Of a DNA stretch of 44,166 nt, positions 1-44,166 are shown one piece after another. Position 1 is the first letter of the stretch, and every line of letters begins with the position of its first letter. The notes under the pieces are model-generated. The model saw nothing but the letters and a program-made list of their open reading frames with translations. It ran no database searches and was not told the DNA's origin. The stretch lies in assembly GCA_039714095.1 (NCBI GenBank), contig JBDLJZ010000003.1, forward strand, positions 1 to 44,166. The letters run 5' to 3'. The position numbers were made by a program, and so were the translations under genes. Source of the DNA: Nanobdellota archaeon. GTDB lineage: Archaea; Nanobdellota; Nanobdellia; Pacearchaeales; GW2011-AR1.

Positions 1-376
1 TATCCTTTTTCTCTATATCGAAAACTTTAGGAATTGCCAGAGCAACAGCATTATTAATTTTAAGTACTTGTAGGATATCCATACCATGATCAAATTGATT
101 TGCCTCAATAATGTATGAAATTAAATTCTTCATGTCATTTGTGAATAGTATTCCAGATTCATAAATATCGATGCTTTTATCTTTAATTTCTTCATAAAAA
201 GTATAGAACCTTGATAGATCTTCCTCTTTATTCAATTTATCAAAGGCCAGTTGAAACATTTCAATTATTGTCATCAATTCAAAAGGAAGATTATCAATTG
301 CAAAAGCAATTAAATTTATCAAATCTGATTGAATGCAATCTGTAATTTTGACCTTGCGTCTAGTCATGGCTATCAT
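1..376 (-). CDS. hypothetical protein, partial (open at window edge); probably foreign to the rad50 locus
   Basis: Manual translation MIAMTRRKVKITDCIQSDLINLIAF...KVFDIEKKD is open to position 1. Its ATG overlaps the upstream TGA (ATGA) and follows a GAGGTGA ribosome-binding site. Confidence 0.6.
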   Translation of the reverse strand, partial: MIAMTRRKVKITDCIQSDLINLIAFAIDNLPFELMTIIEMFQLAFDKLNKEEDLSRFYTFYEEIKDKSIDIYESGILFTNDMKNLISYIIEANQFDHGMDILQVLKINNAVALAIPKVFDIEKKD

Positions 377-1626
377 GCTTTCACCTCATCTAGTTCGGCA
401 AACCATTCTTGAATAAATGTCTTACCAATTTCTAATTCAATCATTTTTATTTTTTCAATAACTTGTTTTTTTTCTTCCTCAAATTCTTCTATTTTTTTAT
501 TATTTGCATTTAAACTATTTCTTGAATTATTCAAAATATTTGCACGATATATTGCGTCAACATCCTGAAAACACGTCGGACACGTCTCAAGATTAGAAAA
601 TTTCTTCTCAAGATTTTCTAAATCATCGTTTTTTATTTTAAGTGAAGTAATATGAGAATTAATTTCAATATTTTTTTCACTAAATTTATTTTTGTCTTTT
701 TTCTTAATTTCAATTTCTCTTTCAATTTTCAAAATCTTCTCAGGATTAAAATCCATTTTTTCAAACTCTTCAATCTCAATTTTAAGCCTCTCAATTAATT
801 TTGCATTTTCAATAATCACTTCATTTTTATTCGCAATCATAATTTTTGTTTTTTCAATTTCTTGCTGTAATTTAACTTTTTCTTCTTTTCTCTTGACAAC
901 TTCCTCCACCTCTTTTTGAACATTTTTTCTTGCTTCTTTTTTAATAATTAATTCTCCTTCAACAACACTAATATTTTGCCGTTTAAAATTAAGTTCTTCT
1001 TCTTTTGAAACAATCTCTAATCTGTCTTGTTCAAGATTCATTGTCGCACCCTCAAGCATTCGTTTTTCTTCACGAAGTTTTGACGTAACAATTGAAATAC
1101 TTTCTAAAATTCTTTTATACTTATCAATTCCAAAAACATGTCTAAGAGTATTAATTCTCGTTTCAGAATCTTGTAAAATAATCTGTTTCATTTCTTCTTG
1201 AGGAGTGTAAACTGTAAATTTGTAAAGAATATTTTGTTTCCTAGAAAATTCTTTAGGATAACTTAATAATTCAAGAACCTTGCTTTTTAATTCAGTCACA
1301 GCAATTTCATTTTTCTCTCCATTAATTGTTATTGCAGCATAATCTTGAGAAATTGTTTTCCCTTTTTTCAAAGTTCTTTCAATCAAAATATTTTTCCCCT
1401 CAACTTCAAATTCAATAACAACCCCTCCCTCATTTGCACCATTTCTTAAAAGAGAAGAACCTCTCTGTCCTGGCTGAAGCCCAAACAAAGCAAATTCAAT
1501 TCCAAGAAGAATTGAAGTTTTTCCAGAACCAATATCTCCTGAAAGTAAAGTTGAACCTTCGTTAAAATTCACTTCTTGTTTTTCATAACTTCTTATATTA
1601 TCTAAAATTATTTTTTTTAGTTTCAT
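373..1626 (-). pseudogene. rad50: Rad50/SbcC ATPase, N-terminal half only
   Basis: Walker A GDIGSGKTS, Q-loop YTPQEEM, coiled coil and zinc hook CPTC; adjacent to mre11. No signature or Walker B half; ends in an unrelated tail GKTFIQEWFAELDEVKA. Confidence 0.8.
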
Positions 1627-2787
1627 TTAAAATTTCAAAATCCTCCTCGCTTCTTCAACAACTCTACTAGAAAATATTTCAGACTTTTCACCTTCTTGTT
1701 TTTCAAGAGAAAGCGAATTCATAAGTTGCACAATAAGTCCATTAAAATCCGAAGGGTTTTGTTCAGAATAAACTTTAATTGTCTCGTCTTCAATATTTTC
1801 TGTATTCTCAACTTCAAGTTCAAGTTTAACTTCTTTTGTTTTCAAATCATGAGTATTTTTTAATAAAAAATAAACATCTTTACTTTTAGCATACTCTTCT
1901 ATCTGCAAAAATTTAATATCAGAATTTTTTCCTTGCTCAAGCTCGCCCCTTAACCTAAGTAAAACTATTTTGTCTCTAATATTTTTATTTTCTAATTCCT
2001 GAATAATCTGTGTTGTGGCTTCAAAAGCATTTGTCACATTAATTGAAATTGGCACAATATCTTTAATATTTAGATTAATGCGCTCCATTGTATTTGCTGA
2101 TTCAGTATCAACAATGTAAAATCTTCCGTATTGTAAATCTTCAAGTTCTGCAAAATTATTCGGAAAAACCGGACCTGGATAAACAAAGTTATCTTTCTTA
2201 AAATCAATATGTAAATGCCCCAACGCATAATAATCTGCTTTAGGAAGCAAGTGTGTTTCAATCGCATCAATAGGAAGTCCCCCCTTTGCTTTGTCAATCG
2301 TAGTGTGTAACATTAAAATTTTAAACATCCCTGGAGTGTCGTTGAATTTTATTTTTCTCAAATCAGGAATCTCAAGCCCAGATTTTTTCCCAGGATACCC
2401 ATAAATTGCAACACCTTCGTGAATCACAGGATTGAGAGTGATCTTTTCTTCATCTTCTTCAAAATTAGTAACATTTTTGCAAAATCCTGCTTTCTCCAAA
2501 ACATCTAAAAAAGTTTTTCCAGATACAGAATAATCATGTGAACCAGCAATAATAAAACACGGAATTCTTGCTTTCTTCAAACGCCTAAACTCAGCAAAAG
2601 TTTCCTTTAAAATTTCAATTGGCGGATACGCTGAATCAAAAATATCTCCTGCAAATAAAATAAAGTCAAGCCTAGAATCAATGCAAATATCTACTGCTTT
2701 TCTAAATGACGCAAAATTCAAATCCTGCATCGGCTGCTGCTTCCATCCTCCAAGATGAATATCAGAAATATGTGCAAATCTCACCAT
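1627..2787 (-). CDS. mre11: Mre11/SbcD nuclease
   Basis: Metallophosphoesterase motifs SDIHLG, AGDIFD, GSHD, ALGHLH; directly upstream of rad50. Confidence 0.92.
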   Translation of the reverse strand: MVRFAHISDIHLGGWKQQPMQDLNFASFRKAVDICIDSRLDFILFAGDIFDSAYPPIEILKETFAEFRRLKKARIPCFIIAGSHDYSVSGKTFLDVLEKAGFCKNVTNFEEDEEKITLNPVIHEGVAIYGYPGKKSGLEIPDLRKIKFNDTPGMFKILMLHTTIDKAKGGLPIDAIETHLLPKADYYALGHLHIDFKKDNFVYPGPVFPNNFAELEDLQYGRFYIVDTESANTMERINLNIKDIVPISINVTNAFEATTQIIQELENKNIRDKIVLLRLRGELEQGKNSDIKFLQIEEYAKSKDVYFLLKNTHDLKTKEVKLELEVENTENIEDETIKVYSEQNPSDFNGLIVQLMNSLSLEKQEGEKSEIFSSRVVEEARRILKF

Positions 2788-2879
2788 AAAGACAAACTAA
2801 ATCAGAATTTTATAAATATTCTTGTGATGATGTGTGGTATTCTAAAAACATTTAAAATATCCTTTTTTCTTATCTCCTT

Positions 2880-4367
2880 ATGAAAGGAAATATTTTATTT
2901 GGAGGTAAAGCAGGACAAGGTCCTAATTTTTTAACACATCTTTTAGGAGAGGCATTAACCAAACAAGGTTATTATGTTTTTTATTCAAGAGATTATGAAT
3001 CTTTAATAAGAGGGGGACACAATTTTAATGTCTTAACTTTTTCAGATGAGCCAGTTTATAGCAACGAAAAAAAAATTGATATCTTAGTTGCATTAGACGA
3101 AAACACAGAAAAAATTCATAGAGATAATCTTAAATCAGATGGAATTCTTTTAGACGGAAATCATTCAAATGTTTATTTTGCAGGAATGCTCTTTAAAATT
3201 TTAAATCTTGAATTTGAATTATTAGAAAATGAGTTAAAGACAAAAGATAAATTTGAAGAAAATATTTCTGAGGCAAAAAAAGGATATAATAACGCCACAA
3301 TAACAATTCAAATTCCAAAAACAAATACAAAAAAATTTAACTTCATCAACGGAAATCAGGGGATTGCATTTGGGGCAATTAAATCAGGGCTTGATGTTTA
3401 TTATGCTTATCCTATGACTCCTGCAACAACGATTTTAGCAGAACTTGCACAAAAGCAAGAGGAAAAGTTGTTTTTAACTTTAGAGCTTGAAAATGAAATT
3501 GCAGTAATAAACGCAGCAATTGGCTCAGCAATGACTGGAGCAAAATCAATGGTCGGAACTTCTGGAGGGGGTTTTGATTTAATGAGTGAAGCACTGAGTT
3601 TAACAGGAATAGCAGAAGTGCCAGTAGTTATTGCATTGATTCAAAGACCAGGACCAGGAACAGGCGTTGCAACTTACACAGGACAAGGAGATTTGCATTT
3701 AGCACGTCACGCAGGACACGGGGAATTCAACAGAATTGTAGTTGCACCAGGCGACCCAAAAGAAGCAGAAGAATTAACCTCACAAGCATTTTATTTTTCA
3801 CAAAAATTCAAAATTCCATCAATTATTTTAGGAGACAAACATATAGGAGAGAGTTTTTACACAATTGCAGGAGAACCAGAAATTACATCTTCAAAAAAAT
3901 CAACAAAACTCAAAAGATACAATAGTTATGAAACCGACGATAATGGAAGTGCAACAGAAAATGCAAAATTAATTATTGAAAATATCAACGAGCGCCAATC
4001 AAAAGCAAAAGATATAGAAAAAGAGGCTTCAAATTTTGAGCAATACAAAGTTTATGGAAATCAAAATTCAGAAAATGTTATTTTATCTTGGGGTTCTACA
4101 AAAGGTGTAATCATAGACGCTACAAAAGATTTAAATTGTAAATTTATTCAGATTTTATATATTGAACCTTTTCCAGAGGATTTGAAAAAACACTTAGAAA
4201 ATAAAAATATAATTTTAATTGAAAACAATGTAACCGCACCAATGGCAGACCTGATTGCAGAAAAAACTGGAATTTTTATTGAAGACAAAAATAAAATTCT
4301 GCGGTACGACGGACGTCCATTTTTATGTGATGAATTAAAAAAAGAAATTGCGGAGAGATTGAAATGA
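2880..4367 (+). CDS. korA: 2-oxoacid:ferredoxin oxidoreductase alpha subunit (gamma-alpha fusion)
   Basis: GGKAGQG, IRGGH, YPMTPAT, ENEIA, TSGGGF and QRPGPGTG motifs. Confidence 0.92.
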   Translation: MKGNILFGGKAGQGPNFLTHLLGEALTKQGYYVFYSRDYESLIRGGHNFNVLTFSDEPVYSNEKKIDILVALDENTEKIHRDNLKSDGILLDGNHSNVYFAGMLFKILNLEFELLENELKTKDKFEENISEAKKGYNNATITIQIPKTNTKKFNFINGNQGIAFGAIKSGLDVYYAYPMTPATTILAELAQKQEEKLFLTLELENEIAVINAAIGSAMTGAKSMVGTSGGGFDLMSEALSLTGIAEVPVVIALIQRPGPGTGVATYTGQGDLHLARHAGHGEFNRIVVAPGDPKEAEELTSQAFYFSQKFKIPSIILGDKHIGESFYTIAGEPEITSSKKSTKLKRYNSYETDDNGSATENAKLIIENINERQSKAKDIEKEASNFEQYKVYGNQNSENVILSWGSTKGVIIDATKDLNCKFIQILYIEPFPEDLKKHLENKNIILIENNVTAPMADLIAEKTGIFIEDKNKILRYDGRPFLCDELKKEIAERLK

Positions 4368-4414
4368 CTAACATATCAACTACAACAAAAAACACCTGGT
4401 GTCCAGGATGTTTT
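4364..4414 (+). repeat. duplicated 5' end of korB (copy of 5169-5219)
   Basis: 49/51 identical; both differences are synonymous (ACT/ACC, CCA/CCT). Its ATG overlaps the korA stop. Confidence 0.95.
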
Positions 4415-4466
4415 CAAATTCAAAAATCTTATAAACTTATGAATCTACATAATAATAATTTAAGTC

Positions 4467-4492
4467 CCCAGTATGACTTCGGGAATGCTGGG
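4467..4492 (+). promoter_or_regulatory. UUCG-loop hairpin in the 5' leader of the NYN gene
   Basis: CCCAGTAT-GAC-TTCG-GGA-ATGCTGGG lies between a TATA-like TTATAAA (4429) and the ATG at 4519. Confidence 0.65.
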
Positions 4493-4518
4493 TTTCCTTT
4501 TCTTTTGGGGGTTATACA

Positions 4519-5172
4519 ATGCCCAAAAAAGTGATTGTTTTTGTTGATGCAAATAATTGGTACCATAATGTAAAAAATTTGATAACTCCAAGCGAAGTAG
4601 ATATTAAAAAATTAGCAGAATTTCTTTGTAAAATTAAAAACTTTGAGTTAATAGATATTTATTGGTATGCTTCAAAACCAAGTATTCAAGACGGAGAAAA
4701 GATGTATTATTCTCATTTGTCATTTTTGAATCATTTAGAAAAAAGCGGAATTAAAATATTTTCAAGAAAATTACAAAGATTATCAAATAAAGAAATAAAA
4801 AAACAAAAATCTCAAAAAATAGATAGTTTAGATTTGTGTAAATCTTGCAAACCATTAATTGAATCTGTTTTTTTAGATTTGGCAGATTTAAAGAAAAATG
4901 AGAAGGGAGTTGATGTTTGGTGTGCAATTGATATGATTGATAAATCTTGCATTGAAAATAATTGTGATGCTTGCATTTTAATTTCGGGCGATGCAGATTT
5001 TGTCCCAGCATTAAATTTGATAAAAAAGAAAAATAAAGATATTTTAGTAGCGAGTAGTCCATTTGGATTTTCAAAAGAATTAAGAGATAATTTTGAGTAT
5101 TTTATTTTAAAAAAAGAAACTCTTATGAAGTGTTTAAGGCAATATAAAAATAATAAGAAAAATAAAAAATGA
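4519..5172 (+). CDS. NYN domain (LabA/DUF88, PIN-like) nuclease
   Basis: VFVDANN, EKGVD and ISGDADF acidic motifs. Confidence 0.9.
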   Translation: MPKKVIVFVDANNWYHNVKNLITPSEVDIKKLAEFLCKIKNFELIDIYWYASKPSIQDGEKMYYSHLSFLNHLEKSGIKIFSRKLQRLSNKEIKKQKSQKIDSLDLCKSCKPLIESVFLDLADLKKNEKGVDVWCAIDMIDKSCIENNCDACILISGDADFVPALNLIKKKNKDILVASSPFGFSKELRDNFEYFILKKETLMKCLRQYKNNKKNKK

Positions 5173-6002
5173 CTAACATATCAACCACAACAAAAAACAC
5201 CTGGTGTCCTGGATGTTTTAATTTCCAAATCTTCGCAGGAGTAAAAAGATTCCTTGAAGAAGAAATAGATTCAGGAAAAGACAAAGACGATTTTGCAATT
5301 GTTACAGGAATTGGATGTCACGCAAAAATGTTTGATTATTTAAACATAAATGGAATTAATTCTCTACACGGAAGGGTTTTGCCAACATGCTTGGGATTAA
5401 AAGTTGGAAATCCAAATTTAAATGTAATAGGTTTTTCAGGGGATGGAGATGCATATGCAGAAGGAATAGCACATACTGTTCACGCTGCAAGATACAATTC
5501 AGATTTTACTTATGTAATCCATAATAATCAAGTTTTCGCATTAACTTTAGGAGAACCAACCCCCACAACTGAATTAGGATTCAAAGATAAAACAACACCT
5601 TTTGGAGTAAATATAAATCCTCTAAACCCTCTAAAATTAATGCTTGCATCAGGCGCAACTTTTGTTGCAAGAGTTTTTGCCGACATAAACCAAGTTAAAG
5701 AAGTTCTAAAAGAAGCACAAAAACACAAAGGATTTTCATTTGTAGAAATAATCCAACCCTGCATTGTTTTTCACAATGACAAAGGTTATAGGGAAAAAAT
5801 TTATAGATTAGAGGATGATGACCACGATAAAACAAGTTTTGAAGAGGCTTGGAGAAAAGCAGACGAATTTAATTATAACACTGTAACTAAAATTCCAGTG
5901 GGGATTTTTTATCAAAAAGAAGCCGAGACTTTTGAGGATAAATTCGCAATGTTAAAAAAGTTCCAAGAAGATAAAACAAGTTGGAAAGATATTAAACGAT
6001 GA
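5169..6002 (+). CDS. korB: 2-oxoacid:ferredoxin oxidoreductase beta subunit
   Basis: WCPGC, GIGC, LHGR and TPP-binding GDGD...NN motifs. Confidence 0.93.
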   Translation: MTNISTTTKNTWCPGCFNFQIFAGVKRFLEEEIDSGKDKDDFAIVTGIGCHAKMFDYLNINGINSLHGRVLPTCLGLKVGNPNLNVIGFSGDGDAYAEGIAHTVHAARYNSDFTYVIHNNQVFALTLGEPTPTTELGFKDKTTPFGVNINPLNPLKLMLASGATFVARVFADINQVKEVLKEAQKHKGFSFVEIIQPCIVFHNDKGYREKIYRLEDDDHDKTSFEEAWRKADEFNYNTVTKIPVGIFYQKEAETFEDKFAMLKKFQEDKTSWKDIKR

Positions 6003-6065
6003 TTCTAAAAAAAACAAACATTTATAAATATTATTTAAATAATACTTTTAGAATATTAAAATAAT

Positions 6066-6362
6066 ATGGAGCCTTCAAAGATAATAGATAACTTAGAAAC
6101 AAAGAAAATATCTCTTAACATAGATGAGAGTATCTTAAAGATGACAGATGAGTTTGCAGAAATTTTAAATACAAATAGAACACAAGTTCTCTCTGCAGTT
6201 ATTCCAGCAGGAATAAAATCTCAAGTAAATTATAATATAAAAACTTGGGGGAAATTAAAGAAAGATAAAAATTATCAAGCAAAAAAAGAAAAGATAAACA
6301 ACCTCATTAGTAAAAATAAAACTTTCAAGGATAAGTGGAATTTGGATTTAATTCCTCAGTAA
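6066..6362 (+). CDS. small protein, possible ribbon-helix-helix DNA-binding domain
   Basis: KKISLNIDESILKMTDEFAE...NRTQVL resembles the CopG/RHH pattern; TATA-like sequence upstream. Confidence 0.5.
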   Translation: MEPSKIIDNLETKKISLNIDESILKMTDEFAEILNTNRTQVLSAVIPAGIKSQVNYNIKTWGKLKKDKNYQAKKEKINNLISKNKTFKDKWNLDLIPQ

Positions 6363-6980
6363 TCTCAATTCCCAAACAAACAACTCCTCAAAAAATAATT
6401 TTTTCTTTGCCAAGATTTCTATTTCATATCCTTTAAAATCAATTCCTTGTGTCAAAGAGCTTGTAAGCAAAAAAATCTTTCCATTTTCTTTCAAATATTT
6501 TTTTGCATCTTGCAAGAATTTATTTATTAACTCACTTCCTTTTTTTCCACCTGTTGTTGCTAATTTTGAATTTTCAGGTTCGTTTTTATCTTCAGGCAAA
6601 TAAGGAGGATTAAAAATAATAACATCAAAACGAGGAAACCCCTTGTTTTCCTCGTGCTCCTTTCTCGAAGCATTGAAGGGTGGCATCTTCTTGTGCAATC
6701 CGATGGATACCTCACAGTTGCTTCCTTCAACATTTTCAAATAAATTTGACACAAAACAATTAACTTCAAGTTCATTACATTTTTTAACAGCTTCAGAATT
6801 TATATCACAACAAAAAATATTTTCTTTTTTTGCACCCAATTCTAAAATATTTTTAATTTGAATTCCACTTCCACAACCAATTTCTAAAAATGTTCCAAGA
6901 ATATTTTCCTGAGTTATTTGTTTTTTCAATACATTCGCTAGTAAGTAAGAATCTTCTGCAGGTTCATAAATTTTTAACAT
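6348..6980 (-). CDS. HemK/Mtq2-family SAM methyltransferase with an in-frame insertion
   Basis: YEPAEDS, LEIGCGSG and FNPPY motifs; extra ~31 aa (GSNCEV...KGFPR) before FDVIIFNPPY. Confidence 0.88.
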   Translation of the reverse strand: MLKIYEPAEDSYLLANVLKKQITQENILGTFLEIGCGSGIQIKNILELGAKKENIFCCDINSEAVKKCNELEVNCFVSNLFENVEGSNCEVSIGLHKKMPPFNASRKEHEENKGFPRFDVIIFNPPYLPEDKNEPENSKLATTGGKKGSELINKFLQDAKKYLKENGKIFLLTSSLTQGIDFKGYEIEILAKKKLFFEELFVWELRLLRN

Positions 6981-7333
6981 TAGAAAATTTTATCCTTGAA
7001 TATAAAAAGACCAAATAAAATCCCAAAAAGAATAATTAAAATACCAATCAACAAAATAATTAATCCGATATTTTTCTTTAAAGATTTTGTAGCTTGAACA
7101 GTTTTTGGTTTTAATGGTTTAGCTTGATATTTTTTTTCAAGGGTTTGTGATTTTTCAACAACTTGTTTAGATTCTACAGGCTTGCCTCGCTGTTCATTAA
7201 AAACAATCTGCGTTGCTTCTTCAATTTCTTTTTTATCATAACCTGCATTGTAAAAACTTTGCATAGCATCTTTTAAACTTGACTTGTGCGCTATAGCTAT
7301 CCTAAGTCCTCCAAGAATTGACTCATTTACCAT
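6980..7333 (-). CDS. hypothetical protein with a C-terminal TM helix
   Basis: 117-aa ORF with a hydrophobic C-terminus; its stop overlaps the methyltransferase start. Confidence 0.75.
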   Translation of the reverse strand: MVNESILGGLRIAIAHKSSLKDAMQSFYNAGYDKKEIEEATQIVFNEQRGKPVESKQVVEKSQTLEKKYQAKPLKPKTVQATKSLKKNIGLIILLIGILIILFGILFGLFIFKDKIF

Positions 7334-7367
7334 AAATAATTTAAGAATTTAGAATTTAAAAAATATC

Positions 7368-8702
7368 TCAAAATTTCAAAACTTTTCCATTAGAACTCAA
7401 ATGAGATGTCTCGCCAAACTTATATCCAAATTCTGAAGCCAATTCAATAAATGGTGTTTCTTGTTCTAAAGATCCATGAGCTGGAATAACATGTTCTGGT
7501 TTTACTAATTCAATTAAATCTCGTAAATCTTCACGACTTCCATGCCCATGAACATGAACATTTGTTTGTAACTTAACTCCCATATTTCTTAATTTTTTAT
7601 CTAATCTTTCACGAAGCATTTGATTTGGTTGAACAGGAATAACACTTGAAGAAAAAATCAAATTATCTCCTTGTCTAAATTTAAACGGAGTTTCTCCCTT
7701 AACAATTCTATCCAATATTGAACCTTTTTCTGCTTGATGCCCTGTACAAACAACCAAATATTTTCCTCTTTCTTTTTCTATTCTTGCTAAAAAAGAATTT
7801 ATCTGTCTACGATATTTAATTAATTTAACTTTATTTTTGAAAGGACATTTCCCAACACTAATCGCACTATTTACATATTTATTCAAACTCCTTCCTAAAA
7901 AAATAATTTGTCTATTAGTTTTTTGAGCAAATTCCACAATATTTTTTAATCTTTCAATATGAGAAGAAAATGTTGTGACAAAAAGTGCCTTATCTTTTCC
8001 TCGTGCTTTTGAAAATGCTTCCTCCAATAAATGTTTTGCAATCGCCTCTCCACCAGGTTTTTTCTCAGTTCCAGAATAAAGAGCGTCTGCAACTAAAACT
8101 TTTACACCTTTTTTACTCAATTCTTTCATACGTTTATAATTAGGAGGATTACCCATTGTTGGATAATTATCAAACTTAAAATCTAACCCATAGAAAAAAA
8201 TTCCATCTTTTGTATGAAGAGCAATAAAAAAACACTGAATTGTTGAATGTGTTACATGAATAAATTCAACTTTCATATCTTTACTAATTTTATGAATAGA
8301 ATTATCTTGTACAGTTTTTTTCACATTTTTTATATTTATTTTATCATCTTCTAAAATTGAATCAATTACAGCCATTGTAAAAGGAGAAGCCATAATAGTT
8401 GCTTTTGGATATCTATGTGAAATATATGGAATTGCACCAATGTGATCTAAATGAGCATGCCCAATAACAATCGCCTTAACCTTATCTCTCCAACCCAATT
8501 TATCTAAAATTAAATCATTTGGAATAGCACCCGCATTCCTGAGTTTTCTCTCAGTATATTGTTGAAAAACCTCATTCTCTTGCAACTCAATAACAGAAGG
8601 CAAATGAAAACCAGCATCAAAAATAACAACATCTTCACCAACCTTAACAGCAGTCATATTCTTCCCAACTTCTTCATAACCTCCAACCGTGCATACTTCC
8701 AT
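7368..8702 (-). CDS. rnj: ribonuclease J (beta-CASP metallo-beta-lactamase)
   Basis: GGYEEVGKNM, HAHLDHIG, HVHGH and PAHG motifs. Confidence 0.9.
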   Translation of the reverse strand: MEVCTVGGYEEVGKNMTAVKVGEDVVIFDAGFHLPSVIELQENEVFQQYTERKLRNAGAIPNDLILDKLGWRDKVKAIVIGHAHLDHIGAIPYISHRYPKATIMASPFTMAVIDSILEDDKINIKNVKKTVQDNSIHKISKDMKVEFIHVTHSTIQCFFIALHTKDGIFFYGLDFKFDNYPTMGNPPNYKRMKELSKKGVKVLVADALYSGTEKKPGGEAIAKHLLEEAFSKARGKDKALFVTTFSSHIERLKNIVEFAQKTNRQIIFLGRSLNKYVNSAISVGKCPFKNKVKLIKYRRQINSFLARIEKERGKYLVVCTGHQAEKGSILDRIVKGETPFKFRQGDNLIFSSSVIPVQPNQMLRERLDKKLRNMGVKLQTNVHVHGHGSREDLRDLIELVKPEHVIPAHGSLEQETPFIELASEFGYKFGETSHLSSNGKVLKF

Positions 8703-8812
8703 TCAAAACAAAATCAAATCAAGTTTAAAAATGTTTTAGAATTTTTATAATCTAAAATAATAAAGATACAAATCTTAGAAAGGTTTAAAAAATTCTTTTT
8801 ATTATAAAATTT

Positions 8813-9772
8813 ATGAGAAGGGTGATAGGGATAGGCTTTTTAGTTTTTATTTTTTGTTTGTCATTTATTTCTTCAGTAATAACAAAAGAAGAGATCAAAG
8901 AAAAATTGGAACAGATTAATATTAATGATTTTAAAATATCTAAAGGGGATTTTGATAAATCAGTTGTTATTATTGGAAAGGCACCTAACTATTATAAAGA
9001 AGTTGTTACAAAGAAAGGGGAAATAGTTTGGTATGACATTTGTTACAAGGATAAATGGTTGGAGCATTATGATGAAACTACCGATATGACGATAAGGACT
9101 GATTATAATATGTTTTTTAATTTTCTTAAAAAATTTTTTGGAATAAGTAGTCCATGTAAAAAAATGTTTGAGAGTAGATTATCCGAGTATTCCCTGACCC
9201 CTGAAAATTATTTAAGCTTGGATTATCCCTTTGAAGAAGATATTTTTGAAGGAAAAGAGGTAATAAAATTTAAAGGTGAATATCCTGGTTCTATTGGGGC
9301 TGGAGATCCTTTAGAAGATTTTGACGCATATTATGACAGAAAAAATTTAATATTAGTAGCCAAAAAATTTTATTGTAATAATAATGATTTTTCAAAGTGT
9401 ATTTACAAAAATGGAACTATTGAATATTTTAATGAAATCAATCAAGGAGTTCAGGAAAGTGATTTTACTTCTCCCGAAATAAGTGAAATGACTAAAATTT
9501 GTGAGAAGGATCTAGAAAAAATTTCTAATTTAACTTTGGCATTAAATAATATTGAAGAAAGTTTGTGGGTAATTCAAGGATTAACAGAAAAAGAAAGAGT
9601 GGATAAAAAAACTAAAGAAATGCGTAAATTGACAAGAGAAGAATATAATCTTTTTATAGATCTTAAGCTACAATTTTGGGAAGCTGAATGTAAAGAAAAA
9701 GATGAAATATCTATTTGTAGTTATGCACAATATCTTGAGAGAAAGGATAGATTTAATGAATGCAAATTTTGA
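8813..9772 (+). CDS. hypothetical secreted protein
   Basis: 319-aa ORF with an N-terminal signal peptide. Confidence 0.75.
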   Translation: MRRVIGIGFLVFIFCLSFISSVITKEEIKEKLEQININDFKISKGDFDKSVVIIGKAPNYYKEVVTKKGEIVWYDICYKDKWLEHYDETTDMTIRTDYNMFFNFLKKFFGISSPCKKMFESRLSEYSLTPENYLSLDYPFEEDIFEGKEVIKFKGEYPGSIGAGDPLEDFDAYYDRKNLILVAKKFYCNNNDFSKCIYKNGTIEYFNEINQGVQESDFTSPEISEMTKICEKDLEKISNLTLALNNIEESLWVIQGLTEKERVDKKTKEMRKLTREEYNLFIDLKLQFWEAECKEKDEISICSYAQYLERKDRFNECKF

Positions 9773-9838
9773 TAGGAAAAAATTATTCTATTTTAATTTT
9801 ATAAAAATTTTTAATAACTCCAATTCCCAATTTTTATT

Positions 9839-10117
9839 ATGAAAAAGAGGAATATCTATATATCTATTATTATTGTAGTAGTTTTAATAATTATTTATTT
9901 CTTTATTCCTAAATCTCCAGAAATTCAAGAATGCCAAATTGATTCTGATTGTGTCCCAGTTTCTTGCTGCCATCCAGATTCGTGTGTTGCAAAAGAACAA
10001 AAACCAAACTGCGAAGGAGTTTTATGTTCAATGAGTTGCGAAAGTTTACTTGACTGCGGTGCAGGTTCCTGCGGATGCAAAGAAAATAAATGCATAATTA
10101 TATCTTCAAATGAATAG
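9839..10117 (+). CDS. small Cys-rich membrane-anchored protein
   Basis: N-terminal TM helix followed by CQIDSDCVPVSCCHPDSC and further Cys residues. Confidence 0.8.
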   Translation: MKKRNIYISIIIVVVLIIIYFFIPKSPEIQECQIDSDCVPVSCCHPDSCVAKEQKPNCEGVLCSMSCESLLDCGAGSCGCKENKCIIISSNE

Positions 10118-12902
10118 AAAAATTCCAACCCTTTTTTTAATATTAATTTTAACTATTTTTATTGTTAATTCTTATCAAACAAAAATAACACAAGAAGTAA
10201 TAGATGAATTAGAAAATAATAATGATGTAAGGGTGATAGTTGAATTAAAAGAACCTTCATTAGAAAAAGGAATTATTTTTGTCATAAAAAAAACCTCAGA
10301 TGAAATAAAATCAGAAAAAGAACAAGCCAAACAAGAAATAATAAATCAGGTTAGCAATGAAAAAATAAAACATGTTTTTGATAAGAGTATTGCACTTGAA
10401 ATTTCTGAAAAAAAAATAAAACAATTAGAGAAAAATTCAAATATTAAGTCAATTAAAATTGATAAACCTTTTTTCGCGTTTTTGCAAGATTCTGTCCCAT
10501 TAATTAATGCAAGCACAACTTGGCCAATACAACTAAGCAGTTTTAATATCACTGGGATAAATGAAACAGTTTGTATAATTGATACAGGGGTTGATAGTTC
10601 TCATACAGATCTTCAAAATCAAGTGGTTGGAGAATATTGTTTTTGCTCTGCAACAGAGGGTGTGTATCCAAATTGTTGCCCAGATACAACAAATGAGGAT
10701 AATAACGCAACAGATAATAACGGGCACGGAACACATGTAGCAGGAATTGTTGCAGCATTTGGAGAAATTAATGGAGTTGCAATAGGAGCAAAAATTGCAA
10801 TGGTGAAAGTTTTAAATTCAACAGGTTCAGGATATAGTTCTGACACTGCCGCCGCAATTGAATGGTGTACAAATAATGTGGAGCTTTACAATATTTCAGT
10901 TATAAGTTTGAGTTTAGGAGGAGGCCAATATAATGATTATTGCGACGGAGAAGATGCTACAACCACTAATATAATAAATACAGCTGTTGGAAAAAATATT
11001 TCTGTAATTGTCGCAACAGGGAATATAGATGCGGCTTATCCAAATAAATTAGCGGGAATTGCTTCTCCAGCTTGCATAAAAAATTCAACAAGAATATCTG
11101 CAACAGATAAACTTGATAGTCCTGCTTTTTATGCATTTAGAAATAAAAATTTTACAGATATTTTTTTTGCTCCTGGAACAAGTATTAATTCAACTTCCAC
11201 AATTGCCCTTGATGGTTGTGATCTTTATGGAGATTATATGTCTTGTTCAGGAACCTCAATGTCTGCCCCCCATGTCGCAGGAGCTTTCGCAATAATAAGA
11301 CAATTCTTTAGATTACAAAATAACAAAATTCCGACTTCATCTGAAATTAAAATTCTACTAAATAACACAGGCAAATTAATAGACGACAGTTCTGGAAGCG
11401 GACTAAATTTTACAAGAATAGATGTTTACTCGGCTTTACTTTCAATTGATTCTTCACCTCCAACAGTAAATTTAATTTCCCCAGAAGATAATGAATTTAA
11501 TTTCACACAAAATTTAACTTTCAAATGTTCAGCAAATGATATCCTATTGTCAAATATAACACTCTATGTCTGGAATTCCACAAGCATTTATAATACTACT
11601 TTAAGAGATGTTGCTGGTACAAATGCAGAGGCAGAATTTAATTTAACAAATATTCCTGAAGACGAATACCAATGGAACTGTCTTGCCTATGACCATAATA
11701 ATAATTTTTCTTTTGCTTCTTCTAATTATACTCTAACTTTAAAAAAAATAAACACAATTCTAAATTCACCAACAAACAACACTTTCACAAATCAAGAAAC
11801 ACAAACATTCAACTGCTCTGCACAAACAATTTCTACAAAAGAATTAACAAACATAACTTTTTTTATTTGGAACTCCACAGAATTAATTTACAACACAACA
11901 CAAAATATCTCTGGCACACAAAATTCAACAACATTCCAGCACAATTTAACATCTCCAATAGAATATCATTGGAATTGCCTAACTTATAATAATGAATCCA
12001 ATTTTACTTTTGCAACAAATAATAATACTCTAACATATGACATCACTAAACCAAATGTAACATCAGTTCCAAATTTTCCAACAAACGAAACATCAAACTC
12101 TGCAACAAAATCTTTTTACTATAATGCAACTGATAATTACGGAATTAATAATTGCAGTCTGATTGTGGATAATGTAGTGAGTTTGACAGATTCTTTAATA
12201 AATATTTCTCTAACACAGAATTTTACTAAGATATTTTTACCTGGAACTTACAATTGGCAAATAAATTGCACAGACTTAGCAAATAATATAGAAAATTCTT
12301 CAACCCAGAGTTTTATAATCACTGCTCCAGCTGTAGTAACTTCTTCAGAGGGCAGAGGTAGTGGAAGCTCTTCAGTCAAAACATTTGTCGCATCGCCTGA
12401 ACAAACTTCAACAGGGTACACAAAAGAGTTAGCAAAAAATGACAAAATTAAATTTACAATTCCCAACGAATTATCTGAACAACACACAATCACAACAAAT
12501 TACGTAGGGATAGATTACGCAGACATAACCATTCAAAGCAATCCAATAAATTTTGTTTTATATATAGGAGAAGAAAAAAAATTAAACCTAACTTCCTCAG
12601 AATATTATAATCTTTATATTAAATTAAACTCAATAAAAAATTAAAAGGCGAATCTGACAATTCAAACTATTTATGAGCAGATGATTCAACCCTCCTCTGA
12701 AATTCTGAAAAATAAAACTATAACTGGAAAAACTATTGAAGAAAAAGATAAGCCAGAAATTTTCAAAACAGAATCTTTTAAGAATTTTTTAATCATAATA
12801 CTTATAATCCTTCTTGTCATTATATTAGTAATAAAAAAAAGAAAGAAAAGAAAGGAAGAAAAGAAAAATGAAACCCTTAAAACCAAGCGCACGAGAAAAT
12901 AA
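10110..12902 (+). CDS. S8 subtilisin-like protease with Ig-like repeats; one in-frame TAA (12642-12644) separates the C-terminal TM anchor
   Basis: Catalytic triad motifs IIDTG, HGTHVAG, SGTSMSAPHVAG. The frame continues after the TAA (KANLTIQTIYEQMIQ...) into ORF 12681-12902. Confidence 0.88.
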
Positions 12903-13227
12903 AAGATATCTTTTAGTAGAAGGAAAAAATCTTAAACAAAATATTGAAAAAGCAATTTTAGAATTTATAGGAGTTTTAGGAATGTCACAAGTTGGATTAA
13001 GTTTTATAGAAACACACTCACGAGTGTATACCCACAAGGGGCACGAGAACCTGCAAGCAGGCCCCGAAAAATCTTCAAATAAGATTTCTACAAAGGGTAA
13101 AAATAATTCTACAATAATTTGCATAAACCGAGAAATGGTTGATTCTGTTCGTGCATCACTTTGTGTCTTCCCCGATAAAATAGAAGTAAAAAAAGTTAGT
13201 GGGACTTTGAAAAGTTTAAGAAAATAA
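12868..13227 (+). CDS. pop5: RNase P protein Pop5/Rpp14 with an in-frame insertion
   Basis: PSARENKRYL and VSGTLKSLR ends; located upstream of psmA as in the archaeal exosome superoperon. Confidence 0.8.
   Translation: MKPLKPSARENKRYLLVEGKNLKQNIEKAILEFIGVLGMSQVGLSFIETHSRVYTHKGHENLQAGPEKSSNKISTKGKNNSTIICINREMVDSVRASLCVFPDKIEVKKVSGTLKSLRK
13012..13097 (+). repeat. composite palindromic element inserted in frame in pop5
   Basis: Hairpins ACACTC-AC-GAGTGT, CCTGC-AA-GCAGG and AAATCTT-CAAAT-AAGATTT; the 3' part matches 29067-29100. Confidence 0.75.
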
Positions 13228-13246
13228 TTTTTTAATTTTTAATAGT

Positions 13247-14290
13247 TTATTCCAACTTTTCCAATTCGTTTAATAATTCTTCCACAAGATTTTCTTTCCC
13301 CACATTTCTAATTACTTTTCCATTCTTGAAAAGTATGCCTCCGTTTTCTCTTCCTGCGATTCCTATATCTGCCATTTTCGCTTCGTCTGCATTTACAAAG
13401 CAACCTAGAATTCCAACTTTTATTGGCTTATCGATTTTTGTTAATTTTTCTTCAACTTCTTTTGCAATTTTTATTACATCTATTTTTGCTCTTGCGCATG
13501 TAGGGCAAGAAATCAATATAGCCCCCTTTCTTAATTTAAGTGATTTTAAAATAGAATATCCTGCAAAAATTTCTTTTTTAGGGTCAGCACTTAATGAAAC
13601 TCTAATAGTATCCCCAATACCCTCTAATAACAATGCACCAATACCAATACTTGATTTAATTATTCCTCCTTTTTCTGTCCCTGATTCTGTAATTCCTAGG
13701 TGTAAAGGATAATTTGATTTTTCGGAAAATAATTTATTAGCTCCTATAGTCTCAAAAATATCTGAAGATTTTAAAGAAACAATAATATTATGAAAATTAA
13801 GATCTTCGCAAATTTTAATAGTTTCTAAAGCAGATTCAACTATGGCTTTAGGGCTTGAACCAAATTTTTCCATAATTTTTTTTGGCAAAGAACCTATATT
13901 AATTCCAATTCTTATTGGAATCTTTTTATTTTTTGCCTCTTTAATTATTATTTTTAATTTATCTTCTGAGATATTTCCTGGATTGATTCTTATCTTATCT
14001 ATACCCTGTTTTATACATTCTAATGCTAAAGCATAATCATAATGAATATCTGTAACAAGAGGGATATTTATTTGTTTTTTAATTTTATTTATTTGTTTTG
14101 CAGATTCAATATCTGGAACAGCGATTCTAATGATCTCACAACCTACTGACTCTAATTCAAGAATTTGTTTAACTGTAGAATCTACATCACTAGTTTTTGT
14201 ATTACACATTGATTGAACTCTTATAGGATTATTTCCTCCAATTTTGAGATTACCAATTTTTACTTCTTTTGTTTTTTTTCTTTGAATCAT
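13247..14290 (-). CDS. ispG: (E)-4-hydroxy-3-methylbut-2-enyl-diphosphate synthase
   Basis: IRVQSM, DIHY, RINPGN, LHLGITE, GDTIRVSL motifs; Fe-S ligands in CPTC and GCFVN. Confidence 0.95.
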   Translation of the reverse strand: MIQRKKTKEVKIGNLKIGGNNPIRVQSMCNTKTSDVDSTVKQILELESVGCEIIRIAVPDIESAKQINKIKKQINIPLVTDIHYDYALALECIKQGIDKIRINPGNISEDKLKIIIKEAKNKKIPIRIGINIGSLPKKIMEKFGSSPKAIVESALETIKICEDLNFHNIIVSLKSSDIFETIGANKLFSEKSNYPLHLGITESGTEKGGIIKSSIGIGALLLEGIGDTIRVSLSADPKKEIFAGYSILKSLKLRKGAILISCPTCARAKIDVIKIAKEVEEKLTKIDKPIKVGILGCFVNADEAKMADIGIAGRENGGILFKNGKVIRNVGKENLVEELLNELEKLE

Positions 14291-14349
14291 GTATCTAATT
14301 TAATATAAGTCTTTAAATTATTTATTCAGTTTCATCACCATTAAAAATC

Positions 14350-14388
14350 AAAAAGGTTTCAGGAACTTTGAAAAGTTTAAGAAAATAA
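14350..14388 (+). repeat. second copy of the pop5 3' end
   Basis: Encodes KKVSGTLKSLRK* like 13189-13227, with synonymous codon differences and a 24-bp exact core. Confidence 0.93.
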
Positions 14389-14424
14389 GTGAATATTTAA
14401 AAGGAGTGAGTCGTTTAGAGTTTT

Positions 14425-14922
14425 ATGAAAGAGGGAGCAGGAGAACTATTAAAAACAGTCGGCAAGACTAATGGAGTTTTTTATTGGTTATCTTTGGTGA
14501 TATCTACATTTCTGATTATAAATATTGTTTTTGATCCTTTTGAATTTTTAATAGCATTTGGAACGGGAATTTTTTCTTCAATAGCACTGATATTCTATTT
14601 ATTTATGCCTGATTCGTTTATTTTCCAAATAGATTCATTTTTATATATGATCTTTTTAAGTATAGCTTCGTACCCTTTCTTATTTTATTTTTTATATAAA
14701 AAAAGCAAGAAAAAAATTTATCCTATTCATTTCTTATGGTTCATAAATTTTGTTTTATTAGCAATAGCTACTATAACTTGGACTCTTTATGTAATTTATG
14801 GATGTGTATTTAAAGGTGAAGGTAGTATGGGATGTGTATTGCCGATTGTAACTATCCCCATAATTATCATTTCAAGTCTTGTCGCATACTTCTTTTATTA
14901 CAAATCTGAAGGACTTAAATAA
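14425..14922 (+). CDS. hypothetical multi-pass membrane protein
   Basis: 165-aa ORF with about 5 hydrophobic segments. Confidence 0.75.
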   Translation: MKEGAGELLKTVGKTNGVFYWLSLVISTFLIINIVFDPFEFLIAFGTGIFSSIALIFYLFMPDSFIFQIDSFLYMIFLSIASYPFLFYFLYKKSKKKIYPIHFLWFINFVLLAIATITWTLYVIYGCVFKGEGSMGCVLPIVTIPIIIISSLVAYFFYYKSEGLK

Positions 14923-14934
14923 ATCTGTGAAATG

Positions 14935-14965
14935 TTGAAAAGTTTAAGAAAATAATTTTTTAATT
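14935..14965 (+). repeat. third copy of the pop5 3' end plus downstream T-tract
   Basis: 31 bp identical to 13207-13237 (TTGAAAAGTTTAAGAAAATAATTTTTTAATT). Confidence 0.88.
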
Positions 14966-15441
14966 CTTGTAACAAAATCAATAAAAATTGTGAAATAGAT
15001 TAATAAAATAAACACTTTCATTATATTGTATTTAAATAAAACTTCAGAAATTATCTTTATATCTGGGAAAATAAAAAAATAAAATATTAATGCTAAAATT
15101 AACCACAAAAACGAACTATAAATTGAAACAAGTCCTTTATAATTATAACTCCAATTATAATCCCAAAGTTTTATACCATTTTTTAAGAAAATAATTCCAA
15201 TTACAAATTCAAGTAAAGTTATAGAAATCAAGAACAATAAAATTCTATAAAATAAATTTATATCTAAATATGAAATTAACAGAACAATAACAGCCCCAAA
15301 TCCATAAATTGGCAAATAAATTCCTTTTAAAAATCCTCTATTTGTAAATTGCTTATTAATAATTCCAGTTCTTATTGTTTCAAATATCCAACCAAAAAAA
15401 CTTCCAATAAGAAAAACCAAAATCATTTCTTGAATTATCAT
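14944..15441 (-). CDS. putative ABC transporter permease-like membrane protein (CmpB/DUF1113-like)
   Basis: FLIGSFFGWIFE, NRGFLKG.YLPIYGFG and LWDY motifs. Confidence 0.75.
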   Translation of the reverse strand: MIIQEMILVFLIGSFFGWIFETIRTGIINKQFTNRGFLKGIYLPIYGFGAVIVLLISYLDINLFYRILLFLISITLLEFVIGIIFLKNGIKLWDYNWSYNYKGLVSIYSSFLWLILALIFYFFIFPDIKIISEVLFKYNIMKVFILLIYFTIFIDFVTRIKKLFS

Positions 15442-15573
15442 GGATAGATATATAATTGGATGTTTTAATTACTTTTCATAACATCCCGAAAATTTTATAA
15501 ACACTTTTAACCGCATTTTTTCAGAGAAAAATAAAGAATTAAACATATTATAAAGCTTTTATAAAAATATAAA

Positions 15574-16296
15574 ATGGATATGCCAATAGACATACAGCAC
15601 CAACAGATGGGTTATGACAGAACTGCAACAATGTTCTCTCCAGAGGGACATTTGCTTCAAGTTGAATATGCAGAAAAAACAGTGAGATTAGGCCCACTAA
15701 GCATTGGAATGGTTTGCACAGACGGAGTTTTTATAATCGCTGATAAAAGAATAAAAGATAAATTAATCGTACAAAAATCTGCAATAAAAATCCACGAAGT
15801 TGATTCTCATATTATATCAAGTGTTGCAGGAATTGTTTCAGATTCAAGAGTTTTAATAGAAAAAGCACAAGTCTTAGCACAACAGCACAGATTAACTTAC
15901 GACTCCCCAGCACCAACAGAATCAATAACAAAAGATATAGCTGACATAAAACAATATTTTAGCCAATATGGAGGAGCACGCCCTTTTGGTGTTTCATTAA
16001 TGATAGCAGGAATAACAAATAAAAAACCCGAACTTTTCATAAGCGATGTTACAGGAAGCTATTTATCTTACCACGCAAACGCAATCGGAGAAAACGACGA
16101 AAAAGCAAAAGAACTTTTAAGGGAACACTATAAACAAACTTTAACAATAAAAGAAGGAATAAAACTTACATTAGATATTTTCAAAGAAATTAAAGGAGAC
16201 GATTTTCATATAAGTAAACTTGAACTTGCTTATATTAATAAGGAAGATGAAAAATTAAAAAGATTAGAAGGCAATAAAATAGAAGAATTAAAATGA
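15574..16296 (+). CDS. psmA: proteasome alpha subunit
   Basis: GYDRTATMFSPEGHLLQVEYA and RPFGVS motifs. Confidence 0.96.
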   Translation: MDMPIDIQHQQMGYDRTATMFSPEGHLLQVEYAEKTVRLGPLSIGMVCTDGVFIIADKRIKDKLIVQKSAIKIHEVDSHIISSVAGIVSDSRVLIEKAQVLAQQHRLTYDSPAPTESITKDIADIKQYFSQYGGARPFGVSLMIAGITNKKPELFISDVTGSYLSYHANAIGENDEKAKELLREHYKQTLTIKEGIKLTLDIFKEIKGDDFHISKLELAYINKEDEKLKRLEGNKIEELK

Positions 16297-16499
16297 CAAA
16301 ATCAATAAAAAAAGATTACATAGTGGTAGGGTTAGGATATGATGGAAACGAGGGAGTTTTAATTATGCAAAATCCAAATGAAAATCAATTACCTTCCTAT
16401 GGGGTTGGAGTTACGGCTCAAAGATTATATTCAAAAAAACCAAAAAATAGTGATATTCAAAAAGCAGTTGAAGAATTTTTTAGTGGGGGAAATTTATAA
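16293..16499 (+). CDS. hypothetical protein inserted in the superoperon
   Basis: 68 aa; ATGA overlap with the psmA stop. Confidence 0.65.
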   Translation: MTKSIKKDYIVVGLGYDGNEGVLIMQNPNENQLPSYGVGVTAQRLYSKKPKNSDIQKAVEEFFSGGNL

Positions 16500-16500
16500 A

Positions 16501-16800
16501 ATGACAAGAGATAAATTCACACTAATTACAACAAAAACAAAAGAAGGAGATATTAAGCATAGCTATGCTGGATATAGAAATGTCAACGCCTGCGAGAGTG
16601 AGCCTATAATGGAAAATTTTGGAAATGTCTATGACGGATTAGCAAGACAATATGAACATAAGCATACAGAATTATTATCGTCTTATAATGAAGGAAAAAT
16701 AATAACTAAATTTAAAGGTCCAAAAATTGGAGGAAATCTTTTGCAAAGATGCTTCGGAGCAATAGTTGCAGAAGTTCAGAGGATTCAAGACGGAGTATAA
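16501..16800 (+). CDS. hypothetical protein inserted in the superoperon
   Basis: Start reassigned to 16501 (TAAAATG junction); 99 aa. Confidence 0.65.
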   Translation: MTRDKFTLITTKTKEGDIKHSYAGYRNVNACESEPIMENFGNVYDGLARQYEHKHTELLSSYNEGKIITKFKGPKIGGNLLQRCFGAIVAEVQRIQDGV

Positions 16801-16801
16801 A

Positions 16802-17476
16802 ATGGCACAAACATTAGCACGATTAAAAAGAGCAGGAAAACATTTTGAAATTAAAGTTGATTTAGACGATGCTTTAAGGTTAAGAAAAGGAGAGTCTGAT
16901 TTTCTTGAAGTAGAAGGAGACATGATTTTTACTGACGCTAAAAAAGGAGAACGAGCTTCAACTCAAGATTTAGAGTTAGCATTTGACACAACAGATATAA
17001 ATGAAATTGCAAAAAAAATTGTAAAAAACGGCGAAGTTCAGACAACACAAGCTCATAGAGATTCAGAACAAGAGAAAAAATTCAAGCAAGTTGTAGATTT
17101 TTTGGCAACAAACGCAATTGATTCTAAAACAGGCAATCCACACACAGCCGAAAGAATTAAAAACGCTTTAGAACAATCTCATATAAACATAAAGAATATT
17201 CCAATAGAAAATCAAATTAAAGATATTCTTGACAAAATAAGTGCAGTTATTCCAATAAAACTTGATACTAAAAAAGTCAAAGTTACAATACCTGCGATTC
17301 ACACAGGAAAAGCATACGGAGTAATAACCCAATACAAAGAAAGCGAAAACTGGCTCCCTAACGGGGACATTGAAGTAATTGTCGCGGTTCCTTCGGGGAT
17401 CATAATTGACTTTTACGAAAAACTAAATAATATCACGCACGGAAGTGCGCTAACAGAAGAAATCAAAGAAGAATAA
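16802..17476 (+). CDS. ribosome maturation factor SBDS/Sdo1
   Basis: ARLKRAGKHFEI, IFTDAKKG and NPHTAERI motifs; start set at the coupled ATG 16802. Confidence 0.93.
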   Translation: MAQTLARLKRAGKHFEIKVDLDDALRLRKGESDFLEVEGDMIFTDAKKGERASTQDLELAFDTTDINEIAKKIVKNGEVQTTQAHRDSEQEKKFKQVVDFLATNAIDSKTGNPHTAERIKNALEQSHINIKNIPIENQIKDILDKISAVIPIKLDTKKVKVTIPAIHTGKAYGVITQYKESENWLPNGDIEVIVAVPSGIIIDFYEKLNNITHGSALTEEIKEE

Positions 17477-17477
17477 A

Positions 17478-17846
17478 ATGGAACAAGAGATAAAAACACA
17501 GTACTTAGAAAACAAAGAAGACTTAGGAGCACTTTTTGAAGATAAAGATTTTGTTAATGTTGCATTAAAAGATGGATATCAGGACCCAGCATTATTTTGT
17601 AAGTGGGAGACTGATATAGATGATTGGTATAATGGATTAACAATCTTAAGAAAAAATGGGGATAATTTTCATTCTTATTGGATTAGCAATAGATATCTTT
17701 CAATAAAAGATGGAGTTATTTCTGAAGATACAACTCCTCATGTTGGAGGCTTCCAATTATCAAGTAAGACAAGTTTTGATTATAACTCATTAAAAGATAT
17801 GTATACGAATGCAGAAAAATTAAACACTCTTGCTGAAGGAAATTAA
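17478..17846 (+). CDS. hypothetical protein between SBDS and rrp4
   Basis: 122-aa ORF tightly spaced on both sides. Confidence 0.75.
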   Translation: MEQEIKTQYLENKEDLGALFEDKDFVNVALKDGYQDPALFCKWETDIDDWYNGLTILRKNGDNFHSYWISNRYLSIKDGVISEDTTPHVGGFQLSSKTSFDYNSLKDMYTNAEKLNTLAEGN

Positions 17847-17848
17847 AA

Positions 17849-18514
17849 ATGACAGAAAGAAAAATAGTAATACCTGGTGAAGAAATCGCAAAAGGCGACG
17901 ACTTTTTACCTGGAGAAAACACAGAAAAACAAGGAGATTCAATAATTGCACTAAAATACGGATTAGCAGAAGAATCAAACAAACTAATGAGAATAATTCC
18001 TTTGTCAGGAGTTTATCATCCACGAAGAGGAAACTCTGTAATTGGAAAAGTTATAATGATAACTTTCAACGGATGGGTAATTGACATCGGCGCAGCAGAC
18101 AATGCATTTTTATCTTTAATGGAAGTCCCGAGATTTGTAAACAAAGACCAACTTGAAGAAGTATTACAAATCGGCGATATGGTAACAGCAAAAATCTGGG
18201 CAATAAACAAGCGAGGAATTGATTTAAGTATAAAACAAAGAGGATTAGGAAGAATAGATGAAGGAATAATAATGAAAATAAATCCAAATAAAGTTCCAAG
18301 AATAATTGGAAAAGAAGGAAGCATGATAAAAATGGTAAAAGACGAGACAGGATGTAACATCACAGTTGGACAAAACGGATTCATTTGGTTAAAAGGTGAC
18401 AAAATAGAAAATGAATTATTTGCAAAAAAAGCAATCCAATTCATAGAATCAAAATCATTTGTAAGCGGTTTGACAGAAGAAGTTCAAAAATGGTTTGAGG
18501 GGGAGAAAAAATAA
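17849..18514 (+). CDS. rrp4: exosome RNA-binding subunit Rrp4
   Basis: VIPGE start, S1 domain, KH motif PRIIGKEGSM, GQNG. Confidence 0.94.
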   Translation: MTERKIVIPGEEIAKGDDFLPGENTEKQGDSIIALKYGLAEESNKLMRIIPLSGVYHPRRGNSVIGKVIMITFNGWVIDIGAADNAFLSLMEVPRFVNKDQLEEVLQIGDMVTAKIWAINKRGIDLSIKQRGLGRIDEGIIMKINPNKVPRIIGKEGSMIKMVKDETGCNITVGQNGFIWLKGDKIENELFAKKAIQFIESKSFVSGLTEEVQKWFEGEKK

Positions 18515-18515
18515 A

Positions 18516-19226
18516 ATGGCAAAAGAATTCATAAGAGACGACGGAAGAAAGTTTGATGAAATTAGACCAATGAAAGCAAAAGTTGGAATTATTCCTAGTG
18601 CTGATGGTTCTGCTATGTTTCAATTCGGAGATACAATTGCTATTGCTTCAGTTCGTGGACCTAAAAAAATGCACCCACAACATTCTCAAAATCCTGAGAA
18701 AGGAACTTTAAGATGTAATTATAGTATGATGAGTTTTTCAGTAGAAGACAGAATTCGTCCAGGACCAAGCCGAAGAAGCACTGAAATTAGCAAAATCACA
18801 GAGTGGGCATTAGAACCAGTTTTAATGATTGATGATTATCCTAATCAAGTTATAGATGTACACATTCACATTATTCAAGCAAGTGCATCAACTCGTTGCG
18901 CAGGAATTAATGCAGCAGCAATGGCATTAGCACACGCAGGCATACCAATGAAAGATATAGTTTCAAGTATTGCAGTAGGAAAAATAGACAAACAATTAGT
19001 TGTTGATGTAAATAAATTTGAAGATTCTGTATTTGACGAAGGTGAAGGAGCAACAGATATGCCATTTACTTTCACAAGCAACGGAAAAATAACTCATTTA
19101 CAATTAGACGGAAAAATAACAAAAGAACAATTCAAAGAAGTAATGAATTTAGCACAAGAAGGAGCAAAAAAAGTTTACGAAGTTCAAAAACAAGCATTAA
19201 AAGATTCAATTGGAGGAGAAAAATAA
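18516..19226 (+). CDS. rrp41: exosome subunit Rrp41
   Basis: RNase PH fold motifs DGRKFDEIRP, ADGSA, GPSRR, TDMP. Confidence 0.94.
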   Translation: MAKEFIRDDGRKFDEIRPMKAKVGIIPSADGSAMFQFGDTIAIASVRGPKKMHPQHSQNPEKGTLRCNYSMMSFSVEDRIRPGPSRRSTEISKITEWALEPVLMIDDYPNQVIDVHIHIIQASASTRCAGINAAAMALAHAGIPMKDIVSSIAVGKIDKQLVVDVNKFEDSVFDEGEGATDMPFTFTSNGKITHLQLDGKITKEQFKEVMNLAQEGAKKVYEVQKQALKDSIGGEK

Positions 19227-19227
19227 G

Positions 19228-19401
19228 ATGAATAATAAATGTGAGTATTACGAAAGATGTAGAAGAGAAAATAAAGAATTAAAAAATAATCTTATTAGTG
19301 AGGAGATCTCTAAAAGATTAAAAAATCCAATATCTTATGAATGTCTTTTTAATCAAGAATATATTGCTGAATGCCCGGTAGTAGAGGAGATTAAAAAATA
19401 A
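19228..19401 (+). CDS. small 4-Cys hypothetical protein between rrp41 and rrp42
   Basis: 57 aa; GGAGGAG upstream; TAAGATG and TAAAATG junctions. Confidence 0.6.
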   Translation: MNNKCEYYERCRRENKELKNNLISEEISKRLKNPISYECLFNQEYIAECPVVEEIKK

Positions 19402-19402
19402 A

Positions 19403-20206
19403 ATGGAAACAATGACAACACCAAACATTACAGGAGAAAGAATAAAGAAATATTTAGCAGAAGGAAAAAGATTTGATTCAAGAACTCCTTTTCAATTTAG
19501 AGATATTATAATTGAACAAAAAGTTTCAAAAAACGCAGAAGGTTCTGTTAGAGTTAAACTAGGAAAAACAGAAGTTTTAGTTGGTGTTAAAATGGGGGTG
19601 TCAACACCTTATGCAGACTCTCCAGATAAAGGAACAATGATGGTAACTTCTGAATTACTTCCTTTAAGTTCTCCGAGATTTGAATACGGCCCACCAAGAT
19701 TCCCTGCAATTGAACTCGCAAGATTAGTTGATAGAGCAATCAGAGAAAGCAAGTTTATACAATTTGATAAATTATGTATTAAAGAGGGAGAAAAAGTTTG
19801 GACTGTTTTTATAGATATTTATACAATTAACGACGATGGAAATTTACAAGATGCTGCGTCAATTGGAGCATTAGCTGCTTTGAAAAATGCAAAAATGCCT
19901 AAGTACGATGAGGAGGAAGAAAAAGTTCTTTACGGAGAATGGACAGAAGATTCCCTTCCAGTTGCTAAAGAATTACCAATATCAATGACATTCCATAGAA
20001 TAGGAAATAATTTTATAATTGACCCAACACGACAAGAAGAAGATGTTTCAGAAGTTAGATTAACTGTTGGAAGCACAGCAGGAATGATTTCATCAATGCA
20101 AAAAGGAAATTTAAAAACTTTGAGCATGGAAGATTTAAATATTATCTTAGATAATGTAGAAAGTGTAAGAAAAACTATTGCTAGCGCAATTGAGAAAATA
20201 AAATGA
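19403..20206 (+). CDS. rrp42: exosome subunit Rrp42
   Basis: AEGSVRVKLGKT, ELARLVDRAIRES, DDGN and DPT motifs. Confidence 0.94.
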   Translation: METMTTPNITGERIKKYLAEGKRFDSRTPFQFRDIIIEQKVSKNAEGSVRVKLGKTEVLVGVKMGVSTPYADSPDKGTMMVTSELLPLSSPRFEYGPPRFPAIELARLVDRAIRESKFIQFDKLCIKEGEKVWTVFIDIYTINDDGNLQDAASIGALAALKNAKMPKYDEEEEKVLYGEWTEDSLPVAKELPISMTFHRIGNNFIIDPTRQEEDVSEVRLTVGSTAGMISSMQKGNLKTLSMEDLNIILDNVESVRKTIASAIEKIK

Positions 20207-20580
20207 ATTCACAAGATTTCACAAGATACGAAAGAGCAAGAATTCTTGGAGCAAGAGCTTTGCAAATCGCAATGAACGCACCTTTGTTAATAAAAATTAG
20301 TCAAGACGATTTAGAAAAAATAAAATTTGATGCATTAAAAATAGCAGAAACAGAACTTAACTCAAATGTTTTACCAATTTCAATAAAAAAACCTTTTCCT
20401 CAAAGAAAAAAAGAAAAACTAAAAAGAATTAAGGAACAAGTTGTTAGTGACGAAAAAATTAAAGAAATTGAAGCTAAAGAAGAAGAAGAAATAGCAAAAA
20501 GCGGAGAAATAATGCAACTTGCAAATCCAGAAGAAGAAAGCGAATCAGAAGAGTCAAGTGCAAGTAACGATATTGAATAA
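20203..20580 (+). CDS. rpoK: RNA polymerase subunit K (Rpo6) with an acidic tail
   Basis: FTRYERARILGARALQIAMNAP. Confidence 0.94.
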   Translation: MNSQDFTRYERARILGARALQIAMNAPLLIKISQDDLEKIKFDALKIAETELNSNVLPISIKKPFPQRKKEKLKRIKEQVVSDEKIKEIEAKEEEEIAKSGEIMQLANPEEESESEESSASNDIE

Positions 20581-20731
20581 TTCTAAATCCAAATCTTAAT
20601 AAAATCTTGAACTTTCTTTAATTTATTGCAGATTTTTAATTAAAAATCTTTATACTCGCAATTATTGAAATGCTCGCCCTTTGGGATTATTTTTGCAAAA
20701 TCCTTAAATAGTTTATTTACAAAATTAATTT

Positions 20732-21928
20732 ATGATAATAAAGAGTGTGTCAGCCAAATCTATTTTAGATTCTCGCAAAGAAAAAACAATATTTATTTCA
20801 ATTAAAACAAACCTTGGAAAATTTTCTGCAAGTGCACCAAATGGAAAATCCACTGGAAAATTCTCAACAAAAATTTACAAAAAGTCTTTAGAACAAGACA
20901 TTGAAACAATTAAAAAATTCAGTGAATATTTTTCAAATGAAATCTTAGAAAAGTTTGAAGATTTACGAAGAATTGAAGATATTCTTGACAATCATGTTGG
21001 AGCTAATACACTTTTTGCTTTAGAATCAGCAACATTAAAAGCAATTGCAAAAGAACAAAAAAAAGAAATATGGGAGATTATTTATTCTTCACATGACTTC
21101 TCTGCTAAAGCAAAGAATCCTAAAAAACTTCCACGTTTAGTTGGTAATTGTATTGGGGGTGGAAAACATGCAGAAACTATTGATGGAAAAAAACCAGACT
21201 TCCAAGAATTTTTATTAATCCCAGATTCACACTCAGTTATTCAAGCCTTAAATACAAATAAATTTATAAAAATAAAATCTGGACAAAATTTAAAAACATT
21301 TGACAGCAAATTCAAAAATACAAAAAGTGATGAAGATGCATGGATGACATCTCTTGACGATAAATCTGTTTTAGAAGTCTTAAAAAATTCAATAAAACCA
21401 AAAACTAATTTAGGTTTAGATATTGCGTCCTCAAGTTTTTACAGACGAAAAAAATATCATTATAAAAATCCAAAACTTGACAGAACACCAGAAGAACAAT
21501 TCAACTATCTTTCTAATCTAATAAAAAATTTTAATTTATTTTATCTTGAAGATCCTTTTGAAGAAAATAATTTTGAAAATTTTACAAAACTCTTGAAAAA
21601 ATTTCCAGATAAATTAATTGTTGGAGATGATTTAACAGTTACAAATTATAAACGATTAGAAAAAGCAATAAACGAAAAAAGCATAAACACAATAATTGTA
21701 AAACCAAACCAAAACGGTTCATTAATTGAAGTCAAGCGTGTTTGCGAATTAGCAAAAAAACACAATATAAAAATTGTTTTTTCTCATAGAAGTGGAGAGA
21801 CAAAAGAAAATATTTTAGCAGATTTAGCATTTGGATTTCAAGCAGATTTCTTTAAATGTGGAATAACTGGAGATGAAAGAGAATCAAAGTTAAATAGATT
21901 AATTGAGATTGAGAAAGGTTTGAAATGA
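20732..21928 (+). CDS. eno: enolase (divergent)
   Basis: ILDSR, QEF, EDP, VGDDL, KPNQ and SHRSGET motifs. Confidence 0.9.
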   Translation: MIIKSVSAKSILDSRKEKTIFISIKTNLGKFSASAPNGKSTGKFSTKIYKKSLEQDIETIKKFSEYFSNEILEKFEDLRRIEDILDNHVGANTLFALESATLKAIAKEQKKEIWEIIYSSHDFSAKAKNPKKLPRLVGNCIGGGKHAETIDGKKPDFQEFLLIPDSHSVIQALNTNKFIKIKSGQNLKTFDSKFKNTKSDEDAWMTSLDDKSVLEVLKNSIKPKTNLGLDIASSSFYRRKKYHYKNPKLDRTPEEQFNYLSNLIKNFNLFYLEDPFEENNFENFTKLLKKFPDKLIVGDDLTVTNYKRLEKAINEKSINTIIVKPNQNGSLIEVKRVCELAKKHNIKIVFSHRSGETKENILADLAFGFQADFFKCGITGDERESKLNRLIEIEKGLK

Positions 21929-22025
21929 TTTTTAAGAGTATAGCCCCACCTAAACCTTATAAGAATATATTTTCAACAAATTCATTTGGAGAAAAGATTA
22001 AAAATGCTTTTTTCCTAATTTAGTT

Positions 22026-24602
22026 ATGAAAAAAAGTGTTGTGTTTGGTATTTTTTTTATCTTCATTTGTTTTAGCTTTATATCTGCTTTTTCATTTGAT
22101 GATTTATTTGGAAAGATTACTGGGAAAGCTATAGGAGGTGCTACTGAAATTCGTAGCTGGAATGATTTGCAAAATATGAAAAATGATTTAGACGGGGATT
22201 ATGTTTTAATGAATAATTTAGACGAAAATTCTTTTGGTTATCAAAATTATAATAGTGGACTTGGATTTGAACCTATTGGTTTTGGGAATTGTAATGGTGC
22301 CGATAATTTTAAAGGAAGTTTTGACGGCAAAGATTATACTATCAAGGGACTTTATATCAATAGACCAACAAATTCAGATGTAGGTTTATTTGGCTGTATA
22401 TGGACTAATACAACTATAAAAAATTTCAATCTTGAGGAAATTAGAATAATTGGAAATAATTATGTGGGAGGAGTTGTAGGAAATACTTATGGGATAAATA
22501 ATAGTCTCTTGGATATTTCTGTTTCTGGAAATGTTTCTGGAAATGATTCTATTGGAGGGGCTGTGGGATATTTAGCTGAAGGGAATCTTGCATATAGGAT
22601 TTCTGCTAATGGGAATGTACTGGGAGAAGAGAATGTCGGAGGGCTTGTAGGACATTTGTCAGGATTTCTTATTGAGTCTATTTATAGTGGCAATGTAGAC
22701 GGAAATCAGAAGATAGGAGGATTAGTAGGTTATAGTAATGGGGATGTTAGTCTTTCTTCTGTAAAAGGTATTGTATCTGGTAGTAGTAGGGTGGGGGGAT
22801 TAGTTGGTGTATCTGCTTCTGATATTTCTTATTCTAATTTTAATGGGCAAATAAATGGAGGTGATGAAATAGGTGGACTAATTGGATACTCTTTTGTTGG
22901 TAGTAAAATTACCAATTCCTATTCAAGAGGAGAGATTAATGGAAGTGGAAATTATGTTGGTGGACTAATTGGATTTAGTTTTTCTAATTTATCAGATTCA
23001 TATCATGTAGGAGGTGTAGGCGGAAGTAATTATGTTGGTGGATTAATTGGACAGAATCAAGGAGATAAGGTTATCAATTCTTACTCAAATGGAAAAGTTA
23101 ATGGGAGCGGAAATTATGTTGGAGGTCTTGTTGGAATTAATAAAGGAATTATTGATAGATCATATTTTTCTGGAAATGTTTATGGAAATAATTATGTAGG
23201 TGGATTGATTGGGGAAAATAATGAAAGGTTAACTTTAGTATCTGCACAAGGAGATTTTGAAGGCAATAATTATGTTGGAGGGTTAATAGGTAATAATACT
23301 AATAGAGTTTTTTATTCATATGTCATAGGGGATGTAAATGGGTTAAATGATGTCGGAGGGCTGATAGGGAATAATATTGGGAGTATAAATAATTCTTATG
23401 CAGAAATAAATATTATAGGCACTAATAATATTGGAGGACTTGTAGGTTACAATAGAGGAATTATAAAAGATGTGTTTGTGAGTGGTCGTGCAAATGGGGT
23501 TGCAAATATCGGAGGACTTGTAGGGGAGAATAATGCAGATATAAGTAATGTTTATTCAAATGTTTATACAAATGGAACTACAAAAATTGGAGGACTCATA
23601 GGAAAGAATAATGCAGGAGCGATTAAAGATGTGTTTGCTATTGGAAACGTAAAAGGAACAAATTTTATAGGGGGATTGATTGGTTCTTTTGTCGGAGGTT
23701 CTGTTAATAATCTTTATTTATATTGGGATACTTCTTTTGGAGATTTAGATTACTGTTTGAAGATTAATAATGAGATTGATATTAATTGTACTGTCCGACC
23801 CAATGATTTAAATTATTTTAAGGGAAATGTTTCTTTAAGAGAGCCTATGATAAATTGGGATTTTATTAATATTTGGAAAGAAGTGGATACAAACTATCCT
23901 GTATTAAAATTTTATACTACTTTACCTGCTGGAAGTGTAATTACCTCTCCCTATCCAACTTCTACTTGCAGTTCTTCTGATTTAAGTGCATGCAATGATG
24001 AGAGCTCTTGTCAAGATAATAGTGGATTTTGGTATGGAAATGACTGTTATTCAGAGAGTCAGAGAGATGAAGGAGATGAAGATGAAGAATACGAAGAATT
24101 AGATTATACTAGTGCTAGGTTTTGGGAGTTAACTGAAAGAAGAGACACAAGGGAGTTTTATGTGGGTGAAAAAATTAATATGAAATTAGATGAAAGACAA
24201 AGAGTGAGGATTAAGTTTGATAATGATGTGCATTACGTAGGAGTTGTTGAGCTTAGTGGAAGGTGGGCAGTAATAAGTGTTGCAAGTGATCCTCAAAAAG
24301 TTCAATTTTTTCTTGGAGATGAAAAAATGTTTGACGTTGATGGGGATGGAATTGGAGATTTATCTATTGAATTAGAGTCAATTAGGAGTGATTATGCAAG
24401 TGTGATTGTTAAAAGAGTTTCTAAGAGAATGCCTATAAGAGATGTTGGCGGAGACACTGAAGAAGCTGATTTAGGATATGCTGATGTTCCAAGCGAGTAT
24501 GGTGTAAAAGATTTCGTAATATTTATATTGGGTTCATTAATTGTTCTTATGATACTTTATGCAATAATGGGAAAAAAGAAGATTCAAAAGTTAGAGTGGT
24601 GA
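22026..24602 (+). CDS. GLUG-repeat surface protein with a C-terminal TM helix
   Basis: Signal peptide, FKGSFDGKDYTI, many VGGLVG/IGGLIG repeats. Confidence 0.88.
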   Translation: MKKSVVFGIFFIFICFSFISAFSFDDLFGKITGKAIGGATEIRSWNDLQNMKNDLDGDYVLMNNLDENSFGYQNYNSGLGFEPIGFGNCNGADNFKGSFDGKDYTIKGLYINRPTNSDVGLFGCIWTNTTIKNFNLEEIRIIGNNYVGGVVGNTYGINNSLLDISVSGNVSGNDSIGGAVGYLAEGNLAYRISANGNVLGEENVGGLVGHLSGFLIESIYSGNVDGNQKIGGLVGYSNGDVSLSSVKGIVSGSSRVGGLVGVSASDISYSNFNGQINGGDEIGGLIGYSFVGSKITNSYSRGEINGSGNYVGGLIGFSFSNLSDSYHVGGVGGSNYVGGLIGQNQGDKVINSYSNGKVNGSGNYVGGLVGINKGIIDRSYFSGNVYGNNYVGGLIGENNERLTLVSAQGDFEGNNYVGGLIGNNTNRVFYSYVIGDVNGLNDVGGLIGNNIGSINNSYAEINIIGTNNIGGLVGYNRGIIKDVFVSGRANGVANIGGLVGENNADISNVYSNVYTNGTTKIGGLIGKNNAGAIKDVFAIGNVKGTNFIGGLIGSFVGGSVNNLYLYWDTSFGDLDYCLKINNEIDINCTVRPNDLNYFKGNVSLREPMINWDFINIWKEVDTNYPVLKFYTTLPAGSVITSPYPTSTCSSSDLSACNDESSCQDNSGFWYGNDCYSESQRDEGDEDEEYEELDYTSARFWELTERRDTREFYVGEKINMKLDERQRVRIKFDNDVHYVGVVELSGRWAVISVASDPQKVQFFLGDEKMFDVDGDGIGDLSIELESIRSDYASVIVKRVSKRMPIRDVGGDTEEADLGYADVPSEYGVKDFVIFILGSLIVLMILYAIMGKKKIQKLEW

Positions 24603-24775
24603 GAACAATTTGGTTGGTATAAAGTTCATATCTATTTTTATTATTCCTCTAATTAGATGGCTAATAAAATCTTTAAAATAATTCTAATACCGATACTTTG
24701 GAGGCACTCAGTTTAAAGTAGTTGTGTTGAGAAATTGATAACAAAATTTATAAGTTTCAATAATTTGATAAACTT

Positions 24776-24979
24776 ATGGAAGCACAAATTAATCTTCAAG
24801 AAATAATGGAAAAATTAGTTCAACTTCAAGAAGATGTTAATTTTATTAAATGCAATATGGTTAATCCTGATTGTATTCTTGATGAGGATGACCTTGAAGC
24901 GTTAAAATTAGCTAGAGAGGAGTATAAGAATGGAGAGACAATATCTCATGAAGAATTAATAAAAGAACTTGGACTATGA
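24776..24979 (+). CDS. putative antitoxin
   Basis: Small acidic protein ending GETISHEELIKELGL; ATGA overlap with the RelE-like gene. Confidence 0.75.
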   Translation: MEAQINLQEIMEKLVQLQEDVNFIKCNMVNPDCILDEDDLEALKLAREEYKNGETISHEELIKELGL

Positions 24980-25233
24980 AATTTGAATTAGATTATTCAA
25001 AAAGTTCAAAGAAATTTCTTAGGAAATCTGAAAAAGAATTATTGTTAAGGATTTTTAATAAATTGGAAAAACTAAAAGAAAATCCTGTTCCTTCTGATGC
25101 TAAAAGAATTGAAGGTTCTAAAGAACTAACTTTTAGAATAAGAATTGGAAAATATAGAATTCTTTATGAAGTTAATAATAACAAGAAAGTTGTTCTTGTT
25201 TCAAAGATTGATAATCGTGAAAAAGTTTATTAA
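24976..25233 (+). CDS. RelE/ParE-family toxin
   Basis: Basic 85-aa protein with FRIRIGKYRILY and R.KVY motifs. Confidence 0.88.
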   Translation: MKFELDYSKSSKKFLRKSEKELLLRIFNKLEKLKENPVPSDAKRIEGSKELTFRIRIGKYRILYEVNNNKKVVLVSKIDNREKVY

Positions 25234-25242
25234 AATAATTAA

Positions 25243-26829
25243 TCACTTCTTATATCTAATCGCAGCCTCAATTAGTCCCTTGAATAATGGGGCAGGATTT
25301 AATAAACTACTTTTTAATTCAGGGTGTGCTTGTGTTCCCACAAAATAAGGATGGTTTTTGAGTTCTATGAATTCTACAAGGCTGTTGTCCGGAGACATCC
25401 CTGAAAAAACCAAACCATTTTGCTGTAGCAATTCATGATAATCTTGGTTTACTTCATATCTATGTCTATGACGTTCAGAAACTTCTGTTGAATTGTAAAG
25501 TGTGTGAATTTTTGTGTCTTCTTTAATTTTTGCAAGACAAGAACCCAATCTCATTGTTCCGCCTTTGCCACTAATATTTTTTTGACTTTCTAATATATGA
25601 ATTACAGGATGTTCAGTGTTAGAATTTACTTCAGTAGTATTAGAATCTTTTAATCCACAAACATTTCTCGCAAAATCAATTACTGCCATTTGCAAACCAT
25701 AACAAATTCCAAGAAACGGAACTTTATTTTCCCTACAATATTCTACTACTTTTATTTTCCCTTCTGTTCCTCTTGAACCAAATCCTCCTGGAACTATAAC
25801 TCCTGACACACAATTTAAATCTATTTTATTTTCATTACTTGTATCAATCCACTTTAAATTTATTTTTACTGAAAAATGCGAGGCACAATGATTAAGTGCT
25901 TCAATTATACTTGCATAAGAGTCTTCAAGAAGAGTATATTTCCCTGCAATAGCAATTGTTATGTGCTCTTTAGGATTTTCTCTTTTCCTTATAAGTTCTG
26001 CCCAAGTATCTAAATTAGATTTTATAGGAATATTTAATTTTCTTGCTAATAATTGGGAAATTCCTTGTTCTTCAAATACCAATGGAATTTTTGAAACATC
26101 ATCCACATCAATACCAGTGATTACTTTTTCAGGGTCAAGCCCACTTGATTTTGCAATTTTGTTTCTAACATTTTTATTTAACATTTCACTACATCTTGCA
26201 ATAATAATATCTGGTTCAATGCCTCTTTGCCTAAGAAGACTAATGCTTTGTTGCGTGGGCTTTGATTTTTGCTCATCAACCCCATAAGGAATAGGAACAT
26301 AAGTTAAATGAATATACACGACATTTTCTTTCCCCACAGTCTGCGATAAATTTTTTACAGCATCAATATATAATTCGTTTTCCATATCTCCAACTGTTCC
26401 ACCTATTTCTATTAATACAATTTCAGTTTTACTTTCTTCACCAATTTTTATGAAATGATTTTTTATAAAATTTGAAACATGGGGAATCATTTGAACTGTC
26501 TGCCCTAAATAATCTCCTCTTCGTTCTTTGATTCTTATTTCTCTAAACACTTTTCCCATTGTAAGATTCCATTCAGATTTACAATTTACTCCGATAAATC
26601 TTTCATAATGTCCAAAATCCATATCAACTTCTCCACCGTCGTCAAGAACAAAGACTTCTCCGTGTTCTGTGGGGTTCATTGTTCCAGGGTCAACATTGAG
26701 ATATCCGTCACATTTGATTGGAATGACTTTATAATTTTTTGATAAAATTGTCCCGATACTTGCAAGAGCTATTCCTTTTCCAAGACCAGAAAGCACACCT
26801 CCTGTTATCACCACGTATTTTCTTTGCAT
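25243..26829 (-). CDS. pyrG: CTP synthase
   Basis: TGGVLSGLGKG, GICYGLQ, RHRHRYE and QAHPE motifs. Confidence 0.97.
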   Translation of the reverse strand: MQRKYVVITGGVLSGLGKGIALASIGTILSKNYKVIPIKCDGYLNVDPGTMNPTEHGEVFVLDDGGEVDMDFGHYERFIGVNCKSEWNLTMGKVFREIRIKERRGDYLGQTVQMIPHVSNFIKNHFIKIGEESKTEIVLIEIGGTVGDMENELYIDAVKNLSQTVGKENVVYIHLTYVPIPYGVDEQKSKPTQQSISLLRQRGIEPDIIIARCSEMLNKNVRNKIAKSSGLDPEKVITGIDVDDVSKIPLVFEEQGISQLLARKLNIPIKSNLDTWAELIRKRENPKEHITIAIAGKYTLLEDSYASIIEALNHCASHFSVKINLKWIDTSNENKIDLNCVSGVIVPGGFGSRGTEGKIKVVEYCRENKVPFLGICYGLQMAVIDFARNVCGLKDSNTTEVNSNTEHPVIHILESQKNISGKGGTMRLGSCLAKIKEDTKIHTLYNSTEVSERHRHRYEVNQDYHELLQQNGLVFSGMSPDNSLVEFIELKNHPYFVGTQAHPELKSSLLNPAPLFKGLIEAAIRYKK

Positions 26830-26940
26830 ATTTAATTTTTGATTGTTGAACTTTTAAAAATTGCTGTTGTCCAATAATATATTTAATTAATTAAAATAAT
26901 CCACAAAAAGTTTTATAAACCATTTCTTCTCCAATTTCTT

Positions 26941-27807
26941 ATGACTAATAAAGAAAATAATACAAAAGAAAAAATAGAAATTAAAGAAGATATTCAAGAA
27001 GAATTTACTGAAGAATTAGAAAAAAAAGAAAATTCTAAAGAAGATAATGATTTAAAAAAAGCTGCTGAAAAAGAATCTTTAGCAACAGAAGAACCAAAAA
27101 AAGAATTATCTTTAGAAGAAAAAAAGAAAGCTCTTTTAGAAAAAGTAAAAAAACTAAAATCAAAAGTTGATGTTACTGAAACTTCTGAAGAATTAAAAGA
27201 GCAAGTTAAAATTAAGAAAAGGGATGATATGCTTATACCTTTAGATGAATATGTTAAAGCAGGAATTTATCTTGGAACAAAAGTCGTAACCCCTGACATG
27301 AAACCTTTTATTTACAGAAGAAGAGCAGACGGATTGGCAATTTTTAATACAGATTTAATTGACGAAAAAATCAAAGAAGCAATTGAATACTTGAATAAAT
27401 TTAATGCAGAAGACGTGGTTCTTGTTTGCAAAAGACAAGCAGGTTGGAAGGGAGCATTGATGTTTTCAGAATTAACAGGCATTAGAGTTTTCACAAAAAA
27501 ATATCCTGCAGGAATTTTAACAAACACAAATCTTGAAGATTTCTTTGAAAACGAACTAACAATTGTAACAGATTCATGGTTAGACAAAAACGCATTAAAC
27601 GATACACTAAATGTAAAGAAAAAAGTCTTGATGATTTGCGACACAAACAACTTTTCAAAAGGAGCAGACAAAGTGATAATTGGGAACAATAAGCATCACA
27701 AATCTTTAGGTGTAATATTTTATCTTTTAACAAGAGGATTTTGTAAAGTAAAAAAGATTGATGCGAAGATACCTGAGTTGGACTGGTGGGTAGAAGAGTC
27801 TAATTGA
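26941..27807 (+). CDS. rps2: 30S ribosomal protein S2 with a charged N-terminal extension
   Basis: YVKAGIYLGTK, MKPFIYRRRADGL, GILTN, CDTNN and GNNK motifs. Confidence 0.92.
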   Translation: MTNKENNTKEKIEIKEDIQEEFTEELEKKENSKEDNDLKKAAEKESLATEEPKKELSLEEKKKALLEKVKKLKSKVDVTETSEELKEQVKIKKRDDMLIPLDEYVKAGIYLGTKVVTPDMKPFIYRRRADGLAIFNTDLIDEKIKEAIEYLNKFNAEDVVLVCKRQAGWKGALMFSELTGIRVFTKKYPAGILTNTNLEDFFENELTIVTDSWLDKNALNDTLNVKKKVLMICDTNNFSKGADKVIIGNNKHHKSLGVIFYLLTRGFCKVKKIDAKIPELDWWVEESN

Positions 27808-27975
27808 TTTTGTTTCTTTTTGATTTATACTTCGTTATTTCCTTCCTCACATAGACAACTATGCTACTGAAGAAAAGTGCCTCGTCTAAACGCAAAAATA
27901 ATTCAAAATTTGGGAAAGAGTAAGAGAAAGAATAATTACAATAAGTTTTTATATAATAAATAATTTAAATTTTTA

Positions 27976-28368
27976 ATGGAAAAGCAGTATAAAAGTTTAG
28001 GTGAGTTGGTTAAAAAATCTGGAGTTATTGGAGCTGTGAGATACAAATTTCTTGAAATGAGAGATCGAAGTAAAGTTTTTAATCATATTTGCATGAATCC
28101 TTCACCCCAGCCTTTAATGACAACGGCGTATAATGGAAACTATGTTGCAGCTTGGGATGATATGGGAATACTTGTTTATTTTAATCCAAATCCAAATTAT
28201 CCCGAGGATGCTTATGGTTCAATTAAGTTAGGAAAAGATGGAACTTATTCTCTTGTAAAATTGACTGAAAAAGAGATTAATAAAAAAATTCCAATAAATT
28301 TTGCCAATAAAATTCATGCAATTGGTGGGACAGATCATTCTCGAACTAAAACTAATCAATCTTCATAA
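27976..28368 (+). CDS. hypothetical protein
   Basis: 130-aa ORF with a TATA-like TTTATATA upstream. Confidence 0.65.
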   Translation: MEKQYKSLGELVKKSGVIGAVRYKFLEMRDRSKVFNHICMNPSPQPLMTTAYNGNYVAAWDDMGILVYFNPNPNYPEDAYGSIKLGKDGTYSLVKLTEKEINKKIPINFANKIHAIGGTDHSRTKTNQSS

Positions 28369-28774
28369 ACAGCCAATTCTTTTTCTCACCACCAAGTTTA
28401 GCATTAACTAAAACATATTTCCCTTTCAATTTTTTTCCAAAAATTTCAAATTCAATTTTTTTGCCCTTAGTAAAAATATCTTTTTGGATATTTTTCTGGG
28501 TACGCCCTTGGGTGCTTAATTCATCATCAATCAGTTCATAAGTCCCTTTGTCCCAAATTTTTACTGTTCCTTTTCCATAACCCTCTTTAATTTCTCCTTC
28601 AAATTTCGCGTAACTAATTGGATGGTCCTCTACTTGAATAGCAAGTCGTTTAATCTTTTTTACCTTTGGTGGAACTTTTGGCAAAGCCCAACTTTTTAAA
28701 ACACCGTTCATCTCAAGACGTAAATCCCAATGCAAATGAGAAGCATTGTGCTCTTGAATTACATATTTTGGCAT
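28352..28774 (-). CDS. stand-alone LigD 3'-phosphoesterase domain with an in-frame insertion
   Basis: YVIQEH, HWDLRLE, VLKSWALPK, VEDHP, YGKGTVKIWDKG motifs. Confidence 0.9.
   Translation of the reverse strand: MPKYVIQEHNASHLHWDLRLEMNGVLKSWALPKVPPKVKKIKRLAIQVEDHPISYAKFEGEIKEGYGKGTVKIWDKGTYELIDDELSTQGRTQKNIQKDIFTKGKKIEFEIFGKKLKGKYVLVNAKLGGEKKNWLFMKID
28463..28515 (-). repeat. palindromic element inserted in frame in the LigD phosphoesterase gene
   Basis: GCACCCAAGGGCGTACCCAGAAAAATATCCAAAAAGATATTTTTACTAAGGGC aligns end to end with 29052-29101. Confidence 0.85.
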
Positions 28775-28927
28775 AAATAATTAAGTAAATTAAAATTTAT
28801 AAAATCTCCGTCGCCAAACTATAATTTTTCTAACCAAACATTTATATACCTAATTTTTCTGGATTAATTATTAACTAAGATGAGTGCCTTATTTAAATCA
28901 TGTTTAACCTTGAATTAAGGTATGATG

Positions 28928-28967
28928 CAGTAGCAGTCATAGTTGTAGTTCTAAAAAAATTATAATA
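28928..28967 (+). other. 5' arm of the 16S processing stem (pairs with ~30566-30604)
   Basis: CAGTAGCAGTCATAGTTGTAGTTC...ATTATAATA is imperfectly complementary to TATTATAAT..GAATTACAGTTATGCTGCTTTACTG. Confidence 0.7.
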
Positions 28968-29051
28968 CAGCCAATAGTTAGGATTTGTGTGAAGTGATTT
29001 GTTTTCTTATAGACAAATTGCGCAATAAAGAATTTTATTTTAATAATTTTC

Positions 29052-29101
29052 GCACCAAATGGTGTACCCTGAAAAATCTTGAAAAGATTTTTACTAAGGG
29101 C
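29052..29101 (+). repeat. palindromic element in the 16S leader
   Basis: GCACCAAATGGTGTACCCTGAAAAATCTTGAAAAGATTTTTACTAAGGGC; two hairpins. Confidence 0.85.
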
Positions 29102-29111
29102 AATATTGTTA

Positions 29112-30558
29112 AATCCAGTTGATCCTGCTGGCGGCTGCGGCTTTCTGGTTTGCAGTTAGACATGCAAGTTTTTTTGTTGATTCTTCGGAATTAGTAAAAG
29201 GCGAACTGCTCAGTAACACGTAGCTAACCTACCCTTAAGTCAAGGATAACCTCGGGAAACTGAGGGTAATACTTGATAGGAGATTTACCCTGGAATGATG
29301 AATCTCTCAAATTAGAGCTTAAGGATGGGGCTGCGGCGGATTAGGTTGTTGGCGGGGTAATAGCCCACCAAGCCAAAGATCCGTAAGGGCTCTTAGCGGA
29401 GAGGCCCTGAGAGGGAATCTGAGATACTATTCCCAGCCCCACGGGGTGCAGCAGTTAGGAATAATCTACAATGCGCGTAAGCGTGATAGTTTGAGCCAGA
29501 GTGCTTTTCAATTAGAAAAGCTTTTGTGAAATGTAAAAAGTTTCACGAATAAGGACTGGGTAAGACGAGTGCCAGCCGCCGCGGTAATACTCGCGGTCCG
29601 AGTCGCAGCCATTTTTATTGGGTCTAAAACATCCGTAGCTTGTTTAGTAAGTCTCTTGTGAAATTTTATATCTCAAATATAAAGCGTGCAAGAGATACTA
29701 CTAAGCTAGAGACTGGGAGACGTAAGAAGTATGTTTAAAGTAGCGGTTAAATGTGTTAATCTTAAACAGACTAACAAGAGCGAAGGCATCTTACGAGAAC
29801 AGTTCTGACAGTCAGGGATGAAGGCTAGGGGCGCAAATGGGATTAGATACCCCAGTAGTCCTAGCAGTAAACACTGCACACTAAACATCGGGACCTCTTC
29901 GTGAGGTTTCGGTGCTGAAGGGAAGCCGGAGAGTGTGCTACCTGGGAAGTATAGTCGCAAGGCCGAAACTTAAAGGAATTGGCGGGGAGACACTACAACG
30001 GGTGACGCGTGCGGTTCAATTTAACTACACACAGAAAATCTCACCAGGAGCGACAGCAGAATGAAGGTCAGTCTAAAGGGCTTACCTGACACGCTGAGAG
30101 GAGCTGCATGGCCGACGTCAGCCTGTGCCGTGAGGTGACCTGTTAAATCAGGTAACAGGCAAGACCCTAATGTATATTTATATTCTATATACAGATTGCC
30201 TTGGTAACGAGGATGAAAGTTAGGGCCACGTTAGGTCTGTATAGCCCGAATCCCCTGGGCAACACGCGCGCGTCAATGGTGAATACAACGAGATGCAACT
30301 CCGAAAGGAGAAGCCAATCTCTTAAAGTTCATCCCAGTTTAGATTGAGGTTTGTAACTCAGCCTCATGACAATGGAATCCGTAGTAATCGTTTGTCATCA
30401 ACGAACGGTGAATATGTCACTGTCTCTTGCACACACTGCCCGTCAAACCAACCGAGTTTATTTATGATGAAACTTTTAGAAGGAGAATCTTGGGTAGACA
30501 AGGTAGGTTAAGTCGTCACAAGGTATCTGTAGGGGAACCTGCAGATGGATCACCTCCT
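29112..30558 (+). rRNA. rrs: 16S rRNA (archaeal, divergent)
   Basis: AATCCAGTTGATCCTGC start, GTGCCAGCCGCCGCGGTAA, ATTAGATACCC, and 3' end GATCACCTCCT. Confidence 0.97.
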
Positions 30559-30649
30559 ATATTATATTATTATAATCTTGAATTACAGTTATGCTGCTTT
30601 ACTGCTACAGAAAAAATTTAAAAACCGACGAGGGTTAGAAATAATCATT

Positions 30650-30720
30650 GGGCCCATAGTCTAATGGTAGAATACTTCCCTTGCACGGAAGAGACCCGTG
30701 TTCGATTCACGGTGGGTCCA
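30650..30720 (+). tRNA. tRNA-Ala(TGC)
   Basis: Acceptor stem GGGCCCA/TGGGTCC with G3-U70, anticodon arm CTTCC-CTTGCAC-GGAAG, T-loop TTCGATT; lies in the 16S-23S spacer. Confidence 0.95.
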
Positions 30721-30784
30721 TATAATTTTTTCTGTAAAACTTAGTTAATAACATTCAAACAAAATAAAATGGAAACAATAGAAG

Positions 30785-31111
30785 ATGACCTCAGTTACAG
30801 ACAAATTAAACTTAGTGGAACAAGTAGTTTCAGAAGAAGATGTTCCGAGCATCATACGCACACATTATAAGAGAGTTAAAAAAGAAACAAATGGAAATTT
30901 TGTTTCAGCAATGTATGCTATAACTGATGGGAAAATAAAATGGGTATCTGTTCAAAGGAATGGATGTCCAATAACAATTACTGTAAAAAGTAATTATCTA
31001 AAGGAATTTGATAGTATTATTGGGAATGCAAATTATGTTGAAAGAAAATTTGTAGAAAATATTTCAAATGGAGATTTTGAAAAATATAAACTATTTAAAT
31101 TCACAAAATAA
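30785..31111 (+). CDS. hypothetical protein inside the 16S-23S spacer
   Basis: 108-aa ORF in AT-rich DNA with ordinary protein composition. Confidence 0.55.
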   Translation: MTSVTDKLNLVEQVVSEEDVPSIIRTHYKRVKKETNGNFVSAMYAITDGKIKWVSVQRNGCPITITVKSNYLKEFDSIIGNANYVERKFVENISNGDFEKYKLFKFTK

Positions 31112-31332
31112 TCACAAATCATATTCACTCATAATCTTAAGGTTGTGAACGTGAAACCGACGAGAAATTGTCTTGGTTCCAAAAGAAATTTCGGAATCAA
31201 TTTGAGAAATACAAAACACACTAGGTGTTTCGTAACTTCGCGATTTTCGGCAGAGGCAATTAAAAAAATCGCCTCACCGCAAAGGAAGGGAAGTTTAAAA
31301 GAAACCGCTTAGGTGTCTTTTATATTCAATGA

Positions 31333-31353
31333 AATAAGCAGGAGAAGAAATTT
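31333..31353 (+). other. 5' arm of the 23S processing stem (pairs with ~34229-34249)
   Basis: AGCAGGAGAAGAAAT is the exact reverse complement of ATTTCTTCTCCTGCT. Confidence 0.8.
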
Positions 31354-31401
31354 CCACACACAAAACTAAATTTTATAATTTAGATGGCGTATGTAAAAAA
31401 G

Positions 31402-34226
<2,825 letters not shown>

Positions 34227-34279
34227 CCGAGATTTCTTCTCCTGCTTGTTTGTTGTTATTTTTATTTTTAGAAGAGAAA

Positions 34280-34603
34280 TTATTTAAAAAATTGAATTGT
34301 TAAAAAAATTGCTATTCCCATAGATATTATTGATAAAATATATGAACCAATACCCATTACACTTAATTTATATTTTTCACAAGTATAATGACGATGTTTG
34401 AAAATACCCATTTCTTGAGTTATCGACATCCATGTTCCAAAGAAAAAAGTTAATGAAGATAAAGCATATAGAGAGATTATTTGATTATTTAGAATTCTTA
34501 TGGGCACAGTCAAAGAAGTTAGAAAAATAATAAAACTTAAAACTGTTCCAGCCTGATAAAATCTATCAAGTCTAATTTTATCAAGTAATTCTTTTGTAAC
34601 CAT
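34280..34603 (-). CDS. hypothetical membrane protein
   Basis: 107-aa ORF with 3 hydrophobic segments. Confidence 0.65.
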   Translation of the reverse strand: MVTKELLDKIRLDRFYQAGTVLSFIIFLTSLTVPIRILNNQIISLYALSSLTFFFGTWMSITQEMGIFKHRHYTCEKYKLSVMGIGSYILSIISMGIAIFLTIQFFK

Positions 34604-34605
34604 TT

Positions 34606-34791
34606 TTATTTTCCTCCGCCTAAAAACATAACAATAATCATTAAAGAAAATAATCCTCCTAATAAAATTCCAAAGCTAAATCCAAAAGCTCCAATAAACC
34701 CTTTCATGATCTCAGAAAAAATTCCTGCTCCTGCTAAAACAAGAATAATAAATCCTCCAACAAATAAACTAATTATTTCTTTTTCTTTCAT
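34606..34791 (-). CDS. small 2-TM protein
   Basis: 61 aa, Gly-rich and hydrophobic; tightly spaced to the next gene. Confidence 0.6.
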   Translation of the reverse strand: MKEKEIISLFVGGFIILVLAGAGIFSEIMKGFIGAFGFSFGILLGGLFSLMIIVMFLGGGK

Positions 34792-34847
34792 ATATTTCTA
34801 ACAACTCTTTTTTATTTAAATTTAATTATACTTAAATCTAAATCTCC

Positions 34848-35438
34848 TCAACCCAAAATCCCTCTAAACCAATTAAAAATTTTTTCAACTATATTTTCTT
34901 CAACTTTTTCCTCTTCTTTTGTTTCTGCAGGAGTTGCTGGCGCACTTAATTTTTCTATCTTTTCATTAAATTGCTTTTCTAATTCTTCTTTTTGTTTTTT
35001 CATTTCTTCTTCAATTCTTTTCTCAACTTCTCCACTTTGATTTATGCAAATTCCGTTCAAACAAAAATTTGTCAAGCATTCAAAATTATTATTACATTCA
35101 TTTCCTATTTCTGATTGATTAATAAAAAAATCTTTACGAGTGAAATGCGGTCTTCCATTTGGATAATAAACAACTCCTTCCGCCACACAATATTTTTTAT
35201 TTATAATATAACCATAAGGATAACATTTTTTATCAAGAAAACAACCAGAATTTTTACAATCTGTTTCTTTTTGAAATTCTTTATTTGGTTGAATTAAAAC
35301 ACTTTCTCCAGTTGGTGCGCCACTTCCCACAGTTACTTTGCTTTCTAAATAATTCCCAATAGAATTTGCTGGAATATCCGCTTGAATAAAAGACAAACTA
35401 ATCATCAAAATTGCTACGCAAACAATTGTTAATTTCAT
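34848..35438 (-). CDS. secreted Cys-rich hypothetical protein
   Basis: Signal peptide, CNNNFECLTNFCLNGIC, amphipathic C-terminus KIFNWFRGILG. Confidence 0.75.
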   Translation of the reverse strand: MKLTIVCVAILMISLSFIQADIPANSIGNYLESKVTVGSGAPTGESVLIQPNKEFQKETDCKNSGCFLDKKCYPYGYIINKKYCVAEGVVYYPNGRPHFTRKDFFINQSEIGNECNNNFECLTNFCLNGICINQSGEVEKRIEEEMKKQKEELEKQFNEKIEKLSAPATPAETKEEEKVEENIVEKIFNWFRGILG

Positions 35439-35526
35439 GATTTTATTATAAATCTGGAACTTATAAAACTTCCTTCAACAAAAAACCATTTAAACCCCTA
35501 TTCCTAATAATAATAATAATCAAGTC

Positions 35527-35550
35527 CATGGGATCTTCACGGACCCCATG
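35527..35550 (+). promoter_or_regulatory. leader hairpin upstream of the NYN remnant
   Basis: CATGGGATC-TTCACG-GACCCCATG, preceded by AATAATAATCAAGTC (compare 4451-4466). Confidence 0.55.
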
Positions 35551-35564
35551 CTTTTTATTTTAAT

Positions 35565-35615
35565 ATGAAAAAGATTTCTATTTATATTGATGGAAGTAAT
35601 ATGTATTTTTCTTAA
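35565..35615 (+). pseudogene. 5' remnant of an NYN gene
   Basis: MKKISIYIDGSNMYFS* corresponds to the first NYN catalytic motif. Confidence 0.7.
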
Positions 35616-35672
35616 AAATAATAAACCATCAAATTTATAAATTAGGCATTATTAATATCTTCAACATGATCC

Positions 35673-35696
35673 CCAGTGATCCTTCGGGGTCGCTGG
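35673..35696 (+). promoter_or_regulatory. C(UUCG)G hairpin in an NYN leader
   Basis: CCAGTGATCC-TTCG-GGGTCGCTGG, a 10-bp stem with two G-U pairs. Confidence 0.7.
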
Positions 35697-35724
35697 ATGA
35701 TTTTATTTTATCTTGGAGATTTAT

Positions 35725-36305
35725 ATGGAAAAAGTAGTTGTGATGATTGATGCAGGATTTTTGTCTAAGGTTAGTTATAAGCTTGGTGAAGGTCATTATT
35801 TTAAGTATGATTTATTAAAATTTTCTAAGAGTTAGCAGGTAAACAAGAATTTATCTTTAAACATTTATTTTTTTATAATGCTCCCCCTTTTCAAAGTTCA
35901 AGACCCTCTAATGAAGAAAAAAAGAGAAAAGAAGAGTATGATTCTTTTGTTCAAAAATTAAATCAGAATAAAGAGGTTACAATAAGAGAAGGAAGATGTC
36001 AAAGATTAAAAATTGATGGAAAATATATCTATAAACAAAAGGGGGTGGACACTCTTTTAACAATGGATTTAATGGATATGCCTCTTGAAAATTCAAAAAT
36101 TAAAACAGTTATTTTAATTGCTTCTGATTCAGATTTTGTTCCAATAATTAAAAGATTAAAAAAATTAGGAATAAATGTAATTCTTCATACATATTTTGAA
36201 AGAGATAGGAAATCTAAATTTTCTACTTCAAATAAACTATTAAATATTGTAACGAGGTATGTTAAATTAAATAAACATGATTTTCAGAAATGCAAATTAT
36301 TTTAA
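35725..36305 (+). pseudogene. NYN domain nuclease with a frameshift near 35830
   Basis: MEKVVVMIDAGF... stops early; the alternative frame continues LAGKQEF...YNAPPFQ...QKGVD...ASDSDF. Confidence 0.85.
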
Positions 36306-36366
36306 AAAATATATTCCTAAATCTTTTCAAAAAACTATTTAAACTAATTTTTCTTATTTACTTACA

Positions 36367-39300
36367 ATGAAAAAAACTGGTGTACTAATTTTATTCTTTG
36401 TTTTTCTATTTCCAACTATTTTTGCTGTCTCTGTTAATTCTGAAATTCAAAAAATAACACACTTTGCCGAAGAATATGAAATTGGAAATTTAAATTATGT
36501 CCAGTTATTAGTTAAGATAAGTTCTGTTCGGCAAAACTTAAATGAACTTTTAGGAGGCATTGATTTTGAAGGAGGAATACTTAAACAAGAACAACTTAAA
36601 TCATTTTTAGGTACTCCCCAAGATGAAACAAAATGGGTTTGGGCCGAAGGACAAAACCACGAAATGAAACTTGATTACTATGTTCCTGTGTGGAATAAAA
36701 TAATCTTTGACGGAAATAAAATACAAATCAGACTTGACGCATATCCTTCTATATTAAAATATAAATTCAAAGATGATGTTGATTTAGGTTTCAGCGAAAA
36801 TGAAATTGTTTACAGATTACATTTTCAAATTGAATTCAAAAAACCAAAAGACGAACTTGATATCAAGTCTAAAATAAATGAAGTTAAATTACTTGCAGAA
36901 ACTTTTAATTCTAATCCTTCAAATTCAAATGCAGAAGCTCTTGCTAAGGAGAGTGTAAATGTAGAAAAAATTTTTAATTTATATTTTAGACAAAACCAAG
37001 GAAAATGCGAAGACATAATGAAATCAATATTTGGTGCAGAAAACTTAAGAGAAATCGCAAGTACAGAAGTTTATGAAATTGAATTTTATGAGGCAGAAAA
37101 TTTTGAAGCAATTTTAAGATTAGAAATGTGTGGGGATTGTGAATGGAGTAGAATTAATGCAGATTTTAGATTAGATGGAAGAGGAAGATTCAGGATTCCC
37201 GAAGGTAAAAGAGATTTTGATGATAGAGATTCTAGAGAAAAATACAAAAGTATGAGCGACGAAGATTTCAAAATAAAAATTAAATCTATACTTAATGAAA
37301 TAACAAATTCTTTAGATAGAGAAGATTACAGTGAAGCGATGTCATTATCTAATCAACTAAGAACACTGAATAATGCTTGGAATGAAAAATCAAATAATGT
37401 TTGGGAAGAAATTAGGAATCAATTTGAAAACACTATGGAATTTATGACAGAACAGCAACGAGAAGAATTCAATAAAAATTATGGATGGATTAAACAAGAA
37501 CAAGAACAAAGAAAAAAAGCAAAAGATTTGCAAACACATAATTTTGAATTAAGAAAAAGATTTTATTTAGATTTATTTTCTGATTATAATAAAAGAGAAT
37601 TCTATTTTAAACAATCACAATACGAGCAAAGATTAATTGAAGAGTTCAAAGAAAAAGGTGAAGAAATTTGCAATAATAATAAAGACGATAATGAAAACGA
37701 ACAAATAGATTGTGCCGACTCTCAATGTGGAGGAAAGTTTTGCGGTTCTGTAAAAGGAGTGGTTATTGTTAATAATGAATCAGTTGAACAAGATATAGAT
37801 TTATATTGTATTACAAGTGTTTGTCAACAAAAAGACGAAGATTTTGAAGAAGAAGAAATTATTTGTGGAAATAATATTTGTGAAGAGGGAGAAGATTTGA
37901 GTTGTGCAGAAGATTGTGTACTCTGCATTGAACACTCCGCTATTGAATGTGAGGGGAATGTAATTTTTAGCGGAACAGATGAACAGGGCTGTCCTTTAGA
38001 ACCTATTTGTATAGAAGAAACAGAAACCTGTGAAGTTGATGATGATTGTCAAGATCTTTTATGTGGCGATGTATCATGCGTAGAAGGTTTATGCCAAGTT
38101 ACAGAATTAGAAGAATGTGAAGAAGCAGAGTGTGAAGAAGGACAAGAAAAAATCAAACAATGTGACTCAGGTAAAGAAATAATTTCAGAAATTTGTTTAG
38201 AAAATTTATGGAAAAAAACAGAAATTTTTTGTGAAGAAGAACCTATTGGTGAATCTGTAGAATGTGTCAAATGTGGAAATAGTTGTGTTACTCAAGAAGC
38301 AATAACCACAATGAGTTGTTTAGAATCAACAGAAGATTTTGAATGTATTGATGATGGGAGCCAATGTGTCATCTACCAAATAGAAGAAGAAATTGTAGGT
38401 GTTGAATGTATTGTAAAGGAAGATTGTGGAGGAGAAAATGATGTTTGCAGTAATGGAAAATGTGTAACAATTCCTCAAGTTGTAGAGGTTGTAACAGGAG
38501 ATGAAGAAGAACCAATAGAGATTATTGAACTAGAAGTAGATGAAATAATTGAAGAGGAAAGCTCTCAAGAATCTAATTCTGAACCAACTCCTGAACCAGA
38601 AGAATCTGAATCTGCTCCTCAAACACCAGAAATAACTGGCGAGACTATATTCAAATTACCTGCTTATTTAATAATGAAATTAACAGGAGCAATAACTGGG
38701 AAAGCATCAGATGGTGAAGAAACTGTGGCCTCTGATGAGTCAGCACCAGAATTTGAACAAGAATCAACCCCAGAATCTGTGACAGAAGAAATAATTGGTT
38801 CTCCAGATGAACCTCAAGAATCTCAAGAAATAATTGAGCAAAAATCAGATTATGAAGATGAAGAAAAAGAAGATGATAAAAGAAGGCAGGAAGAAGAAGA
38901 TTCTGAAAGAAGAGATAGAGAGGAAAGAGAAAGAAATGAAGAACAAAAAGAAAGATGCGACGAAGAATGTGAGAAAATTTGTTATGATAAAAATGTGAGG
39001 TCTTGTGTTCAGAAATGTATCAGAGAATCTTGTGGAGAAAGTTTAGATTGTAATATTGATGAAGAGCAGAAAAATTGTGAAGGCCAGTGTAAATCTGATA
39101 ACGAATGTGAAGAAGATTGTGTTCCAAAATGTATAAAAGGAGGAGATTGGTGGAAAGAATTTGAAATGAATCCTGAAGATTTTGATGAACATAAAGAAGA
39201 AAAAGGTGTATTTACTGTTGGAGGAGGATGCAGAACTTCCCAAAGTAAAACTGATGGATTTATCTGGTTTGGTGGATGGGGAGAACCTTTTGAAGATTTA

Positions 39301-40401
39301 CAATCTTTGAAAAATAAATATTATCAAGGTGGAGAATCTGATTGGTGTAAATCTGATTTTGAAAATTTAAAAAAGCAAAGAGCAGAATTTGAAAAAGGAT
39401 TTAATCAAGAATTTGTAGTTTGGTTCTTTGAAAAATATTTACCTAACTCTGCAGAAAACTGGGAAGGAGCAATGTCTGGAATTTTTGAGCTTTACTGGAA
39501 TGATATAGACAACTCACGACAAATGGCAGAAAGAATGCAATGCTTAGGATTAGAACAACTCCCATCTTATAATTTAATTAATGTTAAATATGAAACAGAA
39601 TATGGAAGTTTAGAATTCTGGGAAGAGGTTAAAACAGTTAAACTTCCAGGAATGGAAGAAGAAGTTGAAGTTATTTCTCCTTATATGAAAGTTTGGGTTT
39701 TTCCTTCTAAAGAATTTATTTTTTATGAAATGAAACAATCAATGAAAAATCATGAATTCCCAGGTTCAAAAGAAGATAAATTAGAAAGAGAAAATCAAGA
39801 AGGACTAACAGAAGAAGAAAAAGAAATGTTAAAACAAGATAAAAATTTTATGGAGAAGATAAAAAAAGTTACTGATAAATATAATGGAAATGTAAACGCA
39901 GTAATTCAATTTAAAGATTATGAAAAAGATGAAGTTGTGTTCAATCTTTATGCACAAATAAATGAGGAAGATATTTTGACAATGGAACCAATGCTCCCAG
40001 AGGAAGTTCCAGAATATGATGTGAAAATTGAAATGGATTTTGAACCAATTTATGAAATGATTCTTGCTTCAGAAAAAGACATGAGAGGAACACGAATTGA
40101 ATCCCCTCCTTGGGATAGAAAAGCACAACCTATACAAAGAGTAAAAGAAGTAACTAATGGTGTGAAGATGTATTTCAAGATGAGGAGTTTGATGAATTCA
40201 GCAAAAGTTACACCAGAGTCAGCAGAGAGTGATGCTAAAGATTTGTTTAGAGAATTCTTTGGAAAGATAAGCAAAGGAAAAGAAGACGACAGAGATAGAG
40301 AAGAAGATGAATTTGGAGATGATAAACAAAAAGAATTAGAAGGTGATATTTTTGGACAATCAAAAGAGGACTTGACAGGAGAAGTTATTTTTGGCTATTA
40401 A
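36367..40401 (+). CDS. giant acidic Cys-rich secreted protein
   Basis: 1344 aa, signal peptide, Cys modules (CNNNKDDNENEQIDCADSQC, CGNNICE), E/S/P-rich linker. Confidence 0.85.
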   Translation: MKKTGVLILFFVFLFPTIFAVSVNSEIQKITHFAEEYEIGNLNYVQLLVKISSVRQNLNELLGGIDFEGGILKQEQLKSFLGTPQDETKWVWAEGQNHEMKLDYYVPVWNKIIFDGNKIQIRLDAYPSILKYKFKDDVDLGFSENEIVYRLHFQIEFKKPKDELDIKSKINEVKLLAETFNSNPSNSNAEALAKESVNVEKIFNLYFRQNQGKCEDIMKSIFGAENLREIASTEVYEIEFYEAENFEAILRLEMCGDCEWSRINADFRLDGRGRFRIPEGKRDFDDRDSREKYKSMSDEDFKIKIKSILNEITNSLDREDYSEAMSLSNQLRTLNNAWNEKSNNVWEEIRNQFENTMEFMTEQQREEFNKNYGWIKQEQEQRKKAKDLQTHNFELRKRFYLDLFSDYNKREFYFKQSQYEQRLIEEFKEKGEEICNNNKDDNENEQIDCADSQCGGKFCGSVKGVVIVNNESVEQDIDLYCITSVCQQKDEDFEEEEIICGNNICEEGEDLSCAEDCVLCIEHSAIECEGNVIFSGTDEQGCPLEPICIEETETCEVDDDCQDLLCGDVSCVEGLCQVTELEECEEAECEEGQEKIKQCDSGKEIISEICLENLWKKTEIFCEEEPIGESVECVKCGNSCVTQEAITTMSCLESTEDFECIDDGSQCVIYQIEEEIVGVECIVKEDCGGENDVCSNGKCVTIPQVVEVVTGDEEEPIEIIELEVDEIIEEESSQESNSEPTPEPEESESAPQTPEITGETIFKLPAYLIMKLTGAITGKASDGEETVASDESAPEFEQESTPESVTEEIIGSPDEPQESQEIIEQKSDYEDEEKEDDKRRQEEEDSERRDREERERNEEQKERCDEECEKICYDKNVRSCVQKCIRESCGESLDCNIDEEQKNCEGQCKSDNECEEDCVPKCIKGGDWWKEFEMNPEDFDEHKEEKGVFTVGGGCRTSQSKTDGFIWFGGWGEPFEDLQSLKNKYYQGGESDWCKSDFENLKKQRAEFEKGFNQEFVVWFFEKYLPNSAENWEGAMSGIFELYWNDIDNSRQMAERMQCLGLEQLPSYNLINVKYETEYGSLEFWEEVKTVKLPGMEEEVEVISPYMKVWVFPSKEFIFYEMKQSMKNHEFPGSKEDKLERENQEGLTEEEKEMLKQDKNFMEKIKKVTDKYNGNVNAVIQFKDYEKDEVVFNLYAQINEEDILTMEPMLPEEVPEYDVKIEMDFEPIYEMILASEKDMRGTRIESPPWDRKAQPIQRVKEVTNGVKMYFKMRSLMNSAKVTPESAESDAKDLFREFFGKISKGKEDDRDREEDEFGDDKQKELEGDIFGQSKEDLTGEVIFGY

Positions 40402-40404
40402 TTT

Positions 40405-41550
40405 TTATTCCTCACCAAATTCCTTCATAGCTTCCTTAATATTCTTCACAACTTTTTTATTAAAAACATCTGGTATAATATGTTTTTTATCTAATTTTTT
40501 AACACTGTGCGCAATTGCTTTTGCCACAGCAATTTTAATTTTATCGTCGATGTTTTTTATTTTGTAATCTAACATTCCTCTAAAAATTCCAGGAAAAACT
40601 AAAACATTATTTATTTGATTGTAATAATCACTTCTACCAGTAGCAATAATTTGCGCACCGTTTTCTTTTGCAACAGAAGGTCTAATTTCTGGGTTTGGGT
40701 TTGCTAAAGCAAATATAATTGCATTACTGTTCATTGATTTTACATCTTCCCCTTTCAAAACATTTTCTTTTGAAACACCTACGAAAACATCTGTGTTTTT
40801 TATAGCGTCTTTTAATTCTCCTTCCATATTTTCTAAATTGGTAATTTTTGAAAGTTCTTTTTTTACTTTATTCAATTTTCTTTCTGAATGGATAATTCCT
40901 TGACTATCACAAACAATAATATTTTTTGCACCATAAGCTAATAATAATTTTGTAATTGCAATCCCAGCAGCGCCTGCTCCAGAAATAACAATTTTTATTT
41001 CACCAATTTTTTTATCTACAATTTTCAAAGAATTAATCAAACCCGCAAGAACTACAATCGCAGTTCCATGTTGATCGTCGTGAAAAACAGGAATATTTAA
41101 TTCTTTTTTTAATCTTTTTTCAACTTCAAAACATCGCGGAGCAGAAATATCTTCTAAATTAATTCCTCCAAAAGTTGGTTCTAATAATTTAATCGTTTTC
41201 ACAATTTCATCAACATATTTTGTATCTAAACAAATTGGAATTGCATCAACATTTGCAAATTCCTTAAATAAAATTGCTTTACCTTCCATAACAGGCATTG
41301 CTGCTTCAGCCCCAATATCTCCCATTCCTAAAACTGCAGTTCCGTCGGTAACAATTGCAATCAAATTTCTACGTGCAGTATATTTATAAGAATTTTTTTT
41401 ATCGTCGACAATTTCCAAACACGCCTGCGCAACACCAGGACTATACGCCAAAGCCAAATGTTTTTTATTTTTAATTTTAATCTTACTTTTAATTTCAAGT
41501 TTTCCTTTTTTCTTTTTATGCAATCTCAGTGCTTTTTCTTTGAAGTTCAT
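40405..41550 (-). CDS. NAD(P)-dependent malic enzyme
   Basis: AYSPGVA, PVMEGK, NLEDI, FHDDQHGT and GAGAAG motifs. Confidence 0.95.
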   Translation of the reverse strand: MNFKEKALRLHKKKKGKLEIKSKIKIKNKKHLALAYSPGVAQACLEIVDDKKNSYKYTARRNLIAIVTDGTAVLGMGDIGAEAAMPVMEGKAILFKEFANVDAIPICLDTKYVDEIVKTIKLLEPTFGGINLEDISAPRCFEVEKRLKKELNIPVFHDDQHGTAIVVLAGLINSLKIVDKKIGEIKIVISGAGAAGIAITKLLLAYGAKNIIVCDSQGIIHSERKLNKVKKELSKITNLENMEGELKDAIKNTDVFVGVSKENVLKGEDVKSMNSNAIIFALANPNPEIRPSVAKENGAQIIATGRSDYYNQINNVLVFPGIFRGMLDYKIKNIDDKIKIAVAKAIAHSVKKLDKKHIIPDVFNKKVVKNIKEAMKEFGEE

Positions 41551-41625
41551 TTAAAAAAGAGGAAAAGAAGGGTTAAAAATTAACCGCCCAAAAACCTTTT
41601 TAACCTATTACTCTCTCTTTCTTTT

Positions 41626-43452
41626 ATGAAACAAATCAGACAACCAATTGTGACTGTCTGCGGACATGTAGACCATGGAAAAACTTCAATTTTAGATTGT
41701 CTTAGAAGCAGCTGTGTCCAGAAAGGCGAAGCAGGAGGAATCACGCAAAAAATATCTTTTACTTCTTATCCAATGAATCAACTCAAAAACGCCTGCCCTT
41801 TAATTGAAAAATTAGGAACAAAATTAAACATTCCAGGATTTTTACTAATTGACACTCCTGGGCACGCAGCATTTACAAATCTAAGAAAACGTGGCGGTTC
41901 TCTTGCTGACTTAGCAGTTCTTGTTATAGATATTAATGATGGGATAAAACCACAAACAGCAGAAGTAATTCAAATTCTAAAACACAATAAAACACCTTTC
42001 ATAATTGCATTAAATAAGATAGATAATATTTCTGGGTGGAAGCCTCCGCAACAAAAAATTGGAGGTTATGAAGAAGCATCAATCTCTTTAAAAGAAAGCA
42101 TTGAATCACAACCACAAAACGTAAAACAAATTTTCAACGAAAGATATATGACAATAATTGGAGCATTAAACAGTCATGGATTTGACGCTGATTTATATTA
42201 TAATATTGATGATTTCACAAAAAAAATTGCTTTAGTTCCAACTTCAGCACAAACAAAAGAAGGCATACCTGAATTAATAATGATGCTTTGCGGAATTTCA
42301 CAAAAATATTTAGCAGATAAATTAGAACTCGGAAAAGATGCAAAAGGGGTAATGCTTGAAATCAAAAAAGAAAAATCTACCAATTATATTGAGGCAATTC
42401 TTTATGATGGAGAACTTAAAAAAACAGATCAAATTGCAGTAGCGTCTTTTGATGGCGAGCGATTTCGTGGTAAGGGCAAACATAGTTCATCAATCTCCTG
42501 TGCGGGGTCGCGAGTTGAACCAATAATAACAAAAATAAGAATCTTAGAAGAAATAAAACCTCTTTGTGCAAAATTTTCTCCAAAAGATAAAGTTACTGCT
42601 TCAACTGGATTAAGAATGCAACTTGTAGAAAAAAAAGAAATTCTTCCAGGAATGCCATTTGAAATTTATAAAAATAATTTAAAAGAAATAAAAGAAAAAT
42701 TCACAAAAGAAATTTCAGAAAACATTCAAACACAAAAACAAGGAATCATCGCAAAAGCAGATTCTTTAGGGAGTTTAGAAGCACTTTTAGTTTTATTAAA
42801 AGAAAATAATATTTCAGTAGTTAAAGTAGGAATTGGAAACATAAATAAAAAAGATATAATTTCAGCAAAGGCAAATCTTGACATAAATGAATTAGATTCA
42901 ATAATTATTGGATTTAATACTTCAATTGATGAAGACGCAAAAGAAATTCAAGGAAACATAAAAGTTTTAACAGAAGAAGTAATTTACAAATTAATTGAAA
43001 ATTTAGTTGAGTGGAGAAAAGAAAAAACAAACGAAATAGAAAAGAAAAGATTAATGGGATTAGCAACAATCACAAAATTAAAAGTTTTACATCAATATGT
43101 TTTTAGAAACACAAGTCCAGCAATTTTCGGAGTTAAAATTGAAGGGGGAAAATTAATTTCTGGACAAAATTTAGTTGATGAAAAAGGAGAAAAAGTAGGG
43201 AAAATAAAAAATATTCAATCAGAACAAAAATCTGTAAACCAAGCAACAGAAGGAATGGAAGTTGCAATATCAATTCCAGGAATAAATTTTGAAAGAGCAA
43301 TGAAAGACAGAAATAATATTTATTCAGATTTAGGAGAATCACAATTTAGAAATTTCAAAAAGAATAAAGATTTGCTCTCGCAAAACGAAATTAAAATTTT
43401 GCAGGAAATTGCAGAAATTAAGCGACAGAAAAAAGCAGATTGGGGAAATTAA
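41626..43452 (+). CDS. infB: translation initiation factor aIF5B/IF2
   Basis: GHVDHGKT, EAGGITQ, DTPGH, NKID and GSLEAL motifs. Confidence 0.96.
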   Translation: MKQIRQPIVTVCGHVDHGKTSILDCLRSSCVQKGEAGGITQKISFTSYPMNQLKNACPLIEKLGTKLNIPGFLLIDTPGHAAFTNLRKRGGSLADLAVLVIDINDGIKPQTAEVIQILKHNKTPFIIALNKIDNISGWKPPQQKIGGYEEASISLKESIESQPQNVKQIFNERYMTIIGALNSHGFDADLYYNIDDFTKKIALVPTSAQTKEGIPELIMMLCGISQKYLADKLELGKDAKGVMLEIKKEKSTNYIEAILYDGELKKTDQIAVASFDGERFRGKGKHSSSISCAGSRVEPIITKIRILEEIKPLCAKFSPKDKVTASTGLRMQLVEKKEILPGMPFEIYKNNLKEIKEKFTKEISENIQTQKQGIIAKADSLGSLEALLVLLKENNISVVKVGIGNINKKDIISAKANLDINELDSIIIGFNTSIDEDAKEIQGNIKVLTEEVIYKLIENLVEWRKEKTNEIEKKRLMGLATITKLKVLHQYVFRNTSPAIFGVKIEGGKLISGQNLVDEKGEKVGKIKNIQSEQKSVNQATEGMEVAISIPGINFERAMKDRNNIYSDLGESQFRNFKKNKDLLSQNEIKILQEIAEIKRQKKADWGN

Positions 43453-43453
43453 G

Positions 43454-43765
43454 ATGAATTTAGAAGAATTAAAAAGAAAGCTAAAACAATATAATAAAAA
43501 AGATATAATTGTGACAAATCACGCAGAATTACAAGCTATTGTTAGAGAAATTAATTTAGATGAAGTAAAGGAAAACATAGTAGATCCGGAAAAATTAGTT
43601 TACATTAAAAAAGAATCAACGCAAAAGGAAAATGAAGAAAAATATGATTGTTATTTCGCATACTCAAAGCAGTTGTATCACAGGTATATAATCGTTATAA
43701 ATGCAAGGATTATTATAGTAACAATAATTAAAATAAATAGGAATTGGCAAAAAGCAATAGGTTAA
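43454..43765 (+). CDS. DUF4258-like putative toxin
   Basis: IIVTNHAELQ...R.I...IIVTI pattern; start reassigned to the coupled ATG at 43454; paired with a DUF2283-like gene. Confidence 0.6.
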   Translation: MNLEELKRKLKQYNKKDIIVTNHAELQAIVREINLDEVKENIVDPEKLVYIKKESTQKENEEKYDCYFAYSKQLYHRYIIVINARIIIVTIIKINRNWQKAIG

Positions 43766-43766
43766 A

Positions 43767-44108
43767 ATGGAAAATTTTAAATTTAGTTATGATTCTGAAA
43801 ATGATGATTTATTTATGTATTTAGAAGGAAAAAAATCTAAAGGAGCAGTCGAATTAGGAAACTTTATTTTGGATTTTGATAATAAAGGAAATTTGGTAGC
43901 CATGCAAATTCTTAATGTTTCAGAAATCATTTCGAAGATTCTTTCAAAAATAATAAAAATTTCTGAGTTAAAAGAAGTAAAAATGAACATTATTAATTTT
44001 AGAAATATGGATGCTATAAGATTTTATATTTCAGATGGAATTAATGAAGAAACTACAAATATTTTAATACCGCACATTAAAGAAAAAAGTCCTGTTTTGA
44101 GTCATTAA
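43767..44108 (+). CDS. DUF2283-family protein (putative antitoxin)
   Basis: YDSENDDLFMY and ILDFDNKGNLVAMQILNVS motifs. Confidence 0.8.
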   Translation: MENFKFSYDSENDDLFMYLEGKKSKGAVELGNFILDFDNKGNLVAMQILNVSEIISKILSKIIKISELKEVKMNIINFRNMDAIRFYISDGINEETTNILIPHIKEKSPVLSH

Positions 44109-44165
44109 ATTTTGCAGGAAATTGCAGAAATTAAGCGACAGAAAAAAGATGGATGGGAAAATTAG
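44107..44165 (+). repeat. second copy of the infB 3' end
   Basis: 42 bp identical to 43394-43435, then DGWEN* versus ADWGN* with the stop at the same codon. Confidence 0.95.
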
Positions 44166-44166
44166 A

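Follow-up and report, generated by a model that had tools for sequence, protein, structure and literature searches.

Accessory genes between duplicated ends of core genes in a small archaeal genome, and their reading as scars of terminus displacement

How DPANN archaea, with their tiny and compact genomes, acquire genes is poorly understood. One contig of such a genome raises this question in a specific form: why do accessory genes there sit between duplicated ends of core genes? The contig, analysed over its entire length of 44,166 nt and hereafter called the window, belongs to a 757-kb MAG of the Woese/Pacearchaeota type comprising 59 contigs. A preliminary description of the window proposed a recombinase-free cassette system, in which cargo arrives attached to an orthologous gene end from a relative and displaces the resident end.

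At the first locus, Pfam matches uphold the identities of korA and korB as POR/KOR alpha-gamma and TPP beta subunits. The korA-type gene (2880..4367, +; POR_N and POR domains) ends in a stop codon that overlaps the ATG of an orphan korB 5' end (4362..4424, +). This orphan opens a 56-aa ORF (4364-4534) that runs into a cassette carrying an NYN-domain nuclease gene (4519..5172, +). The TGA stop of the NYN gene and the ATG of the intact korB (gene 5169-6002) overlap, and the attached repeat copy lies at the start of this korB (5167..5229, +), so that a duplicated korB start does flank the NYN gene, as had been described. The BLAST core of this repeat is 53 nt at 96% identity, and both of the two differing codons are synonymous. 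There is a possible 7-nt match at the orphan boundary, of a kind that AT-rich sequence makes likely by chance.

The second locus is built on the 3' end of pop5 (Rpp14/Pop5; 12868..13227, +; a weak Pfam match, E 5e-4). The gene is intact; at 13013-13098 it contains an in-frame interspersed element of 87 nt that a congener, G001, lacks. Three copies of its end are present on the plus strand: copy 1 (13182..13240), which is attached to the gene and has Ser/Gly codons unlike those of the congener; copy 2 (14343-14401), in which the orphan up to the stop codon (14343..14388) has congener-like codons; and copy 3 (14910-14968), consisting of a short orphan and downstream spacer (14932..14968). Copies 1 and 2 have the last 14 codons in common, and copies 1 and 3 share 31 exact nucleotides. 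The copies had been described as separating three genes, two of which are indeed inserted: a GcpE/IspG gene (13247..14290, -; Pfam and an NCBIfam equivalog), which is absent here in the congener, and a gene for a 165-aa membrane protein (14425..14922, +), whose homologue in the congener is on another contig, beside a Fic gene. The third (14944-15441, -) is resident: in the congener, it comes directly after pop5. Likewise, the codon differences at korB and pop5 had all been taken to be synonymous, which holds for korB and for three of the differing pop5 codons; one pop5 codon is a V/I change.

At the third locus, the end of the intact infB-type GTPase gene aIF5B (41626..43452, +; Pfam) is duplicated around two cargo genes, one encoding a 103-aa protein of no known family (43454..43765, +) and the other a DUF2283 protein (43767..44108, +; Pfam E 5.7e-10). 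Copy 1 (43394..43451, +) has a congener-like tail, and the orphan copy 2 (44107..44164, +) has a diverged one; the two are identical over 42 nt and then differ at 8 of the last 16. The stop position is kept between them, as reported previously, and so is the frame. Copy 2 stops 2 nt before the contig runs out, and its right flank lies beyond that point.

These three sets of repeats are not chance matches. All are where the preliminary description placed them, and the same pipeline that found 43 HSP pairs in the real genome found none in any of three second-order Markov surrogates. Across the genome, each of 14 two-copy repeat pairs encloses at least one gene, and in 12 of these a repeat reaches to within 12 nt of a gene's start or stop; under random placement the mean number of contacts was 4.5, and 12 was reached in 0 of 5000 placements. 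The repeats are 24-240 nt long and 86-100% identical, and at least ten of them are unrelated to each other in sequence. Their hosts are likewise unrelated core genes (korB, pop5, aIF5B, Dph2, SMC, MCM, DUF357 and others). The arrangement of an intact gene with an orphan terminus as a direct repeat, seen in the window at korB, pop5 (three copies) and aIF5B, recurs elsewhere in the genome at Dph2, SMC, MCM and DUF357. In their variable length, imperfect identity and lack of mutual relationship, the repeats differ from transposon target-site duplications, as the preliminary description held.

Several other repeat pairs were examined and set aside as not being scars. The 87-nt pair C4 5061/7873 belongs to an interspersed element of ~110 nt with many copies in the congener, where the gene order is the same. 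The pairs C8 3510/4668, 21070/23618 and 23639/26669 are one common palindromic, promoter-like motif upstream of the aIF1A, DUF424, L15e and DUF2238 genes. Eleven further pairs are internal to a single gene or fall between neighboring paralogues, several of them being multi-copy GC-rich elements.

The same sites were compared in relatives. The congener has a single repeat copy and no cargo at pop5, SMC and Dph2, and it holds different cargo at korA|korB (other than NYN), at MCM and downstream of aIF5B, so that empty and alternatively filled sites, one of the expectations of the original proposal, both occur. Of 15 relatives, 8 carry different co-oriented genes at the korA|korB junction and the other 7 have nothing inserted there; a korB orphan was found at 0 of the 8 filled sites, and an aIF5B orphan in 0 of 23 relatives. 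The duplicated-end architecture also appears in other DPANN assemblies, from other studies, and the pattern thus recurs both across this genome and beyond it. Its distribution is uneven, with one candidate in a 390-kb contig from another genus of the family. The window also contains an ORF-precise insertion relative to the congener, at a stop/start junction (17481..17845, +), with only 7-9 nt duplicated, and similar ones at 6001-6370, 8704-9805, 16308-16797 and 19231-19392. At such ORF-precise insertions, stop/start strings of 7-12 nt are shared between the two ends. These might be the few bases of microhomology expected at an illegitimate joint, at a length for which AT-rich sequence makes chance matches likely.

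The duplications could be an assembly artefact of a mixed-strain metagenome, as the position of aIF5B copy 2 at a contig end and the fragmentation of the MAG might suggest. We regard this as extremely improbable: every junction sequence is unique, the copies differ from each other, the same architecture is found in the assemblies of other studies, and the congener has clean single-copy empty sites. In addition, one public run contains all sampled words of window positions 4000-13999, although this may be the source sample and is hence not independent.

The second copy of each terminus could have arisen in place or have come from elsewhere. One possibility is that the terminus was duplicated locally at insertion, by a long staggered break or by replication template switching, and that the copies then diverged within the lineage. 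Some pairs show no difference at all over 31-240 nt (for example 240 nt in C8, and the 31 nt of pop5 copies 1 and 3), which suits such an origin; identical pairs also fit very recent events or gene conversion and are uninformative on origin. Where the copies differ, the mismatches are not random by codon position, as had been anticipated: 33 of 57 across 20 framed pairs fall at third positions (p = 1.2e-4 against one third). This share of 58% is, by our own rough, uncomputed estimate, only marginally above the ~46% expected if a duplicate decayed in place while selection acted on the intact copy, so that selection on the intact copy could by itself yield part of the bias. Duplicates of polX differ by 5-7 synonymous and 2-3 non-synonymous codons, which argues against decay in place.

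The copies were also compared with the congener. At pop5 the orphan matches the congener at five sites and the intact copy at two, and the differences include an AGT/TCA serine switch in which the intact copy has changed and the orphan is congener-like. Within the coding core of Dph2, the orphan agrees with the congener at both of two sites and the intact copy at none, while at aIF5B the orphan matches at none and the intact copy at eight. At korB and SMC the count is one each. The aIF5B differences are moreover clustered (0 in 42 nt, then 8 in 16), with the stop position preserved. At least some copies are therefore allelic rather than in-situ in origin, and we consider an exclusively local origin very unlikely; in each informative pair, one copy looks like a diverged allele as judged from these alignments. 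The foreign-like copy is the intact one at pop5 and Dph2 and the orphan at aIF5B. The part of the original proposal in which one end derives from a relative is supported; the fixed polarity, in which the incoming end always displaces the resident one, is not, as the polarity is mixed between loci. A diversity-generating retroelement was also considered and set aside, since the differences are not adenine-specific.

Could a recombinase acting in trans have placed these units? The repeats would then be attL/attR sites mimicking gene ends, and the cargo would be decayed, integrase-less elements of the CIME kind, stacked by accretion. Integrated elements that retain att sites after losing their recombination genes, and that pile up in tandem on one target gene, have been amply described (PMC7563491). 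The pop5 and SMC arrays resemble accretion, and exact cores of 31-42 nt exist. Furthermore, the claim of a recombinase-free system is not supported, since the genome does encode recombinases: profile searches found four PF00589 (tyrosine recombinase) and two PF00239 (serine recombinase) matches, all on contigs other than the window, one of the four PF00589 matches being presumably Xer. The narrower claim, that the window lacks an integrase or transposase, survives for PF00589, PF00239, PF07282 and PF01797, none of which matches on the contig; PF07282 and PF01797 were the transposase families covered. Against site-specific integration, no PF00589 or PF00239 match was found beside any scar either, and the integrase genes have neither flanking repeats within 60 kb nor an adjoining tRNA. 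No prominent inverted-repeat or attC-like structure was found at the cassette ends, only weak AT-rich inverted matches (70-89% complementary), and no terminal inverted repeats were found at the cargo units. An Rfam scan of the window returned only rRNA and tRNA. The recombinases are far fewer than the at least ten repeats, and because these are unrelated in sequence, site-specific integration is disfavored. The duplicates that accompany NYN genes in different genomes also derive from many host genes, and overall we judge this explanation quite unlikely.

The NYN cassette invites a separate explanation for the korB locus. Its protein matches PF01936 at 68.8 bits (curated cut-off 24.2; E 9e-19) and the candidate defense family HEC-09 of PADLOC (E 2.5e-12). 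Upstream are a TATA-like box (4428..4436, +), whose position is kept ahead of NYN genes elsewhere (60 loci compared), and a conserved, covarying leader hairpin (4462..4492, +) that matches no Rfam family at gathering score; the ORF ends just past a conserved C-terminal motif. Because the TATA box lies between orphan and hairpin, an RNA-guided reading of the two was set aside. Together, these features mark a discrete conserved unit, and by sequence comparison the NYN gene appears to be a widespread, self-contained cassette. We surveyed its relatives at 66 loci on genome contigs and 80 of 106 loci on metagenome contigs; two of the loci (L186 and L188) look like a single sequence filed twice. The closest relatives in the two collections are 66-67% identical, and a donor sequence was found in neither. 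Either korA or korB is near NYN at 0 of the 66 genome loci and at three metagenome loci.

Duplicates flank NYN at 25 of 124 other loci (13/65 genome loci and 12/59 eligible metagenome loci), often copying the start of the downstream gene, whereas pairs around non-NYN genes occur at only seven loci in each sample. Two flanking pairs (L082 and L220) were dropped as NYN-NYN paralogue matches. With the window there are 26 flanked loci, and at 15 of them the right-hand copy lies directly against the NYN stop; in 29 of 41 loci the stop overlaps, or is within 5 nt of, the start of a co-oriented gene. A control family, Fic, had flanking repeats at 4 of 25 eligible loci, apparently GC-rich intergenic elements rather than gene starts; this control is weak either way. 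In one unrelated metagenome lineage, NYN again sits at korB with a short orphan korB start. The cassette could accordingly be a selfish, autonomous element that uses its nuclease to copy itself beside start codons in a homing-like manner, with the orphan 5' end as a by-product or decoy. Its discrete organization, its enrichment for flanking repeats, the abutting right copies, the stop/start spacing and the reuse of korB would all fit. Yet NYN domains are annotated as RNases and are not known to cleave DNA; the many unrelated targets are not explained by a sequence-specific endonuclease; frequent transfer of defense genes, to which the HEC-09 match points, would equally explain the link to recent scars; and scars of this kind also enclose nuclease-free cargo (GcpE, membrane proteins, DUF2283 and Fic). 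We judge homing-like copying, which would apply to the korB locus only, quite unlikely. The cassette with its leader hairpin is nonetheless a candidate for a new small defense or selfish module, and literature searches on the NYN domain in DPANN returned nothing related.

The reading that we lean toward, if by no wide measure, is terminus displacement: foreign DNA would have been acquired by anchoring to homologous sequence, and the duplicated termini would be the scars. DNA from a related lineage would enter the cell with an accessory gene lying directly beside an orthologous core gene. The orthologous stretch would pair with the resident gene through homologous recombination, for which the genome encodes RadA, and the non-homologous end would join illegitimately inside or at the terminus of the resident gene; equivalently, a circle bearing the cargo and a copy of the gene end could integrate by a single crossover. 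In a genome with almost no intergenic space, the survivors would be only those in which the essential gene stays whole, and selection for this would explain why we always see an intact gene, its cargo and an orphan terminus of 25-240 nt. Repeated events would build arrays such as those at pop5 and SMC, ordinary double crossovers could later move a whole array, and the orphans would decay. What the sequences show directly is the duplications, their enrichment at termini, the empty and differently filled sites and the allelic origin of at least some copies; DNA entry, both types of joint and the part played by selection are inferred. Terminus displacement does not require a dedicated enzyme or "system". 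A bolder version, in which essential-gene termini in some Woese/Pacearchaeota are general landing pads for the homology-anchored, integrase-independent capture of defense and accessory genes, and in which the NYN unit (promoter, covarying leader hairpin and nuclease) is an active selfish cassette carrying a decoy of the start of its target gene, seems to us unlikely.

Under terminus displacement, the scars would be a readable record of accessory, mostly defense-like genes entering beside essential genes by recombination with diverged relatives, with no obvious mobile-element enzyme. If general, they could date and trace gene flow in uncultivated archaea, and would widen the displacement model beyond bacterial toxin loci to include housekeeping genes. 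Searches on direct repeats and insertion in Woesearchaeota returned nothing; among the listed titles and abstract openings, those on homologous recombination and gene flow in DPANN did not yield the pattern, and those on homology-facilitated illegitimate recombination in archaea yielded no report.

How does this compare with known systems? In fungal mitochondrial atp6, a mobile endonuclease ORF brings a foreign gene end, and the old terminus is left as a remnant. As at the NYN locus, a nuclease gene adjoins the host gene, and a foreign terminus is fused to it; the atp6 case differs in being organellar, in its GIY-YIG or LAGLIDADG enzyme and in involving 3' ends, whereas the NYN duplicates are 5' ends. 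Transposon target-site duplications have a fixed length, which these repeats lack, along with terminal inverted repeats and any PF07282 or PF01797 match. Integron cassettes are likewise small, promoter-less or single-gene units stacked in one place, but here the contig has no integrase and no attI/attC-like structure, and the repeats copy the neighboring gene rather than a cassette-borne site. Integrative elements that use gene ends as att sites, with CIMEs as their decayed derivatives (PMC7563491), likewise have an undamaged host gene with direct repeats at its end, and units without a recombinase of their own that stack in tandem; they rely on a site-specific integrase acting at a defined att core, whereas here the repeats are unrelated and variable in length, with no linked integrase.

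Closer parallels come from bacterial toxin loci. According to Kirchberger et al. (2017, PMC5361080), T6SS effector-immunity genes are exchanged, much as proposed here, through a homologous anchor and an illegitimate joint, with stepwise arrays and later spread of whole arrays by homologous recombination. Those hosts are bacterial and naturally competent, a single specialized type of locus is involved, and the repeated remnant is not the focus there; here, about 10 unrelated loci are affected in one 757-kb genome. In Rhs loci, as described by Jackson et al. (2009, PMC2935791), an end acquired laterally takes the place of the incumbent, and homologous recombination with circular intermediates has been proposed. 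As here, an Rhs array consists of the intact gene followed by orphan end fragments, which form direct repeats of varying length, each with different downstream DNA. At those bacterial polymorphic-toxin loci, it is the protein's own toxic tip that is exchanged, together with an immunity gene. In our genome the same residues stand at the termini of both copies and the cargo consists of separate genes (NYN, GcpE, DUF2283) rather than of a variable tip with its immunity gene; the duplicated gene end is conserved, 5' and 3' ends are both used, and the hosts are archaeal housekeeping genes. A dedicated cassette system is not supported, since the topology ascribed to it is already known to arise as a by-product when termini are displaced or when homology-facilitated illegitimate recombination occurs (PMC2935791, PMC5361080). 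Displacement of this form is already known from Rhs, CDI and T6SS loci, and what distinguishes the present case is its setting in archaeal housekeeping genes with defense-like cargo.

The genome comprises 756,630 bases in 59 contigs at ~29% G+C, and the window, which is the whole of contig C3, includes an archaeal rRNA operon. The NYN gene has relatives in assemblies labelled Woesearchaeota, Pacearchaeota and Nanoarchaeota; this places the genome among the DPANN archaea. Its three sets of gene-end repeats lie where the preliminary description had placed them, and the gene names also hold: the 5' end of korB is found at 4362-4424 and again at 5167-5229, the 3' end of pop5 occurs three times (starting at 13182, 14343 and 14910), and the 3' end of aIF5B is present at 43394-43451 and, at the contig end, at 44107-44164. 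The pop5 copies, which had been said to separate three genes, enclose two inserted genes, and the claim that every codon difference is synonymous fails at pop5, where one differing codon is non-synonymous. We refer to a detached copy of a core-gene terminus as an orphan, and to a duplicated gene end beside inserted cargo as a scar. The pop5 gene also carries, in frame, an 87-nt GC-rich element (13013-13098) that is absent from the pop5 of a same-genus relative (G001, hereafter the congener); related copies lie on several contigs in each of the two genomes, in some cases likewise inside ORFs. Elsewhere in the window, a glycine-rich repeat of 78 nt (26 residues) is present in about ten diverged copies within an 858-aa ORF (22026-24602).

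We compared the genome with itself, collecting direct-repeat HSP pairs of 24-400 nt that lie 0.3-8 kb apart, and sorted these by how often they occur in the genome and by the genes around them. This yielded 43 pairs, against none in three second-order Markov surrogates. Eleven are repeats within one gene or between neighbouring paralogues, and many of the 43 are multi-copy interspersed GC-rich elements or one common promoter palindrome. Fourteen two-copy pairs flank at least one gene, and 12 of these lie within 12 nt of a gene start or stop; random placement gave a mean of 4.5 such contacts and reached 12 in none of 5000 trials. Gene-end duplication around accessory genes is confirmed and extended beyond the three loci of the window. 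At Dph2, SMC and DUF357 it is the 3' end that is duplicated (nested at SMC, as at pop5), at a polysaccharide flippase the 5' end, and at MCM the 5' end together with upstream sequence (240 nt identical); the few other hosts are genes without a name.

Families of MITE-like interspersed elements occur at C8:8803-8917, C4:7868-7986 and other sites; such elements, ~110 nt long, number more than 20 copies in the congener, on many contigs. A palindromic motif around a TATA box (C8:3510-3562, 4668-4720, 21070-21117, 23618-23665 and 26669-26815) is common to the upstream regions of the aIF1A, DUF424, L15e and DUF2238 genes, and is most likely a promoter or regulator site that these genes have in common.

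The cargo at the scars is mostly accessory or defence-like. It includes the NYN gene before korB (PADLOC HEC-09), a SoFic-like Fic gene, a DUF4325 and HATPase pair that resembles the N-terminal part of DrmA, a nucleotidyltransferase, a HEPN-like protein and DUF2283, as well as a bacterial-type IspG (HMBPP synthase; window 13247-14290), a lone cargo gene that scores above the NCBIfam equivalog cut-off. Eight genomes from other genera, of which two belong to other families, have homologues of the Fic cargo at 67-85% identity (loci L248-L255), while aIF5B reaches at most 79% identity in other genera of the family; this comparison of sequence identities suggests recent lateral transfer of Fic. In the congener, homologues of the 165-aa membrane protein from the pop5 scar and of the Fic cargo from the SMC scar are neighbours (C21:1729-4490, locus L127), with a recurring T-rich motif in the intergenic space between them; contig C55 of the genome under study has repeats of this motif as well.

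The two copies at a scar could be diverged alleles, or one could be an in-situ duplicate decaying beside the selected copy. Of the 57 mismatches in the 20 pairs whose frame could be assigned, 33 are at third codon positions (p = 1.2e-4 for an expectation of one third). By a rough estimate, in-situ decay could itself reach ~46% third-position mismatches, so the bias taken alone is suggestive of allelic origin but not decisive. Comparison with the congener as outgroup is more telling. At pop5, the orphan has the congener's codons, and it is the gene-attached copy that differs, one of the changes being a serine switch between AGT and TCA. Both of the two sites in the Dph2 coding core are congener-like in the orphan. 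The aIF5B copies are identical over their first 42 nt and have 8 differences in the last 16 nt, with frame and stop kept, and here the orphan is the copy unlike the congener. Neither side is favoured at korB or SMC. At least some of the repeat copies thus appear to derive from diverged alleles, with mixed polarity.

The congener is collinear with the window contig over ~21 kb at 79-92% identity, and offers both the empty and the alternatively filled sites that displacement had been expected to leave in relatives. It has a single repeat copy without cargo at pop5, SMC and Dph2, and different cargo at MCM, after aIF5B, and at the korA|korB junction between the two subunit genes (a 282-aa membrane protein). 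Among 15 relatives across the family, korA|korB is unfilled in 7, and in 8 it holds between one and three different genes, always co-oriented and, for the most part, translationally coupled; a korB orphan is found at none of these 8 sites. Behind aIF5B, 6 relatives have the ribosomal protein S6e gene as the immediate neighbour, 10 have one to three further ORFs in between, and in 8 the S6e gene is not within the flank that was fetched; the aIF5B orphan is kept in 0 of 23 relatives. Over the shared 21 kb, 10 of 11 indels relative to the congener are at gene boundaries, the eleventh being the in-frame element in pop5; several of the former are exactly one ORF placed into a stop/start junction, with 7-12 nt duplicated. 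The turnover of gene-sized segments at gene boundaries is thus high in the genus, and the long duplicates are the cases that can be read most clearly. The scars are unevenly distributed: a 390-kb contig of a genome from another genus in the family (G024) has one candidate scar. In the proteasome/exosome-type operon (window 16293-19401), the insertions relative to the congener are single small ORFs set precisely into stop/start junctions, each beginning at the downstream gene's former ATG with 7-12 nt duplicated; one such insertion runs the other way, being present in the congener.

We fetched NYN homologues (50-67% identity) from 66 loci in genomes and 80 in metagenomes. Upstream of the ORF, each of the 60 loci inspected has the same unit of a TATA-like box followed by a hairpin and then a GGAGG-type site, and the promoter and leader hairpin at window 4428-4518 recur upstream of NYN across Woese- and Pacearchaeota assemblies. 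The hairpin has 10 predicted pairs, of which 5 show compensatory changes and none is broken among 43 sequences; an Rfam search of the window returned no family at gathering score for it. Some loci have a second upstream hairpin. The ORF stops just past a conserved C-terminal motif; at 29 of 41 loci, the start of a co-oriented gene overlaps this stop or is no more than 5 nt away. Direct repeats of 24-121 nt surround NYN at 13 of the 65 loci from genomes and 12 of the 59 eligible ones from metagenomes, compared with only 7 loci in each sample for repeat pairs around other genes. Among the 26 flanked loci (window included), 15 have the right copy directly against the NYN stop, and in 11 loci it begins an ORF that is at least 60 aa or runs off the contig; judged by their N-termini, these ORFs would include polX, an HsdM-like gene and a glycosyltransferase. 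Neither korA nor korB is near NYN at any of the 66 genome loci, while on two metagenome contigs NYN lies immediately 5' of korB with an orphan korB start of ~18 nt. In the control family, Fic, 4 of 25 loci are repeat-flanked, but by GC-rich intergenic elements. The shared unit and the flanking repeats at varied loci mark NYN, at the sequence level, as a discrete cassette that is frequently relocated.

An assembly artefact is an unlikely source of the scars, since their junctions are unique and their copies differ, and since the same architecture recurs in assemblies from other studies. The main rival is site-specific integration, with the cargo as decayed, integrase-less units like the CIMEs treated in PMC7563491. 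Against it, the repeats comprise about ten unrelated sequences of variable length, no recombinase lies on the window contig or beside any scar, the recombinase genes of the genome lack surrounding repeats, and no attC-like or terminal inverted repeats were found. The label recombinase-free is inferential, as recombinase genes exist elsewhere in the genome. On C16:3298-5016, a tyrosine-recombinase-like gene adjoins a serine recombinase gene; the pair may mark a mobile element, and a search for flanking repeats and a tRNA there found none. The genome has no match to TnpB or Y1 transposase.

Terminus displacement through homology-anchored recombination fits best. One homologous joint within the core gene would be combined with one illegitimate joint or, alternatively, a single crossover would involve a circular intermediate bearing cargo and gene end; selection in a gap-free genome would then eliminate any product whose core gene is broken. 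The genome encodes RadA. A literature search at title and abstract level found no published description of such scars in DPANN archaea and no published link between them and NYN cassettes. The homology-anchored capture proposed in the preliminary description is largely right as a process, although it is a known kind of process in a new setting rather than a new dedicated system. The same displacement model has been put forward for Rhs tips, for which PMC2935791 describes terminus displacement with circular intermediates, and to T6SS effector-immunity arrays, for which PMC5361080 describes homology-facilitated illegitimate recombination, the arrays later being spread by ordinary recombination.

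Follow-up and report, generated by a model that had tools for sequence, protein, structure and literature searches.

The question raised by this contig of a Nanobdellota archaeon is whether the GC-rich hairpin that lies in front of its NYN nuclease genes is an RNA element that belongs to these genes, and what it might do for them. In the window, that is, the entire 44,166-nt stretch of DNA analysed, the first-pass annotation described three NYN starts, each preceded by a TATA-like box, a GC-rich hairpin and a T-rich tract; all these elements are indeed present at all three sites, in each case on the plus strand and in the order BRE/TATA promoter, GC-rich hairpin, U-rich tract. At the first site, the predicted promoter (4421..4436, with the TATA box at ~4429-4436) yields, from promoter geometry, a predicted transcript start at ~4457-4459 and is followed by a type A hairpin at 4467..4492 (covariance-model match 4459-4504, 41.7 bits, E = 1.3e-7); the lower stem of this hairpin is 8 bp long, includes a U.G wobble and is topped by a G.A/A.G internal loop and then by a C(UUCG)G cap. 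The segment between this hairpin and the ATG (4493..4518) consists of a U-rich tract (4493-4506), a GGGGGT Shine-Dalgarno-like run (4507-4512) and a spacer. The second site comprises a predicted promoter at 35482..35495 (TATA ~35488-35495), a type D hairpin at 35527..35550 (match 35519-35562, 30.3 bits, E = 2.1e-4) and, directly 3' of it, a U-tract (35551-35564); this hairpin is not the terminator of the upstream neighbor because the latter (34848-35438) is encoded on the minus strand. At the third site, the predicted promoter (35627..35641, TATA ~35634-35641) forms the 5' edge of a second cassette that is placed on the stump of the first one, and the type B hairpin at 35673..35696 (match 35664-35709, 43 bits, E = 5.8e-8) contains a perfect 10-bp stem, a UUCG loop, a conserved 3' AUGA and a U-tract, with an equally good fold obtained in none of 200 shuffles (z = -3.47). 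Two sequence motifs had been proposed to be common to pairs of sites. One of these, TCCCCAGT...CTTCGGG...GCTGG, is found at sites 1 and 3 as described; the other is common to sites 1 and 2 in the form AATAATAAT(1-2 nt)AAGTCC but, given the one-base difference in spacing between these sites, the single-wildcard pattern AATAATAAT.AAGTCC originally given for it fits only site 2.

Of the three NYN genes initially claimed, only that at 4519..5172 (plus strand, as are the other two) is intact. It encodes a 217-aa protein of clade A that matches PF01936 with E = 9.4e-19 and 68.8 bits, against a cut-off of 24.2. The open reading frame at 35565..35615 is a stump of 16 codons (MKKISIYIDGSNMYFS) that ends in TAA and shows an N-terminus resembling clade D genes (L022 and L024). 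The clade B gene at 35725..36305 is frameshifted: frame 1 (35725-35835, 36 codons) ends in TAG and the remainder lies in another frame (35829-36305), with the C-terminal half of the NYN domain still recognizable (PF01936 E = 3.1e-9; 37.9 bits for 36045-36305; match span 35940-36266). This frame break may represent a real pseudogene or an assembly error. Across the 757-kb genome, a profile search detects seven PF01936 matches on six contigs, all above the curated cut-off. In 34 NYN sequences, four acidic residues (D10, D132, D158 and D160) never vary, and a fifth, D138, shows conservation of at least 90%; these aspartates are predicted to form a PIN-like metal site, by the assignment given in the available part of PMC5499597. 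When six of the NYN proteins were compared with the PADLOC profile HEC-09, five matched over nearly the full profile length with E-values from 2.5e-12 (the window protein encoded at 4519-5172) to 7.2e-25, and the sixth (L033) with E = 3.4e-5. The candidate identity with the toxins ToxN, AbiQ, CptN or TenpN was rejected since the profile searches return NYN and HEC-09 and no other family.

The evidence that the hairpin acts as RNA comes from a covariance model built on 34 NYN-associated hairpins. Some of the pairing and T-tract signal is built in, since a script that looks for hairpins selected the training set and the T-rich flank belongs to the model: 84.9% of cells are paired in the training hairpins compared with 63.4% after shuffling and at most 50% when the partner strand is slid, the corresponding values for 45 matches in public genomes (three of which repeat training rows) are 87.6% and 73.1%, and 26 of the 34 training rows contain a run of at least four T, as do 61 of 88 members, compared with 15% of controls. 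Double-sided changes in the training hairpins number 78 versus 27. On the sense strand of the NYN genes, G-U outnumbers A-C by 111 to 28, an excess that is expected of a folded sense-strand RNA and not of a DNA palindrome. Comparison of the sequences thus supports an RNA element on the sense strand of NYN whose structure is conserved and covaries. The consensus is a GC-rich hairpin of 24-34 nt with the lower stem CCCCRG...CYGGG. This stem contains a U.G wobble that is conserved and, in type A hairpins, also a G.A mismatch; its sequence, the wobble and the mismatch are kept across phyla, whereas the upper stem is free to vary. In some members, such as L013, L030 and L035, the U-tract is weak or absent. 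There is one hairpin per unit, and where two occur together (L028, L065, L066, L068 and clade E), they belong to different types. A search of the whole window against Rfam 15 at the gathering threshold returned only rRNAs and one tRNA, with no match to the hairpins, and in E-value mode up to 5, the seven NYN loci gave only a chance match to U12 (E = 2.5). The three hairpins of the window are copies of a previously undescribed structured RNA that corresponds to no Rfam family.

This RNA is predicted to be transcribed from its own canonical archaeal promoter. In a logo of 46 members anchored at the first paired base, the BRE occupies positions -45..-40 and the TATA box -38..-31. The view of the first-pass annotation that many other genes of this genome are leaderless was borne out, with the BRE/TATA matrix starting 35-40 nt before the ATG in 239 of the 522 strongly matching genes genome-wide. 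This peak at leaderless genes calibrates the start site, so that the predicted transcript start, judged from promoter position, falls upstream of the hairpin, which begins ~8-10 nt past it, rather than downstream, a placement that had been named as evidence against a transcribed leader.

The association of the hairpin with NYN genes is highly specific. A pattern scan for a GC hairpin with a T-rich tail on both strands of the 757 kb found 36 matches, six of them at NYN loci; an ORF of at least 60 aa starts within 45 nt downstream of five matches, and four of these five ORFs are of the NYN type. With the covariance model, seven matches in the same genome reach E <= 7e-4. Every one of them is at an NYN gene or stump, and one, on contig C22, is absent from the training set; the next best match has E = 0.48. 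Among 41 related genomes, NYN genes are patchy, multi-copy and often broken, being present in 21; the motif occurs in 18 genomes, all among these 21, and in the covariance-model search was absent from all 20 NYN-negative ones. By coordinates, 29 of the 37 matches in relatives adjoin an NYN gene. Of 79 loci in public genomes, some of them bacterial, 40 have the hairpin immediately before NYN, as do all 30 loci in the series L059-L089 that could be evaluated. Enrichment upstream of NYN compared with other genes, which had been proposed as a check, is accordingly found in the source genome, its relatives and the public loci. The stronger claim of a hairpin before every NYN gene holds at the window sites but not for two other NYN genes of this genome, on contigs C15 and C33, which have none upstream. 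Nor does the element accompany PF01936 genes in general: it is absent from single-copy NYN orthologues elsewhere in the phylum. The type of hairpin follows the clade of the NYN gene with seven label changes, the minimum possible, against 22.8 after shuffling, in agreement with the suggested co-inheritance of the two; this agreement may come from co-inheritance alone. In intact NYN genes of the hairpin-bearing clades, no case without a hairpin was seen. The hairpin is an obligate companion of one group of stand-alone, HEC-09-like PF01936 NYN genes.

The position of the hairpin relative to the gene is variable, with three layouts. In 44 of 64 loci, the hairpin-to-ATG spacer is at most 40 nt, so that the hairpin there is part of the NYN 5' UTR and a purely cis-acting role would suffice. 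Loci with a 48-51-nt spacer contain a second strong BRE/TATA positioned for a leaderless NYN mRNA, which makes the hairpin a separate upstream unit. In the third layout, the hairpin is convergent at the NYN 3' end, as in the C15 and C33 genes; in the clade that lacks upstream hairpins, all five intact NYN genes have such a convergent hairpin with its own promoter. The second-promoter and convergent loci are better explained by a small partner RNA than by a 5' UTR that acts purely in cis. The original proposal of a shared hairpin leader, a candidate autoregulatory substrate, attenuator or RNA antitoxin of NYN, therefore stands with respect to a conserved sense-strand RNA at NYN genes, but the term leader is too narrow given the separate and convergent units. 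Hairpins are also found beside stumps, frameshifted genes or no NYN gene at all: the window matches at 35519 and 35664, C22, L018, L038, L039, L051 and six orphans. The orphans precede, respectively, a ParE-type toxin operon, a VapB-like gene, a Bro-N gene, a tRNA, a gene of unknown function and nothing, and are as compatible with a portable promoter-leader as with an RNA partner.

Promoter, hairpin and NYN gene make up a compact cassette of ~0.75 kb that occupies variable genome slots. At the first window site, the cassette is framed by a direct repeat on the plus strand. The left copy (4362..4430, 69 nt), which abuts the cassette, is a duplicated 5' end of POR-beta with an ATG at 4364 and the first ~17 codons; the right copy (5167..5233) is the 5' end of the actual POR-beta gene (5169-6002). 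This gene encodes the TPP_enzyme_C and PFO_beta_C domains, and its ATG overlaps the stop codon of the NYN gene. The two copies are 91% identical over 69 nt, and the same MTNISTTTKNTWCPGCF start is read at both.

Several explanations can account for parts of these observations. The hairpin could be a purely cis-acting 5' leader that stabilizes the mRNA or throttles transcription or translation, with no role in trans and no recognition by NYN. The short spacers, into which a second promoter would not fit, the terminator-like combination of hairpin and U-tract, which in the bacterial Omnitrophota members L095 and L099 has the shape of a classic intrinsic terminator, and the presence of leaders on NYN genes in a mostly leaderless genome are all compatible with this possibility. 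Nevertheless, it leaves unexplained the convergent 3' units with their own promoter, the second-promoter loci and the intact orphan units, and a generic stabilizer or terminator does not need the cross-phylum conservation of the lower stem, the U.G wobble and the G.A mismatch; a leader of this kind is a tentative alternative, with perhaps a minority chance of being correct. It is unlikely that the hairpin is primarily a DNA-level element which, perhaps as ssDNA, marks a recombination or insertion site of moving cassettes, with any RNA function secondary. The insertion of the cassette at 4431-5166 into the POR operon with a 69-nt target duplication points in this direction, as do the cassettes located on older stumps or right behind another hairpin (35519 then 35664; L028, L065, L066, L068), the other genes that fill the two NYN slots of the window and the C6 and C29 slots in the same-genus genome G001, the three units that adjoin tRNA genes (C22, L014, L048) and the patchy, multi-copy, often broken state of NYN. 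Against it, neither a recombinase nor terminal inverted repeats nor cassette arrays were noticed beside the cassettes, the uninserted form was not found in the two stretches compared, only three weak NYN relatives were found on viral contigs, and the fixed promoter distance and U-tract speak for a transcribed element; moreover, the fidelity of hairpin to clade implies that the hairpin does not move independently of NYN. An integron attC site was considered and dropped, the cassettes being single and scattered over six contigs, with the hairpin 5' of the ORF in most.

A small GC-rich mobile hairpin repeat of the MITE or RPE kind, located before start codons by chance, finds some support in a ~110-nt repeat, present in ~40 copies in G001, that lies ~500 nt from the C6 NYN cassette. 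This explanation is largely refuted and has very little left in its favor, considering that seven of seven significant copies in the genome are at NYN loci and none in 20 NYN-negative genomes, that the promoter is at a fixed distance and that the hairpin tracks NYN clades. Finally, the hairpin RNA might be a substrate or cofactor in a cellular job of NYN, either matured by NYN or guiding it, rather than a brake. The tight pairing of hairpin and NYN gene in three layouts would suit such a role, and a bacterial CRISPR-associated NYN trims crRNA intermediates according to the available part of PMC11346440. A housekeeping gene would not be expected to show the patchy, multi-copy, often broken distribution of NYN (21 of 41 genomes) or its variable slots. 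In addition, the hairpin is missing from the conserved single-copy NYN orthologues of the phylum, and no similarity to rRNA was found; this option appears improbable.

Known systems offer partial parallels. In type III toxin-antitoxin systems (ToxIN, CptIN, TenpIN), one promoter serves a non-coding RNA gene and, immediately downstream, the gene of an endoribonuclease, an arrangement that the present pairs resemble, and a terminator-like hairpin between the two would set the RNA:protein ratio. By analogy, the present systems are likewise compact, patchy, multi-copy pairs in which the RNA outlives the decayed nuclease, with harm and neutralization putative here. In contrast to type III systems, the nuclease has an NYN/PIN-like fold rather than that of ToxN/AbiQ, the RNA is a single hairpin rather than a tandem array of 34-36-nt repeats, and one clade has its RNA unit at the 3' end of NYN, in convergent orientation. 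Another parallel is the autoregulatory stem-loop known from ribonuclease genes, as in the Escherichia coli rnc and rne leaders and in Regnase-1/ZC3H12A, an NYN/PIN-like nuclease that acts on a stem-loop in its own mRNA. The NYN hairpin seems analogous in being a conserved stem-loop in the predicted transcript of the nuclease itself, at the 5' end in most loci, but differs in also forming separate or convergent units, with a terminator-like U-tract. With intrinsic terminators and attenuators it shares a GC-rich stem and a U-run between promoter and ORF, whereas its lower stem is conserved in sequence and specific to one gene family across phyla; since a U-tract is enough for termination in archaea, conservation of the stem calls for a different explanation. 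By profile and acidic residues, the proteins are members of the LabA-like NYN family (PF01936/COG1432, structure 2QIP), for which the available portion of Matelska et al. 2017 (PMC5499597) lists the function as unknown and names no RNA partner. HEC-09, an NYN-domain candidate defence gene embedded in Hma systems, resembles them in a near end-to-end profile match and in being, as they are, a single gene wedged into other operons; no Hma system was noticed around the present genes, and the part of the source available (bioRxiv 10.1101/2024.01.29.577857) reports no RNA element for HEC-09/NYN.

Taken at a probability of about 0.5, the preferred reading, drawn from comparative sequence analysis, is that the hairpin is a dedicated regulatory RNA partner of NYN, an attenuator that would probably also bind NYN or act like an antitoxin. 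Most transcripts initiated at the cassette promoter would stop at the U-tract, and such attenuation would produce an excess of small hairpin RNA along with a trickle of NYN mRNA. The NYN protein would recognize the conserved lower stem, and the hairpin RNA could then serve as a feedback operator or as an antitoxin-like inhibitor of an otherwise non-specific single-strand RNase. A bacterial NYN is described as a non-specific Mn-dependent ssRNase in the accessible text of PMC11346440. The accessible text of bioRxiv 10.1101/2024.01.29.577857 reports one test in which HEC-09 gave no phage defence and, HEC-09 being the nearest PADLOC profile, this counts against the preferred reading. Altogether, the findings suggest an undescribed RNA-protein pair in which the RNA restrains a potentially harmful RNA-cutting enzyme.

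The three sites in the window at which a TATA-like box precedes a hairpin and a T-rich tract follows it (hairpins at 4467-4492, 35527-35550 and 35673-35696) all exist as described in the first-pass annotation; the last one has a perfect 10-bp stem and a UUCG loop (z = -3.5). The claim that each of them leads into a NYN gene holds only in part: the window has a single intact NYN gene, at 4519-5172 (PF01936, E = 9e-19), whereas the start at 35565 opens a stump of 16 codons and the gene starting at 35725 breaks off after 36 codons, its remainder being read in a different frame as far as 36305. Also in the window are the 16S-tRNA-Ala-23S operon (29112-34224) and a 1344-aa ORF (36367-40401) with a signal-like N-terminus, long acidic stretches, many Cys-rich repeats and no Pfam match. 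Comparison of the hairpin with the rRNA operon gives nothing beyond chance matches of 9-12 nt, and the possibility of an rRNA mimic was rejected on these grounds. The NYN-associated hairpin is a real and conserved feature, which confirms and extends the original observation; its function we infer.

The genome of the window (757 kb, 29% G+C, 59 contigs) contains seven NYN matches, five of which have the hairpin directly upstream, as does a NYN stump on contig C22. When both strands are scanned genome-wide for a GC hairpin with a T-rich tail, 36 matches are obtained, six of them at NYN loci; among the five matches that have an ORF of at least 60 aa within 45 nt downstream, four are of the NYN type. 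The covariance model built on 34 NYN-associated hairpins (hereafter R1) yields seven matches at E <= 7e-4 in this genome, every one at a NYN gene or stump, with the next best at E = 0.48. The scan and the model, which together bear out the predicted enrichment of the hairpin at NYN genes relative to other genes, replaced a comparison of the mean folding energy of 70-nt upstream regions; this comparison separated the NYN genes only in part because the crude ORF starts are often too far upstream.

The hairpins in the training alignment were taken from this genome and, in related genomes, from 32 NYN starts. In this alignment, 84.9% of the stem cells pair, compared to 63.4% in shuffles and at most 50% with slid partners, and there are 78 double-sided changes where 27 are expected; the training hairpins were chosen by a hairpin-finding script, so that the pairing figure is partly by construction. 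The R1 search in the genome of the window, in which the C22 copy from outside the training set is among the significant matches, removes the worry that this choice built in the pairing. Among 45 matches from public loci, pairing reaches 87.6% against 73.1%, in an alignment that is fitted to R1 and in which three rows repeat training sequences. On the NYN sense strand, the stem cells of 88 members include 727 Watson-Crick pairs, 111 G-U pairs and 28 A-C combinations, and the excess of G-U over A-C is expected for a folded transcript of the sense strand rather than for a DNA palindrome. The types distinguished among the hairpins are A, B, C, C', D and E, the last with two hairpins. Kept across phyla are the lower stem, a U.G wobble and, in type A, a G.A mismatch; the upper stem and the loop vary, with compensatory changes. 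In the maximum-likelihood tree of the 34 NYN proteins, each hairpin type corresponds to one clade, with seven label changes, the minimum, compared to 22.8 in shuffles. Several of these clades coexist within one genome and each spans several families. The agreement between types and clades shows stable co-inheritance; given that related proteins share labels, co-evolution is not proven by it. The covariation and the tree thus agree with the initial proposal of a conserved structured RNA co-inherited with NYN.

When 46 members are anchored on the first paired base, an A-rich, BRE-like block appears at -45 to -40 and a TATA box at -38 to -31. When the same promoter matrix is applied to all crude gene starts of the genome of the window, 522 genes have a strong match, and in 239 of them the match begins 35-40 nt ahead of the ATG. 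This sharp peak implies that most genes in this genome are leaderless, in line with what had been noted from the sequence, and that the NYN genes are unusual there in possessing a leader. The peak serves to calibrate the start of the hairpin RNA as well, which is predicted to lie about 8-10 nt upstream of the first stem base; this promoter geometry speaks against transcription starting beyond the hairpin. A search for RNA datasets covering the stretch examined listed none. A run of at least four T follows the stem in 26 of the 34 training rows. In the full set of 88 members, such a run is present in 61, compared to 15% of control windows, and a run of at least five in 36, compared to 5-7%, both excesses being partly by construction because R1 includes the flank. 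The U-run is missing in some members (L013, L030, L035). A terminator of the upstream gene was considered and rejected, given that the neighbor of the hairpin at 35527-35550 is divergent and that the promoter lies at a fixed distance in the 46 members.

Among 41 genomes of the same order, NYN genes are present in 21 and the R1 motif in 18, all of which are NYN-positive; none of the 20 NYN-negative genomes contains the motif. Of the 37 R1 matches in relatives, 29 adjoin a NYN match by coordinates (27 upstream on the same strand and two convergent), five of these on coordinates without inspection by eye; the remainder consists of one match before a visible NYN stump, six orphans and one AT-rich match that is probably false. 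In 79 public NYN loci drawn with an alignment of eight clade-A proteins, R1 finds 45 matches at E <= 1, of which 43, in 40 loci, are on the NYN strand just upstream; in L059-L089, all 30 evaluable loci have a match. According to the record labels, these matches include ones from Pace-, Woese-, Nano-, Iain- and Aenigmarchaeota, together with a Thermoplasmata bin. Bacterial matches at E <= 2e-4 come from Omnitrophota (L095, L099) and Planctomycetia (L093) bins, with weak ones in a Brocadiales bin (L123, E = 0.04), Armatimonadota (L101, E = 0.11) and Myxococcota (L120, E = 0.92). By eye, two such hairpins in tandem were recognized in Methanomicrobiales, WOR-3 and one further bacterial locus. A collection of viral contigs contains only three weak NYN relatives, with 28-38% identity over part of the protein.

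The hairpin is not present before every NYN gene, as initially supposed. In a phylum-wide sample of 150 genomes, NYN genes are found in 96 genomes and the motif in five, in four of these directly before a NYN gene, in a search that scored fewer candidates per genome. No consistent hairpin was seen in 18 inspected genes of the high-scoring, mostly single-copy 'QRVGVF' and 'INQSVAIL' NYN types, nor any hairpin in the inspected NYNs of the Dehalococcoidia type. Because these other types lack it, the hairpin is best described as a companion of a particular patchy, multi-copy NYN group; among the loci inspected, no intact NYN of the hairpin-bearing clades without a hairpin was seen. A NYN family of about 270 aa (starting with MRVIIFNDTQNF) that is found in four relatives (L040-L043 in G001, G012, G019 and G011) is preceded by a conserved hairpin of another kind, G-rich in its 5' arm and accompanied by a U-tract, which R1 does not detect.

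The pairing of this NYN group with a sense-strand RNA hairpin that has a dedicated predicted promoter and a U-rich tail is strict and comes in three layouts. In the leader layout, the stem ends at most 40 nt from the ATG (44 of 64 loci), leaving no room for another promoter. In the loci with spacers of 48-51 nt (L008, L009, L011, L059, L061), the hairpin is a separate upstream unit, and a second strong BRE/TATA is placed for a leaderless NYN mRNA. Finally, one NYN clade has no upstream hairpin; a type-A-like hairpin with its own BRE/TATA is instead encoded on the opposite strand, overlapping or abutting the NYN stop codon (contigs C15 and C33 of the genome of the window, L012, L015, L017), with weak R1 matches for two of these five loci.

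The compact cassettes of promoter, hairpin and NYN gene occupy variable slots. In the window, the cassette at about 4431-5166 is located between a POR alpha-type gene (2880-4367) and POR-beta (5169-6002) and is flanked by a 69-nt direct repeat (copies at 4362-4430 and 5167-5233) that corresponds to the beginning of POR-beta, some 17 codons; from the left copy, a frame of 56 codons runs through the hairpin. At the same junction, G001, a genome of the same genus, has a membrane-protein ORF (about 280 aa) that overlaps the neighboring genes with its start and its stop. For an uninserted POR form, no credible joint across the cassette was found in two DNA runs; a contig of 3893 nt from the probable source run spans 3886-6500 without differences and is not independent support. 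The slots at 35.5-36.3 kb and on contigs C6 and C29 contain unrelated genes in G001, the nearest NYN relatives in that genome (67-72% DNA identity) being on other contigs. On C29, synteny with G001 breaks at the NYN stop codon on one side and about 16 nt upstream of the BRE on the other. The slot with two NYN units in the window is occupied in G001 (L169, contig C62, 1472-2713) by a 413-aa ORF with a HPFEDGNSRTTR motif, presumably Fic-like. On C6, a repeat of about 110 nt (L005:2650-2760), with some 40 copies in G001 at 72-95% identity, is located about 500 nt from the NYN cassette, outside of it.

Stacking is seen in the window, with a type-B cassette on a type-D hairpin and the 16-codon stump, and in L028, L065, L066 and L068, where a type-A cassette comes straight after a type-B hairpin. 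It is common for a hairpin to stand beside a stump or a broken gene, or to have no NYN, which shows that the RNA unit outlives the decay of NYN. The orphan hairpins are followed variously by a ParE-type toxin operon, a VapB-like or a Bro-N gene, a tRNA gene, an ORF of unknown function, or nothing. Intact promoter-hairpin units are found before a 54-aa ORF and a ParE-family toxin gene (L052, G020 contig C4) and before a VapB/RHH-like antitoxin gene (L055, G019 contig C30); it looks as if other toxin-antitoxin cargo has replaced NYN behind the hairpin there. On C22 (L058, ~1800-2100), a type-B hairpin and ~35 N-terminal NYN codons are followed by a partial 5' copy of a tRNA gene and then by the tRNA's own promoter and the full gene. 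In three relatives (G016:C3, G017:C4, G019:C32), NYN genes are each interrupted by a single in-frame TAG and were taken as broken.

Four aspartates are invariant in the 34 NYN sequences. The nearest solved structure (2QIP) has no known function, and the function of PF01936 is given as unknown in a 2017 survey of PIN-like domains (PMC5499597). The nearest PADLOC profile is HEC-09, a NYN candidate embedded in Hma systems that gave no defense in the test reported for it (bioRxiv 10.1101/2024.01.29.577857). A CRISPR-associated bacterial NYN is described as a non-specific, Mn-dependent single-strand RNase (PMC11346440). In its presumed mode of action, the NYN-hairpin pair comes closest to type III toxin-antitoxin loci and to the autoregulatory leaders of RNases; its nuclease fold and its RNA architecture set it apart from the type III family sets, of which it is not a member.

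We favor, with a probability of roughly 0.5, a reading in which the promoter fires into a terminator-like hairpin, so that transcription would yield mostly a small hairpin RNA and only little NYN mRNA; the conserved lower stem would be recognized by a protein, most plausibly NYN itself, and the hairpin RNA would act as a feedback operator or an antitoxin-like inhibitor of a non-specific RNase. A leader acting purely in cis would fit the predominant layout, with the stem close to the ATG, but the separate upstream units and the convergent units remain unaccounted for, which makes this explanation rather unlikely. A role of the hairpin as a DNA-level site of the cassette, compatible with the stacking, is improbable. 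That the RNA is a substrate or cofactor of the nuclease seems less probable still. The idea of a dispersed repeat can be nearly dismissed considering that all significant R1 matches in the genome of the window are at NYN genes or stumps.

Beyond the favored reading of attenuation and feedback, a bolder extension, which we consider doubtful, is that NYN and its hairpin represent a new class of RNA-antitoxin (type III-like) selfish modules in DPANN archaea, some methanogens and several bacterial phyla, in which an RNA of about 35-45 nt neutralizes a non-specific NYN RNase and also marks the landing spot of the cassette. Such a landing spot would account for the stacking of hairpins, for the presence of NYN stumps and for insertions within operons.

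The NYN hairpin is an RNA family found neither in Rfam 15, with both the window and the NYN loci searched, nor in the full-text literature, where a search outside subscription journals found no description of a NYN-associated hairpin RNA. It is short, with clear rules of sequence and structure and natural compensatory variants. The cassettes, ~0.75 kb each, show that in ultra-small archaeal genomes a compact promoter-RNA-gene arrangement is a unit of gene flux. Considering that NYN proteins of PF01936 are widespread, a gene-specific RNA partner is the first concrete handle on the function and control of a large group. Should the RNA restrain the nuclease, the very short list of RNA-antitoxin systems would gain a PIN-like nuclease paired with a single-hairpin RNA, as an example common to archaea and bacteria.

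Follow-up and report, generated by a model that had tools for sequence, protein, structure and literature searches.

Three copies of the 3′ end of pop5, which encodes a protein subunit of RNase P, are found from pop5 to psmA, the gene's own end among them, in the genome of a Nanobdellota archaeon, together with two genes that are missing from this site in the closest relatives. Foreign DNA has probably been inserted at this one junction at least twice and left the array as a scar, through host recombination with the DNA of related archaea rather than through a specialized cassette machine. The genomes of DPANN archaea are very small and tightly packed, and we know of few classical mobile elements that have been tied to gene gain in them. 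The locus displays, base by base, how foreign genes can enter between overlapping essential genes, with neither gene broken, by duplication of the end that the two have in common. The stretch of DNA analyzed, 44,166 nt of contig JBDLJZ010000003.1, is referred to here as the window.

The pop5 locus and its repeated gene ends

Open reading frames and profile scans give the gene order pop5(+), ispG(−), membrane ORF(+), cmpB-family gene(−) and psmA(+). pop5 (positions 12868-13227, + strand) encodes the RNase P protein subunit Pop5/Rpp14 of 119 aa, with a score of 20.5 bits against Pfam PF01900. The Pfam cut-off is 23 bits, and the orthologs from the related genome G001 and from the related locus L088 are above it, with 27.6 and 26.8 bits. 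The low score is due to an 84-nt in-frame insertion in pop5; in the alignment the gene is lengthened by a G+C-rich repeat element at about 13010-13095. The first cargo gene, ispG/GcpE (13247-14290, − strand), encodes an HMBPP synthase of 347 aa (Pfam, 458.6 bits; NCBIfam equivalog NF001540, 448 bits). The second (14425-14922, + strand) encodes an integral membrane protein of 165 aa, for which no Pfam or NCBIfam match was found and Atlas scores were below 0.9. The two cargo genes are thus oppositely oriented. They are followed by the cmpB-family membrane gene (14944-15441, − strand; PF06541, 91.3 bits) and by psmA (15574-16296, + strand), the gene of the proteasome alpha subunit, after which come SBDS, Rrp4, Rrp41 and Rrp42.

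A 21-nt core, TTGAAAAGTTTAAGAAAATAA, is present as an exact sequence at 13207, 14368 and 14935, on the + strand in all three places. The chance expectation is 0.09 copies, three matches were reached in 0 of 100 shuffles, and the 757-kb genome has no exact copies other than these three. Near-copies with two mismatches on contigs C12 and C18 were discarded; the one on C18 falls inside unrelated sequence. The exact 21-mer also occurs in five viral contigs, four of them near-identical and one related, where it is read in a different frame and closes an unrelated gene, and these matches were set aside as coincidence.

The first copy, R1 (13186-13237, + strand, core at 13207-13227), is the functional pop5 tail, VKKVSGTLKSLRK with its stop, plus TTTTTTAATT. 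The third copy, R3 (14935-14965, + strand), consists of the core plus TTTTTTAATT. R1 from 13207 to 13237 and R3 are identical in 31 of 31 nt, with the T-tract included, and the reverse strand of R3 forms the last three codons and the stop codon (14944-14946) of the cmpB gene. To its right, R3 continues into sequence orthologous to the ends of cmpB in G001, L088 and L093 (9-11 matches of 15 per bin for L088 and L093); right of R1, similarity is at background level beyond 10 nt. The sequence between the direct 31-nt repeats, 13238-14934 (1,697 nt, not assigned to a strand), contains only ispG and the membrane ORF.

The second copy, R2 (14332-14388, + strand, core at 14368-14388), is an orphan remnant of a pop5 tail without the body of the gene. 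Its frame is open from 14317 only, has no start codon and ends in IKKVSGTLKSLRK and a stop, with AAG in place of AAA, TCA in place of AGT and GGA in place of GGG; the AGT and TCA codons of R1 and R2 differ in all three bases. The left 15 nt of R2 match the pop5 tails of G001, L088 and L093 at 14 of 15 positions and R1 at 10 of 15, and homology left of the core fades by about 30-36 nt. With the core included, R2 is identical to the pop5 tail of L088 over 33 nt. Since its flank is closer to the tails of relatives than to R1, R2 is to be regarded as the pop5 tail of a different lineage. The gene order, the three copies of the pop5 end, the same peptide with other codons in R2, and the 31-bp R3 whose reverse strand ends the neighboring gene had all been proposed in the original prediction, and all are present as proposed; the gene there called permease-like belongs to the cmpB family.

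A T6 tract lies directly after the pop5 stop codon in R1 and, in R3, 34 nt past the stop codon of the membrane gene. The copies might on this ground be taken for a reused regulatory module, a terminator or other 3′-end signal that arose or was copied for its function. However R2 has neither the right arm nor a T-tract, and the repeated part is pop5 coding sequence, in frame and with its stop. In addition, no Rfam match was found in positions 12868-15888, nor at the repeat locus on contig C4. A regulatory origin is thus very improbable.

The scan of 37 ORFs in the window detected neither a recombinase nor a transposase, and none of these ORFs matches the tyrosine recombinase family PF00589. The ends of the insert show no inverted repeat. 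ispG is flanked by an 18-nt inverted pair (13229-13246 and 14337-14354, 89%), which was judged to be a chance occurrence, as it is one of 50 such pairs in 3.5 kb.

The same site in relatives and the origin of the cargo

In the three closest relatives, G001 (same genus), L088 and L093, pop5 and cmpB face each other and are followed by psmA, with neither ispG nor the membrane gene at the site. The two genes overlap by 30 nt in G001, 12 nt in L088 and 30 nt in L093. From this uninterrupted arrangement it follows that the junction in the window carries a 1,697-nt insert, and cmpB is in all likelihood the ancestral convergent neighbor of pop5. None of the related loci examined has a repeated tail of its own pop5, and the pop5 tails of relatives show no conservation past the coding requirement.

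The interval between pop5 and psmA varies among relatives in both length and cargo. Of 42 related loci, 25 have a gap longer than 300 nt here; gaps of that size occur in 9 of 37 loci between psmA and SBDS and in 6 of 34 between SBDS and rrp4. The cargo in the pop5-psmA gap is unrelated from one relative to the next.

Both cargo genes are rare, by which they appear to be foreign to the group. Of 400 other genomes in the order, 4 have ispG, with about 40% identity in three cases and a fragment in the fourth. Its best homologs (62-74% identity, the closer ones at 74% and 69%) come from other MAGs, two of which are named Nanoarchaeota. The only related ispG context examined, the archaeal locus L078 (63% identity), is not at pop5; there the gene adjoins a 240-aa ORF, which was taken by eye for an IS200/605-type transposase (TnpB-like). 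A donor in which ispG or the membrane gene adjoins pop5 was not found. The membrane gene has only three homologs, with 45-47% identity, among 5.8 billion proteins, and across the order no convincing homolog was detected, only marginal partial matches.

The original prediction had read the array as repeated acquisition at a hotspot with an integron-like layout. Acquisition agrees with the missing insert in G001, L088 and L093 and with the rarity of the cargo in the order, more than one event with the other-lineage tail in R2, and a preferred site with the long and variable pop5-psmA gaps. The integron-like part did not hold up: the repeat is the end of the target gene itself and is unique to the locus, related loci are unrepeated, the cassettes are opposed, the contig has no recombinase, and similar scars at other junctions each have a locus-specific repeat of their own. 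A repeat array behind a gene need not mean an integron-like system.

Gene-end duplications at other junctions

At least seven further junctions in the genome have locus-specific duplications of gene ends around small cargo. The head of the PORb gene is duplicated (49/51 nt) around an NYN gene, and the tail of the IF2 gene (42 nt) around a 103-aa ORF and a DUF2283 gene. A 22-nt tail duplication of a PD-(D/E)XK nuclease gene on contig C1 encloses two small ORFs. Further tail duplications are those of Dph2, with DUF4325 and HATPase genes as cargo, of a Zn-ribbon gene with HicA and HicB, of a DUF357 gene with ParE, and of the SMC gene with Fic. Repeat length varies by locus from 22 to 87 nt, and the pop5 repeat has no motif in common with those of the seven other loci. 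On contig C33, a repeat in four copies resembles paralogous gene ends and was excluded from the count. The cargo is mostly of toxin-antitoxin or defense type. The recurrence of the scar at seven further junctions suggests that this lineage regularly gains genes by recombination through short homologies at gene ends. No published description of gene-end duplications around cargo in DPANN archaea was found at the level of titles and abstracts, which does not prove that there is none.

In a comparison with two control genomes only, the genome studied (G000) has eight such loci in 757 kb, G001 has at least three in 182 kb in addition to IF2, and G003 (381 kb) does not clearly have any. Direct repeats in G003 were rejected as scars, as they are tandem paralogous permease genes. 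The IF2 junction holds different cargo between its tail copies in G000 and G001.

Over the eight loci, the copies differ at codon positions 1, 2 and 3 in 9, 7 and 21 cases (37 differences in stretches delimited by hand; chi-square p=0.0096). Among 130 codons, 15 of the differing ones are synonymous and 11 are not, and the in-frame stop either keeps its position or lies one codon further on. A third-position bias with retained stops is expected if both copies once were gene ends in different genomes. It is not what a long target-site duplication would leave, whereby a staggered break in A+T-rich DNA is joined to foreign fragments, overhangs of 20-60 nt are filled in and the copies drift later. 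The variable repeat lengths and the still identical R1 and R3 would suit such an origin, as would a gene for a LigD 3′-phosphoesterase in the window (28352-28774). However drift of a dead copy would not yield the AGT-to-TCA switch beside 23 unchanged nt in R2, nor the identity of R2 with the L088 tail. A target-site duplication is thus unlikely.

That the pattern recurs at a number of loci, and again in the independently assembled G001, bears also on the possibility of an assembly artefact. Strain variants might have been joined serially, or a free 1.7-kb circle, with ispG, the membrane gene and one 31-nt site, might have been threaded into an intact pop5-cmpB junction. One sequencing run, probably from the source sample, contains 0.99 of the 31-mers and a second run contains none, but 31-mers cannot bridge a 31-nt repeat. 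Of 74 related pop5 loci, 12 are cut off no more than 300 nt past pop5, which makes this a frequent point of assembly breakage. Against an artefact, repeats of 21-31 nt are far below read length and the usual final k, R2 with both flanks is shorter than the 31-mer span, and a serial join needs a word common to the ispG upstream region and the pop5 tail, which is R2 itself. There is little to recommend this explanation.

A site-specific system should also be considered, in which a recombinase encoded elsewhere, XerA-like or another tyrosine recombinase, treats the 21-31-nt core as a site of the att or dif type and inserts circular cassettes in series, as integrons or Xer-exploiting elements (IMEX) do. 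The three direct copies in one orientation, with one perfect 31-nt pair, have the appearance of such sites, and the core and T-tract form an imperfect palindrome when inspected by eye. PF00589 has four matches in the genome, three of them above the cut-off, and the different cargo at IF2 in G000 and G001 is also what a cassette system would produce. However the PF00589 matches are on contigs C1, C16 and C6 and none is on the locus contig, C3. The core is confined within the genome to the pop5 locus, the viral matches are read in a different frame and close an unrelated gene, and the other seven junctions do not have the motif. R2 is missing the right arm, and the pop5 tails of relatives are unrepeated and conserved only as coding requires. 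A site-specific system is hence quite improbable. Among the points that count against the preferred reading of host recombination, the perfect identity of R1 and R3 would also suit a site-specific site, and the process is unseen at pop5 in related loci, which have no repeated tails.

Proposed recombination through shared gene ends and its likeness to known systems

Under host recombination with DNA of relatives, the ancestor would have had convergent pop5(+) and cmpB(−) genes with their last 12-30 nt in common. DNA of relatives with a copy of the pop5 end beside cargo would recombine via this short homology. This could occur by a single crossover of a circularized fragment (Campbell type), or by homology-facilitated illegitimate recombination, in which one of the two ends is joined through homology and the other illegitimately, and the old 3′ end is displaced. 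The gene end would be duplicated by either route. As this end belongs to both pop5 and cmpB, the two genes stay intact only in products in which it is doubled. R1 now terminates the pop5 ORF and supplies its T-tract, and R3 completes cmpB and sets a T-tract behind the membrane gene. R2 would be a left-over pop5 tail from the other lineage that was left standing between two cargo genes of divergent orientation. What we infer here is the route, the donors, and how many events took place and in what order; the sequence itself does not reveal that order. R1 and R2 would have opposite origins under the two routes, and loci differ in this respect: at pop5 the copy attached to the gene is atypical for the clade, whereas at IF2 and DUF357 the attached copy is the typical one.

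Most of what is known of Campbell-type insertion-duplication comes from plasmids and laboratory constructs, in which the homology is long. There too, direct repeats of the common segment flank the insert, and both copies are hybrids of resident and incoming sequence; however the homology here is 21-60 nt, and the circles are hypothetical.

The 3′-end (C-terminal) displacement arrays found in Rhs, CDI and T6SS effector-immunity loci are ascribed to homology-facilitated illegitimate recombination and compared by the authors in layout to an integron (Kirchberger et al. 2017, PMC5361080, where Jackson et al. 2009 is cited). As described there, a constant gene body has its current 3′ end followed by orphaned older 3′ ends, each with cargo, and the incoming DNA is anchored by homology within the gene, with no integrase. 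At the archaeal locus, orphan 3′ ends likewise lie past an intact pop5, R2 being followed by the membrane gene and R3 by the cmpB end. Orphan and current ends also appear as alleles of different lineages, by the R2 flank (14/15 against 10/15) and by the third-position bias over eight loci. Unlike in those arrays, pop5 is a housekeeping gene for a subunit of RNase P, the displaced ends here span only 7-19 codons and carry no toxin domain, the cargo consists of metabolic and membrane genes, and an overlapping convergent neighbor forces the duplication.

Tycheposons, according to Hackl et al. 2020 (10.1101/2020.12.28.424599), integrate serially at the 3′ ends of tRNA or other genes and restore the target end, newer elements push older ones outward, and partial copies of the end border the modules. 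The direct 31-nt repeats restore the target gene here also, and the element is missing in the three relatives. However tycheposons are described as bringing a tyrosine recombinase and one att motif of about 40 nt, whereas the 1.7-kb insert has no integrase aboard and its repeat is locus-specific.

The array has in common with integrons an ordered set of single-gene cassettes beside a fixed site. It differs in that there is no intI by the array and no attC, the repeat being the coding end of the target gene without an Rfam match, and in that the cassettes are not co-oriented. Transposons and casposons do not fit, as terminal inverted repeats were not found at the insert, no transposase was found, and repeat lengths vary by locus. 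Thus the pop5 array looks like the result of ordinary recombination with the DNA of relatives rather than of an integron-like machine.

A further, speculative reading, which we consider possible but doubtful, is that the duplicated ends act as self-made, locus-specific homology arms. Housekeeping junctions would then be reusable cargo slots in this DPANN genus, into which modules such as toxin-antitoxin, Fic, NYN and ispG genes are loaded, or swapped between related genomes, by host recombination without an integrase. If so, the pop5 array would be a two-cassette example, and the IF2 junction a slot common to G000 and G001 with different cargo.

The pop5 junction and its repeats

Open reading frames and family scans bear out the gene order of the original prediction, which runs from pop5 through psmA with ispG on the reverse strand and a membrane gene on the forward strand. 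pop5 (12868-13227, +) scores 20.5 bits in Pfam, where the cut-off is 23; its orthologues in G001, a genome of the same genus, and in the related locus L088 are above it (27.6 and 26.8 bits). It is followed by ispG (13247-14290, -; GcpE, 458.6 bits, and an NCBIfam equivalog, 448 bits), by a membrane ORF of 165 aa without a family match (14425-14922, +), by a CmpB-family membrane gene, here cmpB (14944-15441, -; PF06541, 91.3 bits), and by psmA (15574-16296, +), after which come SBDS, Rrp4, Rrp41 and Rrp42.

A 21-nt core, TTGAAAAGTTTAAGAAAATAA, is found exactly at 13207, 14368 and 14935, and no further exact copy is present in the 756,630-base genome. Three matches stand against 0.09 expected by chance, and 0 of 100 shuffles gave three. 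The copy that ends pop5 (R1, 13207-13237) and the copy that ends cmpB (R3, 14935-14965) show no difference over 31 nt, T-tract included, and the reverse strand of R3 forms the last three codons and stop (14944-14946) of cmpB, both as predicted. The orphan copy, R2, has 24 nt in common with R1. Its in-frame reading is IKKVSGTLKSLRK followed by a stop, with AAG, TCA and GGA in place of the AAA, AGT and GGG of pop5, so that the claim of the same pop5 tail in other codons also stands.

A separate feature of pop5 is an 84-nt in-frame insertion (~13010-13095), G+C-rich and hairpin-rich, that is absent from the pop5 of all relatives compared. Many contigs have copies or parts of this element, on either strand and often within ORFs, for example at C20:9077, C1:50365, C5:18667, C18:6711, C17:12172 and C41:998 of the same genome.

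The junction in relatives and the origin of R2 and the cargo

In the closest relatives, G001, L088 and L093, pop5 and cmpB converge and overlap by 30, 12 and 30 nt, with psmA next, and neither ispG nor the membrane gene is present at these three pop5 loci. The window thus has 1,697 nt of inserted DNA (13238-14934), bounded by direct repeats of 31 nt. The right flank of R3 is orthologous to the cmpB ends of the three relatives; that of R1 equals R3 for 10 nt and is background beyond.

The 15 nt to the left of the R2 core match those of G001, L088 and L093 at 14 of 15 positions, the three being identical among themselves (15/15). With R1 this stretch shares only 10 of 15, and between R1 and the relatives the figure is 11 of 15. 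In the following 15 nt R2 still agrees with the relatives at 8-10 positions (background mean 4.4; P(>=10)=0.004), and the likeness then fades. With the core included, R2 is the same as the L088 pop5 tail over 33 nt. It should be noted that AGT and TCA have no base in common, whereas 23 neighbouring bases are unchanged, a pattern that drift of a dead copy does not give. R1, R2 or both must therefore have entered with DNA of a related lineage, where they served as a working pop5 end, and by these comparisons R2 is probably a pop5 end from another lineage. A foreign origin of at least one of the two implies at least two events at the pop5 junction.

The comparison set consisted of 40 pop5 loci in genomes within the same family and order and of 39 metagenome loci; of the latter, 4 match only the pop5-internal repeat element and 3 are cut within pop5. 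Intervals longer than 300 nt are seen between pop5 and psmA in 25 of 42 dereplicated loci, between psmA and SBDS in 9 of 37 and between SBDS and rrp4 in 6 of 34 (relatives are not independent in these counts), which makes pop5-psmA the most variable of the three exosome-cluster junctions measured; psmA is absent within 3 kb of pop5 in 11 loci. The cargo is unrelated among relatives and includes a nucleotidyltransferase, PAP2 with GT2, a sigma-70-like protein, IMPDH/GMP reductase, ParE/YafQ, a response regulator and HTH proteins. A second copy of the locus's own pop5 tail (21 nt, up to 4 mismatches) was not found within 6-7 kb in any related locus, except for one match in L052, which lies past psmA and has 4 mismatches. 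Variable cargo, as proposed, is found in relatives; a varying repeat number is not.

Twelve of 74 dereplicated pop5 loci (L009, L013, L015, L076, L077, L092, L108, L114, L117, L118, L121 and L124) stop inside pop5 or less than 300 nt past it, and L103 breaks off 27 nt past the pop5 stop codon, where its near-twin L102 continues. These breaks could reflect strain variation at the junction, or merely short contigs. Further along, three small ORFs without a family (16293-16499, 16501-16800 and 17478-17846) fill, end to end, the space between psmA, SBDS and rrp4, genes that are spaced 2 and 13 nt in G001. No duplications were seen flanking them, and a 99-aa ORF of this stretch has a weak homologue (31.6% identity) at the same place in another relative, G009.

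Judged by their homologues, ispG and the membrane gene are foreign to the group. A search of 60 relatives gave one ispG, a fragment; that of 400 other genomes of the order gave four, three with 38-40% identity plus this fragment. The top homologues of the window's ispG (62-74%) include some named Nanoarchaeota MAGs; Patescibacteria and clostridia come next, at ~58-59%. A search of 5.8 billion proteins gave 3 homologues of the membrane gene (45-47%), and the 400 genomes of the order gave only marginal partial matches. The G+C of ispG (0.284) and of the membrane gene (0.273) is like that of the genome (0.289), which suggests donors of similar composition or genes long resident; no donor was found among the loci compared. 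Neither ispH (PF02401) nor ispF (PF02542) was found in the 89.6% complete genome, and ispG, which encodes HMBPP synthase, seems to stand alone.

Gene-end duplications elsewhere in the genome

A genome scan for direct repeats of at least 22 nt within 8 kb gave 64 pairs, many of them paralogous repeats in genes or dispersed G+C-rich elements. At eight junctions, pop5 included, the repeat is a gene end around small cargo, a count that rests on crude ORF calls and inspection by eye. Two others are in the window. The 5′ end of PORb (4364-4414 and 5169-5219; 49/51 nt, two synonymous changes) encloses an NYN-domain gene, and the IF2 tail (43394-43435 and 44107-44148; 42 nt exact, then a diverged end) encloses a 103-aa ORF and a DUF2283 protein. 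The remaining five are tails of a PD-(D/E)XK nuclease gene (C1; 22 nt; two small ORFs), Dph2 (C2; 40/43 nt; DUF4325 and a HATPase_c_2 protein), a Zn-ribbon gene (C10; 23 nt and a diverged end; HicA and HicB, ahead of convergent adk), DUF357 (C22; 49/52 nt; ParE and partner) and SMC (C7; 75/77 nt; a 280-aa ORF and a Fic protein, in a nested pattern). No motif is common to the repeats of the eight junctions.

The PORb repeat comprises the first 17 codons of pyruvate:ferredoxin oxidoreductase beta, and the NYN gene (4519-5172) splits the POR operon; in G001 and other genera this junction holds different genes. The IF2 cargo lies at 43454-43765 and 43767-44108, and the contig stops 18 nt past the second copy.

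Over the eight loci, differences between copies fall at codon positions 1, 2 and 3 in numbers of 9, 7 and 21 (chi-square p=0.0096); of 130 codons, 15 differ synonymously and 11 not. This third-position bias is suggestive rather than firm, with 37 differences in stretches delimited by hand. The in-frame stop is kept in orphan copies, at the same place or, in two cases, one codon later.

Two other genomes served as controls. In G003, of the same family (381 kb), there are 9 pairs, none clearly gene-end scars, the long ones being tandem paralogous permease genes. In G001 (182 kb) there are 21, and both of those inspected are orphan gene tails past cargo, one of ~200 nt at a distance of 2,618 nt with in-frame stops, the other of 31 nt at 1,483 nt. 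An orphan IF2 tail is present in G001 as well, 756 nt downstream of IF2 and past cargo that has no relation to the window's; such a tail was found in 0 of 28 other relatives. Several genera of the family have other genes inserted between PORa and PORb, with no duplications surviving there. More interesting as a lead than the pop5 array is the wider pattern, in this genus, of toxin-antitoxin-type cargo between duplicated gene ends.

An 87-nt exact repeat around an AglB/STT3 gene (C4:5061-5147 and 7873-7959) gave no Rfam match. It was rejected as a target duplication because it recurs as two tandem copies in G001 (locus L191, beside the DUF357-ParE locus), and is thus a dispersed element.

Route of acquisition and known systems

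No integrase or transposase was found in the 37 window ORFs scanned, and the four tyrosine-recombinase matches in the genome are all off the window contig. A XerA-like tyrosine recombinase (141 bits; C1:51800-52606) is two genes away from the duplicated gene end on C1, and C1, C16 and C6 carry two to three more integrase-like genes, 380-400 aa long. Locus-specific repeats, allele-like differences between copies and the lack of an integrase together speak for recombination by the host with relatives' DNA, probably anchored in short gene-end homology. An assembly error as the source of the array is unlikely.

Two routes fit the array. In the first, one crossover within the shared end would integrate a circularised fragment, so that the gene-attached copy has the resident left and incoming right part, and the orphan copy the reverse. 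At pop5 TCA-GGA would then be the donor type, and L088 has such a tail; two integrations would be needed, or one 1.7-kb circle already bearing R2. In the second, a linear fragment anchored in pop5 would form an illegitimate joint upstream of the old end, which moves downstream; R2 would be the old resident, clade-typical end and R1 the incoming one. Such homology-facilitated illegitimate recombination is proposed for Rhs, CDI and T6SS arrays (PMC5361080). The gene-attached copy is clade-atypical at pop5 and clade-typical at IF2 and DUF357. In both routes the pop5/cmpB overlap would act as a filter, since both genes stay whole only if the shared end is duplicated. This would account for R1 and R3 being exactly the shared segment plus T-tract, and for their continued identity, as this segment is coding on both strands.

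The pop5 array records successive gains of genes at a favoured junction, probably through general recombination. Repeated acquisition at one hotspot, as in the original reading, is upheld by the empty site, the lineage of R2 and the variability of the interval; an integron-like device is not. The layout resembles that of integrons, as the original reading has it, but the features that define integrons (intI, attC, cassettes all in one orientation) were looked for and not found. Kirchberger et al. likened their own arrays to integrons (PMC5361080). Flanking repeats of the att type and an empty site, as known from integrative islands such as tycheposons, are present here; tycheposons, however, bring an integrase (preprint 10.1101/2020.12.28.424599), and the pop5 array has none. 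The best match is with 3′-end displacement arrays, although the pop5 array departs from them in the kind of gene, in having ends that are very short and in the part played by the overlapping neighbour.

Follow-up and report, generated by a model that had tools for sequence, protein, structure and literature searches.

A small archaeal genome holds, at about 60 places that include in-frame positions within essential genes and the 16S rRNA leader, copies of what is very probably a family of very short, non-autonomous insertion elements resembling the Rickettsia palindromic elements (RPEs), and apparently undescribed in Archaea. The literature that we searched, whose coverage leaves out most subscription journals, reports no such element in DPANN or other Archaea. 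Entry into DNA is precise and almost always on the transcribed-sense strand, and copies persist at sites where they do little harm. A preliminary description had proposed a structured, RPE-like mini-element inserted in frame in a DPANN archaeon; the number of copies, their reading frame, the empty sites in relatives and the model of one inserted loop all support this proposal. The window, i.e., the whole stretch of DNA of 44,166 nucleotides that was analysed, belongs to a 0.76-Mb assembly in 59 contigs (the source genome, G000; 89.6% complete), in which ORFs were called mechanically. Copies were counted over the whole of G000 with a covariance model (CM) at a cutoff of E ≤ 0.01, and the congener G001 served for comparison of sites; the assemblies of G000, G001 and a further relative, G011, are 71–90% complete.

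The window contains three copies (Table 1). The two sequences singled out in the preliminary description lie where it placed them, on opposite strands, and align over their full length, and in each hairpin the differences between them are compensatory (CTT/AAG versus ATC/GAT; A-T versus C-G). Copy A stops 10 nt short of the mature 16S 5' end, with the upstream leader on its other side, and simply occupies one of the non-coding sites that are tolerated. Copy B encodes about residues 86–104 (LSTQGRTQKNIQKDIFTKG) of the DNA ligase D 3'-phosphoesterase (LigD-PE) protein, which has homologues in the PDB (5dmp and 3p43). The third, composite copy reported from a Pop5-like gene is likewise present; additional small hairpin modules precede its common hairpin-2/tail module on the 5' side, and its net surplus over G001 is exactly 84 nt. 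Its host protein has no Pfam match at 1e-5 and scores 20.5 bits against PF01900 (E 5.1e-4), under the cut-off of 23, and the Pop5 name is therefore tentative. A predicted 16S leader-trailer duplex (processing stem) was set aside, because such a prediction is unreliable in AT-rich sequence, and it carries no evidential weight.

Table 1. Copies of the element in the window, with the genes that hold or follow them
Feature	Position	Strand	Match
Host gene, probable RNase P protein Pop5/Rpp14, 119 aa	12868..13227	+	Pfam PF01900
Composite (long) copy, in frame in the Pop5-like gene	13012..13098	+	CM 13047-13101, E 2.3e-8
Host gene LigD_N (DNA ligase D 3'-phosphoesterase domain), 140 aa	28352..28774	-	Pfam PF13298, E 6.1e-37
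Copy B, in frame in the LigD 3'-phosphoesterase gene	28463..28515	-	CM E 3.8e-15
Copy A (16S rRNA leader)	29052..29101	+	CM match 29050-29104, E 8.8e-14
16S rRNA gene downstream of copy A	29112..30558	+	Rfam RF01959, 1297.5 bits

The basic unit is 51–57 nt long and consists, from 5' to 3', of a 4–5-bp hairpin (CACCC..GGGTG or a covarying variant of it), the linker GTACCCYGA, which is conserved, an A/T-rich hairpin of 8–10 bp whose sequence varies between copies while its pairing is kept, and a tail, TTTACTRRGGGC, which is likewise conserved and after which an A usually comes. Across 22 copies aligned with MAFFT, pairing in the long helix is 95.9%, both sides have changed in 7 of its 10 pairs, and the observed covariation is reached by none of the 500 shuffles used as control. 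The 5' hairpin is just 64.8% paired in this mixed alignment, partly because variants are misaligned and partly because of a recurrent A.C mismatch. The termini read CAC(C).. and ..GGGC(A), their reverse complementarity being limited to the CCC/GGG core, and no terminal inverted repeats were detected. Composite forms of 84–93 nt arise by nesting (C36, C20:9083, C8:1221, and C2:21800), either of extra 30–42-nt hairpin modules at the GTA^CCC junction or of a whole element in the loop of hairpin 2. Two finer readings of the structure were rejected by inspection: a K-turn in the 2x5 internal loop, since the commonest tail is ACTAA and not ..GA, with YG on the opposite strand, and a base pair between the Y that follows CCC and the R that precedes GGG, for which covariation is absent.

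The family is far larger than the preliminary description had noted, with 58 CM matches in G000 (and ~65 nhmmer matches), a recurrence far beyond chance. Relative to ORFs of at least 100 codons, 44 of the 58 copies are sense, 2 antisense and 12 neither, and the 25 copies of G001 divide into 13 sense, 0 antisense and 12 neither. Orientation follows transcription even for non-coding copies, a point that, like the nesting of composites, goes beyond the preliminary description: non-coding and boundary copies lie on the strand of the nearest mechanically called ORF in 14 of 14 cases. Because the orientation flips with the gene strand in contigs C3 and C8, it tracks transcription rather than replication. 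The 25 internal coding copies assessed for open frames are all stop-free, although a mean of only 1.88 of the 3 sense frames is open (P about 2e-6); antisense frames are open in 1.4 of 3 on average, so that stop codons alone are insufficient to explain the strand bias. Coding inserts add 16–31 residues, free of stops and in multiples of three, to hosts that include IleRS, PolD DP2, CopA, DnaG, TopA, Cbf5, GluRS, RtcB, TYW3, L32e, an Elp3-like protein and others; copies in leaders and intergenic regions are unconstrained in length.

When G000 loci were aligned with their G001 orthologues (flank identity ~85%), 23 of 29 sites proved empty in the congener and 6 occupied. Comparison of junctions between the two genomes gave 2 more clean empty sites, and a further comparison gave 1 more shared site and 5 G001 copies whose G000 site is empty. 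The 13 clean single gaps in coding sequences measure 51, 54, 51, 51, 51, 84, 84, 84, 84, 84, 90, 93 and 48 nt, all multiples of three, with at most 10 of 48 flank positions mismatched in 12 of them and 12 of 48 at C2:32438; non-coding gaps, which include 89 and 48 nt, are not so bound (89). Outgroups are also empty: among aligned relatives the IleRS insert is present in G000 only, and of 14 LigD-PE orthologues 3 have the insert (in G006 as a decayed relic) and 11 lack it. The preliminary view that coding copies add peptides with the frame intact thus holds for LigD-PE as it does for the 84-nt surplus in the Pop5-like gene. To judge from these alignments, the direction of change appears to be insertion, not loss. 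Against the empty alleles, the junctions show no target-site duplication, with an ambiguity of 1–3 nt only, and no fixed 4–5-nt target 5' of the left end (flanks ttgg, gga, cgg, att, aaa, and tcg); the sole regularity is that the insertion point usually falls between a purine and A (purine^A). A non-coding junction in C32 has ATGAAAA repeated. Between G000 and G001, similarity is no greater for orthologous than for non-orthologous copies, a pattern that is equally compatible with re-invasion of hot spots, copy conversion and simple inheritance.

The 16S-leader site is empty in G001; in G011 the same site is filled (G011:C25:4489-4562), with flanks near-identical to those in G000 and a hairpin 2 that differs in sequence with its pairing intact. 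Occupation of one leader site in two genera, together with an orientation that is that of the transcript, strongly conserved single-stranded linkers and maintained stems, could also be read as a cis-acting RNA motif (a signal for protein binding, processing, stability or localisation) that many transcripts, pre-rRNA among them, have recruited and that selection keeps at each site. However, the 23 empty congeneric sites at ~85% flank identity, the decayed relic in G006 and the want of any common theme among the hosts beyond housekeeping speak against such a signal, as does its complete absence (no CM match) from 34 of 40 relatives. Nor is there a match in Rfam: at the gathering score the matches are rRNAs and tRNA alone, and positions 28440–29111 match no family even at E ≤ 1. 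We consider a selected RNA signal scarcely probable. Among other genomes of the order, 5 of 150 have 1–5 matches, all of them in the same family, and ~20 further MAGs, with the labels Woesearchaeota, Pacearchaeota or Nanoarchaeota, together hold 30 full copies. A 22-mer match in an 'Acidoferrales bacterium' MAG is CM-negative and was taken as chance; viral contigs gave 0 matches in the 22-mer search and a single match to a two-box pattern, likewise CM-negative and taken as chance.

A second alternative is that the copies are mini-introns, or are otherwise excised at the RNA level (e.g., by an archaeal splicing endonuclease and RtcB), in which case the proteins would never carry the peptides. 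Sense-only orientation would be expected here, because only sense copies can be removed, and the observed sense bias is near-exclusive and includes non-coding copies; furthermore, RNA structure is conserved and the peptide is not, and RtcB is encoded in the genome. DPANN archaea have splicing endonucleases of broad specificity, and in Crenarchaeota the cbf5 pre-mRNA contains an intron that is spliced. Yet the absence of stops from all 25 internal copies and the multiples of three in all 13 clean coding gaps would be needless if the inserts were always removed, and no consistent bulge-helix-bulge (BHB; at the junctions, two 3-nt bulges with a 4-bp helix between them) is present: its commonest placement recurs in 7 of 58 copies, and a BHB-like match is found in 40 of 58 real copies versus 28 of 58 shuffled controls. 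The exon flanks are unrelated and therefore provide no conserved outer helix. Removal from the RNA is, on balance, very improbable, and from the preservation of frame alone we infer that the inserts are translated.

As for the proteins, the preliminary description had asked whether inserts map to surface loops, and the one insert modelled, that of LigD-PE, is predicted to form a disordered loop between two beta strands. In the AlphaFold model, pLDDT falls below 50 exactly at residues 86–103, between strands 69–84 and 106–113, and in the structural homologue 3p43 this position is a tight turn; in IleRS, alignment with 9w01_B has a gap at the insert. The orthologous LigD-PE copies encode QGRTQKNIQKDIF in G000 versus RRVYPDKSSKKIS in G001, of equal total length. 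Compensating +1/-1 indels within an orthologous copy alter the peptide and leave hairpins and frame intact, and the encoded peptide itself is not conserved. For the 3' part of the element one frame predominates (..F/S-T-K/E-G-K), in 37 of the 44 copies that lie in ORFs of at least 100 codons, as might be expected of a conserved coding repeat, i.e., of a peptide motif or small domain that recurs in many proteins, rather than of a nucleic-acid element. Such a repeat is, however, refuted by the non-coding copies (16S leader and intergenic) together with the frame variation of the 5' part, for which all three frames are used across copies as set by hairpin length; orthologous copies, moreover, yield different peptides, conservation lies at the level of nucleotides and pairing, and the peptide is disordered in the model. 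We give this explanation practically no weight.

In keeping with the preliminary description, no mobiliser of these elements was identified, and no linked HUH or Y1 gene was found in the G000 assembly. Y1/IS200 TnpA (PF01797) was not found in G000 at 89.6% completeness or in G001 and G011, although in assemblies that are 71–90% complete it may have been missed; it is found in 11 of 41 related genomes, across which its presence is uncorrelated with the element. Within G000, the best TnpB zinc-ribbon hit (18.7 bits) is below the cut-off, OrfB_IS605 and reverse transcriptase have no match, and the Y2 search returned zero matches with an equally silent control. The sole DDE transposase of G000 (DDE_Tnp_1, C32:3202-3675) was considered as a partner and rejected on present evidence: its ends do not match, and its homologues are found in the element-free genomes G021, G022, G024 and G040 and absent from G001, G006 and G011. 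No parent IS with matching ends was found.

We propose that the element may move as a single-stranded nucleic acid, recognised via its hairpins and conserved linkers by a mobilising enzyme that would act in trans, and that its movement may be tied to transcription through an exposed non-template strand or an RNA intermediate. A bolder possibility, which we regard as rather unlikely, is a new hairpin-guided class, spreading, by a mechanism tied to transcription, through the displaced non-template strand or a reinserted RNA copy, with no transposase, reverse transcriptase or HUH enzyme recognisable in these reduced genomes; the perfect stems would then be renewed in each round or by template switching within the hairpin. 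An unusual route of integration is suggested by the transcription-sense orientation, by junctions free of target duplications and by the way modules nest, and the element is a possible minimal substrate for testing.

About 1 in 15 genes of this ultra-small archaeal genome carry a foreign loop of 17–31 residues, including those for aminoacyl-tRNA synthetases, the replicative polymerase, primase, topoisomerase, Cbf5 and ribosomal proteins. The concept of 'selfish DNA inside protein genes', known from Rickettsia, is thereby carried over to Archaea and to a unit of only ~52 nt. Such inserts inflate the apparent divergence of DPANN marker proteins and can mislead alignments, domain searches and structure prediction, as with the Pop5-like protein that falls under its Pfam cut-off. 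They are also markers of very recent genome change between congeners, and they amount to a natural test of where on their surface conserved proteins tolerate insertion.

Among known systems, IS200/IS605-derived PATEs and REP/RAYT elements have subterminal hairpins, no terminal inverted repeats or target duplication, seamless presence or absence and strand specificity, and in all these respects the present element is like them. It differs from these families in an orientation that tracks transcription, not replication, in its dissimilar hairpins, in having no conserved 4–5-nt 5' target and in that no Y1 transposase was found in G000, G001 or G011. Archaeal BHB introns and the translational-bypass inserts ('byps') of Magnusiomyces mitochondria are, like the element, short, structured sense-strand inserts in essential genes, whereas here the frame is preserved, the copies are stop-free, there is no conserved BHB, and neither splicing nor bypassing is required. 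Unlike the REP/BIME sequences that go with RAYT (REP families are described in PMC3733652), 44 of the 58 copies are intragenic rather than extragenic, and no Y1 domain was found in G000. MITEs, including intragenic ERIC/RU and the Coxiella QMITE, are characterised in the review PMC10969869 as short, non-autonomous and multicopy, sometimes fused to ORFs in frame, and the element shares these properties; it departs from classical MITEs in having no terminal inverted repeats, no target-site duplication and no parent IS that we could find. RPEs, as the same review describes them, are dispersed palindromic repeats of ~150 bp that lie in frame in unrelated housekeeping genes of a reduced genome, at sites that differ between related species, and add peptides that the fold tolerates. 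The archaeal element matches that description in its features: it is dispersed, palindromic and in frame in unrelated housekeeping genes of a reduced genome, with fold-tolerated added peptides and sites that differ between relatives. Its own character lies in being archaeal and three times shorter (51–57 nt versus ~150 bp, with composites of 84–93 nt also differing in size), in two unequal hairpins with conserved single-stranded linkers, in a frame that differs between copies, in its frequency in leaders and UTRs, in an orientation that follows transcription and in its composite nested versions.

Copy A of the element, in the 16S leader, and copy B, in the gene of a LigD 3'-phosphoesterase-domain (LigD-PE) protein, align end to end as the preliminary description had it, and paired changes distinguish both of their hairpins. 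The third copy is likewise present, and longer, in a gene whose product matches Pop5/Rpp14 weakly (20.5 bits, cut-off 23). The source assembly (G000) comprises 756,630 bp in 59 contigs (28.9% G+C, 89.6% complete), the window being contig C3. The LigD-PE gene and the rRNA operon form a divergent neighbourhood that is conserved across the host family; the gene lies near the 16S gene on the same contig in G001, G002, G003, G006, G009, G011, G015, G016, G021, and G024.

Features of the window bearing on the element family
Feature	Position	Strand	Remark
Third, longer element copy	13012-13098	+	within ORF 12868-13227
LigD-PE gene, host of copy B	28352-28774	-	PF13298, E 6.1e-37
Element copy B	28463-28515	-	within ORF 28352-28774(-)
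Element copy A	29052-29101	+	16S start 10 nt beyond its end
rRNA operon	29112-34224		tRNA-Ala in spacer
108-codon ATG ORF	30785-31111	+	spacer between tRNA-Ala and 23S rRNA

Genome-wide searches of G000 returned dozens of further copies: 45 candidates with a regular expression on the two conserved boxes, ∼65 nhmmer profile matches below E 0.01, and 58 matches at E ≤ 0.01 with a covariance model (CM) built on 22 MAFFT-aligned copies. The consensus reads RCACCCAAGGGYGTACCCYGAAAnAT, a stem and loop, and ATnTTTACTRRGGGC, usually followed by AAA, and no Rfam family matches it. Across the 22 aligned copies, 95.9% of the long helix is paired, and both-sided changes occur in 7 of its 10 pairs; none of 500 shuffles matched the observed covariation or pairing, and pairing falls to 35–61% when the partners are slid by 1–3 columns. 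The low score of the 5' hairpin (64.8% paired) reflects misalignment of three sequence variants and a recurrent A.C mismatch; among the copies, paired forms (CACTC/GAGTG, CACTCG/CGAGTG) are nonetheless visible. GYGTAC is rare across G000 (107 sites observed vs ∼288 expected from composition), and 46 of the 107 lie within elements, in the core GGGYGTACCC; four sites fall within ∼110 nt (C32:2527-2640), just upstream of a DDE_Tnp_1 ORF (C32:2671-3762).

To compare occupied with empty sites, the flanks of every G000 copy were sought in the whole genome of a congener, G001 (98 contigs, 951 kb). Both flanks were found on a single contig for 37 of the 58 copies, and the site could be aligned in 29 of these, 23 being empty and 6 occupied (one recognised by eye only, as a nested difference). 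In the reverse comparison, 5 G001 copies face convincingly empty G000 sites, and 7 sites are common to both genomes. Outgroups also provide empty sites and thereby fix the direction of change at two loci: the IleRS insert is present in G000 only among aligned relatives, and LigD-PE orthologues have a tight turn at the insert site in 11 of 14 cases, those of G000, G001, and a third genome (G006) carrying 18–24 extra residues there; in G006 the element is a relic, its second hairpin having been lost. In a single-split search of G000 against G001, every clean coding surplus is a multiple of three: 54 nt in IleRS; 51 nt at C25, C2:43366, and C8:4151; 84 nt in the Pop5-like gene, at the Cbf5 N-terminus, and at C30, C27, and C2:32438; and elsewhere 90, 93, and 48 nt. 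Among non-coding sites, the 16S leader gave a surplus of 51 nt, and others gave 89 and 48 nt. No target duplication was seen at these junctions; the insertion point in the empty alleles is purine^A, in most cases ahead of an A run.

Other insertions occur at or near such sites. A few residues C-terminal to the G000 element site, the IleRS of G035 (L057, G035:C42) has an unrelated insert of ∼23 residues in which A, G, and N abound, and at two coding sites one genome has the element and the other several units of a tandem, CAGAAAT-like 7-nt repeat (G001 C93 ∼6641-6705 vs G000 C29:4342-4412; G000 C34 ∼4256-4344 vs G001 C90:587-641). Such repeats could represent another type of intragenic filler, or hypervariable linkers.

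Most copies lie where they would be read as protein. In G000, 44 of 58 are in sense within open frames 100 codons or longer; in 2 the only long frame is antisense (one a degenerate copy within PheRS-alpha, net 48 nt), and 12 have neither; the 25 G001 copies divide into 13, 0, and 12. Hosts include IleRS, another class I aminoacyl-tRNA synthetase (two copies), and GluRS; PolD DP2, DnaG, topoisomerase IA, and a PD-(D/E)XK nuclease; Cbf5 (two copies), RtcB, TYW3, a wyosine enzyme, FtsJ, a ThiI-like protein, and L32e; and a P-type ATPase, an Elp3-like radical-SAM protein, an Obg-like GTPase, and an arginase-family protein. All 25 copies at least 35 codons from both ORF ends are free of stops in the host frame, for which P is about 2e-6 given a mean of 1.88 of 3 open sense frames per copy. 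In 37 of the 44 long-ORF copies the 3' box would read ..F/S-T-K/E-G, and the 5' box uses all three frames according to hairpin length; the two copies with the 3' box in the third frame both have the TACAAGGGG variant, so that TAA is avoided. Several copies start directly 3' of the host ATG (ATGACACCAC...), and in some hairpin variants an in-frame ATG arises (..AAAATGTTTACTAAGGGC); copies placed N-terminally in this way (G000 C9:23663-23716, C2:32438-32491, C2:21800-21853, and C36:337-389; L023 in G011, a genome of another genus) may extend or re-define the protein start.

Selection on the encoded peptide alone does not explain the orientation of the copies, which follows transcription. The 14 non-coding or boundary copies without exception share their strand with the nearest ORF, and on contigs C3 and C8 adjacent copies change strand along with their genes, so the rule follows transcription, not replication. 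Over G000 and G001 together, 57 copies are sense and 2 antisense, a bias for which stop codons alone are insufficient, since 1.4 of 3 antisense frames are open. Because of this rule, a bolder reading would tie the spread of the element to transcription, without a recognisable transposase, reverse transcriptase, or HUH enzyme.

Between the LigD-PE copies common to G000 and G001, a +1 indel in hairpin 1 is offset by a −1 indel in hairpin 2; the middle of the insert peptide is thus wholly different, with length, frame, and both hairpins retained. In an AlphaFold model from a 14-sequence alignment (mean pLDDT 85.7), pLDDT drops below 50 exactly at residues 86–103, between strands 69–84 and 106–113, in keeping with a surface loop; in the homologue 3p43 (PDB) the flanking segments align with essentially no loop between them. 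Together, the differing peptides, the low-pLDDT stretch, and the missing loop indicate that, as modeled, the peptide is passenger material.

The leader copy is absent from G001 and from the seven other leaders inspected. G011 has it at the same position, with almost identical flanks, an enlarged hairpin 1, and a hairpin 2 of different sequence in which pairing is kept. Our reading is that the leader offers the element a tolerated non-coding site, in precursor RNA that would presumably be trimmed away.

The element is modular. At the GluRS site, comparison of the shared site shows an extra 42-nt module between GTA and CCC, 30-nt modules are added at the same point at C8:1221 and C2:21800, an entire 48-nt element lies within the loop of hairpin 2 at C36, and composite forms recur at several loci. 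An orthologous G000 copy resembles its G001 counterpart no more closely than either resembles the remaining copies in the two genomes, which suggests, from sequence comparison, hot-spot re-invasion or copy conversion at shared sites. The divergent intergenic region at C38:2030-2285, upstream of a + strand ORF, holds three tandem copies (one partial), and G001 is ∼244 nt shorter there.

Among 40 close relatives, 34 have no CM match; G001 has 24–25, G006 3, and G011 2, and three genomes have single marginal matches (E 0.003–0.007). An even sample of the order gave 1–5 matches each in 5 of 150 other genomes, all of the same family. Scanning a single genome of each species for an exact 22-mer gave 31 loci; 30 are full CM matches, from ∼20 metagenome-assembled genomes with records titled Woesearchaeota, Pacearchaeota, or Nanoarchaeota, and most of these copies are also open in the sense frame. 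Viral contigs yielded nothing. Within the 89.6% complete G000 assembly we found no Y1 (HUH/TnpA) gene, TnpB above cut-off, or reverse transcriptase that would serve as mobiliser; a Y2 search gave no match, its control being likewise silent. Y1 genes are present in the host family and were not found in the main element carriers. The lone DDE transposase of G000 was considered as a partner and rejected on present evidence, as its distribution among relatives does not match that of the element.

Our literature search found no DPANN or archaeal counterpart. In the portion consulted, a review of MITEs (PMC10969869) presents Rickettsia palindromic elements (RPEs) as in-frame MITE insertion at its most extreme, and its archaeal entries are limited to MITEs of Sulfolobus, Halobacterium, Haloquadratum, Desulfurococcus, and a few more. 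Copy number, reading frame, and empty sites bear out the proposal of an RPE-like, structured, in-frame element in a DPANN archaeon: the family is a real and recently active set of RPE-like insertion elements, new for Archaea and unusual in anatomy and orientation.
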